From the NCBI GenBank assembly GCA_046314355.1, contig JBKBWQ010000001.1, positions 512,001 through 576,000 of the forward strand: 64,000 nucleotides of DNA. Direction: 5' to 3'. A program made the translations under genes and the position numbers. The notes under the pieces were generated by a model. That model was given only the letters and a program-made list of their open reading frames with translations, had not been told where the DNA came from and made no database searches. The stretch is from Candidatus Altimarinota bacterium. Its GTDB lineage: Bacteria > Patescibacteriota > Gracilibacteria > 1-14-2-50-48-13. This document shows positions 1 to 64,000 of this stretch, in pieces. How positions within the stretch are numbered: position 1 is the first letter of the stretch; each line of letters opens with the position of its first letter.

Positions 1-1417
1 CTTTCCAATATGGGAAATAATAAAGCGGAAATGTGACTTTACTATCCATAGAAGTATCTGTAAGACATCGCTGATATGTGAGTGTTTGAGCATTCTTAAG
101 ATCTTTATCTTTAGTGGAAACACTTGTTGGAGATCCTTCAGCATGAATATTGAGATATTCATCTCCTACTGTAGTTCTTTTATCTTCTCTCAATATCTGC
201 TCTGGAGTAGATATCGGCTCTGAATAATAATCCCAATGCTGATAGTGCAATAAGTGTGAGGCAGCTAAAATACAAATAGAACCGTACATGAGTATAGATG
301 CATATTTCTTATATTTTTTGAAAAAAACCTCTACAATGTAGGTAGTATTCCATAAGGCAAATACAGAAAAGAAAAGCATTAATCTCCATGGAAACTGCAC
401 GAGATGCAGTATAGGAAACATATCCCATACAACATGGCTCACAGGAAACATCATACAAAAACTAATAGTACTAAATACGAAAGCTGTAAGACCGGATGGG
501 TTAGATATATAAGCTGCCTTCTCTTTTACGGCAGTAAATATATTCGCAATAGGCAGAAGAAGTACTATAGGACTGATGTATATCAATGCTTTACTATCAA
601 AAAGGAGGTTTTTTAATTCTAGAAAGTTTCTCTCATACACAAATTTACCTAAAGTAAGATCTCCAATACGTACATACGCTCCATCAAATACAGCGGGAAG
701 CAAGAAAAACATAGCAGTACCAAATGAACACAAGACACATAGAGCGATCTCAAACAATCTTCTATCTTTGAAAGTACCATATTCATTTCTAAAAAATAAG
801 AGCCCTAGTACTAATAAACAAGGCAGTCCCAGCATTACCGTAATATTGTGCGAGAGAAGGAAGAAAAGAAGAAAAATGAACAGCATACAGTAGCTTTTGA
901 TACCAGGATGCTTTATCACTCTCACTAAGCCCCATAAAACAACAGGAAACAGCATAAAAGCGCTATATTCAGCAAAGGAGTTTCTGGAAAAAAGATCTAC
1001 AAATTTATATGGAGTAAACATCAAAAACAACGCGCCTATGAGGGCAAATTCCTTTGAAATAAATGCTTTAAGAAACTGGTAAAAACCATATGCGCCTCCT
1101 AATCCAAGCATAACAACAACAATTTTTACTGCAGTAATGAGATCTACCTGTAAAAAAGAAACAAGCGTCGTAAGAAAAAGGAAGAGTGGTGCATAAAACA
1201 CGAAGATAGGTGATCCATATCCCATATAAAGATCAGATGCCATTCTTGGTATACCATGTGATAATAGTGCCTCTTTATATTCAACGAGCCTTACCAGTTC
1301 CAGCTGAAGATCATGTCCGATTGGAAAACCTTCTTTAAGGAGAGGAATAGCGCTGATAAGCGAAGCTATAACTAGAGTCAGGAGGACTCGATAGCGGGAG
1401 AGAAAAGTAAAGAACAT
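1..1417 (-). CDS. PTPS-related (GT-C-like) integral membrane protein, truncated by the window start
   Basis: Missing from the ORF track. Manual translation from ATG 1417: MFFTFLSRYRVLL...GFPIGHDLQLELVRL...PRMASDLYMGYGSPIFVFYAPL, matching the GHD..R / PR..DL..GYG.P.F.FY.PL signature; hydrophobic. Confidence 0.8.
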   Translation of the reverse strand, partial: MFFTFLSRYRVLLTLVIASLISAIPLLKEGFPIGHDLQLELVRLVEYKEALLSHGIPRMASDLYMGYGSPIFVFYAPLFLFLTTLVSFLQVDLITAVKIVVVMLGLGGAYGFYQFLKAFISKEFALIGALFLMFTPYKFVDLFSRNSFAEYSAFMLFPVVLWGLVRVIKHPGIKSYCMLFIFLLFFLLSHNITVMLGLPCLLVLGLLFFRNEYGTFKDRRLFEIALCVLCSFGTAMFFLLPAVFDGAYVRIGDLTLGKFVYERNFLELKNLLFDSKALIYISPIVLLLPIANIFTAVKEKAAYISNPSGLTAFVFSTISFCMMFPVSHVVWDMFPILHLVQFPWRLMLFFSVFALWNTTYIVEVFFKKYKKYASILMYGSICILAASHLLHYQHWDYYSEPISTPEQILREDKRTTVGDEYLNIHAEGSPTSVSTKDKDLKNAQTLTYQRCLTDTSMDSKVTFPLYYFPYWK

Positions 1418-1427
1418 ACAAGAGTTA

Positions 1428-1985
1428 TTAGATGATTTCAGGTTTTCTAGTATGAAGAGTCTTAGTCTGTACTGCTTGCCAGTCAATTCGAGGCGACAAA
1501 AGACCTGAGCCGCCCGCCCTATCAAGTAAGATATCATCTTTTACAATAATTCTATGAGCTTCAACCTTTACTATTTCACTTCTATGAATGAGAAAGGACT
1601 GCAGTTTTGAAAAGAGAAACCGCTTCTCAACATCTATTTGTATTAAAGACAAATTGTTTGCATCAAAAAGAAAATCTTCAACATTTCCTATAAACATTCC
1701 CGTTTCAGTATAGACAGAAGTAGACAGAATTTTGATACCGTCTACTTTGTCTACTTGCGGAACGTTTTCTTTACCTATAGTGGTTTGCGGCTCTCGAGAT
1801 GTGAATGTAAGCTGGTCAGATGGAACGATAAACTTTCTTGAAAGCGGAGAACGTATGACCTCACACGCAGTACACACAAGGTTTTTTGGGTCAAAGAGCA
1901 TACTTCTTATTCTGCCTATATATAGATCTGTTTTATAGATCCTTACCTTTTTCCAGCGAAGTTTTCTGAATGCTATTAATGCCAT
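1428..1985 (-). CDS. PRC-barrel domain protein
   Basis: Two repeats of the VYTETG.FIG.VED.LFD pattern. Confidence 0.7.
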   Translation of the reverse strand: MALIAFRKLRWKKVRIYKTDLYIGRIRSMLFDPKNLVCTACEVIRSPLSRKFIVPSDQLTFTSREPQTTIGKENVPQVDKVDGIKILSTSVYTETGMFIGNVEDFLFDANNLSLIQIDVEKRFLFSKLQSFLIHRSEIVKVEAHRIIVKDDILLDRAGGSGLLSPRIDWQAVQTKTLHTRKPEII

Positions 1986-1997
1986 AGAGCCTCATTA

Positions 1998-4900
1998 TCA
2001 TTGTGTAGAATCGTCGTCTTCAGTAATGGGTGGGATAGGTTTATCTTGAGGTGTGAATTCTATATTTACAGTACGCTGTGCAGAGTTTCCATTACTGTCA
2101 AGCGCTCTGAAGCTAAATAGCTGAGGTCCTGCCTTATAGAATTTTGGATTCACATAGATAGAGTAGGTATATGGTTCACCAGTAAAGACTTTTATTAATT
2201 CACCATTCATATATACTTCTAGCTTTGCAATCCTGCTTTGTTCATCGTAAGCATCAAGGTTTACCACTAACTGTTCTCCTAAAGAGACTTTCGTACCATC
2301 AACAGGAGAGGTAACATTGAGTACTGGTCCTTTATTATCCCCTTCTATTTTGACCGCAGATTGTGCCTCTGCAGTATTAAAGTTTTGATCAGTGAGTACG
2401 ACACGGATAGTATGTGAATTAGTATCATTAGGTATAGTTACATAGCCGACATTAAACGGCTCCACTTCCCTCGTCATCTGTGTGGTACCATCAAGCATAT
2501 AGTCTACTCTTTTTACTCCAAGAGGAGCAGTAACCTGTACTTTGACATTTACCTTTCCAACACTTACAGTTCCAAAATTTACAGGGGAGACGATACTTAT
2601 TTTTGGCGCCTGTTCTTCATCTACTTTTTTACATAAAGGACTCTCTTCATTTGAGTAAGCTCCTCCTCCAGTCGCAATACCTCGGCCAGCCGCCCATGCT
2701 CTTACTGGGTCCTCCCAGTTCTTCCACTCAGGTTTTTCAGAATGAACATTATAAGTTGATACTTCTTTTACAGCAGCAGCGGGACACTCATCAGTTGCTC
2801 TAAGATTATTTCTTATATCAATCTTTATACTTCTTGCAGCTGCATCAAAGTCCTTTGGAGCTGACCAGCTTGAGAAAATATCCTTTGAAGAGTACTCAGA
2901 CGGTGTTGCCTTTGAGGTTCGAAGCCCGGAAAGCTTACTTACCGCTACAGAGACGATTCCCTCAGGTCTCGTAAAATCTTTTTTATCCTTACCGGCATGA
3001 AATTTAATCATAAAGTCCTTCCAAGTCGGCGCACTTACATTAAGTCCATCAGATGTAGGAGGCAGTGCAGATCCGTCATTATTACCTGACCATACAGCCA
3101 CAGAAACATATTTACTATATCCTACTGTCCAGAGATCAGATGGCAGGATCTTTTTACCTCCGTTAAAACTCTTGTTAGAAGTACCTGTCTTAGCTGCCAC
3201 TGTTTGTCCTGGTATATTCAATGCATCTCTCCAGAATCCTGCAGGACGAGCTTCCCTATCAGAAAGGATATCACTAATCTCATAGGCTATCTGAGAATCC
3301 ATTACCTCACTCTTATGCTCATCAGGATTCCACTGCATTACTATATTATTATCCGAGTCACGTATTTCCATAATAGCCGTAGGCTCTACCCAGACTCCGT
3401 CATTTCCGAAAGATGCATATCCGGCAGCCATATCTAGAGGTCGTACTTCTCCTGTACCAATGGCGAGAGGATAACCATAATAGAATTTTTCATTATCAGG
3501 TTTTCCTTCATTTGTTTTATCACGGGTTTCTTTAAGGTAGCCAAATCCAAACTTTCCCATGAAATCAAGAAGTGCATCCTCTCCTCCACCTAGGATAAGA
3601 GCCTTTACAGCTGTAATATTTCTTGAATATGCGAGAGCATTTCGGATCTTCATAGGTCCCATCTGCTGATTGTCATAGTTATTAGGAGAATAACCTCCAA
3701 ACTTTGTCTTTAAATCCCATAACACACTTCCAGGTCCATATTTACCTTGAAACAGAAGTGCATACACAAAAGGTTTAAAGCTTGAACCTGGCTGTCGTTT
3801 TCTTGTAATAATGTTCACATTTCCATCATTTTCTTTATCCCAATAATCTCTAGAACCAACCATAGCAAGAATTTTTCCTGTACCTGGCTCTACTGCTACC
3901 ATTGCTTGATTCTGAATCTTATATTTTGAAGCAGCAGTATCTCCTCCTTTTTTAATAGCTGCTTCAGCCATCTCCTGTACTTTTGGATCAATGGAAGTTC
4001 TTACCACATAACCTTTTGAACTTATATCTTCTCCAAACTTTTGCTCAAGAACCTCTTTTACATACATTACAAAATGCGGATATCTGATTCTTTCTACATA
4101 GGGCTTAAATACTATATTGTGAGACTCTTTCCATGCCTGATCCATCTCTTCCTTAGTAATATATTTCTCTTCATACATTTTTTCTAAGACAAGATCCTTA
4201 CGCCCCTTCACGTAGTTTACATCATTTATATCCTTACAGTTTCCTAAACCTTTATATATTTCTGAATTTCCTGATGAGACCTGAGCTCCTGAGGATGCTG
4301 CAAGCGCAGGAAGATCGCTTTTTTTGATAGTAAATGTTTTATCAGATGGAAACTTGATCTTCGTTTCATCCTGATAAATCTCAAAACTCTTATTTCCTGA
4401 TGAGAACGTAAGAGCATCTGTAGCTTTTACATCTATCTGCTCTCCTTTTTCAAGGGTACCCTCATACTGTTTATCTCCATTATCACTTGTGATTTTTAGC
4501 CACACACGATCAATAGCTACCACTGTAAGTTCCATATCAGATGATGCAACAGGAGCTTTATTCGTATTACTATTTGGTGTTGACTTATCTCCTGCATCCC
4601 CCACATTTACCCCCTGAGATCCAGCCGGTTTACAATATCCGATAAGCTCATCCGTATGCTGACCATATGGTGAAAAATATGATGGCGCCTGAGGAACAGC
4701 AGCAATAATAGCAGATTCAGCGATACTCAAATCCTTCGCATGTTTATTAAAGAATGTCAGCGCTCCTCTTTCAATTCCATGAACTGTTGAGCCTAAACTC
4801 AACTGATTGAGGTAGAGTTCAAGAATTTTATCCTTGGTATATTTTCTCTCTACTTGAAACGCGAGGATCGCTTCTTTGATCTTTCTAGTAGGTGTTTTTG

Positions 4901-5366
4901 CAGGGTCCTTAAGTACAAGGTTCTTTACGAGCTGCTGAGTAAGCGTAGAAGCACCCTGGGTAAGCTGTCTTCGAAGAATATAATTATTTACAAAAGCACG
5001 TGAAAGTCCAATAAAAGACACCCCTGGATGACTATAGAAAGATCTATCTTCTATGGCCACGATAGCATTCTTCATGTTTGTTGAAATCTCGCTTGATGCT
5101 ACATATGTTCTATTTTCCTTATCATAAAGCTTATAAATCTCGTTACCATCCTTATCAAGAATGATAGTACTCTGTGCTAGATCCTTTTCAAGAATACCAA
5201 CATCAGGCAATCCCTGCATTAGGATAATTATAAATATGATACAACCTATAAATGCCGCTGCACACAGACCGAGAATAGAAACAAGGGCAATAAAAAGCTT
5301 TGAGCGCTTACCATCCTTCTTCTTAAATTTATTCAAAAAAGCGAGCTTTATCTTAGAAAAATTCAT
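1998..5366 (-). CDS. Class A penicillin-binding protein (transglycosylase/transpeptidase) with an internal insertion and two C-terminal Ig-like domains
   Basis: EDRSFYSHPG, GASTLTQQLVKN, RKIKE (GT51); SSFK, SRN, KTGT (transpeptidase); N-terminal TM helix. Confidence 0.95.
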   Translation of the reverse strand: MNFSKIKLAFLNKFKKKDGKRSKLFIALVSILGLCAAAFIGCIIFIIILMQGLPDVGILEKDLAQSTIILDKDGNEIYKLYDKENRTYVASSEISTNMKNAIVAIEDRSFYSHPGVSFIGLSRAFVNNYILRRQLTQGASTLTQQLVKNLVLKDPAKTPTRKIKEAILAFQVERKYTKDKILELYLNQLSLGSTVHGIERGALTFFNKHAKDLSIAESAIIAAVPQAPSYFSPYGQHTDELIGYCKPAGSQGVNVGDAGDKSTPNSNTNKAPVASSDMELTVVAIDRVWLKITSDNGDKQYEGTLEKGEQIDVKATDALTFSSGNKSFEIYQDETKIKFPSDKTFTIKKSDLPALAASSGAQVSSGNSEIYKGLGNCKDINDVNYVKGRKDLVLEKMYEEKYITKEEMDQAWKESHNIVFKPYVERIRYPHFVMYVKEVLEQKFGEDISSKGYVVRTSIDPKVQEMAEAAIKKGGDTAASKYKIQNQAMVAVEPGTGKILAMVGSRDYWDKENDGNVNIITRKRQPGSSFKPFVYALLFQGKYGPGSVLWDLKTKFGGYSPNNYDNQQMGPMKIRNALAYSRNITAVKALILGGGEDALLDFMGKFGFGYLKETRDKTNEGKPDNEKFYYGYPLAIGTGEVRPLDMAAGYASFGNDGVWVEPTAIMEIRDSDNNIVMQWNPDEHKSEVMDSQIAYEISDILSDREARPAGFWRDALNIPGQTVAAKTGTSNKSFNGGKKILPSDLWTVGYSKYVSVAVWSGNNDGSALPPTSDGLNVSAPTWKDFMIKFHAGKDKKDFTRPEGIVSVAVSKLSGLRTSKATPSEYSSKDIFSSWSAPKDFDAAARSIKIDIRNNLRATDECPAAAVKEVSTYNVHSEKPEWKNWEDPVRAWAAGRGIATGGGAYSNEESPLCKKVDEEQAPKISIVSPVNFGTVSVGKVNVKVQVTAPLGVKRVDYMLDGTTQMTREVEPFNVGYVTIPNDTNSHTIRVVLTDQNFNTAEAQSAVKIEGDNKGPVLNVTSPVDGTKVSLGEQLVVNLDAYDEQSRIAKLEVYMNGELIKVFTGEPYTYSIYVNPKFYKAGPQLFSFRALDSNGNSAQRTVNIEFTPQDKPIPPITEDDDSTQ

Positions 5367-5561
5367 AATAATTGATAGAGTATGAAAACTAGAAATTATG
5401 AAAACGACTATCGTAATAGTACGAATATTTATCCCTTTTGCAATGCTTTGTCATTTATGAGAACAGTTACTCCTGAAGGTTGAATTCGTCTAAAATCCTT
5501 TTACATTTTTTTATAAGCATCTATAGTAAAAATGTGATTAAAAGATTTATTTTCCGCATCT

Positions 5562-5822
5562 ATGACTTCGAGCAAAAAAGAAAAAAATTTGAAAAATATT
5601 GGTAAACTAGTAAAAGGTATCATTATAGGAGGTGCTATAGGTTCTGTACTTGGAGTTACTCTAGCGCCAAAGAGCGGTAAAGAAACACGAACTATGCTTA
5701 AAAAAGGTTCTATAAAAGCATTCAATTCTGGTTCTCAAATGGTTTCAAATATAAAAATGCCAAAGCCGGGTCTTTCTTTTTTCAGAGGTATCCGCGCGCT
5801 TCTATTCGGTAAGAAAAAATAA
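5562..5822 (+). CDS. YtxH-like protein
   Basis: GIIIGGAIGSVLGVTLAPKSGKETR motif. Confidence 0.85.
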   Translation: MTSSKKEKNLKNIGKLVKGIIIGGAIGSVLGVTLAPKSGKETRTMLKKGSIKAFNSGSQMVSNIKMPKPGLSFFRGIRALLFGKKK

Positions 5823-5823
5823 T

Positions 5824-7116
5824 ATGTTTTCTCCCTCTTTCACATATAGAACAGCAGCACGCATCATTGGATTATTGATGCTCTCTTTTGCATGTCTTTC
5901 AACTGTTTCTGCGAAGGAATTTATCATTGCTCCAGAATCCAAAGAGGCTTTTATTAAAAATCTTCAGACTATTAGTAAGACGAAAATATATCTTGAAAAC
6001 AACGCTGGAGAAAAGATCACACTCCTTACTAGTGATATTGAAAAGATTCTGAATATTGAAGAAATTACAGGTCTTAAAGTGGGAAATAGTATAATACAAA
6101 TAGCTGAGACAAATAATAATACTACGACAGGAGTAAAATATGCAAAAATAAGTATCAAAGAAGATACAGATCTCCTCTCTTCATTACTAGGTGAACAGAA
6201 AAATGCTTTTTCAAAGGCAGTTGAAAATATTACAATTAAAAAGCTTCCAAACAGCAATAAGTACTCAGTGGAAGGTAAACTTCTTGATGGGTATGAGATA
6301 GATAAAGACTTATTTGAAAGCATGCTGCTCCAAATATTTAATAAGGAAAAAAATATTCGTGCAATCAAAGTACCGGAGCATTTTACTAAGGCACAGATTC
6401 TTCAGGATGGCAAACCTGAAGATGCACTAGAGCTCGTGACTCAGGGTGTTTCTGATTTTAAAGGATCATCAAAGGCAAGACTACATAACATCGTAACCGG
6501 GTATACACGCTTTCAAGGAATTGTAATAGAGCCAAATGCAGTTTTTAGTTTTAATGATATTCTAGGACCAGTGGATGCTTCCACCGGCTATGCAAAAGAA
6601 CTTGTGATAAAAGGACCAAAGACTGTTCCAGACTGGGGAGGTGGTGTCTGCCAGGTATCATCTACAGTCTTCCGTGCCGCACTTAATGCCGGACTACCTA
6701 TAGTAGAAAGAAGAAATCATTCTTATGCCGTTTCATATTATGAGCCTTGGGGTACAGATGCGACAATCTACCCAGGAGTACAGGATCTGCAGTTCAAAAA
6801 TGACACTGCATCACCTATTATCATGCATATTTATCATGAAGGGACAACTCTCTATGTAAATTTCTATGGTAAAAAAGACGGAAGACAGGTACAACTAGAT
6901 GGACCTACAGTATATAACCGACGAGGGACTCCAGCTCCAACTGTTGAGACAACCACTTCCCTGCCGACTGGTAAGCAGGTACTCAAAGAATACGGACATG
7001 CTGGATTCTCGGCTTACTGGATACGGACAATTACAAAAGCTACTGGTGAGAAAGTCACTGATAAGTTCAATAGTGTCTACGAAGCTCGTCCTGGTCATGT
7101 ACTCCGAGGAGCATAA
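5824..7116 (+). CDS. VanW family protein, secreted or anchored, with G5-like C-terminus
   Basis: FSFNDILG, GGGVCQVSSTVFRA, ERRNHS, DATIY, DLQFKNDT. Confidence 0.9.
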   Translation: MFSPSFTYRTAARIIGLLMLSFACLSTVSAKEFIIAPESKEAFIKNLQTISKTKIYLENNAGEKITLLTSDIEKILNIEEITGLKVGNSIIQIAETNNNTTTGVKYAKISIKEDTDLLSSLLGEQKNAFSKAVENITIKKLPNSNKYSVEGKLLDGYEIDKDLFESMLLQIFNKEKNIRAIKVPEHFTKAQILQDGKPEDALELVTQGVSDFKGSSKARLHNIVTGYTRFQGIVIEPNAVFSFNDILGPVDASTGYAKELVIKGPKTVPDWGGGVCQVSSTVFRAALNAGLPIVERRNHSYAVSYYEPWGTDATIYPGVQDLQFKNDTASPIIMHIYHEGTTLYVNFYGKKDGRQVQLDGPTVYNRRGTPAPTVETTTSLPTGKQVLKEYGHAGFSAYWIRTITKATGEKVTDKFNSVYEARPGHVLRGA

Positions 7117-7143
7117 CTCTATTTCTATATTTTTATACCTATA

Positions 7144-7734
7144 ATGGAACTATTCTGGCACGGTGAAGATACTTGTATGATAAATACAGGAAAGTCTGCA
7201 CAGATTCTAATAAATCCACATACATCCACTACCTCTGGTAAAAAGAACTCCGTAATCATCCTTAACTCAGAGGATAGAACTAAATACGCAAAAATTGATG
7301 CAGATACTTACGTTGTAGACTGGCCAGGTGAATATGAGGTAGCAGACTGCCTTATCACTGGAGTTGAAATTCGTGAAGAAGATCTATTGCTTAAGACTGC
7401 CTACAACATTCATCTCCCTGAGGATATTAGTATTGCAGTTGTAGGTGATGTTTCAAAAGTACTTGGAGGAGAAGAAATAGAACTTCTCGGTTCCGCTGAT
7501 ATCCTCGTGCTATCTTTAAAGAATCTTGATCCAAAGGATGCACATAAGATTGTAGATCATGTTGAACCGCACTTTGTTGTACCTGTAGATTATAAAGATG
7601 AAGAGACTCTAGAAAATTTTCTAAAGACGCTCGGTGTAACACAGCTCCCAGAGAAAAAATCTTCATTAAAACTTTCAAAAAGCGATATCCCTGAAATAGG
7701 TATTACAGCAGTAGTACTCGATCAGCAGAAGTAA
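7144..7734 (+). CDS. Degenerate MBL-fold (Lactamase_B_3-like) protein
   Basis: ELFWHG, DWPGEYEV, EPHFVVPVDY; no HxHxDH metal motif. Confidence 0.7.
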   Translation: MELFWHGEDTCMINTGKSAQILINPHTSTTSGKKNSVIILNSEDRTKYAKIDADTYVVDWPGEYEVADCLITGVEIREEDLLLKTAYNIHLPEDISIAVVGDVSKVLGGEEIELLGSADILVLSLKNLDPKDAHKIVDHVEPHFVVPVDYKDEETLENFLKTLGVTQLPEKKSSLKLSKSDIPEIGITAVVLDQQK

Positions 7735-7750
7735 TCATGTTCTCTCTCAT

Positions 7751-7780
7751 AAGCTGTATACCGCTCACGGTATGCAGCTT
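7751..7780. terminator. Hairpin between convergent genes
   Basis: AAGCTGTATACCG-CTCA-CGGTATGCAGCTT. Confidence 0.6.
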
Positions 7781-9599
7781 ATTTTGTATAAAGCAGATTC
7801 ATGACAACATCTCCATTCTGCTCTAGACGTCCAAGATTGAGTGTTCCCTTCGAATAAGTATCGCTTACGGTTCCTTGAAGAAGAAAAGGTACCTTTGAAT
7901 TTGCAGCAGAAGGATATATATTCATACAATATGTCTTTCCCTTCGAATCCGGGATAGGATCAAAATCTACAGTATAATACCCTTCAGCAATAAAAAGTTC
8001 TGAACGCATATCACGGCTCTGAAGTACATTAAGACACTCTTCATCTCTCAAAATAAACCGAATTGGACTGTCCGTTTTTTTAGAAAATGCAGGAAGATAG
8101 ATGGATACACCCTTGAGGTTATTTTTATCTGATGTAAAAGTCTGATACAGATTATTCCGCGGCGTAACTTCTAGAATAGTACCGCCAGATCCATTGGTAG
8201 GTAAAGCTATCGGCACACTCACCATATCATAATATCTCTCATTGAGAGCCATCCAAGTGGCAGCAAAGCTGCAAAAAGTGATTATAACAAAAGCTATCTT
8301 CAGATGTGATGCCTTTATTTTCAGATGATAAAAACTCAGTAAAAGGAGTGGAAATAGTGGAAGCAGGTATTTTCCCTGCATAAAAGACACAAGTGTACCT
8401 CCTACTGGATCATCTAATATATAAAGAATAGCAAACAGCATCGAGGAACAAAGAGCAAAGAGACCTGCAAAGAACCATCTTCTTTTGCCACTTAACGGTA
8501 CATCCTCGTGCGCACCGCAAAGAAGAAATACTGCAAAGATAATAAGCAGCAGATAGTGCAGATTATAAAGCGGATAATCCATCCATCCTAAAATACCAAA
8601 AAGATTTTTCCAATAAAAATCAAAGGAAGTATTTATAGAATTTACGAGTGTCTGAATAAATGCAAAAGGATGCTGAAGAATATGCATCATCTGCGCTTCC
8701 CTATCTACAAGTCCGCTATTTCCATAATTTCCAATCGAGAAAAGACTTCTTAGAATCAATAAAAATACAACGTGAGCAATTACAAACGCTGAAGTAAATA
8801 ATGCATACGCTTTTGTGGAAGAAAACCTCTTTCTTGGCAGAAGAAAAATAAGGAGACTTAAGAATATAAATCCTATCTTTGCGTGAATCGCAAAAAGTGA
8901 AAATAGACAAAATACTGATAGTTCTTTGTATGAGAATTTTCCTTTCCGATCAGAATAACTTAATTCTAAGATCCATGCATAAAAAAAGAATAGAAGAGAG
9001 TAATGCATAGCATCCAGACTATAGGATGATATTTGCTGTATAAACATTGGAAGTAGAGCTACAAACATGAATACAGGTTTTCCGAAAGGCAGCTTCCTCA
9101 GTGCAAAAAAGATAATACTAACAGCCGCAATAAGATTAGCTGCTCTTCCAAGGTAAAAAATACCCAAAAGTGAAAGCCCAAGCAATTTCCCTAGCAAGAT
9201 TCCCAATGCTTGCGGAATACTGCTCCAAGCAGGAGATTCACAAAAAGGATGTTCTGCAAAAACCTTATCATTTTCATTTACTGCGACAAAAGATCCTCTC
9301 TGAATTTCTTCCTTTTGAATCTTTATGTCAGAATGATATGGAAGCTTTTCCACTCCCATGATCTTACCAGCCTCCCATGCGCTCCGAGGAATATACATAC
9401 CTGGTTTTCCTGCCGCATTCTTGGTACAAAGTATATTTCCTTCAGAAAGAGCATATGCTTTATTGAAATGATTATATTCATCCATGACCTGAAATGGAGG
9501 CATGTGAAACACCATAAATAACCCGAATACACATGCAATCGGAAGATAATAGAATTCTAGAGGAAGATGGGAAAGTTTTCTAAAAAAAGCAGGAATCAT
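7779..9599 (-). CDS. DUF2142-like GT-C membrane glycosyltransferase with C-terminal beta domain
   Basis: PPFQVMDEYNHF.KAY, GILGWMD, MQGKYLLP motifs; multi-TM; start moved to MIPAFF (9599). Confidence 0.8.
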   Translation of the reverse strand: MIPAFFRKLSHLPLEFYYLPIACVFGLFMVFHMPPFQVMDEYNHFNKAYALSEGNILCTKNAAGKPGMYIPRSAWEAGKIMGVEKLPYHSDIKIQKEEIQRGSFVAVNENDKVFAEHPFCESPAWSSIPQALGILLGKLLGLSLLGIFYLGRAANLIAAVSIIFFALRKLPFGKPVFMFVALLPMFIQQISSYSLDAMHYSLLFFFYAWILELSYSDRKGKFSYKELSVFCLFSLFAIHAKIGFIFLSLLIFLLPRKRFSSTKAYALFTSAFVIAHVVFLLILRSLFSIGNYGNSGLVDREAQMMHILQHPFAFIQTLVNSINTSFDFYWKNLFGILGWMDYPLYNLHYLLLIIFAVFLLCGAHEDVPLSGKRRWFFAGLFALCSSMLFAILYILDDPVGGTLVSFMQGKYLLPLFPLLLLSFYHLKIKASHLKIAFVIITFCSFAATWMALNERYYDMVSVPIALPTNGSGGTILEVTPRNNLYQTFTSDKNNLKGVSIYLPAFSKKTDSPIRFILRDEECLNVLQSRDMRSELFIAEGYYTVDFDPIPDSKGKTYCMNIYPSAANSKVPFLLQGTVSDTYSKGTLNLGRLEQNGDVVMNLLYTK

Positions 9600-9651
9600 A
9601 ATGTACAGGATAAGAAGCGTATATTGTATGTAGCACGAACCAACAGGAAAC

Positions 9652-10659
9652 TCAATACTCCTTTGAGCTCTTCCCTCTTTTTCCCTGTGTCTGCAGCAAG
9701 AGCTCTTCCCATTGCCCAAGACCGTAAGAAGTATGAGAGATCAGAAATAACAATACAACGAGAGGAAATAACAGAATATTTTTTCTTTTAACTACTAGAT
9801 AAAAACTAATCAGTAAAATAAGAATAATATATAAACTAAAGGGTACATAGGTTATGCCTCCAAGAAACAAAGCTATTGCGATCACTAAGAGCATCGGAGC
9901 AAGAAGTATTGGTCGCTCAATCATCATAGAAGGATATTTCCGAAAGAGCATGACTCTTCCCTCCCCATACAAAAACATATTTTTTGCCCAAAGATAAACA
10001 GTCGGTCTAAGTGTATGATGGACACTTCCTGCAGGATTATAAACAAAGCAGTAGCCCTCATGGGACATTCTCCATGTTATATCTGCATCCTCACTTATCC
10101 TGATCATATCCTCATCAAAAGGAAATTTTAATAGTATCTCTTTTTCATATAAAGCATTTACAGTAGCGATATGAGGTAAGTATTGCTCCTGCGGGAAAGA
10201 CATGCCATATACAGATCCATGGCTTCCAAGATAGGAATTTTTCATAGTCTCAAGAGCATCATAAAAGTAGCTGGTCTGCTCCGGAGGAATATTTGATCCT
10301 CCCACTCCTACAACTCTCTCATCTTTACTTTTCCACCTTTCATATACCTCTGACATACTGCTTAGCCAATACTTTGGAACGCTGCAGTCTGAGTCTGTAA
10401 ATGCTAAAATTCTATACCTAGATTCTCTTACCCCAGTATTCCTACTTGCAGATAAACCATCTGTACAACTGATAACTCTGAGCTGCGGGCAGGTTCTCTG
10501 TTGTTCATTGAGGTATTCTAAAGTGCCGTCAGTGGATCCTCCATCAATGAATATATACTCTATTTCTCCTGAGTAATGCTGCAAAAACAAAGACTCAAAG
10601 GATTCTTTAATAGTTGCAATAGAATTGAAACTCGGGACTATCACCGATATATTTCTCAT
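9652..10659 (-). CDS. GT2 glycosyltransferase with C-terminal TM helices
   Basis: ISVIVPSFN, DGGSTDG, FTDSDC, SEDAD; start overlaps the upstream stop (ATGA). Confidence 0.9.
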   Translation of the reverse strand: MRNISVIVPSFNSIATIKESFESLFLQHYSGEIEYIFIDGGSTDGTLEYLNEQQRTCPQLRVISCTDGLSASRNTGVRESRYRILAFTDSDCSVPKYWLSSMSEVYERWKSKDERVVGVGGSNIPPEQTSYFYDALETMKNSYLGSHGSVYGMSFPQEQYLPHIATVNALYEKEILLKFPFDEDMIRISEDADITWRMSHEGYCFVYNPAGSVHHTLRPTVYLWAKNMFLYGEGRVMLFRKYPSMMIERPILLAPMLLVIAIALFLGGITYVPFSLYIILILLISFYLVVKRKNILLFPLVVLLFLISHTSYGLGQWEELLLQTQGKRGKSSKEY

Positions 10660-11396
10660 ATTCTTTTTTGTAATAAAAAAGAAAGTCTCTTGGGAATATA
10701 GTAGAATATTATTTTGAGATTTCTGATTCCATCTCTCCACGTACGTAGATGCGGTGGTTTAGAACGTTTATCTCGAAAAAAATTCATAGGAAATTCATAG
10801 ATAGCTAAGTTTAGGAAACTCGCCTTAATGGTCATCTCACTAATATATTCCATGCCGCTAGAATGAAGATCGAGATCTTTATACACGGACTGCCGAAGTC
10901 CTCTCATTCCTGAGTTACAATCTGTAATACGCAGACCATAAATGCTGTTGATAAGAAAAGTAAGAATAGGTGTACCAATATATTTATGCAGAAACGGCAT
11001 CGCATTTTTTTCCATATTCCCTCGCATTCTTGAACCAATCACCATGTCATTGCCCTTTTTCAGCAGAGTAAAGAAATCAGGAATATAAGAAAAATCATAG
11101 GAGCCGTCAGCATCCCCAAAGATAATATATTTTCCCTGTGCTTCATGAATTCCTGCATTCAGTGCTTTTCCATATCCTCTCTGTAGAACATTTACCACTT
11201 TCACTTTATATTTTTCTGCTATTTCTATACTTCCATCAGTTGAACTGTTATCAGAGATGATCACCTCTGAGGCTACTCCCATTTTACTGAGCACAAGTAA
11301 CACCTTTTCAAGAACATTCCCTAATGTTTCCTCTTCATTGAGGCATGGGATTACTACTGAGATTTCTATATTTTCTTTACCGTTAGTATCCTGCAT
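10656..11396 (-). CDS. GT2, polyprenol-phosphate hexose synthase (DPM1-like)
   Basis: SVVIPCLNEE, DNSSTDGS, DADGSYD, GSR, DCNSGMRG. Confidence 0.9.
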   Translation of the reverse strand: MQDTNGKENIEISVVIPCLNEEETLGNVLEKVLLVLSKMGVASEVIISDNSSTDGSIEIAEKYKVKVVNVLQRGYGKALNAGIHEAQGKYIIFGDADGSYDFSYIPDFFTLLKKGNDMVIGSRMRGNMEKNAMPFLHKYIGTPILTFLINSIYGLRITDCNSGMRGLRQSVYKDLDLHSSGMEYISEMTIKASFLNLAIYEFPMNFFRDKRSKPPHLRTWRDGIRNLKIIFYYIPKRLSFLLQKRI

Positions 11397-11572
11397 ATAT
11401 AGCTATAAAAACAATCACTATGAGTATATAGAGTTAGTACCTTTACTCAAATAATTGCTTGAGATTACCTGTACAGCAGTCAATCTCCTAGTCTCGTAGT
11501 AAAAATTAAGTTTTCTTTTTGGAAAAACACTGAAATACATATAATAAACATACCTTATTCCTATCTTATCTT

Positions 11573-13357
11573 GTGGGATCCATACATATTCTTTCTAAAA
11601 CAGTACAGAATCATATCGCTGCTGGTGAAGTGATCGAACGTCCTTTATCTGTAGTAAAAGAACTTGTTGAAAATAGTATTGATGCTAAATCTACACATAT
11701 CACAGTGGAGCTTTTAAATGGAGGAAAAAATCTTATTCGGGTATCTGACAACGGAATCGGGATGGACAAGGAAGATGCAGAACTAAGCATAAAGCGTCAT
11801 GCGACTTCCAAGATATCAAGCTCTGAAGATCTTTTTGCCATAGGTACATACGGTTTTCGTGGAGAAGCCTTATCCTCTATCTCAAGTATTTCCTCATTTA
11901 CTCTTGAAACAAAACAGACAGAAACCCCTGAAGGTACGCAGATAAAATTTGCGGGTGATACTCACCTTTCTACTGTGTCTGTGGGAATAGCTGATGGTAC
12001 TTCTATTAGCGTTGAGGATCTTTTCTTTAATACCCCTGCTAGGAAAAAATATCTAAAAGGTGATGATACAGAATATCATCATATCTACCGTTATCTTGTA
12101 GAAGTTGCCCTCGTCTCTTATGATAAAAGTTTTACACTCATACATAATGGAAAACGTACATTAGACCTGCGCCAGTCAACTCATGAAGAACGAATCAGAC
12201 AAATATTGGGGGGAAATTTTCTTGAGGAATCTGTTCCAGTATTTTGTGACCGCACAGATATTACGATCCGCGGATTTATTTCAAAACCTGCATTTTGTAC
12301 AAATGTTCGAAAACACCAGTATTTGTTTGTAAACAAAAGACCTGTAAATGATAGCCTTATTTCAAAGGCAGTTATGGAAGGTTATCACAGAATAATAGCA
12401 CCAGGAACTTATCCTCAATACATCTTATTTCTAGAGCTCCCACCTCATTTACTGGATGTAAATGTGCATCCTCGAAAACTTGAAGTAAAGTTTGCCGAGC
12501 CCCAGACTGTATTTGGAAGTATCAAAGGTTCAGTAAAAGAGAGTCTGGAAAAGAATGTACTTCACCCGTTAGTGAACTTATCTCCTAATGAGAACATACA
12601 ACCTTTTAGCCCTCCACCTCTATCTCAGGAAAAAAAATATCATTCCTACTCTCCGCATAGTAATGCATCCTCACCTTATGCAGTACCGAAGTATCGTGTA
12701 CTACAGTCTCAGAAAAATATTTTTGCAAATATACCGCATATTGAGGAAACTTCTCCTGCCTACACCTCACAGTCTATAAAAACATTAGCACAGTTGAAGA
12801 ACTGCTATATTCTTGCAGAAAATTCAAGTGGATTGATCATGATTGATCAACATGCTGCTCATGAGCGAATATTATTTGAGAAATTAGTCGAGAATTATAA
12901 AAGGAAAACACCTGCTTCTCAGCAGCTGCTGCATGGTGAAGTAATTGAACTCTCTAAAACTGAACAAAGTTCCTATGAAGAATATAAGGAACAAATTGAA
13001 GAGCTTGGTTATGCTCTCGATCCTTTCGGAGAAAATACTTATGTCCTTCGTGCCATACCTGAGATCGTCAATACAAAGCATGCAGATAGTAAGGAACTTT
13101 TTCTATCACTGCTCCATGAGATTCATCAAACCTCATTGCCACTACTATCAAAAGAAATTACCTCCGTGGCAGAAAAACTATTGGCATTTACAGCCTGCAG
13201 AGCTGCTGTAAAATTTGGAGATCCACTATCCATACCTGAACAGGAGGCACTTATCAAAGATTTTTTTCAACTTGAGAGAAGACATACATGTCCTCATGGA
13301 AGAACAAGTGTAGTGGAAATTACTCTTCCTGAGCTCAAGAAATATTTTGATAGGTAA
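11573..13357 (+). CDS. mutL: DNA mismatch repair endonuclease MutL
   Basis: IAAGEVIERP, GFRGEAL, DVNVHP, DQHAAHER, ACR, CPHGR. Confidence 0.97.
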   Translation: MGSIHILSKTVQNHIAAGEVIERPLSVVKELVENSIDAKSTHITVELLNGGKNLIRVSDNGIGMDKEDAELSIKRHATSKISSSEDLFAIGTYGFRGEALSSISSISSFTLETKQTETPEGTQIKFAGDTHLSTVSVGIADGTSISVEDLFFNTPARKKYLKGDDTEYHHIYRYLVEVALVSYDKSFTLIHNGKRTLDLRQSTHEERIRQILGGNFLEESVPVFCDRTDITIRGFISKPAFCTNVRKHQYLFVNKRPVNDSLISKAVMEGYHRIIAPGTYPQYILFLELPPHLLDVNVHPRKLEVKFAEPQTVFGSIKGSVKESLEKNVLHPLVNLSPNENIQPFSPPPLSQEKKYHSYSPHSNASSPYAVPKYRVLQSQKNIFANIPHIEETSPAYTSQSIKTLAQLKNCYILAENSSGLIMIDQHAAHERILFEKLVENYKRKTPASQQLLHGEVIELSKTEQSSYEEYKEQIEELGYALDPFGENTYVLRAIPEIVNTKHADSKELFLSLLHEIHQTSLPLLSKEITSVAEKLLAFTACRAAVKFGDPLSIPEQEALIKDFFQLERRHTCPHGRTSVVEITLPELKKYFDR

Positions 13358-13451
13358 TATAAAGAGATTCCGGAGTAGTTTTGGCAACCCCATTGTCTTG
13401 ATGAGTGCAGGAAAACACATATAATTGAATACGCTGTAAGATCTTATTTTT

Positions 13452-14078
13452 ATGAATATATACGCTATGACGAGTGAAGCTGTCACAACTCCAGATAGTC
13501 TAGGAACACTGGAGAATATAATGAATTCTTCTCTCGTAACGTGGATCGCCATAGGTATCCTTTTATATCTATGCGTACTATGGATAGCAATTATCCTTTG
13601 GGTTACGAAAGATATTACCAACCGGACAAACAATGTAGCATTTCAGATTGTCTGTATTTCACTGGTAATATTCCTCACTCCAATTTTTGGACTTGTGATT
13701 TATTTGATCGTTAGACCAACAAAAACACTCATTGAAAAGTACTATGAGGAATTTGAACTTGATCTCATAAATACTGAGGAACAGCTCAAAGAAGTGGAGC
13801 ACTGTCCTTTCTGCAATGCAAAGACAAATGCTACATTTAATTACTGTACGCTTTGCGCAAAAGAGATTGTGAAAGACTGCAGCAACTGTAAGAAAGCAGT
13901 ACGTGTGAACTGGGTTGCATGCCCATACTGCGGACATGCTCAGGAAGAGGTCTTTGAAAAACCTGAAGATACTTCTTTGCTGGAGAAAAAACATGCAAAG
14001 AAAAAATCTTTGGAAAAGACTGTAAAAACAAAATCTCTTAAAGAAGATTCTGCAGAAACCCCGGCATCTGCATTGTAA
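13452..14078 (+). CDS. Membrane protein with double zinc ribbon
   Basis: Two TM helices, then four CxxC pairs (CPFC, CTLC, CSNC, CPYC). Confidence 0.8.
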   Translation: MNIYAMTSEAVTTPDSLGTLENIMNSSLVTWIAIGILLYLCVLWIAIILWVTKDITNRTNNVAFQIVCISLVIFLTPIFGLVIYLIVRPTKTLIEKYYEEFELDLINTEEQLKEVEHCPFCNAKTNATFNYCTLCAKEIVKDCSNCKKAVRVNWVACPYCGHAQEEVFEKPEDTSLLEKKHAKKKSLEKTVKTKSLKEDSAETPASAL

Positions 14079-14142
14079 TAATGCCATTTTATATTAGCTC
14101 TACTACTCTTCCTTATGTAGACGTTATTCTTAATACTCTTCT

Positions 14143-15762
14143 ATGGATACTCAAAAAATGTATGGAAAAATTGTAGGAATATCGCTCGCTCTAGGGCTTG
14201 CAGGTGGTCTCGTTGGCTCAGCCGTCATCAATAAAATTACCGATACTACCTCTCAGTCAGCCTCTGGCAGCAGTATAGTTACTCAGTCTGAAGTCATAAA
14301 AGAAAAAATATTTACCTCTGCAATTACAGATGTTGCAAAGGAGACAAGTCCTTCTGTAGTTAGTATTGTTGTAACTAAAGAACTAAGCAGATATAGAACA
14401 AACCCAAACGATTTCTTTTCAAATGACCCCTTCTTTAATCAGTTCTTTGGAAATGATGATATTTTTACCCCTAATCAGCCGCGCAGATCTCAGCCTCAGG
14501 TAGAGACAGAAAAGCAGCAGGTTGCAGGAGGTACAGGATTTGTAGTTACGCAGGACGGAAAGATTATTACAAATAAACATGTGGTAAGTATTCCTGGTGC
14601 GGAATATACAGTACTCTTTAATGATGGTACTGAATATCCAGCAACTATTCTCAGCCGTGACCCAAGTAATGATATTGCTATTCTGCAGCTGCAGGCTAAG
14701 GATGGGCAGAAGCCTACAAATCTAAAACCTTTGAAGCTCGCAGATCAGCAGGAGGTGCAAGTAGGACAGATAGTGGTAGCTATTGGAAATGCTCTGGGAG
14801 AATTTGAAAACTCTGTCACTATGGGAGTCATCAGTGCCAAAGGTAGAAAAATAATTGCAGATGATAATACACAGGACGGTGAATCTCTCTCAAATCTTAT
14901 ACAGACTGATGCCGCTATTAACCCTGGAAACAGTGGAGGTCCACTGCTCACTCTTGATGGTGAAGTCATAGGTCTCAATACGGCAATCGCTCAGGGAGCC
15001 ACAGGAATTGGATTTGCTATCCCTGTTAGTGAGGTAGCAGCGGTACTTAAAAGTGTGAATACATATGGTAAAATAGTTCGTCCATTTCTTGGAGTGATCT
15101 ATAAAGAAAATAGTCCTGAAATTGCGAAAATCTTTAATCTTTCTGTAAATTATGGCGCTATTATTCAAAGCGATAGTGGTACATCAAGCAATAAAAGTAT
15201 TGTGAAAGATGGACCAGCTGATAAAGCAGGTATTATACCTGGAGATATTATCTTGGAGATCAATGGACAGAAGCTTGATCAGAACCATGAATTAAAGGAT
15301 ATTATTACACAATTTGCCCCAGATCAGGATATCACTATCAAAATACTGAGAGGTGCTGCAGAGATGGATAAGAAAGTTACGCTAGGTAGACGTGAGGATA
15401 CTAGTACGGATCTCGGAGCCGCATCTCCAAATACTCAAAAGGAAGCTGCATATCTTGGTATCAATGGAAAAACTCTCACTAAAGAGCTAAAAGATACCTT
15501 TAGACTACAGGCAGATAACGGCGTCATACTTTATAATGATTTCGATACAAATACTCCTGCAATAGCTCAGGATTCACCATTAAAGAGTGCAGGTTTTATG
15601 CCTAATGATGTCATAACTGCAGTGGATGGAACAGCTCTGAAGACAGTAGAGGAACTCAATAGAATGATTGATGCAAAAAAAGCGGGAGACAAAGTGAAAA
15701 TTACTGTAAACAGAATAGGAACGAATATTGAGAAGGAAGTGACACTAGGGAAAGTGAATTAG
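14143..15762 (+). CDS. htrA: HtrA/DegP serine protease with two PDZ domains
   Basis: TNKHVV, DIA, QTDAAINPGNSGGPL; two PDZ domains. Confidence 0.93.
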   Translation: MDTQKMYGKIVGISLALGLAGGLVGSAVINKITDTTSQSASGSSIVTQSEVIKEKIFTSAITDVAKETSPSVVSIVVTKELSRYRTNPNDFFSNDPFFNQFFGNDDIFTPNQPRRSQPQVETEKQQVAGGTGFVVTQDGKIITNKHVVSIPGAEYTVLFNDGTEYPATILSRDPSNDIAILQLQAKDGQKPTNLKPLKLADQQEVQVGQIVVAIGNALGEFENSVTMGVISAKGRKIIADDNTQDGESLSNLIQTDAAINPGNSGGPLLTLDGEVIGLNTAIAQGATGIGFAIPVSEVAAVLKSVNTYGKIVRPFLGVIYKENSPEIAKIFNLSVNYGAIIQSDSGTSSNKSIVKDGPADKAGIIPGDIILEINGQKLDQNHELKDIITQFAPDQDITIKILRGAAEMDKKVTLGRREDTSTDLGAASPNTQKEAAYLGINGKTLTKELKDTFRLQADNGVILYNDFDTNTPAIAQDSPLKSAGFMPNDVITAVDGTALKTVEELNRMIDAKKAGDKVKITVNRIGTNIEKEVTLGKVN

Positions 15763-15772
15763 AAAGAGTAAT

Positions 15773-15812
15773 AAAAAAAAGAGCAGGAGAGATACTTCCC
15801 TGCTCTTTTTTT
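15773..15812. terminator. Bidirectional intrinsic terminator
   Basis: A8-GAGCAGG...CCTGCTC-T7. Confidence 0.8.
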
Positions 15813-15820
15813 GTGCGGTA

Positions 15821-15850
15821 GGGCTCAGAGTGTGAGTGATAGTGGGAGTA
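15821..15850. repeat. 30-bp dispersed repeat, copy 1
   Basis: GGGCTCAGAGTGTGAGTGATAGTGGGAGTA; 28/30 identical to 28940-28969. Confidence 0.8.
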
Positions 15851-15954
15851 GTTAGTACTTAGGGATAAATTTTTTTTACATCTCAATACAAAAAAATAGC
15901 CTTCTAAATACGAAGTACTCAAGACTAATTACTCAAATTTTTGAAAAAAATTTA

Positions 15955-16041
15955 TGGTGCTCAGGAGAAGATTCGAACTTCCATACCCGTGAAGGTGCTA
16001 CCACCTCAAGGTAGTGCGTCTACCAATTTCGCCACCTGAGC
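15955..16041 (-). tRNA. tRNA-Leu(GAG)
   Basis: GCTCAGGTGGCGAAATTGGTAGACGC...CTACC-TTGAGGT-GGTAG, long variable arm, TTCGAAT, encoded CCA. Confidence 0.95.
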
Positions 16042-16198
16042 AGACTATTAACGATCAAACTTGCTCCTCTATTCTATGTAAAAAGTAAAAGAGTGCAAGA
16101 AAAAAGATAAGAAAACATCTAAACAGTTTTTTTACCATTTTTCTTTACTTCTATTTTTTATGGTGTAGATATATTAAAATTTATATTCAAGAGATATT

Positions 16199-16879
16199 AT
16201 GGCAAAAGACAGACATGAGAACAATAACTATTATATGGAAGATATGTTTAGAAGTTCGCCAAAAGCAACTGTAAGCTTTATTGAAGATGCGGCAACACGG
16301 TTTTTTAAGAAGCATAAATGGAACAGCTTCAAAGGAAAAACATCAGATTTGAATAAAACCTCATATGTCTTAAATCTTGATACCTACTTTGGCTGGGGTG
16401 TAAATCTTATAAAAGAAGAAGATACTGTAAATGCAACTGTCTCTCTTACTCTTATTGGCAATGCATCTTCTTCCATCCCCTTACCTGCACAAATTCCACT
16501 GAAAAACATCCCAAGAGCTAATGCTGACCAGAGTACTAAACTCTATATTAATTTTCTCAATGAACAGTTTGAAAGTTTGAAAAAACAGCAAAATACCTAT
16601 CAGCAAAAAGTCCATCATATTGTGGATAATGAGGGAGATAAAATTGTTAGTGATTTTTCAGATATTTATGAATTAAGTCAGGAGGGCTTTTACTACTTCA
16701 TCAGACATGTAGAGAAGGTTTCAAATCATTCTATTTTATCTACGACAGAAAGTTCTGCTCGTATAAGTATAGATTTGGTTGCAGAAATTGCAAAAATTTG
16801 TACTGAGATCGGAATGAGTAAGGATACTTTTGAGAAAACAATTGACGGCATCCATGAAATTTATAGATCAAAAAGATAG
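16199..16879 (+). CDS. Hypothetical protein
   Basis: 226-aa ORF, no recognisable motif. Confidence 0.65.
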   Translation: MAKDRHENNNYYMEDMFRSSPKATVSFIEDAATRFFKKHKWNSFKGKTSDLNKTSYVLNLDTYFGWGVNLIKEEDTVNATVSLTLIGNASSSIPLPAQIPLKNIPRANADQSTKLYINFLNEQFESLKKQQNTYQQKVHHIVDNEGDKIVSDFSDIYELSQEGFYYFIRHVEKVSNHSILSTTESSARISIDLVAEIAKICTEIGMSKDTFEKTIDGIHEIYRSKR

Positions 16880-16959
16880 TATGGTTGCACAGAGCCTGTG
16901 CTGATTTGAAAAAATACTCTCATTAAGGTATAATAGAAGGAATATCTCCAATTCTTATT

Positions 16960-19900
16960 ATGCATATTAAAAAACCTTTCCTTCTACTGATAGCTGCAGT
17001 GATTATTGCAGCTACTGTTATTATTAGCATGTTCATGAGCGGCGCACTCTTTCAAAGCTCGCTACTAGTAGATGAACCTGCACCTTCAATAGGAACCTAT
17101 GAGGCTTTTCAAAGATATAACACAACAGCATACAAAGATCATTGGACAGAAACCTTTAGCGGGGCTGTCATCAGAAGCTATTCTGGAGCAACATTGAAAA
17201 CTCTTCCTATGAGTGAGCTTGCATGGGGATACAGTTTAAAACTGCCAGGATATATGGAAATGTTTAAGACATACAAGAATACCGCTTACTTAGATCAGCT
17301 TATCGGTGTTTTTGAGGAGTTTTTACAAAATGAAAATTTTAATGATAAAGACAATGATGGAAGACGTGATTGGATGACTACACTCCCTGATGATTACGCA
17401 TATGAGAAACTTTCAAATAATACCTTCTGGGATTATGACACTCCTCAAAATAAAACAGTCCTGTATGATTTCGAAGATACACTCAAAAGTGCAGGACAAG
17501 AGACAGTAAGTATGGACTACAAAAGTAATGCTGCTAATAAAGCTGTGAAAGTCACAAAATCAACTCCAAAGAGAATTGCTCTTACAAATATAGTGCCGGG
17601 AGCTTACCATGTTATTTCTTTTATAGGTAAAAGTAATGGAAAACCTGATCTTGAAGGTTTTGCTACAGTAGTTTCAAACCCTTCAAAAGATGGGGAAACG
17701 TTTACAAAAATTACCTCCCATTGGCCGCCTGTAAGATCACCTGAATGGGAAACTCGTTATATTGCATTTAAAGCACCAGGTACTACTGCTGAACCTATTC
17801 CCCTATTTCTTGAACTGAGCATCTCCGAAAAAGGTACTGAGGATGCAGAGAGTTATTTTGATAACATAAAAGTAGGTAGTGTTGCGAATTATCCAGCAGC
17901 ACTATCGCAATCAGATAGAGCAATTCCAATTTTTTGGGAAATTTTCACAGGTGAAGGAAGTACCAGCAGTAGTGTATCCGTAAAGAGAAACTATGCAAAT
18001 ACTGGGGCTCAGAATCCTCTCTATGGCTCAGGAGTTATTCTAAAAAATAATGGCTCCGGACTTGTAGGTCTTCGGCAAGAACTCATGTACTACAGCCCAA
18101 AAAAAACATATGAGCTCGCATATCTTGCGCAGACTTCTTCCGCAGATGATATTGGAGTAGTAAGAGTCAAAGATGCTACTACCAATATGATACTTGCTGA
18201 GAGTGAATTCCAGAATACTATCCCGGATATTAAAAGTGAATATGATCCTAAAGCAAATATCGATGGATCCTGCACGGGCAAATTTATAAGCTACAAAAAC
18301 TTCAAGAAAATGACTATGACTATGTCCGAAGAAGACAGTCATAGAATAGTCGTAGAAATTGTAAATAAAGATCCATCCAAAAGCAGTACCATAGGTATCA
18401 ACTGTATCAGTATGAGACAAGTAGCGCCTTATGCAGAACATGCAGGACAGATCATGATGCCGATTGCTGAATTTATTTTAGAAGTAAAACAAAACCCTTC
18501 CCTTTCAAAGTATAAAGATGTCGCAAAAAAGTATGAAGATATTATCTTAAAAGAAATCTTACCTACCTATGAAGCTCATATCAGAGCCATACCTGGTACA
18601 GATAAACTTGTGGAATACTACCATTCAAAGGACTTTCAGGGAGTGGACTACTATGCAGATGAGGTAAGTACATCTCATAATAAATTTATGCCGATGATGC
18701 GGACATTTTTAACAATGTCAAAGGTCACTGGAAATGTAAAATATAAAGACCTTGCAATAGGTTTAAGTAAAACATTTAAGAGCGTATTAAAACTAAAGGA
18801 GAAAAATACAAAGGAATATTATATATGGAATCTCATGGATAATATCCAGCCACACGATAATCACTACAGCAATGTGGTAGAAGACTTTAGCCATGCTAAT
18901 TTAACACTAGGAGGAGTATTTGAGATGTTTGAGCATGGACTGGTCTATACAAAGAAAGATATGCAAAGATTTATCAATACATTCTTTGAAGCCACATACA
19001 ATCCAGCAATTACAGTACCATGTGTCTCCGGCGGCAAACAACTTACAAAAAGAGCTATCACACATTATGTGGACGGCTTGGCACATAATAACAATGAGAC
19101 ACCCTATGACTTAAGTTGTAGTGCTCCAATCTGGCAATGGATAAGAATAGCTGCGTATGATGTAAGAATGTGGGATGTATTTAAAGGAGCTTATACAAAA
19201 TCAACAACAGCTAAAGATCTCCAAACACTGGGATATATGGCAGAGTGGGATAACGCAAAGATCAGAAACAACAGCTTCAGCTATGAGGATGTTTATTCTG
19301 ATGGAGCTTCGCATTGGGCTCAGACAGGATCAGGAGGCACAATACTTCGAACAACGAACGCTCAAGAAATAGTTTCTCTTCCAGCAGCTCTTATGGTATC
19401 AAAAAATGCCCTCAACCAAAATATTGGAGTGACACAAACTATACTGGCAACAACACCATCACAAGCACAATATCATCTTTATTTTCATTCTAAAAACACT
19501 TCGGGTATAAAAGGAAGAGTAACAGTTACTACACAGACAGGAGCTCTTTTATTAGAAAAAGAGATTAATACTGTGACATGGACTCCTCAGGGTTATGCGA
19601 TAGCTGTACCAAGCAAAGCGACTTCATTGAAAGTTACATTTGAAATACAATCTAGTCTTCAGGAAGGTACAATGCTCTTAGATGATATATATCTTTTCCC
19701 TAAAGAAGGACCCGTTGCTATTACATATGTTCCCTACGTAGAAAATAGTAATCAGAATATTTCAAATACCAACACAACGCCAGTTGTGAATGTAAATAGT
19801 AACACTATCTCAGTTGAGAACGCTAATAAGAATTTAAATGAAAATACTGTCGTAATTACAAATACAAATACTTCTAATCAAAAAGTGATTTCAGGATATA

Positions 19901-20559
19901 CGGGAGGCAGCTCAAGCAGTGGAGGTACTTACATCCCTGCACCTGCAGCTATTGAGAATCCTTCTCAGAATATGACAAGCAAACCATCTGCACCTATCTT
20001 CACTGATATTGGTCAGCATTTCTCAAAGGATGCAGTTAATTACCTCTCAGCAAAAGGTATAATCAAAGGCCGTACATCTACACTCTTTGTACCAAACGGG
20101 CAGCTCAATAGATCTGAGGCTGCAGCTCTTATTGTAAGAGCATTAGAAAAAGAGGAAGAAAGTACAGAGTTTCTTAAAAGTTTTATAAATAAAAATCCTA
20201 GTTTTTCATACATACGGTTTATGGATGTACCTACTAACTCATGGTTTGCTCCTGCAGTAGGTTATCTGTCAGACATTGGCATTATTAAAGGCCGTTCTGC
20301 AACAGAGTATGCATCATCAGAGTCCATTACAAGAGCTGAGTTTATCAAACTTCTTCTCACCTTTGAAATACCTCTTCAAAGTGCAGAATTCGGCGACGCA
20401 CCTTTTACTGATATAAAGAGTACAGATTGGTATTTCTCATATATAAATGATGCTTATCGAAAAGGAGTTATAATGAAATCACAAACCTTCAGACCAAATG
20501 CACCAATTACTCGAGGAGAGGCGGCATCTGCTCTAGAAAGAGTATTAAAAAATATGTAG
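16960..20559 (+). CDS. Large surface protein: putative alpha-helical catalytic domain, CBM-like modules, Asn-rich linker, 3 SLH domains
   Basis: N-terminal TM/signal; FTDI.QHF..DAV.YL..KGIIKG...F.PN...NRSEAA and two more SLH repeats; promoter TTGAAA-17-TATAAT upstream. Confidence 0.85.
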   Translation: MHIKKPFLLLIAAVIIAATVIISMFMSGALFQSSLLVDEPAPSIGTYEAFQRYNTTAYKDHWTETFSGAVIRSYSGATLKTLPMSELAWGYSLKLPGYMEMFKTYKNTAYLDQLIGVFEEFLQNENFNDKDNDGRRDWMTTLPDDYAYEKLSNNTFWDYDTPQNKTVLYDFEDTLKSAGQETVSMDYKSNAANKAVKVTKSTPKRIALTNIVPGAYHVISFIGKSNGKPDLEGFATVVSNPSKDGETFTKITSHWPPVRSPEWETRYIAFKAPGTTAEPIPLFLELSISEKGTEDAESYFDNIKVGSVANYPAALSQSDRAIPIFWEIFTGEGSTSSSVSVKRNYANTGAQNPLYGSGVILKNNGSGLVGLRQELMYYSPKKTYELAYLAQTSSADDIGVVRVKDATTNMILAESEFQNTIPDIKSEYDPKANIDGSCTGKFISYKNFKKMTMTMSEEDSHRIVVEIVNKDPSKSSTIGINCISMRQVAPYAEHAGQIMMPIAEFILEVKQNPSLSKYKDVAKKYEDIILKEILPTYEAHIRAIPGTDKLVEYYHSKDFQGVDYYADEVSTSHNKFMPMMRTFLTMSKVTGNVKYKDLAIGLSKTFKSVLKLKEKNTKEYYIWNLMDNIQPHDNHYSNVVEDFSHANLTLGGVFEMFEHGLVYTKKDMQRFINTFFEATYNPAITVPCVSGGKQLTKRAITHYVDGLAHNNNETPYDLSCSAPIWQWIRIAAYDVRMWDVFKGAYTKSTTAKDLQTLGYMAEWDNAKIRNNSFSYEDVYSDGASHWAQTGSGGTILRTTNAQEIVSLPAALMVSKNALNQNIGVTQTILATTPSQAQYHLYFHSKNTSGIKGRVTVTTQTGALLLEKEINTVTWTPQGYAIAVPSKATSLKVTFEIQSSLQEGTMLLDDIYLFPKEGPVAITYVPYVENSNQNISNTNTTPVVNVNSNTISVENANKNLNENTVVITNTNTSNQKVISGYTGGSSSSGGTYIPAPAAIENPSQNMTSKPSAPIFTDIGQHFSKDAVNYLSAKGIIKGRTSTLFVPNGQLNRSEAAALIVRALEKEEESTEFLKSFINKNPSFSYIRFMDVPTNSWFAPAVGYLSDIGIIKGRSATEYASSESITRAEFIKLLLTFEIPLQSAEFGDAPFTDIKSTDWYFSYINDAYRKGVIMKSQTFRPNAPITRGEAASALERVLKNM

Positions 20560-20581
20560 GTCACTTGTACAAAATATTATC

Positions 20582-20610
20582 TTGAAAAACGTCGAGTGAG
20601 CCTCTATACT
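20582..20610 (+). promoter_or_regulatory. sigma70 promoter of tRNA-Val
   Basis: TTGAAA-17-TATACT just upstream of the tRNA. Confidence 0.7.
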
Positions 20611-20622
20611 CTCACAGTCTTA

Positions 20623-20699
20623 GGGCAATTAGCTCAGTTGGCTAGAGCGCTTCCTTGACGTGGAAGAGGCCAGAGGTTCGAATCCTCTATTGCCCACCA
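20623..20699 (+). tRNA. tRNA-Val(GAC)
   Basis: GGGCAATTAGCTCAGTTGGCTAGAGCG-CTTCC-TTGACGT-GGAAG...GTTCGAATCC...CCA. Confidence 0.96.
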
Positions 20700-20866
20700 T
20701 TCTTTTTTCTACGAGTTTCGAATGATACAGCTACTCAGGATATTCATAATCTGAAGTGCGGAGCACTACGATATATGTGATTGCCAATAATTCAAATGAA
20801 GTAATTATTCACTTGCGAAATATTTCTGTTGGAGTACTTTTATTAGTTATAATTTTACTAGTGGAT

Positions 20867-21295
20867 ATGAAACAAGGTACTCTTAATGCTGCTCCAAAAA
20901 CTTTTGCTCAGACTTACTTTCACGGAACAAAGGCAGATCTAAAGTGTGGAGATCTTATTGATGTAGGCTTTAACTCAAACTTTGATCAGGGGAAAAATGC
21001 AAAATACATTTTTTTGTCAGCAACACTGGATGCCGCTATATGGGGTGCTGAGCTTGCACTTGGGACAGGACCTGAAAAAATATATCTGGTAGAACCGACA
21101 GGATCAATCGAAGATGATCCTGATTTAACAGATAGGAAGTTCCCTGGTAATCCTACAAAATCATATCGTTCAACTGATCCGTTTAAGATTGTCGGTGAAG
21201 TCACTAAATGGCAGGGACATACATCTGAACAGGTACAGGCAATGAAAGATGGATTAAAAAAACTAAAAGCCCAAGGGGTGCAATCGCTTAATTAA
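20867..21295 (+). CDS. arr: NAD(+)-rifampin ADP-ribosyltransferase family protein
   Basis: YFHGTKADL, TLDAAIWGAELA, VEPTGSIEDDP, FPGNPTKSYRS, WQGH; start moved to ATG 20867. Confidence 0.92.
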   Translation: MKQGTLNAAPKTFAQTYFHGTKADLKCGDLIDVGFNSNFDQGKNAKYIFLSATLDAAIWGAELALGTGPEKIYLVEPTGSIEDDPDLTDRKFPGNPTKSYRSTDPFKIVGEVTKWQGHTSEQVQAMKDGLKKLKAQGVQSLN

Positions 21296-21342
21296 ATATA
21301 TATACAGTATGTCCTGGTAACTATTTCAGTGAATCTAAAAAT

Positions 21343-21378
21343 ATGATAACCTGTGAGTCATGACTCACAGGTTATCAT
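21343..21378. repeat. 36-bp perfect palindrome
   Basis: ATGATAACCTGTGAGTCA|TGACTCACAGGTTATCAT. Confidence 0.9.
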
Positions 21379-21446
21379 TCGCTAACGCTCAGGTACATGG
21401 TACGCCAGGGCTACAAATTAATTTGTAGTTATTTTTAATATATTAT

Positions 21447-23579
21447 CTAAAATCTGCTGTAACTCATTCCTTCTTTTGCATCTTTATATGTCACCATATC
21501 AACTACCTCTTTTTCAGATCCATATAATAATCTTACAGCATCACTGGTATTTCCTAATGTGATCTTTGTATCTATATCAGAGAGTATCAGATAACTTTGA
21601 GAGCTTATTTGTCTTCCTTTTAAGCTTACAGGCATGCTTCCTCCTTCTTCGTCATCAAGGAATATATCGCAGAAGGTAATATGTTCATTAGTAGGATTGT
21701 AAATTTCTATCCACTCTGCGCCTGTATCTACACCCTTTGGATTAGGAAATATTTCTGAGAGAATTACATTGGTCTCTATCGAGGAGCTGCATACATTGTT
21801 TGGAATTGTTTGTATATTTCCAGAAGTGCCTCCTGAGGATACTGGCAAGACATCGATATGGATTGTCTTTGTAGCAGTATCTCCAAGTACATTTGTAACT
21901 TTTAAACTTACAGTATAGCTCCCTGCAATACTATAAATATGATCAGTGGGATTCATCTCAGCACTTACAGTCCCATCACCGAAGTCCCATAAATATGACT
22001 CGATGCCGTATATATCTGATGATCCCTCTCCTGTAAGATTAAGGTGAAATGGGACAGCACCACTCACTTTGCCATCACCTTGTATCTGCATATTTACTAT
22101 TGGTGATGAATGCGGTATTACATTGGGAGATCCAGGAGTTTCAAGGGGGATTACTTCCCATAGATCTTTTGTGTTCCCCTCAGAAGGATAACTGCCTTTT
22201 TCTTTTCTCATGAGAGATTTCCCTGAGGTAACAACTTTAGCATCTACACATGCTCCATTCCAAAGACCATGAATACCTGTAAAACTATCATAATCACTTC
22301 TCTCAGTACTTGCGATAGGAAGCGTTTCCCAACATACGCCATCAACTGGAGTTCCCTGATACATAAGAGTAATTTGTTCCGTAGTTCCAACTAATGAAGA
22401 TGGAGCTGTAACTATCTTCTGTAATGTGGGGTCCATCTCTGTACGCGCTCCTCCAAAGCTAATAAGAGCATATCCGTCACTCGCAATTGGCGTATCATCA
22501 AGCGGTATAGCAGTTTGATCTATTTGGAGTGAAAACCCCCGCAATGATGAAAACGAACTGCCAGAGGGTGAAAAATATAATTCAAGAAAATCTTTTTTCC
22601 CGTCTGATGGGTTAAAAGATAGTTCATTTATGTAGGGATATAGTAGCGGCACTGGTTTAAAATACGTAAGTGTTATAGATTTCAAAGATGACTCATCATT
22701 ATTGAGAAAATATGAAAACATATATGTCCCCTCTTCTTCAATTTGTACTCGAAACTGCCCTGAAGTAATCTCATAAAAACCGTTGCCTTCATCAAGATGT
22801 AGAACTGCACCTGAAGAGGTAAGAATCTGTAAATCTATCGGATTCTCCGAGCTAAAAGTATCTTCTGCAAATATCGTTTCATCTATAAAGACGGTAGCTA
22901 CAGGCAATACAGATCCCGTAGATATATTCTGATTCATCTCTGGATTTATATTTTGATTACTAACAGCTGGATTATCCTGCAGTGTATGTACTCCCGGTGT
23001 TGCACTACCATAGTTCCAACATATTGTATTTGTATTACTACGGCAAGTACGCATGATCGACCATCCCTCTGTCCCTGAGACAGGCACATATAGATTTTGC
23101 TGCCAGATTCCTTTTTCGATAGCTATGGTCTCATGAATCTGAGCAGATGCTCCATATTCCACATAATCCATCAAAGTGGCAGCAACATGAGTTTGAGAAG
23201 TAAAAAGAGCGACTGCCCCATTGGTATTCTTCATATTTGTGCTTCCAAAAGTTGCACCAGTAAATATTGTTTCAGCTGTATTTATTCCATCTTTTCGAAA
23301 ATATATAGTAAGCGTGGACAGCGGAGCAATCTGTGTTGCCTGAGGAATAGTAAAATATGGCAGATCAGCAGCATCAATATCCCAGCCACCAATAGCCTGA
23401 GTCTCATTTGTGATATTCACAAGCTCTACAAATTCTGCTCCAGTATCACTGCCGTCTGGATTCATCTGAACTTCACTTATTCTGACAGGAAATATATTTT
23501 CAGAAGAGGCAGAAGGAAGAGAAATAAGAATTATTGCGGATAAAATACTCATAAACAAGACTAGCCGGACCATATGCAT
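21447..23579 (-). CDS. Secreted lamin-tail-domain (x3) protein with a PKD domain
   Basis: ISEVQMNPDGSD.GAEFVEL, INELSFNP..KDFLEL, LSEIFPNP.G.D.GAEWIEI; WDFGDG (PKD). Confidence 0.85.
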   Translation of the reverse strand: MHMVRLVLFMSILSAIILISLPSASSENIFPVRISEVQMNPDGSDTGAEFVELVNITNETQAIGGWDIDAADLPYFTIPQATQIAPLSTLTIYFRKDGINTAETIFTGATFGSTNMKNTNGAVALFTSQTHVAATLMDYVEYGASAQIHETIAIEKGIWQQNLYVPVSGTEGWSIMRTCRSNTNTICWNYGSATPGVHTLQDNPAVSNQNINPEMNQNISTGSVLPVATVFIDETIFAEDTFSSENPIDLQILTSSGAVLHLDEGNGFYEITSGQFRVQIEEEGTYMFSYFLNNDESSLKSITLTYFKPVPLLYPYINELSFNPSDGKKDFLELYFSPSGSSFSSLRGFSLQIDQTAIPLDDTPIASDGYALISFGGARTEMDPTLQKIVTAPSSLVGTTEQITLMYQGTPVDGVCWETLPIASTERSDYDSFTGIHGLWNGACVDAKVVTSGKSLMRKEKGSYPSEGNTKDLWEVIPLETPGSPNVIPHSSPIVNMQIQGDGKVSGAVPFHLNLTGEGSSDIYGIESYLWDFGDGTVSAEMNPTDHIYSIAGSYTVSLKVTNVLGDTATKTIHIDVLPVSSGGTSGNIQTIPNNVCSSSIETNVILSEIFPNPKGVDTGAEWIEIYNPTNEHITFCDIFLDDEEGGSMPVSLKGRQISSQSYLILSDIDTKITLGNTSDAVRLLYGSEKEVVDMVTYKDAKEGMSYSRF

Positions 23580-23715
23580 TTTTCAGGGTGTAAGAAAGTA
23601 GATATACTACAAAACTACTCCTAGAGCTAAAAAAAGCAAATCACCCCTAAGTAGGAATCATTTGCTTTTGAGAAGAGAGTTCACAGTAGTTGTTTATAAA
23701 AATAAACAACACTTC

Positions 23716-25374
23716 TTATTTTGAAACACTCTTTAATATTTCTGCCATATGCTCAGAACTGCCTCCTGTAGTGACATATACTTTTCCATCAGTGCCCTTT
23801 ACAGCGTATTGTGTAGTGCCATCTGTAGCTTCAATCTCATAAGCAGAGACACCTCCTACGGTAGTTTTAGAAGCACTAGTGAGATCCACACCAGCAGAAG
23901 TGTAGACCTTCAGTGTTACTTGTTCTTCAGGATTCTCATCAAGAGGCTTTGAACTAAATGTAACCTGCTGTACTCCTCCCTTTTCAGCAAGAGTTGATCC
24001 CTGGTAATACCAGTTATTAGGAAACTGCACTTTTACACCTGTCTTATCATTTGCATAAAGATTTTTTCCTTCAGCAACATCTGCAGTTTTTTCCGGAGCA
24101 CCAGAGGATGCAACTGCATATACTTCCCTATTGGAATTTGGAGCAGGATTTACACCACCTAAAGTTGTCCATTTGGATGTTGCAGGATCTATTTTAAATA
24201 ACCCTTGCTGAGAGACTTTATACGTTCCATCTCCATTATCTGCATATGAGTATGCAACTTTCTTTGTATCTTCACCTTCCTTATATGTTACATACACATA
24301 CTTGCCTCCTGCAATTTCAATCTTGCTTACCGTAGAGCTGTCTACACCCTGCGGGAGCATATAACTATTCTGTTTAAGATACGAAAGGATTGTAGGGGCA
24401 GTAGAAGTTGGTGCTGAGGTATTCGTAGATGCACTAGTGTTTTGATTAACATTAGCAGCTGGGACTGGAGTTGGAGTTGACGGACTAGTAGTAGTACTCT
24501 GATTACTATTTTTATTCGGAAGTACAAATTCTTCACCTGAAGGATTACTGCCAGTAGTAATTGAAGTTGTGGAGAATGTGTCATCAGAAGTGTTCTGATT
24601 TGTAGACTGAACAGGTAAGGTCCCCGGCACAAAGAACTCAAATGAATTACCAAGTTCTGCAAACTGTCTAATCACAAGATTCTGCTCAAGCTCTTTTCCA
24701 GAATACTTGAAATGAACTGTGTAGAAGTAGCTATTTTTTGCAATAAGGATAATCTCCTCATTTGAATCATCAGTGGCAATACGGATTCCTTCCACATCTC
24801 CGAATTCTGTCTCAATAACCTCAGCATCCTTATAGTTTATCCCTATCCAATTGGAAAGAGTCTGATTAACCTTTGGAACAATACGAAAAATCTCCAAAAT
24901 TGATTCTCCATTTTCTTTCGTTACTAGAGAAATCTTTGTTGTTTCTTTTTCATCAACACTCCAAGCAGCTGGATACTGAAACCGTATTCCTAGAGTATTG
25001 CTCGCATAAGTCTGAAGTGCTCCTCCAGTGATTGAATTCTGGTTCATATTAGTATTCTCACCTACGCTCAAAACTTCAAAAATTGTTTTTTCATCATTTT
25101 TATAATATCCACTTACTACCACTGCCTGATTAAAATATTTTTCAAGAGAGACAAGTGTGCTTGTAAGATTTACTTCACTACCTCCATCCATTTTCAATAG
25201 AAAATCCGTATCAGAAGGAGGAGTTGGATGCACCAACTGCCCTTTTAATTCTATGCTTTCCTGATTTGCAAGTGAAGCATTACTGTTTTCATTACTATTG
25301 CCGCACGATACAAAAGTCAAAAGTCCAATGGAGATTACTCCTGCAAGCACCAAGTGTTTCATTACATTCTTCAT
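23716..25374 (-). CDS. Lipoprotein with PsbP-like domains and S/T/N-rich linkers
   Basis: Lipobox FVSC; GIRFQYPAAW and GVKVQFPNNW repeats. Confidence 0.7.
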   Translation of the reverse strand: MKNVMKHLVLAGVISIGLLTFVSCGNSNENSNASLANQESIELKGQLVHPTPPSDTDFLLKMDGGSEVNLTSTLVSLEKYFNQAVVVSGYYKNDEKTIFEVLSVGENTNMNQNSITGGALQTYASNTLGIRFQYPAAWSVDEKETTKISLVTKENGESILEIFRIVPKVNQTLSNWIGINYKDAEVIETEFGDVEGIRIATDDSNEEIILIAKNSYFYTVHFKYSGKELEQNLVIRQFAELGNSFEFFVPGTLPVQSTNQNTSDDTFSTTSITTGSNPSGEEFVLPNKNSNQSTTTSPSTPTPVPAANVNQNTSASTNTSAPTSTAPTILSYLKQNSYMLPQGVDSSTVSKIEIAGGKYVYVTYKEGEDTKKVAYSYADNGDGTYKVSQQGLFKIDPATSKWTTLGGVNPAPNSNREVYAVASSGAPEKTADVAEGKNLYANDKTGVKVQFPNNWYYQGSTLAEKGGVQQVTFSSKPLDENPEEQVTLKVYTSAGVDLTSASKTTVGGVSAYEIEATDGTTQYAVKGTDGKVYVTTGGSSEHMAEILKSVSK

Positions 25375-25590
25375 ATAAACATTTTATAAATAGGCGAAAT
25401 TAGATACAAATAGTGTAAGATAACACTAGTATTAGGCAAGATAAAAGAGGCACCAGGACTTGTTATGTCTTGCATGAAACTTGCAGCATGGCGCAATAGT
25501 ATTTTTTATCTTCCTCGCCTAATGAACTTGCAAACAAGGCTTTTTTGGTTAGAGTAAATGCAGTTTTTTGTTTTCAATTTTTTTATTATC

Positions 25591-26886
25591 ATGAACATTC
25601 TTTTAAGTTCAGCTCCGGAACATATCGGAAAAGAGGTTACTATCCAAGGATGGATGTCAGGAAAACGCTCTTCAGGAAAGATACATTTTCTTCAGCTGAG
25701 AGATGGTACGCAAATTATACAAGGTGTCGTTGTAAAAGGAGAAGTAGATGATAGTGTTTTTGAAATAGCAGATACTCTTACACAAGAATCATCTCTTAAA
25801 GTAACAGGAACTCTCAAAGAAGAACCTCGAAGTCCTACAGGAGTAGAAATGCAGGTAAAAAGTATTGAGATAGTTCATCTTACATCAGAAGAGTTCCCAA
25901 TAAACAAGGCTGACCATGGTCCTGATTTTCTTTTAAACCATAGACATCTTTGGCTTCGCACAAAAAAACAATGGGCGATTCAAAGAGTACGAAACACAGT
26001 AATCAATGCAACTTATGAGTTCTTTGCAAAAGAAGACTTCACGAAGATTGATGCTCCGATTTTTACACCTACTTCATGTGAAGACACTACAGAGCTCTTT
26101 GAAGTAAACTATTTCGAAGATAAGGCATATCTCACACAATCCGGACAGCTTTATATTGAAGCTGCAATATTCAGCTTCGGGCGGGTGTTTGACTTTGGTC
26201 CAGTATTCAGATCTGAGAAATCTAAGACACGGCGTCATCTTACAGAATTCTGGATGATGGATGCTGAGATGGCTTATGTAGACCAGCAAGGAAATATGGA
26301 GATTCAGGAAAAACTCATGAAGCATATTATTACCAGAGTACTTGAAAAGAATCTCATGGAACTTGCTATTACAGAAAGAGATTTAGAACCACTCAAACGT
26401 GCAGTAGAAAAGCCGTTCCATCATATCACTCATAAGGATGCCGTTGCCATGCTCAAGACAATGGGATCTGATATTACAGAAAATGATGATCTTGGAGCAG
26501 ATGATGAGACAATGCTTACGGAGGCGCATGATAACTTTATTTTTGTGGAGAAATATCCGTACGCAGTAAAGTCATTCTATATGAAGAAAGATCCTGCAAA
26601 TCCTTTCTATGCCCTCTGTGCAGATCTTCTAGCGCCAGAAGGATACGGCGAGATCATCGGCGGATCTCAGCGTGAAGATAATTATGATGAACTTTTAAAG
26701 GAAATTAAAAATCATAATATCCCTGTAGAGACTATGCAGTGGTATCTTGATCTAAGAAAATACGGATCAGTACCTCATTCAGGATTTGGATATGGTCTTG
26801 AGAGAATCGTACGGTGGCTTACAGGAACTCATCATATCCGAGAGACAATCCCATTCCCTCGATTGATGAATAGGATTGTACCATAG
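25591..26886 (+). CDS. asnS: Asparagine--tRNA ligase
   Basis: GKIHFLQLRDG, AYLTQSGQLY, FRSEKSKTRRHLTEFWM, EIIGGSQRE, PHSGFGYGLER. Confidence 0.95.
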   Translation: MNILLSSAPEHIGKEVTIQGWMSGKRSSGKIHFLQLRDGTQIIQGVVVKGEVDDSVFEIADTLTQESSLKVTGTLKEEPRSPTGVEMQVKSIEIVHLTSEEFPINKADHGPDFLLNHRHLWLRTKKQWAIQRVRNTVINATYEFFAKEDFTKIDAPIFTPTSCEDTTELFEVNYFEDKAYLTQSGQLYIEAAIFSFGRVFDFGPVFRSEKSKTRRHLTEFWMMDAEMAYVDQQGNMEIQEKLMKHIITRVLEKNLMELAITERDLEPLKRAVEKPFHHITHKDAVAMLKTMGSDITENDDLGADDETMLTEAHDNFIFVEKYPYAVKSFYMKKDPANPFYALCADLLAPEGYGEIIGGSQREDNYDELLKEIKNHNIPVETMQWYLDLRKYGSVPHSGFGYGLERIVRWLTGTHHIRETIPFPRLMNRIVP

Positions 26887-26892
26887 GGACAG

Positions 26893-26962
26893 AAGTAAAT
26901 TAGTAATTAGTAATTAAGTAAATAGGGCTGCAATAATTAATTTAATTACTGCAGTCCTATTT
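26893..26962. repeat. AGTAATT-type short tandem tract followed by a long hairpin (terminator-like)
   Basis: AGTAAATT AGTAATT AGTAATTA AGTAAAT; AAATAGGGCTGCAATAATTAA-T-TTAATTACTGCAGTCCTATTT. Confidence 0.7.
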
Positions 26963-26983
26963 AAAATCCGCTTACATACTTAC

Positions 26984-28861
26984 TTACTTACTTACTTCCC
27001 CCTTCATCCCCATCACAAAATTCAAATACGCTTCATTCTCCTTTAAAAAGATCCGTAGTCTTTCCTGCTCATAGGGAGTGAGTGAGGTCCGAGGAAGCTT
27101 ATCTAGGTAGACTTTTTTGTAAAAACTTGGCGTAAAACTTATATATTTATCAAAGTACTTCTTTGCCTCGGCTATATTTCCAAGACGTGCAACAGCTTCT
27201 CCTGCATATAGTGGGATCAAAGGACAATTTGGACAGAGTGTTTCCGCTTTCTTAAAACTCTCCAATGCCCTTTCATTATCTTTTAATAGTGCATATGCTC
27301 TTCCCTTCTGCATATACACAAAATAATCATGCCCATTTATAGCTTCTGCCTTTTGTACAAAATTTAGTTTATCTTCAGGTTCATTTAATTCATCACTGCC
27401 AAAGACGAGGTATTCATATCTATATGGACTCATATCGATACTTTGTATGAGTTTTCCGATATTCTGCTCCTGCCTTGCTTCTGCATAAAGAATATCACCG
27501 GTATATATTCTATACCCTGCTACGGCAAAGATACTGCCTGCTATTGCGACAATTACAGCAGTTGAAAAGATGCTTATTTTATTCTTTACAGCTGCACTTT
27601 TACCAACAAAGGTAACTATAAGTATAAAAGAAAAAATAACACCAGAAGTTACTTTTGTTACGGTAGTAAAAAAGCCTGCAAAGTAACTTACCTCAAGAGC
27701 TATCAGAGATATTACCAACGTGCATACTAGAAGTCTATCCTCTGTGGAAGCTTTTTCAGTCCGCATAAAATACTCTTTAACATACCTGATGATCATCATA
27801 ATGCATACAACTGCAAATATTAATCCTATAACTCCCTGCTCTGTCACTAGATCAAGCAAACTATTATGAGCTCGGTCTGGCATGTTTGTAAAGTTTTCCG
27901 TTTCCCCCATACCTTGAGGAAAAAATGGTGAGAATGCATAGCTGAATGAATCAAATCCATACCCCGTCCATGGACTTTTTGAAATCATCTCAATAACATA
28001 AGGTAGGAGATACGCTCTTGTAAGAATAGATCTTGTAAATGCGCCGTCAAATACCTTGAAGGAGATATAGAAGAGTATAATTCCAGACAGGAGTAATAAT
28101 GCCTTAGCTAGATAAGGTTTTAGCCTTTGCTTTACTTCCTGAGAAAGCATTACTCTATATGAATAGAACCCAAAGAATAATAATGCTAATAAAAATGCTG
28201 CAATGGACGCTCTATTCTCAGTAGCTAGAAGAGCAAGTATTTGAATAAAAAAACTGATTCGCAAAAGAACCTTTTTCCATCGAGCACTATTTTGCTCACG
28301 AAATATAAAGAAAATATGAAGCAGCAAACATACAACTAAAAACTGTCCTAAAAAGTTTGGATGACCTGCAGCTCCATAGATTCGGCCAAGAGTTGAGGCA
28401 ATGCCTCCAAAAGGATATGCTGAAATAAACTGCCACAACGCTGTCAAAGATACTAATACTCCTCCACCTATAATTCCATAAAGAACTGAAAGTATTTCAT
28501 TTTTCTTCCATATTCTTGTTAGCATCAAGAAAGACATAAATACAATTCCTAGAATCAAGAATAATCCCTGATGCCGCTCATATGATCCCCAAAAACTCAG
28601 CTCTGGAGTCAAAGCAAAGAATGTATTTGCCGCCAAATATAAAAGATACAAAACTACAGTTATAAAAAACCACGGTATTCTTTTAAAAATATCCATAGTC
28701 ATATTTCCCTCAGCAAGGACCTCATTCGCTCTCACAAAAGCTACCACTCCGCATCCTGCAACAAGAAAAAAAGCAATTTTCGGTAATTCAAAGTGCTGGG
28801 CAGTCTGCAAAGAATATGCTACAGGAAACAATATAAAGAAGAGTTGAAGCAGCCGAGCCAT
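26984..28861 (-). CDS. O-antigen ligase / O-oligosaccharyltransferase-like protein with TPR C-terminus
   Basis: SFWGSYERHQG, GHPNFLG, TENRAS, WTGYG, DRAHNS; many TM helices; TPR-like tail. Confidence 0.85.
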   Translation of the reverse strand: MARLLQLFFILFPVAYSLQTAQHFELPKIAFFLVAGCGVVAFVRANEVLAEGNMTMDIFKRIPWFFITVVLYLLYLAANTFFALTPELSFWGSYERHQGLFLILGIVFMSFLMLTRIWKKNEILSVLYGIIGGGVLVSLTALWQFISAYPFGGIASTLGRIYGAAGHPNFLGQFLVVCLLLHIFFIFREQNSARWKKVLLRISFFIQILALLATENRASIAAFLLALLFFGFYSYRVMLSQEVKQRLKPYLAKALLLLSGIILFYISFKVFDGAFTRSILTRAYLLPYVIEMISKSPWTGYGFDSFSYAFSPFFPQGMGETENFTNMPDRAHNSLLDLVTEQGVIGLIFAVVCIMMIIRYVKEYFMRTEKASTEDRLLVCTLVISLIALEVSYFAGFFTTVTKVTSGVIFSFILIVTFVGKSAAVKNKISIFSTAVIVAIAGSIFAVAGYRIYTGDILYAEARQEQNIGKLIQSIDMSPYRYEYLVFGSDELNEPEDKLNFVQKAEAINGHDYFVYMQKGRAYALLKDNERALESFKKAETLCPNCPLIPLYAGEAVARLGNIAEAKKYFDKYISFTPSFYKKVYLDKLPRTSLTPYEQERLRIFLKENEAYLNFVMGMKGEVSK

Positions 28862-28939
28862 AGAAACAGGAGAAATAATTTGACCTTACTATAAAAGATT
28901 TGAGAAAAATAGGAAGAGATGAAGAAAATTTGGGCTCGA

Positions 28940-28969
28940 GGGCTCGGAGTGTGAGTGATAGTGAGAGTA
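28940..28969. repeat. 30-bp dispersed repeat, copy 2
   Basis: GGGCTCGGAGTGTGAGTGATAGTGAGAGTA. Confidence 0.8.
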
Positions 28970-28999
28970 CTGAAAAACCCAATGCTTATTGTTAGGAAT

Positions 29000-29142
29000 C
29001 CCTCTACGCCAAAAAGAACTAGAACCTTATAGTTCAGGTGTAGGCTACGAAGGACATTCTTCGCCCTATATAAAAAATCTTCGCCTGCGAAGATTCATTC
29101 CATTCCGGCTGTGCCATTCGTAGCTTCGTGAGAAGCGAAGAA
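29000..29142. repeat. Multi-hairpin element abutting the tRNA-Glu 3' end
   Basis: GCTACGAAGG/ATTCGTAGC and CATTCTTCGC/GCGAAGAATG inverted pairs; AATCTTCGC-CT-GCGAAGATT hairpin. Confidence 0.6.
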
Positions 29143-29217
29143 TGGTGACCCCACGGAGAATCGAACTCCGATTATCAGATTGAAAATCTGGCGTCCTAAC
29201 CGTTAGACGATGGGGCC
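29143..29217 (-). tRNA. tRNA-Glu(TTC)
   Basis: GGCCCCATCGTCTAACGGTTAGGACG-CCAGA-TTTTCAA-TCTGA...GTTCGATTC...CCA. Confidence 0.93.
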
Positions 29218-29286
29218 ATTTACTTAAAAACGCTACTTAGGGATTGTAGCGTTTTCAAGAAGAGAGTCAATTGAATTTTATTCAGC

Positions 29287-32211
29287 CTACCTAAGAGTAG
29301 CAGGAGAATTTTGTATGTCTCTTTTGTCTATATCAAATTGAATATCATGATTATAAATATCCTTATATGCTACTTGATACTTAACCTTATCTTTGACAGT
29401 TTTTGTAGTCTTATACATATCTTGCATTGAAGGAGCTATCGCTGTTGCATACTCCTTTAATTTTTCTTCATAAGTAGTTAATACTGTATCATCACCATTC
29501 AAACTGCGAATTCCAGCAATATATTCTTTAATTTTCTGTAGTCTTGGAAAAATGATCTCGGCCTTTTGTTTTAAATTAGCTGAAGTGATATCAGGAGTAA
29601 TAACACCATAAATTTTTGCAATATCATTGAACTGATTTTCTACAAATTGTAAGGCACTTGATATTCTCTCTTTCTTAGTACGCTCTTTTTCAGTTCCTTT
29701 TGTAATGATAAGTGTATTTTTCGCAAATTTAATATCCACATCTACCCCATCTTTCAATCCAAGATAATCCTTATATTGCTTTGGTAGTTTTTTGAAAAAC
29801 TCCTTTTTTACATCAAGAGCTACATAAGGTTTTTCATTTGTAGAAAAATTATTTAATTTAATATGCAGTTCCTTTGGCTGCTTAGTAAGCTTAATATCTT
29901 TCATTCCGGGATTCTTCGGAAAATACTTCTCTTCTAGTACCACATTATTGAGCACTGCTATTGATTCAAACAGCTTATCCACTTGAGCATTATTTACCTC
30001 ACTGAATCTTCTATCACTTCCGATCATAAGTACATGATTTCTCACTTCTAGGTGAAGAGCATCATCTTTTTTAAAGTCTAGCAGAGCATTTTTAGGATTC
30101 TTTTTCTTGAAAGCATGTATCATCGCGATCAAATCATTCTTAGCTCCAGCATATTCAGGTTCAAAAATACCATCTGGAGTAGTATCAGCTGGGTCTAATG
30201 TTGCACTTAAGATTCCATCTTTATAAGTTGCAGAACCTCCTGATGCCTGTATCTTCAGGTCAAACCAATTATCAAGATTCTTATAAATATTCTTTGCCAA
30301 GAGGTCAGTAGCCATGACTTCTTTTTTCTCAGTCACTTTATTCTGTGTCTCAGCTGGCTTCTTTTGTGCGCTGGTTTTTGGTGTATTTATAACAGGTTTT
30401 TTCTCAGGTGTTGTACTCTTCGGTGTTACTTTTTTTGACGGAGCTTTATTAATTGGTGCTGTAAGCTTCTTTTCACTCGTTTTCTTTGTCTCATCCTTTT
30501 TAGGGACTACAACTTCTGGAGTTTTCGCTACCTCCTGTTTTTGATATGCTTTTACTTCAAGTCTGAATGCTTTATTCTCTCCTGATGCATCAGGAAGCCG
30601 CTGATAAGAAGCATAGAATTGGTATTTTTCCGTCTGCTTTGGATCTTCCATTACGAGTTTCGCAAGTTCTTCTTGAGAAAACTCTTTTGGAAGAGCTTTG
30701 TAATCTTCCATAGTTGTAAACGGAAAATCCACAAGAAATTTCTGAGAATTAGGAGGTGTATTAATCCATGCTATCTGCTTTTTATCAGAATCCATATACA
30801 TTCCAATAATTTTCCCTTCCTTATTTATTAGCCATCCTTTATTTAACGTCACATCAATTCTTCCCTGATCTTTATGTATGAATTCATATTCCTCAAGAAT
30901 ACTTGGATCTGCATTTACCTCCTCGGGAGTATGACCGGAGTAGGTTCTATTTCTAAAATCATTAGAAAGAGGCTGCGGAAGACCACTTGGCACTCTTTCC
31001 GGATTTACCGGCGTATAAGCTTCTATGGATTTTTCAGGCTGAAAATCAGTAGCAACATATTCCGTAACTTCAGGCTCAGCTCCCCGGTTATCTAGCGTCA
31101 TTATGAGATAATTGTTCTCTGTATTCATTTCAATATTTACTTTGTCAGAAGAGACCTTTCTCAATTCCGCAATCAAATCAAGTGTCTCTTTATCCTGTCC
31201 CTCAGGAGCCTTTTCCAATTCATTTAAGGCATCATTCCACACTTTATTTTTATCTGATATATTAATGCTTTGTGTAAGCGGAATCTCAAGTTTTACACCT
31301 TTCCCCTCATTGTAACTTAAGTTAGGACCAACATAGATATCTGTTCTACGCTCTAGTGTAATGTTCTTTTCCTGCATTTCCTGAGCTTTTTTGCTAAGTA
31401 TTTCTTTAATTTCTTTTTTTAGATTCTCATCAATATGCTCTCCATCAGTCATAAGGATTTTTCCAGCTTCTTCTGCATCAGCAGTCAAGATTGCAATATC
31501 ATGCTGTAGTTCTCTCAGAGCTTTACTTGGATCTGATTTGATAAGTTCCTTTAATGCTTCTATCTCAGTGCTGGCATGTTCATTCACAGCTAGTACTTCT
31601 CCCTCTGTAGAAGTACGCTGATCCTTCATTTCCTTAGAACCAAATGTAGAAGAAAAGAATGACTCAAATCCATTCCAGTTTTTAGCAGATCCAATATGGT
31701 TTTTAAATTTTTCTTTACCCATTTCTTTTTCCACAGCAGAAAGAGCTACTACAATCTGATACGCTTCATTAGATGTTTTCAGCATCCTTTCATTTACATT
31801 CTTATATGAATCAAAACGTGCATTTCCAGATGAAGTCTTTTCCTCCATTAATGCGATATATGCCCTTTCCAAAGATTTATTTGAACCTAATAACTCACGG
31901 CGCACTCTTTGATCTACTGCCAGTGCCTTTAGAGTGTTCTGTTCAATTTTAGCAAAATCATTCCCATAAATATCATTTTGATTTAAATGCTCTGTCTTCT
32001 CAGATGTATCTTCTTTTTTAGGCTCCTTATTTAGTATAGAACTAGGGTGCTCTCCCAGAGATTTTGGCTCCGTATCCCTTGCTTGAGAATGTACAGCATT
32101 ATCAAGATTACCAAGCTGGCTTCTCGTTTGTTCTGCAATCTTATCAGTACTTTCATGCTGACCCGCTGCATTCTCTAGATTTTCAGGTGTATAATTTTCA
32201 TTCTCACCCAT
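29287..32211 (-). CDS. Large hypothetical protein: charged helical N-terminus, shared unknown domain, K/T/P linker
   Basis: ~974-aa ORF, no signal peptide; promoter TTGCTC-17-TATACT favours the start MGENENY (32211). Confidence 0.75.
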   Translation of the reverse strand: MGENENYTPENLENAAGQHESTDKIAEQTRSQLGNLDNAVHSQARDTEPKSLGEHPSSILNKEPKKEDTSEKTEHLNQNDIYGNDFAKIEQNTLKALAVDQRVRRELLGSNKSLERAYIALMEEKTSSGNARFDSYKNVNERMLKTSNEAYQIVVALSAVEKEMGKEKFKNHIGSAKNWNGFESFFSSTFGSKEMKDQRTSTEGEVLAVNEHASTEIEALKELIKSDPSKALRELQHDIAILTADAEEAGKILMTDGEHIDENLKKEIKEILSKKAQEMQEKNITLERRTDIYVGPNLSYNEGKGVKLEIPLTQSINISDKNKVWNDALNELEKAPEGQDKETLDLIAELRKVSSDKVNIEMNTENNYLIMTLDNRGAEPEVTEYVATDFQPEKSIEAYTPVNPERVPSGLPQPLSNDFRNRTYSGHTPEEVNADPSILEEYEFIHKDQGRIDVTLNKGWLINKEGKIIGMYMDSDKKQIAWINTPPNSQKFLVDFPFTTMEDYKALPKEFSQEELAKLVMEDPKQTEKYQFYASYQRLPDASGENKAFRLEVKAYQKQEVAKTPEVVVPKKDETKKTSEKKLTAPINKAPSKKVTPKSTTPEKKPVINTPKTSAQKKPAETQNKVTEKKEVMATDLLAKNIYKNLDNWFDLKIQASGGSATYKDGILSATLDPADTTPDGIFEPEYAGAKNDLIAMIHAFKKKNPKNALLDFKKDDALHLEVRNHVLMIGSDRRFSEVNNAQVDKLFESIAVLNNVVLEEKYFPKNPGMKDIKLTKQPKELHIKLNNFSTNEKPYVALDVKKEFFKKLPKQYKDYLGLKDGVDVDIKFAKNTLIITKGTEKERTKKERISSALQFVENQFNDIAKIYGVITPDITSANLKQKAEIIFPRLQKIKEYIAGIRSLNGDDTVLTTYEEKLKEYATAIAPSMQDMYKTTKTVKDKVKYQVAYKDIYNHDIQFDIDKRDIQNSPATLR

Positions 32212-32271
32212 GTGTGTTTTTATAAAATATATCATATTAGTATAGCACAGAGAAGGATGAGGAGCAAGAAA

Positions 32272-32420
32272 GTCATTGGGTGCACATAATTGGGCTCAAT
32301 ATTTAACTAATTGAGCTCAATTACTGCAGCCTAATAATGTGCGCCCAATAATTGAGCCTAAATCATTGATCCCAATTACTTTCTTACTCATTTACTCTCT
32401 TACTTCCCCTCTACTCCCCT
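32272..32420. repeat. Array of degenerate TAATTG(A/G)GCTCAAT palindromic units plus TTACTnnn octamer tract
   Basis: Perfect TAATTGAGCTCAATTA at 32308-32323 flanked by about six degenerate 13-14-bp units. Confidence 0.75.
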
Positions 32421-32447
32421 TGTTTTTCCTCTAAAAACCCTTATACT
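32420..32447 (+). promoter_or_regulatory. sigma70 promoter for the putative 6S RNA
   Basis: TTGTTT-16-TATACT, ending about 7 nt before the RNA stem. Confidence 0.6.
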
Positions 32448-32454
32448 TGTTACA

Positions 32455-32608
32455 GCCTAGAGTACACGTGCATGCTTATGCCCAATTTTCTCTACAAAAC
32501 TACTTTAAGGGATGCTAATATCTGGTATGGCTGCGGTCATATCATGAGGTAACCCACTTGACTACCAGTCGAGGATAAGTAGCATAAGCCTCCCACGGTA
32601 TTTTGGGT
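32455..32608 (+). ncRNA. ssrS: Probable 6S RNA (compact, ~154 nt)
   Basis: Closing stem CCTAGAGTAC/GTATTTTGGG (G-U pairs), CGTG/CACG, GCTTATGC/GCATAAGC; A-rich central bubble ACAAAACTACTTT; GGGATGC/GTAACCC; apical hairpin TGGTATGGC-TGCG-GTCATATCA. Confidence 0.72.
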
Positions 32609-32627
32609 ATCATTCATTACTATTATT

Positions 32628-32918
32628 ATGCCAATCTCACATACAGTAAAACCAGAAGCAACTCTTGATTTTCACAGAAATCCAGGCGCAAATCCAGCAG
32701 TTATAGAGGCGCTTGCAAGTGCTTTCCTAGAAGAATCAATTCATCAGAAAAAAAGCTATCTCCGTATCATTACAGGCAATAGCGCTATTGCTCCCCGTAT
32801 CGAAGAGGGACTCCGTAAATATCTCTCAACTCATACAAGAGTCGCGGAGATCACATCAGTGGATCTCGAGAATGGAATGCTTCATGCATTAGATCTCTCA
32901 ATTGAAAAAAGCGCCTAG
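32628..32918 (+). CDS. Stand-alone Smr-like domain protein
   Basis: PEATLDFH...LRIITGN...NG pattern. Confidence 0.7.
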   Translation: MPISHTVKPEATLDFHRNPGANPAVIEALASAFLEESIHQKKSYLRIITGNSAIAPRIEEGLRKYLSTHTRVAEITSVDLENGMLHALDLSIEKSA

Positions 32919-32928
32919 GCGCTTTTTT
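32905..32928. terminator. Bidirectional terminator overlapping the stop codon
   Basis: Perfect palindrome AAAAAAGCGCCTAGGCGCTTTTTT. Confidence 0.75.
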
Positions 32929-32933
32929 TGTGT

Positions 32934-33197
32934 TTAAAATGCAGATTCCATTCCAAAGGAAGGTGGAAGTCCTTTCAGTGTAGGTGCTGCATACATGCGA
33001 TCATCATCAGGATTGATTACTGATCCTGAGTTACTTTCCTGAAGCATATGAGCAAAGGACTCAGCATTCTGCTGCATAAGAGTCGCTTTTCCTGCTACTC
33101 CTGTCACTATAAATCCTAAGATCAGTGAAGAGCATAATGCCGCAACTCCAATAGCTATCCAAAGTGATGTATTTTGTGGTTTTGTGTAATGTAGCAT
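32934..33197 (-). CDS. Small single-TM hypothetical protein
   Basis: 87 aa, one hydrophobic helix; last gene of the 35198->32934 run. Confidence 0.6.
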   Translation of the reverse strand: MLHYTKPQNTSLWIAIGVAALCSSLILGFIVTGVAGKATLMQQNAESFAHMLQESNSGSVINPDDDRMYAAPTLKGLPPSFGMESAF

Positions 33198-33208
33198 AGG
33201 TATTTCTA

Positions 33209-34861
33209 TTAATTTTTGTTGTTTAAAATCATATATCCCTTATGAGTGGTCTTATCATATTTGTAAATAATGCCTCCAGGTAAACTTCCACTCTCAGCAT
33301 TATATAATTTTTTGACAATTGCGCGCTGAAGCAGTAGTATAGCTTCTCTCTGGCGCATTCGTTCATCATTGGGTTTGCCAGTAGATTGTGCTTCAGGTCC
33401 AGTGACTTTGATCTCACCATTATCCATAAGCACTGCTTTCAGAGGATACTTAGCATCCGAAGAAAGAGTTACTTCTTCAGCTGGTTTCATAGTTTTTGTA
33501 TTTATACTTAAGGATGCCAAAGTAACTTCTTTTATAGCTGGAGAGGCTTCTTTATTATTAGTTTGTTTTGCAAGGACAGGTGGTTTAGAAGCTTCTTTTT
33601 TATTAATTACAACTCCCTTCTCTGCTTCCTTTGCTCCGGTTATTCCTCCTTGTACACTTTCCTTCCCACTCTCCGTTACACCATTGCCAGCACCTATTGT
33701 ACCTGTCATATTCGTTGGAGATTCACTTTTGACAGTTGCTTTCTTCACTCTCACTACTACACTATTCGTCAGCGCAGCAAGATATACTTCATCATCTTTA
33801 GCTAATCCTAGGGCATCTTTGATAACACTCTTATCTTTATTTTTTGCAAGAAAAGCCTGTCCAGATTTTTGATCCTTTGAAGTGAGAGGAATTGTATATG
33901 TCTCCATTCCCGGAGGAATACGCAGATAAGCAACCGTACCATCTTTTAGTTTCATTCCGACTACATTCTTTCCCTGGACAATGAGATCTGTTGCGGAGAT
34001 AGCAGCCACAAGGTCTTTACCTGATTTTGGATCACCTTGTTTCACCGTTCCCTTATAAATTATAAACTCTTTAGCCCCCATCTGCTTCTTTAAATCATCA
34101 ATATTATTGCTCATAGGAATACTTGTTTCCTTTGCCCCACGTAATGTCCCATCTTTTACATCAAATCCTAGAGCTTTAAGTTTATTTGCATCTGCTTTCA
34201 TCTCATTAGGTAGCTCAGAGGCTTGAATTTGCTTAACAGGATTTTCAATTTTATCTTCACTTGTTTTTATATCTTTTTTATCATCTATCTTTTCATCTGG
34301 ATTTGCTTTCTTATCTCCCTCCCCACTCTTCACATCTTTTTTAGGATCATTAGGTACTGTAAGGCTGCTGATTAAACTTTCTAAAGTCTTTTTATTTTTA
34401 TTAATATCTGTCAGATTGTCACGGATTTTCACTGCGTTAGTTTCTACGACTTTCAATGTCTGCTCTCTTATACCCTTTGCATTCAGACCATTTACCGCGC
34501 GTTCAAATACATTTGCATTGTCTGCCAGATAAAGACCTTTCGATGCTGTATCAATATCTCCGATAATCTTTCCGTAAGTTTCAAGCTTCTCACTATAGTT
34601 CTTCAAAAATTCCGCAGCTTTCGTCTGATCACCTATCTCAGCCTTAAATGATGTAGGAAAGTCTTTTGAATTCTTAACCTTTATTTGAGCATCATTAATT
34701 TTCTTCTGCAAGTCTCCAATTGCTGTGGCATTATTCTCTTTTAGTTTTTTAAAAACAGCATCAAAACTCTCCTGCGAATCTATAAGATTCTTTTTCTGTA
34801 CTTTATCGACAGAACCTGAGTCCTTTAATCCTAAATCCTTGATATCTGAAATTTCTGCCAT
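33209..34861 (-). CDS. Hypothetical protein: helical N-terminus, shared unknown domain, linker
   Basis: 550-aa Lys-rich ORF, no signal peptide. Confidence 0.75.
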   Translation of the reverse strand: MAEISDIKDLGLKDSGSVDKVQKKNLIDSQESFDAVFKKLKENNATAIGDLQKKINDAQIKVKNSKDFPTSFKAEIGDQTKAAEFLKNYSEKLETYGKIIGDIDTASKGLYLADNANVFERAVNGLNAKGIREQTLKVVETNAVKIRDNLTDINKNKKTLESLISSLTVPNDPKKDVKSGEGDKKANPDEKIDDKKDIKTSEDKIENPVKQIQASELPNEMKADANKLKALGFDVKDGTLRGAKETSIPMSNNIDDLKKQMGAKEFIIYKGTVKQGDPKSGKDLVAAISATDLIVQGKNVVGMKLKDGTVAYLRIPPGMETYTIPLTSKDQKSGQAFLAKNKDKSVIKDALGLAKDDEVYLAALTNSVVVRVKKATVKSESPTNMTGTIGAGNGVTESGKESVQGGITGAKEAEKGVVINKKEASKPPVLAKQTNNKEASPAIKEVTLASLSINTKTMKPAEEVTLSSDAKYPLKAVLMDNGEIKVTGPEAQSTGKPNDERMRQREAILLLQRAIVKKLYNAESGSLPGGIIYKYDKTTHKGYMILNNKN

Positions 34862-34868
34862 AATGGTA

Positions 34869-35198
34869 TTATTTAAGTATACTTCCTAACATTGCATCAG
34901 CTTCATTTTTAGCAGCATCATCGCTTACTGTCTCGATTTGTTTTACTAAATGCTGCTTTTCTATTGGAATTTCAGAAGCAACTATATTTACTGTATCTTG
35001 AAGTAAGGATGTATTCTGTAGCTCAAATTCTCCATTCTGAACCATTAAGTTTCTGCACTCAGCAAGAATAGGCTCTGCCTCTATAGAATTCAGCTCACCA
35101 GAAAGCTCCCGCTCTCTTAAAATCTGCAGAGTGGCATTGTCTACTACTCCATAACTCTGGATTTCATCTGTAATCGGTGTTTGAGACGCCATGATCAT
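34869..35198 (-). CDS. Small acidic hypothetical protein
   Basis: 109 aa, E/D-rich, ends 7 nt before the 550-aa gene. Confidence 0.65.
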   Translation of the reverse strand: MIMASQTPITDEIQSYGVVDNATLQILRERELSGELNSIEAEPILAECRNLMVQNGEFELQNTSLLQDTVNIVASEIPIEKQHLVKQIETVSDDAAKNEADAMLGSILK

Positions 35199-35256
35199 AA
35201 AAAATGATATATCATAGAAGTATACCAGATATGAGCCTTTTTTAGCAATAAACCAA

Positions 35257-36315
35257 TTATTTATTCATTGCATCCACCATAAGCTGCTGAGCTATATTTC
35301 CTGCTATTACCTTCATCTTGCTTTTATCTTTCAGCATTATGTCCAAATCCCACTTTACCACATCTTTCATTATTACATCTTTACTCAGGTTAATCCCTGT
35401 TTTCAATCCAGGAACTGCAAATGTACTTTTACTAAGATGCAGTTTCATACTTGGAAGACTTGGCATGAGATAGCCTAAGATCTCACCTACAAATCTTGCA
35501 AAGGGATAAATCTCGTCCTTAGAAAGTGCTGATAAGGACTTATTAAGCGACTTCTTGAGAGTATTAAATAAAACAGGCATTGCCTCACTTAATCCTTCTA
35601 TGACATTTACCATTAAAAGAGGATCCTTCAGCAGTCTTAGGATTTCAATATTATCCTCAAGGTTTTCAGTAAGTCCAAATACAAGTCCCTGAGCATAATC
35701 AGGTAAATGCTTCGTGGGAATGAAACTACTCTCTGTCAGCAGTGATTCCCGCATTAAATTATTTTGTATAATCTCGCTTGCCATGCCTTTCACATAGATA
35801 CTTCTCGTCACTACTCCATCAAGAGATAAGGTAGGAGAATGAATATTAAGTAAAGTGAGTCTTGCATTATTGACTGACCTGTCGTCTGCCGCTGTATCTT
35901 TATAATTTTTTAAGCCGAAGTTCAGCTTTTTTACCAGCACATCACTAAAATAATCTAAAAGACCCTGCTGTATATCTGTCGTGGTTGATTTTCCATTGAG
36001 ATAAGAATTCATCTTTGCAAAGTAGGGATTGGCAGATGAATAGGCAAAGTATGAAGACAGAATCTGTTTTGCATTATTTTTCGCCCCCAAAGCATTGAGA
36101 CTCGTTTTCCCAGTTCTTTTTACAAGCCAAAGTGAAATAGCAGACTCTGTGTAGCCTAATAAAATCTTATCTAAAGCAGTATTTGCTGCCTGAGGATAAT
36201 TTGCCGGCACCTTTCCTGACATATCTATGGGTATATGAGAAGGCAGCAGCTTTTCCTGAGTCTTGTGAGATGAGACCGGAGTATTATAATCAAATTTTTG
36301 ACCTTCAAATCCCAT
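35257..36315 (-). CDS. Hypothetical helical protein
   Basis: ORF; probable start MGFEGQK (36315). Confidence 0.65.
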   Translation of the reverse strand: MGFEGQKFDYNTPVSSHKTQEKLLPSHIPIDMSGKVPANYPQAANTALDKILLGYTESAISLWLVKRTGKTSLNALGAKNNAKQILSSYFAYSSANPYFAKMNSYLNGKSTTTDIQQGLLDYFSDVLVKKLNFGLKNYKDTAADDRSVNNARLTLLNIHSPTLSLDGVVTRSIYVKGMASEIIQNNLMRESLLTESSFIPTKHLPDYAQGLVFGLTENLEDNIEILRLLKDPLLMVNVIEGLSEAMPVLFNTLKKSLNKSLSALSKDEIYPFARFVGEILGYLMPSLPSMKLHLSKSTFAVPGLKTGINLSKDVIMKDVVKWDLDIMLKDKSKMKVIAGNIAQQLMVDAMNK

Positions 36316-36349
36316 AGGCAAAGAAAAAGATATCTTTGTATTATAGCAT

Positions 36350-36405
36350 GGGAAGTGTAATTGAGTAAATAAGGGAGAGCTCAAGCGCGAGCCTCCCTTA
36401 TTTTT
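36350..36405. terminator. groEL terminator within a dispersed repeat
   Basis: AATAAGGGAG-AGCTC..GAGC-CTCCCTTATT hairpin; similar to 51327-51393. Confidence 0.65.
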
Positions 36406-36490
36406 CTAAATTCTCGTCCTTATTTTTGCAAGGATAAGGATGATGATTAGGATAAGAATTGAGGGGGTCTCTCCCCTAATTCATCACCAA

Positions 36491-38152
<1,662 letters not shown>

Positions 38153-38214
38153 TTAGGAATTGAGGTCATTAAATAATTAATTACTAATTACTTAATGACT
38201 TATTTACTAGAGCT

Positions 38215-38505
38215 CTACACCTCCTTTGCAATAATTCCGTCCTGTCTCAAAACAATCAGTTCCTCTCCTTCCATTTTAAAATTATCTCCAGCGTATTTCT
38301 TATAATAAACAATGTCTCCTACGGAAACATGCATTTCGATCACCTTATTGTCTCCTACAACTCCGCCGGGACCAACTGCAACTACTTCTCCTTTATTAGG
38401 CTTTTCCTTTGCAGAATCTGGGATATAGAACCCGCTCTTTGTCATCTCCTCAGCAGCAAGCTGCTTGATAATGACGTAATCGCCAAGTGGCTGAAGCTTT
38501 GCCAT
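38215..38505 (-). CDS. groS: Co-chaperonin GroES
   Basis: LQPLGD, PDSAKEKP, GEVVAVGPG. Confidence 0.98.
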   Translation of the reverse strand: MAKLQPLGDYVIIKQLAAEEMTKSGFYIPDSAKEKPNKGEVVAVGPGGVVGDNKVIEMHVSVGDIVYYKKYAGDNFKMEGEELIVLRQDGIIAKEV

Positions 38506-38567
38506 ACGTATTTATAGTACAAAAATAAATGTAATAAATATTACATAGAATAGCTATTGAGAAACAA

Positions 38568-38594
38568 TTAGCACTCGATGCAATATAGTGCTAA
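38568..38594. promoter_or_regulatory. CIRCE (HrcA operator)
   Basis: TTAGCACTC-N9-TAGTGCTAA, one mismatch to consensus, upstream of groES. Confidence 0.92.
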
Positions 38595-38622
38595 TATTAT
38601 CTGAGTTGGAGTTTACCGTCAA
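38594..38622 (-). promoter_or_regulatory. groESL sigma70 promoter
   Basis: TTGACG-17-TAATAT abutting the CIRCE. Confidence 0.65.
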
Positions 38623-38729
38623 GAAAAATCCTTAAGATTTTATTGATGAATAACTCCTCTTAAATTTGCAGAAAAATTCTATAGATAGATCACTAAACTA
38701 CCTACTACTTTATTATACAAATATTGTAT

Positions 38730-39182
38730 TTACCTTATTCCTAATTCGTCTTTAATCTCCTGATCAATAGTGTCAGTATGCTTCCCTCCATTCTTATATG
38801 ACCTTTTTTTATGCTTTTTCGATAACTCTAGGTGAGTAATGACAGGACTTTGTAATTCACACTTCACTACCTTCCAATCCCGGTAATCTTCAATGAATTG
38901 AAATCTGTATCTCAATTCAAAAACCTTCTCCTCAGATAATAGATTGAATTTTTTTACATATAAAAACAGCTGTTCCACATAGGTTCTCAACTCCAATGTC
39001 TGCTCATGAGTAAATGGCCATGAAGTAGTGTCAATAACTGCTCTTTCACTTAATTCATTAGCTATATCATGCTTAATTTTATGGATCTTTATACTTACTA
39101 TTGTATCCGAATCTGAAAGAATATTTTTCATACTCAGTTCTTCTTCTACAAATGGCACCTCCTTATTTTCTCCTAAATGCAT
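38730..39182 (-). CDS. Orphan hypothetical protein (start uncertain)
   Basis: ORF after promoter TTGTGC-16-TAGTAT; contains TAAGGAGGTG at 39156-39165. Confidence 0.55.
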   Translation of the reverse strand: MHLGENKEVPFVEEELSMKNILSDSDTIVSIKIHKIKHDIANELSERAVIDTTSWPFTHEQTLELRTYVEQLFLYVKKFNLLSEEKVFELRYRFQFIEDYRDWKVVKCELQSPVITHLELSKKHKKRSYKNGGKHTDTIDQEIKDELGIR

Positions 39183-39213
39183 ATATCTTGAGTTATGATG
39201 CCCATATACTAAC

Positions 39214-39243
39214 AAAAAAACATTGCAGCACAATGTTTTTTTT
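39214..39243. terminator. Terminator of the second vanW gene
   Basis: A7-CATTG-CAGCA-CAATG-T8. Confidence 0.6.
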
Positions 39244-39263
39244 ACATAACAAGTTTTCTAAAG

Positions 39264-40163
39264 TTATACTACTTCTACTCTATAACCTTTCTCTCTTAAA
39301 TCCTCTTCATTTACATCGTAGAGGACAGGTGCAAAATTTTTCACTACAAACTGCGTATCTTTGAGCTTACCTTCTACATATGTATCCTTATAAAGCTCAT
39401 TATATCTAAAAAAATTCTCTCCCCATTTTAAAAACAAATGATTTTCTTCGCGTATTTTATACTTCTCTTTTAAAGGTGACGTAGTCACTAGTTGTCCTTT
39501 TAAGTGACTATCTGTAAGCCAGAGTTTTAGCTGAATAGGCTGATCAGAAGTATTTTTTACAACTAGATCCACATAGTTATAAAATACTGTCGCACCGCTG
39601 CCAAAAGGCAGAACCCGACCTGAATCTGGAAACACATCAAATGAATGATGATATCTTTCTACAATCTCAAAGGGACCATGGAGAAACATCCAGTAAAGAA
39701 GATTGGAAAGCTGGCATAATCCTCCACCTACGCCTTCTACAACATGCCCCCGCGCAAGAAGCATTCCTTTTGCGTACCCTTTCTTCTCAGTGGCTTTTCC
39801 CACAAGATCCCAATAAGAAAATGTCTGTCCAGGCTGTATCACCACACCATCCATAGTACTGCTTGCTACTCTCAAATTTGTAATCTTCTGCCTCTGGAGA
39901 TGCTCATTATTTTCTCCTAATTTTTTCATGAGAAGAGACTGATGTCTTGCTACTACAGATGGCAGGTATTCATTACTCTTTTGATGAGCATGCTGTGAAA
40001 GCAGATTCGTCCAATGACGTTTCGCACGGTAAAACTGAATGGCTGTCGTATAAGCAAGTTTGGATCTATTAGAAAGCTTTCTTGCGAGTGGTGATTCAAA
40101 CATCTTCATGCTTGAGACAAGAAGCGGAGGAAGAGTTGAAGGTATTGTGGAGAGAGTCATCAT
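39264..40163 (-). CDS. VanW family protein (no signal peptide; start uncertain)
   Basis: KITNL, FSYWDLVG, GGGLCQLSNL, ERYHHS, RVLPFGSGATVFYNYVDL. Confidence 0.9.
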   Translation of the reverse strand: MMTLSTIPSTLPPLLVSSMKMFESPLARKLSNRSKLAYTTAIQFYRAKRHWTNLLSQHAHQKSNEYLPSVVARHQSLLMKKLGENNEHLQRQKITNLRVASSTMDGVVIQPGQTFSYWDLVGKATEKKGYAKGMLLARGHVVEGVGGGLCQLSNLLYWMFLHGPFEIVERYHHSFDVFPDSGRVLPFGSGATVFYNYVDLVVKNTSDQPIQLKLWLTDSHLKGQLVTTSPLKEKYKIREENHLFLKWGENFFRYNELYKDTYVEGKLKDTQFVVKNFAPVLYDVNEEDLREKGYRVEVV

Positions 40164-40330
40164 GAGCTTTAAAAAGTTTGTATATAGATATAACGCCGCA
40201 GCGAAAAAAGGTTACATATTTTTTATAGTAAATTTTAAGACTCAACTGTTGACAAATTTATTTTTAATATTTTATAACTAAATATACATTTGTCAATAGC
40301 ATATATACCGTTATAAAATATTGTTGCAAT

Positions 40331-40353
40331 AAAAAAGAGCCCTCAGGGGCTCT
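40331..40353 (-). terminator. Intrinsic terminator of the 40370 orphan
   Basis: AGAGCCC-CTG-AGGGCTCT followed by a T-run on the minus strand. Confidence 0.7.
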
Positions 40354-40369
40354 AATAATTATATGTATT

Positions 40370-40716
40370 TTAGTAAAATTTTTCTCCTTCTTTCTTAGAT
40401 AGATATTTTATAAATAAATCTTTAAAGAAAGTCATTGATGAATATCCCAAAGGATTATCATGTCTCCAGTTAGAGATTTCAGCAGGATAAAATCTCATTG
40501 GATACTGGATCGTATGTTTTAAAAATGAAAAAGCATACTTAATATCCTCTTCATTCCATCCATTAAAAAAGTCTATAACAGTCTTTTGAATTTCAGGATG
40601 ATGATGAGCAATCTGCTCACACAACAAATCAGATATCTTTTCTAGTGTTGTTCTCTCAGGAACAACCTGTAGAATTGTTTTAGAATTTTTTTTGCTGATG
40701 CATGTACTGTACCCAT
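40370..40716 (-). pseudogene. Orphan gene split by a -1 frameshift at an A8 tract (pseudogene, slippage-dependent gene, or assembly error)
   Basis: SD GAGGAG then ATG at 40716; GCA AAA AAA ATT needs one extra A to join the 85-aa ORF, giving 115 aa. Confidence 0.55.
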
Positions 40717-40870
40717 TACGAACTCCTCATTGTGTTTTTATAATAATGCGGATGTTTTATACTGTTTTTTAACTATTAGTCAACTACTTTTTATACAACT
40801 CCCATCTTCATCTTGAGTTTCTCGGCTTTTTAGCTTACATTTCAGAGGATTTATTTTCAATATTCAGTAT

Positions 40871-42667
40871 ATGTCATCTATCATTCAAGTCTCAAAGAAA
40901 TACCGCACTCATACCTGCAATGACTTAGGATTGAATGATAATGATTCAACAGTTACACTCTCTGGATGGGTGCATTCACGGAGAGATCATGGAGGACTTA
41001 TTTTTATTGACCTCAGAGACAGATTCGGACTTACACAGGTTGTATTTGATCCTGCAATAAACAAAGAGATTCACAGCGAAGCAGAGCATATCCGATCTGA
41101 ATGGGTACTTCAGATCACAGGAACTGTACGAAAAAGACCTGAGGGGCAAAGCAATGCAAACCTTGCTACAGGTGAGATAGAAGTACTTATCAACGAGCTC
41201 AAAGTTCTCTCTAAGGCAGAGGCGCTTCCCTTTGAGATCGCTGGAGGAGATGAAGTAAACGAGGAGCTTCGTCTTGAATATCGATATCTCGACCTTCGAA
41301 AGAAAAGACTACAGGAAAATCTTATCTTCAGACACAAAGTAATTCAGTGGTCTCGAGACTTCTTCGACCAGGAGCAGTTTATAGACGTAGAGACTCCTAT
41401 GCTTGTAAAAGGAACTCCTGAAGGATCACGAGAATATATCGTCCCTTCCCGTCTCTATAATGGAGAATTCTATGTACTTCCTCAGTCACCTCAGCAGATG
41501 AAACAGCTTCTGATGGTAGCGGGATACGACAGATACATCCAGTTTGCGAGATGTTTCCGGGATGAAGATCAGCGCGGAGACCGGCAGCCGGAGTTCACTC
41601 AGCTCGACATGGAGATGAGTTTTGCCACTCAGGAGGACGTCATGGATATCTTCGAGAGATGGGCACTTGGACTTTCAAAGAAATTTGCATCACAGAAGAG
41701 ACTTCAAAATGAGCCTTTCCCTGTTATTACATGGAAAGAAGCTATGAATTCCTATGGCTCAGATAAGCCGGATGTAAGATTTGAGATGAAAATTGTAGAT
41801 GTCACAGATATTCTAAAGACAGCTGGTATTAACTTCCTTGATACTGTTATAAATGCAGGAGGAGTCGTAAAAGCACTTCCCGTAAAAAACGGAGCAAGCT
41901 TTACACGTGCTCAGATCGACAAATATGTAGAATTTGCTCAGGCAAACAAAGCCAAGGGACTTGCATATATTATGTGGGATAAAGAGACTGGAGAGATCAA
42001 AGGATCCCTCGCAAAACTTCTCTCTCCAGAGAAAGCAGCAGAGCTTAAAGCCTTTGGAAATCTTGAGAATGGAGATCTTATGTTCTTCGTATCAGATCAA
42101 TGGGAACCAGCAGTGAGCTCACTTGGCGCACTTCGACTCTCTCTTGGAGATTATTTCAATCTTCGGGATAAAGACCTCCTCGCATACCTTTGGGTAGTAG
42201 AGTTCCCACTTCTTGAACAGGGAGATGATGGATCCATAGGGGCTGCACATCATCCGTTTACTCGTCCAATGGATGAGGATATGGGACTTATAGATACAGA
42301 CAAGATGGCGATGCGTGCCTATGCATATGACCTTGTAATGAACGGTGTAGAGCTTGGAGGAGGATCAGTCCGTATTCATGAAGCAAGCCTTCAGAAGAAG
42401 ATATTTGAGCTTCTAGATCTCAACGAGGAAGAGATCCAAAGACAGTTTGGACATATCCTCAAAGCCTTCAGCTTCGGAGTACCGCCGCACGCAGGATGTG
42501 CTATGGGAATCGATCGACTTATCATGCTCCTCAGAGATGAGCCAAATATCAGAGAGGTAATCGCCTTCCCAAAGAACCAGAAGGCACGAGACCTTATGTT
42601 CGGAGCACCTAGTCCGCTTCCAGATAATAAATTGAAGGAGGCGAATATTAAGATTAGAGAAGAATAA
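40871..42667 (+). CDS. aspS: Aspartate--tRNA ligase (likely non-discriminating)
   Basis: YRTHTC, RRDHGGLIFIDLRD, LPQSPQ, FRDED.RGDRQPEFTQLD, AHHPFT, GIDRL. Confidence 0.97.
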   Translation: MSSIIQVSKKYRTHTCNDLGLNDNDSTVTLSGWVHSRRDHGGLIFIDLRDRFGLTQVVFDPAINKEIHSEAEHIRSEWVLQITGTVRKRPEGQSNANLATGEIEVLINELKVLSKAEALPFEIAGGDEVNEELRLEYRYLDLRKKRLQENLIFRHKVIQWSRDFFDQEQFIDVETPMLVKGTPEGSREYIVPSRLYNGEFYVLPQSPQQMKQLLMVAGYDRYIQFARCFRDEDQRGDRQPEFTQLDMEMSFATQEDVMDIFERWALGLSKKFASQKRLQNEPFPVITWKEAMNSYGSDKPDVRFEMKIVDVTDILKTAGINFLDTVINAGGVVKALPVKNGASFTRAQIDKYVEFAQANKAKGLAYIMWDKETGEIKGSLAKLLSPEKAAELKAFGNLENGDLMFFVSDQWEPAVSSLGALRLSLGDYFNLRDKDLLAYLWVVEFPLLEQGDDGSIGAAHHPFTRPMDEDMGLIDTDKMAMRAYAYDLVMNGVELGGGSVRIHEASLQKKIFELLDLNEEEIQRQFGHILKAFSFGVPPHAGCAMGIDRLIMLLRDEPNIREVIAFPKNQKARDLMFGAPSPLPDNKLKEANIKIREE

Positions 42668-42756
42668 AATTACTCGTCATCCTGCGAGCAATAACTCAAC
42701 TTTAGTAACTAAGAACTGCCCCGTAAGACCCACCACGCGTTCGAGCCAGTACGCAA

Positions 42757-42787
42757 AAAGCCGAGACTAAAATTTAGTCTCGGCTTT
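42757..42787. terminator. Bidirectional terminator
   Basis: AAAGCCGAGACTAAA-A-TTTAGTCTCGGCTTT. Confidence 0.8.
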
Positions 42788-42791
42788 ACTA

Positions 42792-43295
42792 TTAACTATA
42801 GTAATCAAACCATCCTACCGGTGCAAGATGAATATCACCCTGTACTTCTAAATCCTGAGGATAATATTCTCCAAGATTTACCACTGCGAGGTCTCCATGG
42901 TATGTAACAACATATCTTTCTTTATCCAGCATCAGAATAAGTGGAAAACGCCGCAGCATTCCACGCATCTGATTTTGCAGCTCTAGAAATACTGATACAT
43001 TCTTTGGATCTTTATTATCATGCGTAAAAACAAGCGGTTCCCTTTTAAAGAGAGGTAATGTATCTGACCAATTGAATAATTCAAAAAAATCATGATCACC
43101 AAGTTCATCATTGATAGAGACAAGTCTTGCCTGTTCTATCAATAAACTTACAGGAATGACCTGAATCTCCTTAGCGTCATTAAACAATTCTGGAAAAATA
43201 ATTTTAAATTTTTCTAACTCTTCTTTAGTTGAAGTAAGAAGAGTATTTCTAAAAAATGAATTCCTTAATTTGGCAACTTTTACTAAATCAAGCAC
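42792..43295 (-). CDS. Orphan hypothetical protein with strong SD
   Basis: AGGAGGT-CATT-GTG start; 167 aa. Confidence 0.7.
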   Translation of the reverse strand: MLDLVKVAKLRNSFFRNTLLTSTKEELEKFKIIFPELFNDAKEIQVIPVSLLIEQARLVSINDELGDHDFFELFNWSDTLPLFKREPLVFTHDNKDPKNVSVFLELQNQMRGMLRRFPLILMLDKERYVVTYHGDLAVVNLGEYYPQDLEVQGDIHLAPVGWFDYYS

Positions 43296-43422
43296 AATGA
43301 CCTCCTGCTTTTAAATACATACATTAGTTTGATTTCAATGATCACTTCCGACAAAGTAATCAAAGGAATCTTTATTACTCTAATCTGAATACAACCAATA
43401 TAAGTGTTTTTCGTCAATGTAC

Positions 43423-43457
43423 AAGAAAAAGAGACGCATAACTGCGTCTCTTTTTTT
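43423..43457. terminator. Intrinsic terminator
   Basis: AAAAAGAGACGCA-TAAC-TGCGTCTCTTTTT. Confidence 0.8.
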
Positions 43458-43543
43458 ATATAACCTTTATAGTCAATATCTTCATGCTACGCTTATCCCT
43501 AATGCTTGAGTCAAACCTAGGATAAGGATGAGGATAGGGTTTT

Positions 43544-43843
43544 TTACATTCGGCATTCTTCAGCCTCTAATCCCTCCTCTTCATCAGACACATCCTTCCA
43601 TTCTCCATGCCATGCTGGCTGCAGAGGGAGAGTTGCTCTCGCCTTAGCAAGCGCCTCCTGCACATCTTCTGTCTCCGTTTCTAGGATATATTCTAAATAT
43701 TTGCGGAGTACTTCTTCAAAGGCCTCTAAGTTTCCTTCTTCATCTGTACAGTTTGAACAATAGATATTTTTAATATCGCCTGCTCCAAAATCAATATGCT
43801 CTTTCATTTCTCGTCCACAACTTTGACAAACTGGGAATTCCAT
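43544..43843 (-). CDS. Zinc-ribbon (Zn_ribbon_2-like) protein
   Basis: CQSCG..M....DFG...YCSNC...LP.QPAW. Confidence 0.75.
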   Translation of the reverse strand: MEFPVCQSCGREMKEHIDFGAGDIKNIYCSNCTDEEGNLEAFEEVLRKYLEYILETETEDVQEALAKARATLPLQPAWHGEWKDVSDEEEGLEAEECRM

Positions 43844-43917
43844 ATGAAGGTAAGGGAAAGTGGAAATATATGGATCTAGTATACAGAGTATTATGTGTGC
43901 TGACTAGAGCAAAGAGA

Positions 43918-43995
43918 GTAATTGGGCTCATATCATTAGGCTTCAATGACTGAGCTCAATTATTGGAGCCTAATGATTGCGCCTTTAATTATCAA
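43918..43995. repeat. Array of degenerate TAATTG(A/G)GCTCAAT units
   Basis: TAATTGGGCTCATA TCATTAGGCTTCAA TGACTGAGCTCAAT TATTGGAGCCTAA TGATTGCGCC. Confidence 0.7.
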
Positions 43996-46635
43996 TTACA
44001 ACATTACTTCTCTCTGCTTTTTTCTTCCTCTATAATACCAGACACCCATTCCTGCAGCTGTGAAAAGGAAGAATGCTATTGGTCCTGACTGAACTTTAAG
44101 TGCGTTGCTGTAGTTTTTACTTTCGCTCTCTCCGCAAAGGGCAGTTACTGCAAAGTAATAGTTCTGAACTTTTGTGTCCATTGTTGGTACTTTATATTCT
44201 GTACCCGTTACCTCTACTGCAGGAAGGTTATAATAACCCGGCTCTGTACCAGCATGTATTCTATATTTTTCTGCTTTATAAGCACTATCCCATATGAGAT
44301 ACTTTTCTTTATCTTTAATGACCATTCTGAGATTGAGCACATCACCTGGGATACATGTAGTAGCAGGTGCAGGTTTCCCTATCATTGGCGTAGCTGAGAT
44401 CTCTTCACTTTGAAGCAGAGGTCTGCCGTCTGCGCCAAGTCCCTGTATCACAATATAGTGTGGCTTACCAGATGCTAGTGCATCTATTACTGCAGTTGTC
44501 TTCCCTTCTACAGTTACAGCTTTGATGTACTGTTTAGGTGTTACACCATAGAGTACTTTAAAGCTTGTAATAGGCGTACTGCTTGCTGCCATTTCCCAAA
44601 CCACATTAATTTTATCAATATCGGCAGTGGCAACAGCATTCTTTATTTGAAGAGTATCAGGAGTTGTAATTGCTTTTACATCTCCCTCTTTGATAGGTGC
44701 ATCATTTGGTCCCATCACAGCAAATTTGAAGTAGTATGTGGTATTTGGAGCAAGATTCACAAAGCTGTGTTCCAGTTCAGTAGGCAGCAATGGAATATAA
44801 TTACTCATTGTAGATGCACTTACTGAATAATATATTCTATAGCTGGTAATGCCTGAGATGCTCTGTGGAGCTGTCCAAGTAGCCTTGACAGTAGAATCTC
44901 CATCCAGCGCAAAGTTCACGCTTGAGACATCAAATTCCGGAGCTGTGATAACTAGTGGTGAAGTGGATGGTACGGTACCAGTAATCCCAAGTTTATTTTT
45001 TACCTGAATTTGTGGATCATATGATGCTGGAGTCTGAGGAAGAGTAATAGTTCCTGTATATCTTCCTGGAGTTGTGATCTCTTCTAAGAGAGTATACTTT
45101 ACATTATCAAGGACATAGAGCGCTTCAGTAAGCTCTGGCTCAGACTCAAGTATTACTTTGATAATCTGTCCTCCTGTATATGTAGCCTGTGCTGGATCAT
45201 ATGTCAGAGATTTCACCCATGCTTCAGAGGTTCTAAGCACGATAGACACGGGAGTTGATACTGCTATGACATTTCCTAGTGTATCATATCCCTTTACACT
45301 TAGTATGTGTGTTCCTTCAGTGAGGCTTGTCAGTGTTGCTTGAAAGTTACCTGAAGCATCTGCTACAGCCTGTCCTATTTGATCATTGTTATCAAAGATT
45401 TTAAGGTTCATAGACGGTCCTGCAGTTCCACTAAGAGGTATTTCCTTTGAGGTAATAATTCCATCCTGAGGTGAGAGAATAGTAATACTAGTAGTACTAT
45501 TGCCTCCCGTAGTACTGTTTTTTACAGTAATAACGTCCTTCAGAGTTGAATCCATTTTGTCTTTCACTTCAATAATCTTTGTACCTTCTGTCAAAAACCG
45601 TACAGCTTTTGCAAATATCTTTCTACCTGCAGGCTGCTCTCCTCCTGTAAATGTATAATCACTTGGAAGAATTGCATTCGTATCATCTGACGTAAATGTA
45701 ATCGTTCCTTTATAGTCAAGTGCCGGCTGTCCATCAATAGTCGTGACATCTATGATCACATCAAAGAGTTCTCCAACTTTTACTTCTCCAGTAGGGATCG
45801 TAGTTATCTTTATCTTAGCAGCAGCAAGGCTTCCGTTACTTGTGGAACCAGAGCTTGTAGTATTCTGGGCAAGCAGGCTTGCTCCAAAGTAACTTGTCCG
45901 TTGAGATCCAGCCTGGCTCTCATTTCCACCCATTGCTTTTGTGCCCTGATAGAGTACAGAGACACGTTTATCAAGAATCTCATTTGTAGTGAGATTTAAA
46001 GCACTTATAGTCGCTATTCCCTCTTCCAGTGAAGATACACGGAATATGACCTGTCCGCGATTACTCGTCATATTTCCTCCCGGCTGCGTAATCACATCAC
46101 CACTTCTGCTTGAAATAAGTTTTACCTGGTGATCTTTAATAGGATTTCCATATTGATCTTTAAGAGTCACCGTGATTTCAACCGTATCATTTCCATTTGC
46201 TTCCACTGCATATTTATTTGCAGCAACATCTGAAAGAGCTGCAGAAGGCTTATCTGCAAATACTTCAAAACTAGAATACGTTACCTGTTTTGAATATTGA
46301 GGTAAGTATGAAGCTATTTTATATATACCTGTAGACTGTAGATGAAAACTATTTATTTCTAATTTGCCATACCCAGCCGCGTCCGCTGTGGTAGGTAATT
46401 TTACTACTGTGCCGTTTGGTTTACTAAGCTCTAGCATAATATCTCCATGAGAATCAACCTGGGATGTTTTGATTACCGTCGTACTTCCAGCAACCGTATC
46501 GTTTGCATATGCTGTTACCGATGTAGCATTGGAGTATGCATAAGCAAATGTGGGAGAAAAAATTCCACCTATGAAAACCAGCAATGTAGCCATTGCCAGA
46601 GCCCTGTTACGGATTGTAGAAAGGAATAAGTTCAT
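43996..46635 (-). CDS. Surface protein with Big/invasin-like Ig and fibronectin type III domains and a C-terminal anchor
   Basis: ANGNDTVEITVTLKDQYGNPI (Big_1); W..P...SYRIYY...L.PNTTYYF (FN3); SGP + TM + RGRKK tail. Confidence 0.85.
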   Translation of the reverse strand: MNLFLSTIRNRALAMATLLVFIGGIFSPTFAYAYSNATSVTAYANDTVAGSTTVIKTSQVDSHGDIMLELSKPNGTVVKLPTTADAAGYGKLEINSFHLQSTGIYKIASYLPQYSKQVTYSSFEVFADKPSAALSDVAANKYAVEANGNDTVEITVTLKDQYGNPIKDHQVKLISSRSGDVITQPGGNMTSNRGQVIFRVSSLEEGIATISALNLTTNEILDKRVSVLYQGTKAMGGNESQAGSQRTSYFGASLLAQNTTSSGSTSNGSLAAAKIKITTIPTGEVKVGELFDVIIDVTTIDGQPALDYKGTITFTSDDTNAILPSDYTFTGGEQPAGRKIFAKAVRFLTEGTKIIEVKDKMDSTLKDVITVKNSTTGGNSTTSITILSPQDGIITSKEIPLSGTAGPSMNLKIFDNNDQIGQAVADASGNFQATLTSLTEGTHILSVKGYDTLGNVIAVSTPVSIVLRTSEAWVKSLTYDPAQATYTGGQIIKVILESEPELTEALYVLDNVKYTLLEEITTPGRYTGTITLPQTPASYDPQIQVKNKLGITGTVPSTSPLVITAPEFDVSSVNFALDGDSTVKATWTAPQSISGITSYRIYYSVSASTMSNYIPLLPTELEHSFVNLAPNTTYYFKFAVMGPNDAPIKEGDVKAITTPDTLQIKNAVATADIDKINVVWEMAASSTPITSFKVLYGVTPKQYIKAVTVEGKTTAVIDALASGKPHYIVIQGLGADGRPLLQSEEISATPMIGKPAPATTCIPGDVLNLRMVIKDKEKYLIWDSAYKAEKYRIHAGTEPGYYNLPAVEVTGTEYKVPTMDTKVQNYYFAVTALCGESESKNYSNALKVQSGPIAFFLFTAAGMGVWYYRGRKKQREVML

Positions 46636-46752
46636 CTTTGTATTTTAGAAATTTCTGTTTTTGTTGTGAAAACTTTCTCCTTATTATACTAGAAAAGACC
46701 TGCGAAAGCAAAAGTCCTCTTCTTGCGTTATTCTATTTTTATTATAACTAGA

Positions 46753-47709
46753 CTAATTTGGACGAGCACAGCTTGCACCTTTTTTACATGTGATCACCTT
46801 ATCTTTTATGCGCAAGTCTATATATGAGTACTCTCCTCCAGTAAGTACATCTGCTTTTAGGTCAGTAAGAAAGCTCTTCAGCATATAAAGCTGAGTATCT
46901 AGATCTTTTTCTACAGCGAAATACACCGTTGTTCCGCTTGCAATCTTCAAATGCATCTCTTTTTCAATCGGAAGAAAACTTAAACCCGCAAGTTTTCCAT
47001 CAAAATTTTTCTGATATGTATCTACTACTTTCTGCAGGAACTGCATTTGATCTTTTGTAAAAATCTTTTTGCCGATCTTTAGTTCGATAAACGGCGTAAG
47101 AATTTCTTTAAATTCATCATATACTTTTGCGTATATCGGTATAGTAATCAAAAGCATTGTAGACTGATCAGTCTGCTTTTGATTTGGATCCGGCTGTACT
47201 ATTACACCGTTTGAATTCAAATAGAATTCTGTCTTTAAGCCTTCATTCTTAATGCGGGCAAATACTGGATAAGAACTTACTTTAAGCTGAAGTGCCTGAG
47301 GAAAGAGACGTCTTATTTCTACAGAAGAGAGCATTGGAAAAGTATCCAGCAAATCTTGTCTAAGCTCATCTGTATTTACAAAAAGAATATTCTGTCCCTT
47401 TATTTTTGCCACATACTGCTCTATCTGCTGAGGATTTACATATGCGGAATCCCGTACCACTGAAATACTAGAGATATGAAAGAAACCTGAGACAAATACT
47501 ATTCCCATCACGATACCCATGAAGGTAATGCTCAGACATGCAAGAAAAAACCTGGGAGTGGTAAATTTGGAAATTTTTTTATTAAAACCTGAAGAAAAAG
47601 CCCTAAAAGTTCTTTGGTTTTTTTTCTTCAACTGCGGACGTAGCCTTCTCGGACGTTCAACATGAAGAAGAGTTGAGAGTTTCTTCTTTTGATTACGGAT
47701 ACTCTTCAT
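46753..47709 (-). CDS. ftsQ: FtsQ/DivIB-type POTRA protein
   Basis: Basic N-terminus, TM, GQNILFV...IRRLFP.AL, YIDLR. Confidence 0.8.
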   Translation of the reverse strand: MKSIRNQKKKLSTLLHVERPRRLRPQLKKKNQRTFRAFSSGFNKKISKFTTPRFFLACLSITFMGIVMGIVFVSGFFHISSISVVRDSAYVNPQQIEQYVAKIKGQNILFVNTDELRQDLLDTFPMLSSVEIRRLFPQALQLKVSSYPVFARIKNEGLKTEFYLNSNGVIVQPDPNQKQTDQSTMLLITIPIYAKVYDEFKEILTPFIELKIGKKIFTKDQMQFLQKVVDTYQKNFDGKLAGLSFLPIEKEMHLKIASGTTVYFAVEKDLDTQLYMLKSFLTDLKADVLTGGEYSYIDLRIKDKVITCKKGASCARPN

Positions 47710-47715
47710 AGAATA

Positions 47716-49257
47716 TTAATTGGCAGCAAGCAAAGTTCTGTAGTCGTTTCCTACTAAAATGACTATGTCATAATGACTTTGCTGTTCAGCTAGAAAATCA
47801 GATAAAGCAACTTCAGGGAATGCATCCAGCGCATCCTGATTGAATTGAAGTTTTTCTGCGTTAAATAAATTACTTATATGCGGAATATAGGTTTTCATCG
47901 CATTATCGTTCATTGCTACAATCGTCGAAGTTGTAAGCGAAGTCTGGTCAGGTGCATTTACTGACTCTTCAATATTAATTCCGTAAGGCACAAAAGTACT
48001 GCTTATGGATTGTCCGATACCGCTTATTCTCTTGGTACCGGATTTTGTAGCATTCACTACAAGAATTTTAGGATTGCCGCTGTAAAATGCCTGAGAGAAT
48101 AAGAACATCTCAGCAAACTGCTGAAGCTGTTTATAGTATGAAAGATTTCCTGCTGTTGCTCCGCTTGGCAGTAGGACAGAAGCTCCGCCGAAGAGTGCAC
48201 GCTGCGGCACATAAAGGAATCCTCCTTCTTTAGTATAATCATCATGAAAACCAGCAGAAAGAATATGATCTCCCTTTAAATCCTTTGCAAATCCTGCTCC
48301 ACGAAGAATTTCCCGAAGATCCATGTTGGTCACAATATTCTCGCTTACAGCATAGTAAAGACGTTTCAGCTGATTTGGATCTGTCAGATATTGCTTCTCC
48401 ATCACCTTATCTAATACCGCTTTCATGATAGTATGCTGTCTTTCAGAACGATCAAAGTCGGAAGTTGAATGACGGCTTCTCGCATATTTAAGTGCAGTAG
48501 CACCATCAAAATGCCGCATACCTTTTCTTACGGCAAAGGTCTCATATCCATAGGATTCATTTGGATACTCGCGGTCAATAAGATCTCTCGGAACATCTAC
48601 ATCCACTCCTCCAAGTAGATCAACTACTTGAATGAATCCCTGAAAATCAGCTTTCACAAAATACTGGATACTTACACCAGTAATATTTTCAACAATATCC
48701 TGAAGTCCCTGCATACCTTCCTGAACCTCGTTAAAGGTAGGAGGAGTATTAGTTTTTGCAGCATTCGAAGCTCCATCAGCCTTTGTAATCTGACGAAGGT
48801 TAAAGTCATACGCGGCATTAATCTTTGTAGGTCCCATCTGCGGAACATTAATATAGAGGTCTCTTGGGATAGATAAAAGTGCAACCGAATGATTTTGACT
48901 ATCAATACTTGCAACCATAAGTGTATCTGTAAGGTTGGCACCATCATGCTCAGCTCCGCCGATACCTACGATAAGTATATTTGTATGACCATTCGGATCT
49001 TTCTTAAGGTCTTTACCGAAGACTTCTGAAATCCCGGAAATAACCTGAGAAGGAAAATTTACAGAGAATCCCTTAAAAAGACCAAATACATTGATTGTAA
49101 GAATAAGCACAAATACTACACCTAGAAGTGCAACAAGTAATGGAAAGGACTTATATGATTTCTTTTTTTTGCTTGTGTCAGAAACGTTATTTGCGGGTTG
49201 TTGTTCATTATCTACTACACTTTGAGTACGCTCAATATCGCGTTTTATAAATGTCAT
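47716..49257 (-). CDS. LytR-CpsA-Psr (LCP) family protein
   Basis: NILIVG, LTDTLMV, SIPRDL, KINAAY, ALKYARSR, SDFDRSERQ. Confidence 0.92.
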   Translation of the reverse strand: MTFIKRDIERTQSVVDNEQQPANNVSDTSKKKKSYKSFPLLVALLGVVFVLILTINVFGLFKGFSVNFPSQVISGISEVFGKDLKKDPNGHTNILIVGIGGAEHDGANLTDTLMVASIDSQNHSVALLSIPRDLYINVPQMGPTKINAAYDFNLRQITKADGASNAAKTNTPPTFNEVQEGMQGLQDIVENITGVSIQYFVKADFQGFIQVVDLLGGVDVDVPRDLIDREYPNESYGYETFAVRKGMRHFDGATALKYARSRHSTSDFDRSERQHTIMKAVLDKVMEKQYLTDPNQLKRLYYAVSENIVTNMDLREILRGAGFAKDLKGDHILSAGFHDDYTKEGGFLYVPQRALFGGASVLLPSGATAGNLSYYKQLQQFAEMFLFSQAFYSGNPKILVVNATKSGTKRISGIGQSISSTFVPYGINIEESVNAPDQTSLTTSTIVAMNDNAMKTYIPHISNLFNAEKLQFNQDALDAFPEVALSDFLAEQQSHYDIVILVGNDYRTLLAAN

Positions 49258-49313
49258 TATATACTTCTCTAAAACATAAAATGCAGTATTTATGATATGA
49301 ATTTTAAAGGAAA

Positions 49314-50825
49314 ATGAAAGATCAAATCCAAATATCCTATAGACAAAGACTCATAGCATTACTTTTAAGTTTCTTATGCGGCGAGGCTCTTCTTTTTGTC
49401 TTTCCTCCCATATCCGTGTCTATATTTATTCTTACTCTAGTCAGCCTACTATTACTATATTTCAGACGTCTTCTATTCTATTCTCTGCTTATATGTCTTA
49501 TATTTTTTGCACTGGGAGGGCTGCGTACATACCATACACTTGAGTCGAATCAGAAACTTAGTATCACTGCACATCAGATGATCTACGAAGCTGAGAAACT
49601 CAAGTCAATCTCAGGCACCATTATTTCACTTCCCATCTACGACGGTACTCAGTATACCTTTACGCTGAGCAGCCGTAAGGATGAGCATCCGCCCTTCATT
49701 CAGGTAAAAACAATGACTTCCAAAAAGCTCAGAATTGGAGATAAAGTAAGTCTTAAAGGCAAATTAGAATTTCCAAAAAATAGCGATGGAAGTACCTTTG
49801 ACTATATAAATTATCTTAAAAAGGACGGGATATTCCTAATAATGAATCGGGCTTCTCTTCTCTCAACAATTCCAAGGTCTCATCTCTCTTTCACACAGCA
49901 GATCAGCGAATATAACCAATATCTCCAAGGCAAGATTAAAAATCTCTGGCACGGAGACGTAGGTGCACTTATCGCAGGTATACTTATTGGTTCACGGGAG
50001 AGTATGTCCGAGGATCTAAAAAATGCTTTTCAGAGAACCGGATTATCTCACATCGTTGCCATCTCCGGCTCCAACATTACAATTATCATTATATTTATAT
50101 TCAGCATCTTGGGATTTCTATCAAAAACCATCCGCATAAGTACTGCGGTGTTGCTCATCATATTATTTACTATTCTTGTCGGTGGCAGCAGTGCAGTTAT
50201 ACGTGCAAGCATTATGGGAATTACAGGATTATTCGCACTACTCTTTGAAAGGAAAACAACTGCGCTGATTTCACTCCTGCTCTCTGCGGTGATAATGTGT
50301 GCAATAAATCCCATGACACTTCTCTATGATATCGGCTTTGCACTCTCTTTTCTCGCAGTACTGGGACTGCTTTACGGAGAAGTGTTTTTTAAAAAGCCGC
50401 TTTCTTATGTCCCGGAAATATTTGCTATTCGGGAATCTCTCCTTATGACTTTGAGCGCCCAAATATTTACAACTCCAATTATGCTTTATTACTTTCAATC
50501 CTTCTCTATTATCGCACCAATCGCAAATCTGTTTATTACTCCGTGGATTCCTCTCCTCATGCTCGTAAGTTTTATTACTCTTGTCCTCTCCTATATTCCC
50601 TTTGCAGGACCATTTGTTTTTTTAGGTGCTGAAGCTGCCAACCTTCTTACAAAATTCCTTATCACTCTTACCCACTTGTTTGCCTCTATACCTTATGCAT
50701 CTGTAACAATTGATTTTCTGCAGAGTATATGGATGTGCGTTCTTATTTATATACTTCTCGGAGTTCTCATCTGGTATCTTAGAACCCGTCATTTCAAGGA
50801 TAATACAGATAGTGTAAAAAAATAA
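49314..50825 (+). CDS. comEC: ComEC/Rec2 competence channel (no MBL domain)
   Basis: FQRTGLSHIVAISGSN, SAVIRASIMG, GFALSFLA; DUF4131-like N-part. Confidence 0.92.
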   Translation: MKDQIQISYRQRLIALLLSFLCGEALLFVFPPISVSIFILTLVSLLLLYFRRLLFYSLLICLIFFALGGLRTYHTLESNQKLSITAHQMIYEAEKLKSISGTIISLPIYDGTQYTFTLSSRKDEHPPFIQVKTMTSKKLRIGDKVSLKGKLEFPKNSDGSTFDYINYLKKDGIFLIMNRASLLSTIPRSHLSFTQQISEYNQYLQGKIKNLWHGDVGALIAGILIGSRESMSEDLKNAFQRTGLSHIVAISGSNITIIIIFIFSILGFLSKTIRISTAVLLIILFTILVGGSSAVIRASIMGITGLFALLFERKTTALISLLLSAVIMCAINPMTLLYDIGFALSFLAVLGLLYGEVFFKKPLSYVPEIFAIRESLLMTLSAQIFTTPIMLYYFQSFSIIAPIANLFITPWIPLLMLVSFITLVLSYIPFAGPFVFLGAEAANLLTKFLITLTHLFASIPYASVTIDFLQSIWMCVLIYILLGVLIWYLRTRHFKDNTDSVKK

Positions 50826-50918
50826 CTTACCTCCCGTGCACGCTTAATTCAGACCTAAGTGGTTTTCAATTCACAAGTATCTGCTATACTCCTTTTGTTT
50901 TATTGCTAACTTATCTGT

Positions 50919-51326
50919 ATGAATCTTCCATTTAGCCCAATGCTCGCGATTACTTTCGTACGTATTGTCGTTGGACTTACAGTACTCTCTGCAGGATTGA
51001 ACAAAATCCTTGTTGCAGGATTTACTCATCCAAATCCATTTATTTCTGCAGTCCTTCCATGGGCAGAAATAGTTGGAGGACTTGGACTTACTTTTGGTGT
51101 CCTCACATTCTGGGCAGCACTTGGTACTTCTATCATGTTCCTTCTCATTACAATAACTATGGGATTCTTTGCAAAACCTGGAGCACTTCAGTTTGCATAC
51201 CATACTTTTATTCTTCTCGCGACAATCCCTCTTACTCTTATCGGAAAAGAGCCTACAAAATGGTCCTTTGATGATTGGTATAAGAAGACTCAGAAAGCGA
51301 AGAATGTGAAGAAGATAAAGGTGTAG
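50919..51326 (+). CDS. DoxX family membrane protein
   Basis: RIVVG...AGLNK, EIVGGLGL.FG..T..AA, WSFD. Confidence 0.8.
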   Translation: MNLPFSPMLAITFVRIVVGLTVLSAGLNKILVAGFTHPNPFISAVLPWAEIVGGLGLTFGVLTFWAALGTSIMFLLITITMGFFAKPGALQFAYHTFILLATIPLTLIGKEPTKWSFDDWYKKTQKAKNVKKIKV

Positions 51327-51393
51327 GGAAAGTAATTGAGTAAATGAGTAATTAAGTAATAAGGGAGGCTCAAGGTTGAGTCTCTCTTTTTTT
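51327..51393. terminator. Octamer tract plus terminator (dispersed repeat)
   Basis: AGTAATTG AGTAAATG AGTAATTA AGTAAT AAGGGAGGCTCAAGGTTGAGTCTCTCTTTTTTT. Confidence 0.65.
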
Positions 51394-51404
51394 GCAAGAT
51401 ACGA

Positions 51405-52145
51405 TTATTTCTTTTCCCACACCAATTCAAATATCTGTCTCATTACATAGGCAATATCAGGATTTTCAATGACGATTCCTTGCAAATATCTATGTGACAA
51501 AATCTGAGTAAATCTGTCATAAATCTCTATTGAGATAGAGCTATCATATTTATCCTTTGGCAGCATTTTTACGAGTACATTTTTTATGGCTCTTGGTCCT
51601 TTTTTATAAAATGTTGCACTTACCTTAGGATCATCCACTGTAAGGATTTTTCTAGAAATTCCAAGTTGCTCATGTTGCCTATTCACTTCTTCAAATAATT
51701 TAAATAGTTCCGATGGAGTGTGATCAATATGGGCATAAAAAGCATGGTATTCCTTCCCTTTAGATACTTTCATAAGCTGCTGAAACATTTCACGAATGCC
51801 ATTTATTCCTTCATAGTATTGAGCTTTTACCTGATGCGAGTTGTTATTGTACAGTGCTTGAAATTCAGGCAATGCTTCTTTAATAAGATTTGCCTTTTCC
51901 TGCATGCGCTCTGAGAGTAACTCTGGAGACAAAGCTGAATATTTCAAGATCTTCCCTTTCGGTTCTTTTCGCACTAATCCTTTTTCAACTAAAAGATCCA
52001 GAATCACATAAACAGTAGATTTTTTTAATCCTGAATGCTTTGCAACTGTATATGCCGTTGCTTTTCCCGCCTGAAGAAGTGCAAGATATATTTTTGCTTC
52101 TTTCTCAGAAAGACCAGTTTGCTTGAGAATGTATTCGAGATTCAT
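51405..52145 (-). CDS. TrmB family transcriptional regulator
   Basis: GLSEKEAKIYLALL...STVY.IL..L.EKGLV; YYEG.NGI. Confidence 0.9.
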   Translation of the reverse strand: MNLEYILKQTGLSEKEAKIYLALLQAGKATAYTVAKHSGLKKSTVYVILDLLVEKGLVRKEPKGKILKYSALSPELLSERMQEKANLIKEALPEFQALYNNNSHQVKAQYYEGINGIREMFQQLMKVSKGKEYHAFYAHIDHTPSELFKLFEEVNRQHEQLGISRKILTVDDPKVSATFYKKGPRAIKNVLVKMLPKDKYDSSISIEIYDRFTQILSHRYLQGIVIENPDIAYVMRQIFELVWEKK

Positions 52146-52234
52146 AAATAGAAAGTGAGTGTTTTTTAAAGTATAGCATAAATAGTCATTAATTTTGATG
52201 ATAATTTAGAAAACACATAAAATACATTTGCAGT

Positions 52235-52265
52235 AATAGCTTTAGCTAACTTCACTAAAGTTATT
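52235..52265. promoter_or_regulatory. Inverted repeat, candidate operator
   Basis: AATAGCTTTAG-N9-CTAAAGTTATT, 4 nt upstream of TTGACA (52270-52275). Confidence 0.4.
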
Positions 52266-52359
52266 AATTTTGACAATTTACAAAATAACCTTATAGATGC
52301 ATTACTTCTTTTGTGAACAGAAAACGAAAGAAAATTGATATAGCTATGGAGGTAAACAC

Positions 52360-53040
52360 ATGGCAATGGTACATCTAGCAGTGAATGGAAAAAGATTCCC
52401 GGGTATTAAGGGGATCGCTTGGGACAAGGACGGAGTGATCGATAACTCCCAGAGGAATCATGCAACAGTCGAAGCAGCTTTATGTAAAGAGCTGGGAGTG
52501 ATGATCAATCCTACAGAGATCTCTCGTAGATTCTCAGGGATGAACACCAAAGAAGTGTTCAGAATCATCTTAGCGGAAGGAGAAGTACATCTTACTTCTT
52601 CAGAACTTGATGATTTATTGGAAAGGAAATGGGCACAGATTCTCACTTCATCAGAACCAATTGTTCAAATTCCCGGTTCAGTAGAATTGATTCAGTTGTT
52701 TTATTCCAATGGTATTTTGCAAACAGTCGCATCAAGCAGCAGAAGAGCTTTCATTGAGAAGTGTTTAAAAGCTCTTGAAGTGGAAAGGTATTTTGTAGCA
52801 ACAGTAGCGGGAGAAGAAGTTTCAAAAGGTAAACCAGCCCCTGACATATTTCTCAAAGCTTCCAAGCTGATGAATGTACACCCTGAAAACTGTCTTGTAA
52901 TTGAAGACGGAGTCTCAGGTGTCATCGCAGCTCAGGCAGCAGGGATGAGAGTCATATTTCTCGGAACCCCTCGTGACGATATTAGACCTGATGCATTCAT
53001 AAGTTCCTTAGATCAAATTACAATTGAGGAAATTGAATGA
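52360..53040 (+). CDS. HAD family phosphatase (beta-PGM/CbbY-like)
   Basis: WDKDGVI, VASSS, GKPAPDIF, IEDGVSGV.AA.AAGM; SD GGAGGT. Confidence 0.9.
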   Translation: MAMVHLAVNGKRFPGIKGIAWDKDGVIDNSQRNHATVEAALCKELGVMINPTEISRRFSGMNTKEVFRIILAEGEVHLTSSELDDLLERKWAQILTSSEPIVQIPGSVELIQLFYSNGILQTVASSSRRAFIEKCLKALEVERYFVATVAGEEVSKGKPAPDIFLKASKLMNVHPENCLVIEDGVSGVIAAQAAGMRVIFLGTPRDDIRPDAFISSLDQITIEEIE

Positions 53041-53297
53041 GGTTACTCTCATATATACTCATGATAATCATGCTCTGCAGCTGGGGATGGATGCAAAGTC
53101 GTGGAGGACAACTTTCCGATAAAGAGTACTACGTATTTAATACAGGTATGATTTGTGGGCAGATCGGAGTAACTTTGGAAGGACTAATGACTGGAGCATG
53201 GGGAACTATTGCAGTACAAGGTTATTTTTTTATCTTTACCGTCTATGGTATGTATCAGCGTTCAAAACAAAATAAAGAAAATAAAAAGGAGGAATAA
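53037..53297 (+). CDS. Small 3-TM membrane protein
   Basis: ATGA-coupled to the HAD gene; hydrophobic. Confidence 0.65.
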   Translation: MRLLSYILMIIMLCSWGWMQSRGGQLSDKEYYVFNTGMICGQIGVTLEGLMTGAWGTIAVQGYFFIFTVYGMYQRSKQNKENKKEE

Positions 53298-53304
53298 AAA
53301 ACTT

Positions 53305-53332
53305 AAAAAGAGTCTCAACTGAGACTCTTTTT
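53305..53332. terminator. Bidirectional terminator
   Basis: AAAAAGAGTCTCA-AC-TGAGACTCTTTTT. Confidence 0.8.
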
Positions 53333-53389
53333 CATTATATTTCTAATTTGCTCAATTACTTTCCTCCCATCGCGTTTGACGCGACGAGC

Positions 53390-53944
53390 CTAAAAGCTCA
53401 CCTTCACATTCTTTCTCTCCTCTTCACTATCAAGTTCAAAGAAATCTCTCTTTGCAAATCCAAACATACCAGCAAAGATATTTCCAGGGAAAGAGTCTTG
53501 AGCGATATTTAGACTTCTTACTGCTGCGTTATACTCAACTCTTGATGCATTTACATCATTTTCCACAGACTGAAGTGTATTCTGAAGTTGTAGAAAATTC
53601 TCATTAGCCTTGAGATCAGGATAGCTCTCTGCAACTGCAAAAAGTGATTTTAATGCTCCTGAGAGCATATTCTCAGTCTCTGCATGCTCAGCAGGAGTAT
53701 TTGCCTGCATTGCCTGAGACCGTGCCTCTGTTACTTTTTGAAAGACTTCAGATTCATGCTTAGCATATCCTTTTACAGTCTCCACAAGATTTGGAATAAG
53801 ATCATACCTCTTCTTAAGCTGAGTATCGATAGTGCTCCAAGCCTCTTCAGCACGCACTTTAAGCTGCACAAGATTATTATATATCCCTATCATCACCATG
53901 GCGACGACAGCAATTACGATGAGTAGAATGATTACAGCAGTCAT
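53390..53944 (-). CDS. lemA: LemA family protein
   Basis: YNNLV...EAWS.ID.QLK.RYDLIPNLVETVKGYA.HE, YPDLKA.ENF. Confidence 0.95.
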   Translation of the reverse strand: MTAVIILLIVIAVVAMVMIGIYNNLVQLKVRAEEAWSTIDTQLKKRYDLIPNLVETVKGYAKHESEVFQKVTEARSQAMQANTPAEHAETENMLSGALKSLFAVAESYPDLKANENFLQLQNTLQSVENDVNASRVEYNAAVRSLNIAQDSFPGNIFAGMFGFAKRDFFELDSEEERKNVKVSF

Positions 53945-54000
53945 AAAAATATATTAGAAAAACAGATAGTTTTAGGGTACTGCTATTTAGGACTCTTTGC

Positions 54001-54128
54001 AAGAAAAGTAATAGAGTAAGAAAGTAATTTAGTAAGAGAGGAATTGGCATATATTGTTAGAGGTGCAATAATTGAGCTAAATTACTTAATTATTGTGCCC
54101 AATTATTCGAGTCCCAATTACTTGAGCC
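54001..54128. repeat. AGTAAnnn octamer tract plus degenerate TAATTGAGCT-type array
   Basis: AGTAATAG AGTAAGAA AGTAATTT AGTAAGAG; TAATTGAGCTAAAT, TATTGTGCCCAAT, GAGTCCCAAT. Confidence 0.7.
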
Positions 54129-54815
54129 TTAATACTTCTCAATCTTTATAGACTCCATCTTTACATCCTCAAGAGGCTTGTCAGATGCATTTGTCTTTAC
54201 CTTTGTAATCTTATCGATTACCTCTAGACCTTCAAATACCTGACCAAATGCAGTGTAACTTCCATCAAGAAATGGAGCATTCTGTACTACAAAGAACTGG
54301 CTTGAAGCAGAGTTCGGTGCTGCTGTCTTTGCCATAGAAAGCGTTCCTTTAAGATGCTTGATACCTCGAGAGAACTCATCTACTAATACCTCACCATTAA
54401 ATGTCTCACCGCCTATTCCAACACCTTTAGGATCTCCTCCCTGTATCATAAATCCATCAATTACTCTATGGAAGATAAGTCCGTCGTAGAATCCTTTCTT
54501 TGCAAGCTCTCTAAAGTTTTCAACAGTCTTTGGAGTATTACACTCGAAAAGCCGTGCTTTCATTACTCCATAAGTAGTAGTAATTACTGCTATCTCTTCT
54601 CCCTTTTCAGGAAGCGCCATCTGATCTGTATTACAATCTGTAGCTGGATTCATCATTGTAGGTGTGTTAGAAATTAAGTTAGTATTCTTATTCTGAGAGT
54701 AAGAATACGCATCCGTAGTAGAATTTGTATTCATATTTATATCCTCAGGAGCATTTGCTGTACTACATGAAGCAAGAGACAGCATAAGAGCAGAAAGGAC
54801 AATAAACTTTTTCAT
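54129..54815 (-). CDS. Cyclophilin-type peptidyl-prolyl isomerase, lipoprotein
   Basis: Lipobox LASC; FHRVIDGFMIQGGDP, GTLSMA, SQFF. Confidence 0.93.
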   Translation of the reverse strand: MKKFIVLSALMLSLASCSTANAPEDINMNTNSTTDAYSYSQNKNTNLISNTPTMMNPATDCNTDQMALPEKGEEIAVITTTYGVMKARLFECNTPKTVENFRELAKKGFYDGLIFHRVIDGFMIQGGDPKGVGIGGETFNGEVLVDEFSRGIKHLKGTLSMAKTAAPNSASSQFFVVQNAPFLDGSYTAFGQVFEGLEVIDKITKVKTNASDKPLEDVKMESIKIEKY

Positions 54816-54839
54816 AGTGAGGAACAATAAGAGAATAAA

Positions 54840-56198
54840 TTATTTTTCAAGGAGCTCCCCAAGGAGCATCCACTGAATGCCATGTTTGATTTTGACAGGT
54901 ACAATCATACCTGGAATAAGATTTTTCTTTGCAGTAAACTGCACTCTTTTCCAAGATCTTGTAGTCCCTTCAAATCTACCATCTCCTAGTTTCTTTTCAA
55001 TAAGAATTTGTTCAAGTCTTCCTTCATATGTCTTATTTTTTTCTGCTGAAATGCCTTTCAATAGATCATTCAGTCTATGCCATCTTGATGCTTTCTCAGC
55101 TGCAGAAACATCATCCGGCACTCTTCTGGCAGAATATGTTCCCTTTCGAGGAGAGTATCTGGAAGTAAATGACATATCAAAGCCCACTTCTTCAAAAAGT
55201 TTATAGGTATTCATAAATTCCTCCTCTGTCTCTCCGCAGAATCCAACAATGACGTCCGTAGTAATGCATATATCAGGCATGGCTTCTTTCAGTTTTCTGA
55301 CGATTTCCACAAACTGTTCTCTCGTGTATTTTCTATTCATTCTTTTCAGCACCTTGTCATCCCCGCTTTGAGCCGGAAGATGTACATGAGGACACATTGT
55401 CTTCAATTCTACATGTGCGCGGATCAGTTCATCTTTCATATCCATAGGATGCGGAGATGTATATCTCAAACGATCAAGTCCAGGAATCTTATTGAGCTGA
55501 TAGAGTAGCTCTACAAAATTATTCTCAGAATACTCTTTTGTGGAAGATTCATGCTTGTATGAATTTACAGTTTGTCCTAGAAGTGTGACTTCCTTTGCTC
55601 CTCTTGCCACAAGATCCTTTACCTCTTCAATGATCTCCTGCATCGGACGACTAATCTCTCTCTTTCGAGTGAATGGCACAATACAATATGTACAAAATTT
55701 ATCACATCCAGTCTGTACTGGTACGTACACCTGGAATGCAGAAGTATACTCAGGTTTTACCTGAAAGTATGATTCAAGTTCATCTGAATAGTCTTGTCCT
55801 AACTCCTCTTCATAAATCGCTGAGAGAAATTTTGGAACACTTGGAAGATCTTCAATTCGGAAAACAAAATCAAGATCCTCAGATTGCGGAAGTAAATGAT
55901 CCTTACTCACTAATTCCTCAGCAGTATACTTTTTAGCAATACCTGATTCACGCACCATACAGCCAGTCAAACCAATACGAGCTTTAGGATTTTTCTTCTT
56001 CATCTCTGCAAGCTTTCCTACATGTCCCCATACCTTATCTTCAGCTTTCTGCTTCACTGAACATGTGTTCATAATGACAAGATCTGCAGTGACAGGATCT
56101 TCTTCATACTCAAACCCCGCACTTTTCAGCATCGTATTGATACGCTCAGAGTCAGAGACATTCATCTGACATCCAAAGGTCATGACGGCAAATTTCAT
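54840..56198 (-). CDS. miaB: tRNA-i6A37 methylthiotransferase
   Basis: TFGCQMNVSDSE, NTCSV, GCDKFCTYC, TRAM-like C-terminus. Confidence 0.95.
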   Translation of the reverse strand: MKFAVMTFGCQMNVSDSERINTMLKSAGFEYEEDPVTADLVIMNTCSVKQKAEDKVWGHVGKLAEMKKKNPKARIGLTGCMVRESGIAKKYTAEELVSKDHLLPQSEDLDFVFRIEDLPSVPKFLSAIYEEELGQDYSDELESYFQVKPEYTSAFQVYVPVQTGCDKFCTYCIVPFTRKREISRPMQEIIEEVKDLVARGAKEVTLLGQTVNSYKHESSTKEYSENNFVELLYQLNKIPGLDRLRYTSPHPMDMKDELIRAHVELKTMCPHVHLPAQSGDDKVLKRMNRKYTREQFVEIVRKLKEAMPDICITTDVIVGFCGETEEEFMNTYKLFEEVGFDMSFTSRYSPRKGTYSARRVPDDVSAAEKASRWHRLNDLLKGISAEKNKTYEGRLEQILIEKKLGDGRFEGTTRSWKRVQFTAKKNLIPGMIVPVKIKHGIQWMLLGELLEK

Positions 56199-56283
56199 AG
56201 ATTCTTGTAAGTCATAGTGGAAATATATTAGGGAAAGTTTTAAAAATGGCAAGAGAGGGATACAGAGAATAAACTACTGAATA

Positions 56284-56311
56284 TTGACATCTATTTGATT
56301 TTGCGTATTTT
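56284..56311 (+). promoter_or_regulatory. sigma70 promoter of the 56354 orphan
   Basis: TTGACA-16-TATTTT. Confidence 0.55.
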
Positions 56312-56353
56312 TCATCTGGTTATTATTATGAGTTCTAAAAAAGGAGAACCGAG

Positions 56354-56704
56354 ATGAGTAGCCAGGAAAATAAAAAATTTGAAAGTATTATGGTATTAGA
56401 TGATGCAAGTGCATTATCTCCAAGTGAAATCTGGAAAAAGGTAAATGTCGAGCGCAGTGATGACTTATTGGTGTCACTTCTGACAATTATGCCAGATAAT
56501 GAAAGGGATTTGCAAAGAGAACATGCTAATAGAATATATGATAGAAAATATTTAAAAGCTGTCTCTCATGCAGAGTGTCCTTTCTCTGTAAAATCTAATC
56601 AAATTGTTGTCAGATGTACCAAGAAAAAAGACATCGCTGAATTCAGACGTTTGCTTAGTTTGCAGGAGATAAAGCAATTTGAAATAATTGCAATCACGAA
56701 ATAA
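56354..56704 (+). CDS. Orphan hypothetical protein with strong SD
   Basis: AAGGAG-7-ATG; 116 aa; own promoter and terminator. Confidence 0.7.
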   Translation: MSSQENKKFESIMVLDDASALSPSEIWKKVNVERSDDLLVSLLTIMPDNERDLQREHANRIYDRKYLKAVSHAECPFSVKSNQIVVRCTKKKDIAEFRRLLSLQEIKQFEIIAITK

Positions 56705-56712
56705 CACTTTCT

Positions 56713-56739
56713 TAAAAGGAAGCTAAAAGCTTCCTTTTA
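56713..56739. terminator. Intrinsic terminator
   Basis: TAAAAGGAAGCT-AAA-AGCTTCCTTTTA. Confidence 0.8.
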
Positions 56740-56851
56740 TTTTTGCACCACACTTAAAATAAAATCAACACTTGTCAATACTTCATTACACACAGAATTC
56801 CAAAATGTAAAAAAATCTTTATACTAGCTAATGTTTTTAATAACTACGTAT

Positions 56852-57160
56852 ATGTCTCTCACCACCGAACAAATCAAGAAAATCGCGAAACTTGCAAAGC
56901 TTCCTATCAAGAGTGATGAAGAGGCTGAAAAATATGTAAAGGAACTCTCCCCTATCGTAGACTATTTTACTGTACTTCAAGAAGTAGATGTTACAGATGT
57001 TGCCCCTACAGCTCAAGTAACAGGTCTTCAAAATATTACTCATCTTGATACTCCTTCAGATCGTATTGAGACTTTTTCAGAGGATATTTCTGAAAAGACT
57101 ATTAAGGTTAGTCAGCAGTCAAAGACCCTCATGCAGATTAAAGTGCCGAATGTACTTTAG
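56852..57160 (+). CDS. gatC: Asp/Glu-tRNA amidotransferase subunit C
   Basis: IKKIAKLAKL...IVDYF..LQEVDV.DV.PT; IKVPNVL. Confidence 0.9.
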   Translation: MSLTTEQIKKIAKLAKLPIKSDEEAEKYVKELSPIVDYFTVLQEVDVTDVAPTAQVTGLQNITHLDTPSDRIETFSEDISEKTIKVSQQSKTLMQIKVPNVL

Positions 57161-57177
57161 TTTCGTTATCCATAATG

Positions 57178-57259
57178 TGTCATTCCGGGCCTGACCCGGA
57201 ATCTAAAAATATAGATAGCAATCCAAGCTTTAAGATACCGGATCAAGTCCGGCATGACA
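57178..57259. repeat. REP/MITE-like palindromic element
   Basis: TGTCATTCCGGGCCTGACCCGGAATCT...AGATACCGGATCAAGTCCGGCATGACA imperfect inverted repeat. Confidence 0.8.
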
Positions 57260-57289
57260 TACTCCATCGCACTCATTACAACTCACTAT

Positions 57290-58717
57290 ATGCCATCCAG
57301 AATCAAAGCCCTTCACGCCCAACTCACTTCAAAAGCAATTTCAGCAAAGGAATTAGCTACAGAATATTTAAATAGAGCAAAAGAGCAGAATCCCACACTA
57401 AATGCTTTTATTACAATATCTGAAGAGAGAGCTCTTGCTCAAGCAGAAGCCATAGATGTAAAAATTGCAAAAGGAGAAAATATCTCACTTCTTGCTGGTA
57501 TTCCTGGATCCATTAAAGATGTCCTAAATACGGAGGGCGTTCAGTCCACAGGAGCATCTAAAATCCTTGATGGTTACATACCTCCTTTTTCTGCTACAGT
57601 AGTAAAGAAACTTGAGGACCAGGGGCTCGTTATGATCGGGAAAAATAACTGTGATGAATTCGCCATGGGAGGTTCAAATGAGAATTCTGCATATGGAGTC
57701 GTCAAAAATCCAAAGGATATAGAAAGAGTCCCAGGAGGATCATCAGGAGGTTCAGCGGCGGCGGTTGCGGCAGATATGTCTGTATACTCTATTGGTACAG
57801 ACACAGGAGGATCTATCCGCCAGCCAGCAGCATTTACTGGTACTGTAGGTATGAAAGTCACTTACGGACGAGTCTCTCGTTTTGGAGCTATGGCTATGGC
57901 ATCTTCCTTTGATACTATTGGACCAATCACACAGGGTGTCGAAGATGCAGCAATAGTACTTGAAAGTATCGCAGGCAGAGATAGCAATGACTCTACAACT
58001 CTCCAGGCACCAGTAGAAAAGTATACTTCCCTCCTTCAAAATGATATCTCTGGACTCCGCATTGGTCTTCCAAAAGAGTACTTTGCAGAGGGACTTGATC
58101 CTATTATAAAAGAGAAGGTACTTGCAGCAGTAGAACTATTAAAAAAGAAAGGAGCCGTAGTCAAAGAAGTAAGCCTTCCGCTTACTAAATATGCTGTAGC
58201 GCTTTACTATATTGTTGTACCAGCGGAGGTAAGCTCAAATATGTCCCGTTATGACGGTATACGTTTTGGACCAACTATTTCAAATCCAAAAGACCTTGAA
58301 GAGCTCTATCTTGAAAATAGATATAATGGCTTTGGAAAAGAAGTAAAACGAAGAATAATGATGGGAAGCTATGTGCTCTCTCACGGATACTATGATGCAT
58401 ATTACAAGAGAGCTCAACAGGTAAGAACAAAGATTATTGCAGAGTTCAATGACATCTTTAAAGAAGTAGATATTCTAGCTACTCCAGTAACTCCTACCCT
58501 TCCTTACAAATTTGGTGAGCATTCTGATCCGCTCAGCATGTATCTAGAAGACGTGTATACAATTCCAGCTTCTGCGGCAGGAATTCCAGGATTAGTATTA
58601 CCAGTAGGATATGAGGGGCATTTGCCTATTGGAATACAGTTACTTGCGCCTCAACTTCAGGAAGGGAGACTGCTCAATGCAGGATGGTGGATGGAGCAGG
58701 AACTTTCTCTTAAGTAA
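57290..58717 (+). CDS. gatA: Asp/Glu-tRNA amidotransferase subunit A
   Basis: DEFAMGGS.ENS, PGGSSGGSAAAV, GTDTGGSIRQPA, SSNMSRYDG.RFG. Confidence 0.96.
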   Translation: MPSRIKALHAQLTSKAISAKELATEYLNRAKEQNPTLNAFITISEERALAQAEAIDVKIAKGENISLLAGIPGSIKDVLNTEGVQSTGASKILDGYIPPFSATVVKKLEDQGLVMIGKNNCDEFAMGGSNENSAYGVVKNPKDIERVPGGSSGGSAAAVAADMSVYSIGTDTGGSIRQPAAFTGTVGMKVTYGRVSRFGAMAMASSFDTIGPITQGVEDAAIVLESIAGRDSNDSTTLQAPVEKYTSLLQNDISGLRIGLPKEYFAEGLDPIIKEKVLAAVELLKKKGAVVKEVSLPLTKYAVALYYIVVPAEVSSNMSRYDGIRFGPTISNPKDLEELYLENRYNGFGKEVKRRIMMGSYVLSHGYYDAYYKRAQQVRTKIIAEFNDIFKEVDILATPVTPTLPYKFGEHSDPLSMYLEDVYTIPASAAGIPGLVLPVGYEGHLPIGIQLLAPQLQEGRLLNAGWWMEQELSLK

Positions 58718-58722
58718 GGTTC

Positions 58723-59435
58723 ATGGTATTCAAAATAATATTAGGAATACTTATTATAGGAATTGTAGGTTTAGCAGGATATATCATTTTGATGCAGCAA
58801 TTATCCTCACCTTTAATACTAGATTCTCAAGAAATAGCTCATCCTGCCGATCAAACTACATGGGAAGAATTGCAAACTATAAATAAGAGCAATATTGAAG
58901 CTATGAAAGGCAAGTTGGAAGATCCTCTAAAGAGAGATTTTTTTCAGAGGGATGACATTTGAGATTTGCATGGATTAAGAAAAGAAAATATTTTATCTGC
59001 TTCACCTCCTGATACTCTCTCGTTACTTTTTGATTATTCTTACTATTTAAATGAGAAGAGAGTACCTTCACTGCCATTAGAAAGCAACCGCTTCCACTAC
59101 AAATCGCCTTCACAGTCTGGGACTTGCAAGGGGAAGTAAACAACGGAGGATACCAGCAGTATTTCGATAATTCATCTGGTCAATATAAGCATCTTATTGT
59201 GAATAATCTGAAAACTATTGGCGCATTTCAGACAGCACAGCTAACAGAAGAGGCAATAAAACTATATGAATCTTTTAGCGCTATTGATAGTGATTTATCT
59301 GACTCTGAAAAAATAAGAGATAGTTATTCGGAAGCATCTTATGAGCTTAGTAAAAAATTCTATGCCTCAACTGAGCATTTAGACGAATTAGTAAAAAACT
59401 ATGTAGTGAAGCATATAGATGAAATCGCACTATAA
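58723..59435 (+). pseudogene. Disrupted DUF4375/DMP19-like membrane-anchored protein
   Basis: TM-containing ORF stops at TGA 58960-58962; another frame reads ..LQIAFTVWDLQGEVNNGGYQQYFDNSSG..LKTIGA with no ATG. Confidence 0.6.
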
Positions 59436-59446
59436 TTACATATAAA

Positions 59447-60235
59447 CTAGTTTTTTATACTAGTTATACATTCGTTTTGGTAATCTTTTTCTTTTATTTC
59501 CCCATAACTAAAAGAAGTGCTGAGCCCCTCACAAAGCTTTTTATCCTTCTTCTCCACTGCATTTATCATCCCCATTTCCTGACTACAAAGCTGCCGTAGA
59601 TCCATATCCAAGATAGTTCCACAGTCTACTTTCTTCCTATCCTTCACTAACTCCATCACAGCACTATACTGATTTTTAGTTATTAAACATCTATCCTTGT
59701 CTATTGTGCTTGCAAACTGGTTACAGTCAGCATCCTTTTGTATTACTGCCATACAGCCGTTTTTTAGATCACTACTTTGAATTTTTTCACAGAAAGTACT
59801 ATCCTGTTTTTTTTCTGCTAATAGATGATGGATGCTATCTTCGCACGCAATTATTAGTTGTTGTGAAGGTAGTTCTTTACAAGTTTCAATATTCTCATCC
59901 TTCTGAGATTTTGAAAGCACTACACTATTGATACAACTTTCTCTATTTTGAGTCTCAAGTACATCACATAAAAGCTTATCCCCCTCTTCCCTAGCCTGAA
60001 GAGAGATAAAATCTCTTTTACAATCCTCTTGTAGAGTTTTGGTAGAAGCTTTTTTACATTCATCCACATTCCCTGCTATCACAGCAGCTTGAAAATCCTT
60101 CTGTGATATGGGGGTTTGGTTTTCTATTAACACACCTGAGGAATTTAAATTTTGTGAAATACTCTGCTCTACAGTCCCGCAAGATGCAAGCAGAGCAAGA
60201 CTAAGACATAGAATAAGTGAAGAAGAAAATCGCAT
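59447..60235 (-). CDS. Lipoprotein with Cys-pair repeats
   Basis: Lipobox LASC; about seven C-x(9-18)-C units (e.g. CEKIQSSDLKNGC). Confidence 0.75.
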   Translation of the reverse strand: MRFSSSLILCLSLALLASCGTVEQSISQNLNSSGVLIENQTPISQKDFQAAVIAGNVDECKKASTKTLQEDCKRDFISLQAREEGDKLLCDVLETQNRESCINSVVLSKSQKDENIETCKELPSQQLIIACEDSIHHLLAEKKQDSTFCEKIQSSDLKNGCMAVIQKDADCNQFASTIDKDRCLITKNQYSAVMELVKDRKKVDCGTILDMDLRQLCSQEMGMINAVEKKDKKLCEGLSTSFSYGEIKEKDYQNECITSIKN

Positions 60236-60295
60236 GAAATTTAGTGAGAAATACATGGAGAGCTTAGAGTATTTTTAAGAAAAGCTCAAGGTGAG

Positions 60296-60322
60296 TGTCA
60301 TTCCGGGCGTGATCCGGAATCT
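60296..60322. repeat. Half copy of the 57178 element
   Basis: TGTCATTCCGGGCGTGATCCGGAATCT. Confidence 0.75.
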
Positions 60323-60343
60323 TAAAGGATGGTTAAGCATACT

Positions 60344-60421
60344 GGGCTCGAAGGATAAGGATGAGGATAAGGGATAAGAATCAAGGAGACATCCCTATCC
60401 TTAATTCTTATCCTAATCCTT
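60344..60421. repeat. GGAT(A/G)A hexamer tract with inverted copy
   Basis: AAGGATAAGGATGAGGATAAGGGATAAGAAT...ATCCCTATCCTTAATTCTTATCCTAATCCTT; related tracts at 36431-36458 and 43493-43539. Confidence 0.7.
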
Positions 60422-60898
60422 TTAGTGGTGGTACCCCGTCCCCTTAATAATAGAAAACCCTCTATACAACTGTTCCAAAAATAGCAGCCTCACTAGCTGA
60501 TGAGTAAACGTCATCTTCGAAAGACTAATCCTCATCTTAATCATCCCATCCAAAACTTCCTCATCAATACCATAAGCACCTCCGATTAGGAATATCATTG
60601 GAATTCCCTCATACAAATAATTCTCTAATGTAACAGCAAAATCCTCTGAGGACACAGGTTTTCCAAAAATATCCAGATACACAAGCACACCTTCTTTACC
60701 GTTTACCGCCTGCTTAATACGTATAGTCTCTTCTTTACGTTCCCTCTCCATCATCCCCTCAATCAGAAACTTTCCCTCAGGGATAGTAATAGTCTCAAGA
60801 TCAGCGAATCTAGATATTCTTTTCTCAAATTCAGAGATCCCCTCCTGAAGATAACTATCCTTTGTCTTTCCAACTTGTACTAGTGTGACTTTATACAT
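60422..60898 (-). CDS. rlmH: 23S rRNA m3Psi1915 methyltransferase
   Basis: VGKTK, IGGAYG, SLSKMTFTHQLVRL..LEQLYR...I.KG.GYHH. Confidence 0.95.
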   Translation of the reverse strand: MYKVTLVQVGKTKDSYLQEGISEFEKRISRFADLETITIPEGKFLIEGMMERERKEETIRIKQAVNGKEGVLVYLDIFGKPVSSEDFAVTLENYLYEGIPMIFLIGGAYGIDEEVLDGMIKMRISLSKMTFTHQLVRLLFLEQLYRGFSIIKGTGYHH

Positions 60899-60940
60899 AA
60901 AAATATTGAGCCAAAAATAGAAACCACCGTCCTTGGGGGT

Positions 60941-61043
60941 TTGGGGGGAGAGAAGCGTCTGATTACTTATAAAAAGCAATATTATTCCGAGACGCTTTTC
61001 TCTCCCCCCAAGACTTTTGGTTACTTTTGGTCACAAAAGTAAC
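60941..61043. repeat. Two-hairpin intergenic element
   Basis: TTGGGGGGAGAGAAGCGTCT..AGACGCTTTTCTCTCCCCCCAA, then GTTACTTTTG-GTCA-CAAAAGTAAC. Confidence 0.7.
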
Positions 61044-61068
61044 AAAGCTTTTGATTCTTTCAAAAGAA

Positions 61069-62250
61069 TTACAACGCCGCTATCCCCGGCAGCGTCCCCT
61101 TCTCTACATACTCTATCATCGCTCCCCCAGCAGTAGAAACATGTGTAAATTCACTAAAATCAATACCTAGTTTCTTCAGTGCATCTACCGTATCACCCCC
61201 GCCAATAAGTGTCTGAGCATCTTTCCTTTTGGCGATAGCCTCAGCTATAAGCTTTGTAGCACCAGCAAATTTCTTTATCTCAAAATACCCAACAGGACCG
61301 TTCCAGATAATAGTCTTTGACTGATTAATTACATTTATAAACTGCTCAACTGTTTCCTTACCAATATCCAGGATCTTCATATTTCCTTCTATGCTATCTA
61401 CTTTCAAGTCAGCACAGAAAGCATTCTCATGTGCTTCATCACATACTATAGCATCTACGGGTATGAGTATTTTCTCTTTCTCTTTTTCAATAGCTAGCAT
61501 AGTCTCTTGTGCAAGTTCTACTTTATCTTTCTCAGATTTTGATAAACCAATATCATAACCACTTGCTTCAAGAAAGGTATTTGCAAGAGCTCCTCCTATA
61601 AGAAAATTATCACATTTCCCAATAAATCTCTTAATAAGTCCTGCCTTTGTATCAATCTTTGCTCCACCTAAGATCAGAGTCATGGGAGTTTTATTCTTAT
61701 CTATCACACTTTTTATTGCCTTTATTTCCTTTGCAAAAAGAAGCCCTATACAGGTTTCATTTACTAATTTTGGTATACCTACAATAGAAGCATGTGCACG
61801 ATGAGAGGCAGAGAAAGCTTCGTTTACATAGACATCAGCAAATTCTGCAAAAAACTTTGCGAAATCAGGATCGTTTTTTTCCTCCCCAGGAAAGAATCTT
61901 AGATTTTCAAAAAGTACAATTTGTCCTTCAGTTTTAGCATTTTCAATAGCAGCTTCTAATAGCTCAGGATCAGTATCTTCTACATACAGTACCTCTTTTT
62001 CCAATGACTTTTCAAGATAGTCCGCAATCGCATCAAGAGCATCCTCCTTCGTTCTCTTTCCTCCAGGTCGACCAAAATGTGTAATAATGACCGGAGTTCC
62101 TCCATGTTCAATAATATAGTTTATGGTTGGCAGACTCAAATCAATACGCGTACTATCAGCTACTTTTCCTTTTGACGTTAAAGACACATTAAAGTCCACA
62201 CGGATCAGTGCAACTTTATCCTTAAAATTAATTTGAGAGAGAGAGTTCAT
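61069..62250 (-). CDS. pgk: Phosphoglycerate kinase
   Basis: RVDFNV, HFGRP, ENLRF, HRAHAS, GGAK, WNGP.G.FE, GGGDT, HVSTAGGA. Confidence 0.97.
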   Translation of the reverse strand: MNSLSQINFKDKVALIRVDFNVSLTSKGKVADSTRIDLSLPTINYIIEHGGTPVIITHFGRPGGKRTKEDALDAIADYLEKSLEKEVLYVEDTDPELLEAAIENAKTEGQIVLFENLRFFPGEEKNDPDFAKFFAEFADVYVNEAFSASHRAHASIVGIPKLVNETCIGLLFAKEIKAIKSVIDKNKTPMTLILGGAKIDTKAGLIKRFIGKCDNFLIGGALANTFLEASGYDIGLSKSEKDKVELAQETMLAIEKEKEKILIPVDAIVCDEAHENAFCADLKVDSIEGNMKILDIGKETVEQFINVINQSKTIIWNGPVGYFEIKKFAGATKLIAEAIAKRKDAQTLIGGGDTVDALKKLGIDFSEFTHVSTAGGAMIEYVEKGTLPGIAAL

Positions 62251-62320
62251 GAAATTTTTGGCAGAAATAAACAGAAAAAGTATAACATAGCGTCTTTATA
62301 TAATCCAAGCATCTTTAAGA

Positions 62321-62352
62321 AAAGCCCTGATCCGCAGTCGCGGACAGGGTTT
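62321..62352 (-). terminator. Terminator of the 62359 orphan
   Basis: AAACCCTGTCCGC-GACT-GCGGATCAGGGCTTT on the minus strand. Confidence 0.7.
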
Positions 62353-62358
62353 AACGGT

Positions 62359-62904
62359 TTATTGTAAATGCTGGTATATAGTAATTGTGTTTTTGTTCTT
62401 TTCAAAAATAAAACCTCCTTCGTCTTTAGGCAAGCTGTGATCTAAAAGTTCCCAGTAGTCTCTGATAACTGTAAGTGCGTATGCAATGATAATAATCATA
62501 GGTGCATAGACAATTGTTATGCTTTCGTTTCTACAGGTACTCAGATACTCATTTAAAGTATCTTTCACAACTCTACCGACTCGTTTGCATTGTAATACAT
62601 CTTTTTTAGAAAACTTCTCTGGAAACTCTGTGAATGTTTTCACTTCTGAAAGCAGTTCAATCATTCTACCACTTCCCACATTATCGTCTTCGATAAGTTT
62701 GGGAGATAGTTTTCTTTTATGAAAATAAAAGAATAATTGATCATCCACTTTCTCCGCAAATGAACTAGGATATAAAATAATTTGGACATCTTCAGGATGA
62801 AGATGTTTACTTTCATGATTTTTCCTATTCCAAAGAGCATCTAAGATCTTTTCAGAATCCTCACTACTTGTCTGTGGGCAAAAAAATACAAGAATCTTCG
62901 ACAT
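62359..62904 (-). CDS. Orphan hypothetical protein with strong SD
   Basis: AAGGAGG-ACAAA-ATG sets the start at 62904 (MSKILVFF); 181 aa. Confidence 0.7.
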   Translation of the reverse strand: MSKILVFFCPQTSSEDSEKILDALWNRKNHESKHLHPEDVQIILYPSSFAEKVDDQLFFYFHKRKLSPKLIEDDNVGSGRMIELLSEVKTFTEFPEKFSKKDVLQCKRVGRVVKDTLNEYLSTCRNESITIVYAPMIIIIAYALTVIRDYWELLDHSLPKDEGGFIFEKNKNTITIYQHLQ

Positions 62905-63060
62905 TTTGTCCTCCTTTCTAACAAAAATTGTGTTTTGGTCAGCCGTGCCCACTCATCTAGTATTTTTGTATGACATTGAAAATTCAAACGCACAGAAATA
63001 TCCTCTGTGATTTTTGTGTAATCCAGCATTGTCAACGAACAAACCTGTAAGGAATTGTAG

Positions 63061-63105
63061 CTGTACCAGAGTCTACAGTCAAAAGATTCGCAGACTCTGG
63101 TACAG
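63061..63105. other. 14-bp stem hairpin after the ABC gene
   Basis: CTGTACCAGAGTCT-N17-AGACTCTGGTACAG. Confidence 0.6.
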
Positions 63106-63114
63106 GAGCTATAT

Positions 63115-64000
63115 TTATATGATCTTCAGATCTTTTAACACAAGATGTACCTCTTCTTCTGAGACATCACCCATCTGGGCAGCAAGAAGATCTTTCATCT
63201 GAATAGTTACAAGTCTCTTATATTGAATACAGTTTTTCATCAACTCTTTATGAGTTCCTTCTCCGGCAATTTTACCTTTATCCAGTACTACAATTTTGTC
63301 GGCATGAATAATTGTAGACAATCTGTGAGCAATAATGATTGTAGTTCTCCCCTTTGAGACATCTTTAATCGCTTTTTGGATTAACTTTTCATTCTCAGAA
63401 TCAAGAGAGCTCGTAGCTTCATCAAAAATAAGTATGGTTGGATCTTTCAGAAGAGCACGAGCAATTCCCACTCTTTGTTTTTCTCCTCCTGAGAGCCTGA
63501 TACCATTCTCACCTATTTGACTCTCAAGACCATTTGGAAGTCGTTCTAAAAATTTATCAATACATGCCATTTTAATTATCTTCTCTAGTTCTTTTTCACT
63601 TACTTCTTTAGAATTAGAAACCCCATACAATAGATTTTCTTTTAGACTGCCATCAAATAGCCTAACATCCTGAGGCACTATACCGATGTGTTTTCTAAGA
63701 AATGTTAAGGGTAAATCTCTAATATCAATATTATCAAAGGCGATATGGCCTCCCGTAACGTCATAATATCTTTGAAGAAGTTTCATCAAAGTGCTTTTGC
63801 CACTACCAGAATGTCCTACTAGTGCAGTCGTTTTACCTGCAGGAATCTCAAGATCAAAATCTGTAAAAAGCGGAAGTGAGATATCTACCTTAGTCGCTGT
63901 AGCATTTTCATCCTTCATCTTTTCTAATGCCTCTTTATAAAAAAAATTCATCTTTGAAAAAACAATATGTCCTTGAATCTTATCAGGTACACTTGTTAAA
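63115..64000 (-). CDS. ABC exporter (MsbA-like) C-terminal ATPase domain, truncated by the window end
   Basis: GHSGSGKST, LSGGEKQR, ILIFDEATSSLD, IAHRLST; frame open to the window end. Confidence 0.93.
   Translation of the reverse strand, partial: LTSVPDKIQGHIVFSKMNFFYKEALEKMKDENATATKVDISLPLFTDFDLEIPAGKTTALVGHSGSGKSTLMKLLQRYYDVTGGHIAFDNIDIRDLPLTFLRKHIGIVPQDVRLFDGSLKENLLYGVSNSKEVSEKELEKIIKMACIDKFLERLPNGLESQIGENGIRLSGGEKQRVGIARALLKDPTILIFDEATSSLDSENEKLIQKAIKDVSKGRTTIIIAHRLSTIIHADKIVVLDKGKIAGEGTHKELMKNCIQYKRLVTIQMKDLLAAQMGDVSEEEVHLVLKDLKII

Follow-up and report, generated by a model that had tools for sequence, protein, structure and literature searches.

The window considered here, the whole stretch of DNA at its full length of 64,000 nucleotides, contains housekeeping genes whose leaders hold no Shine-Dalgarno (SD) sequence and, in slots between them, a few genes preceded by a strong one. 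Throughout, dG denotes the pairing of CACCUCCUUUC with upstream positions -20 to -4, a strong SD is one with dG <= -9, and genes and starts come from a simple in-house caller, with starts set blind to the SD for the count of 1417 genes given below. In the window 47 of 51 genes have a dG of -6 or above, mostly 0, and groEL, groES, aspS, miaB, gatC, gatA and pgk all fall in this range, as an earlier sequence-only reading had claimed for the core genes. The features are as follows.

36491..38505, minus strand: groES-groEL, leaders without SD, dG 0
39156..39165, minus strand: TAAGGAGGTG, inside ORF 38730-39233, codons K-E-V
40336..40728, minus strand: gene in two frames
40723..40728, minus strand: SD GAGGAG, 6 nt before ATG 40716, dG -8.1
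ATG 40716 to TAG 40644-40642, minus strand: 24-codon ORF
40686-40693, minus strand: A8 run, where the frames change
40370-40624, minus strand: 84-codon ORF in the second frame, which is open from 40699
40353-40336, minus strand: terminator of the 40370 unit
40871..42667, plus strand: aspS, without SD, dG 0
42792..43295, minus strand: orphan gene, 167 aa, GC 0.339, start GTG 43295
43300..43306, minus strand: SD AGGAGGT, 4 nt before GTG 43295, dG -11.5
52348..52353, plus strand: SD GGAGGT before ATG 52360, dG -10.7
52360..53297, plus strand: HAD hydrolase (226 aa), then a small ORF (78-86 aa) abutting or overlapping the HAD stop
53305-53332: two-way terminator after the HAD unit
54840..56198, minus strand: miaB-like radical SAM gene, without SD
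56284-56311, plus strand: promoter-like TTGACA-16-TATTTT upstream of ATG 56354
56341..56346, plus strand: SD AAGGAG before ATG 56354, dG -9.3
56354..56739 (terminator included), plus strand: orphan gene, 116 aa, GC 0.333, Leu mostly TTA/TTG
56713-56739: terminator belonging to the 56354 gene
56852..58717, plus strand: gatC and gatA, without SD
61069..62250, minus strand: pgk, without SD
62359..62904, minus strand: orphan gene, 181 aa, GC 0.332, start ATG 62904
62910..62916, minus strand: SD AAGGAGG before ATG 62904, dG -14.6

Six SDs had been listed for this interval, and four of them stand at correct spacing before intact ORFs (starts 43295, 52360, 56354 and 62904). The GAGGAG before ATG 40716 is real and properly spaced, but the intact 115-aa gene assigned to it is absent because the frames switch at the A8 run, the first closing after 24 codons; the two-frame sequence recurs unchanged when the source run is assembled a second time. 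The sixth, TAAGGAGGTG, does not hold as an SD. The ATG that follows it in frame, at 39131, is 24 nt away, and the working window of that start scores a dG of -2.8. The protein starting at 43295 matched no family in Pfam, PHROGs or PADLOC and has one distant full-length homologue, 27% identical, among 1.84e9 representatives, while the proteins starting at 56354 and 62904 each matched only themselves among 5.8e9 proteins. There is a weak lead from the 62904 protein to a histidine-phosphatase-like fold. None of these three orphans was found in five relatives. The contrast in leucine codons drawn earlier is borne out, with TTA/TTG making up 8 of 11 Leu codons in the 56354 gene and CTT/CTC 54 of 61 in aspS. 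As to the claim that most of these genes have their own promoter and terminator, terminators are present for the 56354, 40370 and 52360-53297 units; promoter-like hexamers are no more frequent than expected by chance (46 against 59). The absence of mobility genes also stands: no integrase or transposase family occurs among the 22 interval proteins scanned, and neither these genes nor repeats flank the window cassettes.

Two classes of translation start

The 16S rRNA, whose 3' tail the sequence-only reading had proposed to inspect, retains a canonical anti-SD, with CCUCC present. Pairing energy across the genome, another check proposed there, gives a dG of 0 (SD pairing absent) for 72% of the 1417 genes with SD-blind starts and a strong SD for 57 (4.0%, against 0.39% in shuffles), an excess of about tenfold. 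Intermediate strengths (-7 to -4) are depleted, at 1.8% observed against 3.9% in shuffles. SD-type 4-mers cluster sharply at -12 to -10, the SD lies 5-8 nt from the start in 66 of 86 SD genes genome-wide, and the minority class conforms to the canonical definition of an SD, at least 5 nt of anti-SD complementarity 5-10 nt upstream of the start. About 95% of genes start translation without SD pairing. Their leaders are G-poor and U-rich (T 40-46% at -17 to -12, 59% at -1), and leader composition shows no A peak of the kind that marks the A-rich upstream signal of Bacteroidia. SD frequency is unequal between core and orphan genes, and the idea of two initiation classes, each with properties of its own, therefore stands for the genome as a whole.

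On the main contig 71 SD genes were compared with the other 1286 of 1357. The SD genes are lower in GC (0.358 against 0.387, p 1e-9) and in coding score (0.33 against 0.43, p 3e-9), are more often monocistronic (52/71 against 471/1286) and lie less often inside operons (4/71 against 370/1286); the contrasts in GC, coding score and layout are unchanged for the 53 SD genes obtained from SD-blind starts. A Pfam match was found for 20 of 70 SD genes as against 102 of 140 length-matched controls (p 1.2e-9). TTA and TTG account for 40% of the leucines of SD genes, as against 22% elsewhere, and codon use in SD genes leans in the direction of phage-like small contigs. An SD precedes only 36 of the 272 genes in the lowest-GC quintile, so that most atypical genes are without one. 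Chance alone would account for some 8 of the 71 SD genes, and recX is probably such a case, since its SD is not conserved. Those SD genes that can be assigned to a family are patchily distributed too: an operon with an archaeal-type SAM synthetase, in which an SD precedes each of three genes, was found in 2 of 31 genomes, and an RpoA-CTD-like SD gene in 1 of 31. Among the SD genes no common family or function was found, nor any linked export signal or export machinery.

The rpsU leader and its recurrence in relatives

The gene for ribosomal protein bS21, rpsU, ranks first among the 1417 genes, with an 11-nt SD, AAAGGAGGTGA, at a dG of -18.7; no other ribosomal gene examined carries an SD. The rpsU SD recurs in relatives, at -19.0 in the family relative G002, -18.3 in G015 and -17.8 in G017, and across the 15 loci evaluated it is at or below -17.8 in 4, at or below -11.7 in 8 and absent in 7. 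The best GroEL matches are Patescibacteria-labelled genomes, and a placement within Bacteroidia is rejected because the genome groups with these. Five relatives in the class are SD-poor, with 5/321, 1/83, 3/79, 2/90 and 0/80 genes at or below -9, and the single gene in the second of them is rpsU.

In G002 the genes between aspS and pgk follow the same order, and the orphans here occupy slots between the shared ones; in this interval an SD is carried by 4 of the 13 genes that have no match in G002 and by 0 of the 13 that have one. Of G002, 383 kb were sampled for conservation of SDs, and there rpsU alone has an SD in both genomes. These relatives are distant (AspRS 64% identical), and the absence of the cassettes from them therefore says little about how recent any acquisition was.

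The combination of a canonical anti-SD with a near absence of SDs genome-wide resembles the occlusion system of Bacteroidia. There, a bS21 gene with an exceptionally strong, conserved SD is the hallmark of anti-SD occlusion, and the pocket, as described for Flavobacterium johnsoniae, comprises bS21 Tyr54, bS18 Phe50/Asn56 and a C-terminal extension of bS6 with Trp100 (Jha 2020, PMC7797042; McNutt 2023, PMC9976891). The present rpsU SD is extended and stronger than that of any other gene, and it recurs in some relatives. The differences are that the phylum here is Patescibacteria-like, that leaders are rich in U, also at -1, rather than in A, and that about 70 further genes carry SDs where F. 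johnsoniae has essentially rpsU alone. SD scarcity in this radiation is already in print, since passages of a survey list Peribacter riflensis, SR1 and others with 2-7% SD use (PLoS One 2024, PMC10783764). Those genomes are filed there as lacking the conserved CCUCC, unlike the present one, and the same passages do not mention rpsU or say which genes have retained an SD.

Origin of the SD-led genes

The explanation considered best, at a probability of about 0.58, is that default SD-independent initiation coexists with a recurrent, probably autoregulatory rpsU SD and with recently acquired accessory genes that carry a portable SD. Default initiation would bypass SD pairing, yet the anti-SD is retained, and by analogy with Bacteroidia the rpsU SD may let the cell adjust its bS21 output through ribosomes whose anti-SD is free. 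The strong, correctly spaced SDs of some 60-70 lineage-specific, low-GC, mostly stand-alone genes would mark them as newly acquired from a pool of viral or mobile genes; they may have brought with them an SD-type ribosome-binding site able to work in any host that keeps its anti-SD. Of the origins that had been put forward, imported single-gene cassettes fit best with the low GC, atypical codons, monocistronic layout, frequent lack of a Pfam match, syntenic slots and absence from five relatives, and these traits suggest that the cassettes are foreign; the cell's own ribosomes presumably use their SDs.

Bacterial genomes contain ORFans rich in AT and small islets of genes gained by horizontal transfer, and the SD genes resemble these in being short, AT-rich, lineage-specific and homologue-less and in lying between conserved genes. 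They share with such islets a composition and codon use that depart from those of the host, and absence at syntenic sites in relatives (three genes, five distant relatives). They differ in bearing a translation signal that the host's genes do not use, and in the lack of nearby mobility genes. Protein searches with the window cassettes returned no donor homologue, and the close homologues in SD-using donors that plain transfer might predict were not found. Against import it can be said that homologue-less ORFans could also be fast-evolving native genes, and that an imported SD would be useless if the ribosome were fully SD-blind, as in Flavobacterium.

A native regulon, in which bS21, bS18 and bS6 would hide the anti-SD and ribosomes lacking bS21 would read rpsU and the SD-led accessory genes, the set rising when bS21 is limiting, is unlikely. 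It would account for the strength and recurrence of the rpsU SD, for an anti-SD kept though 95% of genes ignore it, and for the tight spacing and depleted intermediate strengths, and bS21-free ribosomes are reported to prefer SD mRNAs in F. johnsoniae (McNutt 2023, PMC9976891). In that study, however, the effect required an extended SD, present only at rpsU, whereas the cassette SDs are shorter (-9 to -15 against -18.7). The SD genes, moreover, share no family or function, and in the G002 sample rpsU is the only SD gene with an SD-bearing counterpart here. The rpsU SD favours the suggestion that exposure of the anti-SD lets a regulon be translated; the 383 kb of G002 gave no second SD common to the two genomes. 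Young or fast-evolving native genes, which lacked the U-rich start signal typical of the lineage and were selected for an SD as the quickest route to translation, are a rather improbable source. The window orphans without close homologues, the missing mobility genes, the shortness, AT-richness and low coding scores of the SD genes and an available anti-SD all suit such an origin, but the SD set includes clear imports (the three-gene operon with the archaeal-type SAM synthetase), its codon use leans like that of phage-like small contigs and the 43295 protein has a distant full-length homologue elsewhere.

That the pattern is produced by purine runs falling by chance ahead of random ORFs, or by misplaced starts, is very improbable, and this reading is already largely refuted. 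In its favour, the threshold is passed by about 0.6% of shuffled leaders, two of the six sites listed fail and coding scores are low for some of the SD genes; set against this are the tenfold excess over shuffles, the sharp position peak and tight spacing, the associations with GC, layout and lack of Pfam matches at p near 1e-9, and the same result from SD-blind starts. The proposal that the bacterium attaches to a host cell whose SD-dependent ribosomes are the intended readers of the SD-led mRNAs, a mechanism for which we know of no precedent, can be given almost no weight. It derives from the epibiotic life presumed for this group and has no support. The cell's own rpsU, with the strongest SD of all, depends on the same signal, and the SD genes lack any linked export signal or machinery.

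Why bacteria that ignore SDs keep an anti-SD has so far been answered, by bS21 autoregulation, from one phylum only, and an SD-poor lineage far from Bacteroidota with an rpsU exception offers a second, independent test case. It is a speculative prospect that this class of Patescibacteria normally hides its anti-SD, independently of Bacteroidota or by shared ancestry, with bS21 autoregulated through the extended SD and, in this genome, about sixty ORFan cassettes, possibly viral, exploiting the small bS21-free ribosome pool. If true, the cassettes would constitute a second translation channel switched by ribosome composition. A related principle, that ribosomal bS21 content alters which mRNAs are translated, emerges from work on Francisella, where bS21 paralogues give specialised ribosomes (PMC9578407, PMC13374519), and on phage-encoded bS21 (PMC9723584), whereas the present genome gave one rpsU match and no phage-borne copy was seen. 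As SDs are linked here to lineage-specific orphan genes, an SD in an SD-poor genome may serve in practice to flag accessory or foreign DNA, and one may ask whether a universal ribosome-binding site is something that mobile genes bring along by design.

In this group bS21 is reported to be frequently lacking (Tsurumaki 2022, PMC9297842); rpsU was matched in 23 of the 31 genomes here, and the reported absences may therefore partly reflect divergence. Another ribosomal protein, bS6, is long in this genome, at 162 aa.

Two classes of translation start

The assembly (1.69 Mb in 28 contigs, 38% GC, 98% complete, 3.4% contamination; main contig 1.62 Mb, of which the window spans bases 512001-576000) was annotated with a custom caller that set a minimum ORF length of 60 codons, used dicodon log-odds as its score and settled overlaps by a greedy rule; its 1417 genes cover 88% of the DNA. 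Starts were first picked without regard to Shine-Dalgarno (SD) motifs, by a model that combines a position weight matrix with the start codon and coding score, and SD strength was expressed as the duplex energy (dG) between leader positions -20 to -4 and the 11-mer CACCUCCUUUC, taken from the 16S 3' tail, which ends ...GGATCACCTCCTTTCC. From these SD-blind starts, 57 of 1417 genes reach dG <= -9, as compared to 0.39% of shuffled leaders, while bins -7 to -4 contain 1.8% of genes versus 3.9% in the shuffles and 72% of genes lie at 0; the genome-wide distribution, checked for the bimodality anticipated by the sequence-only reading, is one of two classes. SD-type 4-mers show a sharp genome-wide peak at -12 to -10. 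When an SD-supported alternative start is permitted, 86 genes fall at or below -8.5 (71/1357 for the main contig, 15/60 for the small ones), with a spacing of 5-8 nt in 66 of them. Internal in-frame ATGs were tried as a null and proved poor because coding sequence is purine-rich. Avoidance of SD-like motifs within genes (observed/expected 0.84 for AGGAGG and 0.91 for GGAGG) is likewise uninformative as a sign of a free anti-SD, because G-rich controls show values just as low (GGTGG 0.80, GGGGG 0.65).

Leaders contain about 10% G, are rich in T between -17 and -12 and carry T at -1 in 59% of genes, a position at which U occurs in 41-69% of genes in five relatives (G002, from the same family, and G017, G019, G005 and G025). 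This G-poor, U-rich leader may mark starts throughout the class, where the Bacteroidia have an A-rich signal instead.

Strong SDs in the window, each at good spacing ahead of an intact ORF
43295, - strand, gene start, dG -11.5
52360, + strand, start of HAD hydrolase gene, dG -10.7
56354, + strand, gene start, dG -9.3
62904, - strand, gene start, dG -14.6

The remaining 47 of 51 window genes have dG >= -6, mostly 0, and include groEL, groES, aspS, miaB, gatC, gatA and pgk, in agreement with their earlier description as SD-less core genes. Six strong SDs had been listed, of which the four tabulated stand and two do not: TAAGGAGGTG at 39156-39165 is coding sequence with the next ATG 24 nt away, and at 40716 the GAGGAG is genuine (dG -8.1) but the frame of the ATG stops after 24 codons. 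The proposed contrast in Leu codons between the 56354 gene and aspS was confirmed, as was the lack of any integrase or transposase in the interval; of the promoters and terminators attributed to these genes, terminators were found at three units, but promoter-like matches were not above chance.

40370-40728, - strand, SD-led gene divided between two frames at an A8 run

The 84-codon ORF that follows the 40716 ORF is in the frame that a -1 shift within this run (40686-40693) would give; the run reads A_AAA_AAA in the zero frame, and a -1 slip would unite both parts. The split could reflect slippage (programmed or transcriptional), phase variation or a pseudogene. A second assembly made from the same run shows the same sequence; its contigs are identical to the window across 38600-58500 and, being derived from the same reads, are not independent support. 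The sequencing runs listed for the stretch include no RNA run, and only the probable source DNA run contains it.

rpsU and the SD-poor relatives

The strongest SD in the genome, AAAGGAGGTGA (dG -18.7), precedes rpsU, which encodes bS21; no SD stands before bS6, bS18 or any gene of the main ribosomal-protein cluster.

Main contig 435210-435419 (extracted locus L024:17213-17419), - strand, rpsU (bS21)

According to two reports on Bacteroidota, bS21, bS18 and bS6 together conceal the anti-SD, and ribosomes free of bS21 translate rpsU (PMC9976891; PMC7797042). No publication was found that takes this pattern to Patescibacteria, although supplementary tables of PMC10783764 and PMC7797042, outside the search, may list relatives. 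Among 15 rpsU loci with a placeable start, the present genome included, the best SD over several candidate starts is <= -17.8 in four and <= -11.7 in eight. The rpsU SD recurs in relatives. No SD-bearing orthologue was found for any of three other SD genes examined in this respect (recX, an M3 peptidase gene, an RpoA-CTD-like gene); the weak recX SD is probably due to chance. In the distant and partly sampled relatives, the same pipeline places 5/321 (G002), 1/83 (G017), 3/79 (G019), 2/90 (G005) and 0/80 (G025) genes at or below -9. The sole such gene in G017 is rpsU, which is also the only gene with an SD both in the present genome and in the 383 kb of G002 that were sampled. In G002 a 103-aa orphan (G002:C3:27107-27418), with no homologue in the present genome, carries a 12-nt extended SD, GAAAGGAGGTGA (-18.7), identical to that of G002 rpsU.

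The bS21 protein is divergent here (Pfam 30.9 bits against a cut-off of 27), and 23 of the 31 genomes searched yield an rpsU-like match, which in one class relative has an in-frame TGA. bS21 is reported to be frequently absent from the Patescibacteria group (PMC9297842), and some such absences may be missed detections.

GroEL has at most 63% identity to any listed record, and its nearest matches are Patescibacteria-labelled genomes, followed by Clostridia; the organism does not belong to the Bacteroidia. The T4SS_pilin and DUF5663 families, typical of the Patescibacteria group, are among the Pfam matches of control proteins. At 33 of 80 groEL loci from other genomes (L102-L181) the leader was examined: an SD (<= -9.2) is present at 11/11 Firmicutes- or Elusimicrobia-labelled loci versus 2/19 labelled as Patescibacteria or candidate phyla and 0/2 labelled just 'bacterium', with one further locus lacking a placeable start. 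SD-less initiation may be widespread in the candidate-phyla radiation, and SD scarcity in some of these genomes is already on record (PMC10783764).

Character and origin of the SD-led genes

Main-contig SD genes compared with other genes
GC: 0.358 versus 0.387, p 1e-9
Coding score: 0.33 versus 0.43, p 3e-9
Upstream gap (nt): 183 versus 118, p 1e-6
Monocistronic: 52/71 versus 471/1286, p 1.8e-9
Inside operons: 4/71 versus 370/1286, p 3.5e-6

The proposed association with monocistronic layout is borne out, and the contrasts in GC, coding score, gap and layout are unchanged for the 53 SD genes called from SD-blind starts. A Pfam scan of 85/86 SD proteins (one gene straddling a tile boundary was omitted) gave matches for 20/70 on the main contig versus 102/140 length-matched SD-less genes (p 1.2e-9), and the SD genes that belong to known families are patchy in distribution too. 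By GC quintile, SD genes number 36/272 in the lowest and 6/272 in the highest, and therefore most atypical genes have no SD. Matches to phage families are rare, with PHROGs matches in 11/70 main-contig proteins, mostly generic enzymes, and so are those to defence families, with PADLOC matches in 4/69, all generic. Among SD proteins no paralogous family was detected, the sole related pairs being one on the main contig and one on the small contigs.

Default initiation is SD-independent across the class. Because the rpsU SD recurs in relatives, the organism's own ribosomes can probably use the anti-SD in some state, and by analogy bS21 would regulate its own synthesis through this SD; the suggestion that SD-led mRNAs are read by host ribosomes found no support. 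Resting on custom gene and start calls, the best reading of the other SD genes is that they are recently acquired accessory genes retaining a portable ribosome-binding site. They may instead constitute a bS21-linked regulon or be native young genes.

One three-gene operon with a strong SD on each gene looks like an import; its archaeal-type SAM synthetase is present in just 2/31 genomes searched.

Main contig 1408036-1410913 (L076:2036-4910), operon of F420-0:gamma-glutamyl ligase-like, archaeal-type SAM synthetase and P-loop protein genes

The small contigs (C2-C28, 69 kb in total) overlap each other at their ends and resemble the main contig in one 69-bp match only. They encode a head maturation protease, an HNH/DUF2201 protein and a dATP/dGTP pyrophosphohydrolase domain, all phage-like, have SDs on 15/60 genes and use TTA and TTG for 51% of Leu codons; they probably represent one or two elements of phage type, or else contamination from binning.

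Orphans in the window and elsewhere

The aspS-to-pgk gene order is common to G002, and the orphans fill slots between shared genes that hold other genes in that relative. Orphans 43295, 56354 and 62904 were absent from searches of three family and two class relatives, and 56354 and 62904 gave self-matches only among 5.8e9 protein clusters. The 43295 protein has one full-length homologue (27% identity) among 1.84e9 representatives, which speaks for a genuine protein; the ESM Atlas returned nothing usable for it (model pLDDT 0.35). For 62904 (62359-62904, - strand) the Atlas gave just a weak lead, to the histidine-phosphatase fold (score 0.93, TM 0.62; few features shared); the family motif is RHG, and the N-terminus here reads CPQ.

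59124-59435, + strand, DMP19-like protein (Pfam PF14300, E 6e-17), beginning at profile position 17; TTG start without SD, located between gatA and rlmH together with other low-GC orphans
Main contig 1261343-1261915 and 1345425-1346075, SD genes, mutual paralogues, one matching His_Phos_1 weakly
Main contig 1204785-1205342, SD-led orphan of 185 aa (dG -14.4), about 1.4 kb upstream of the sole 16S rRNA gene
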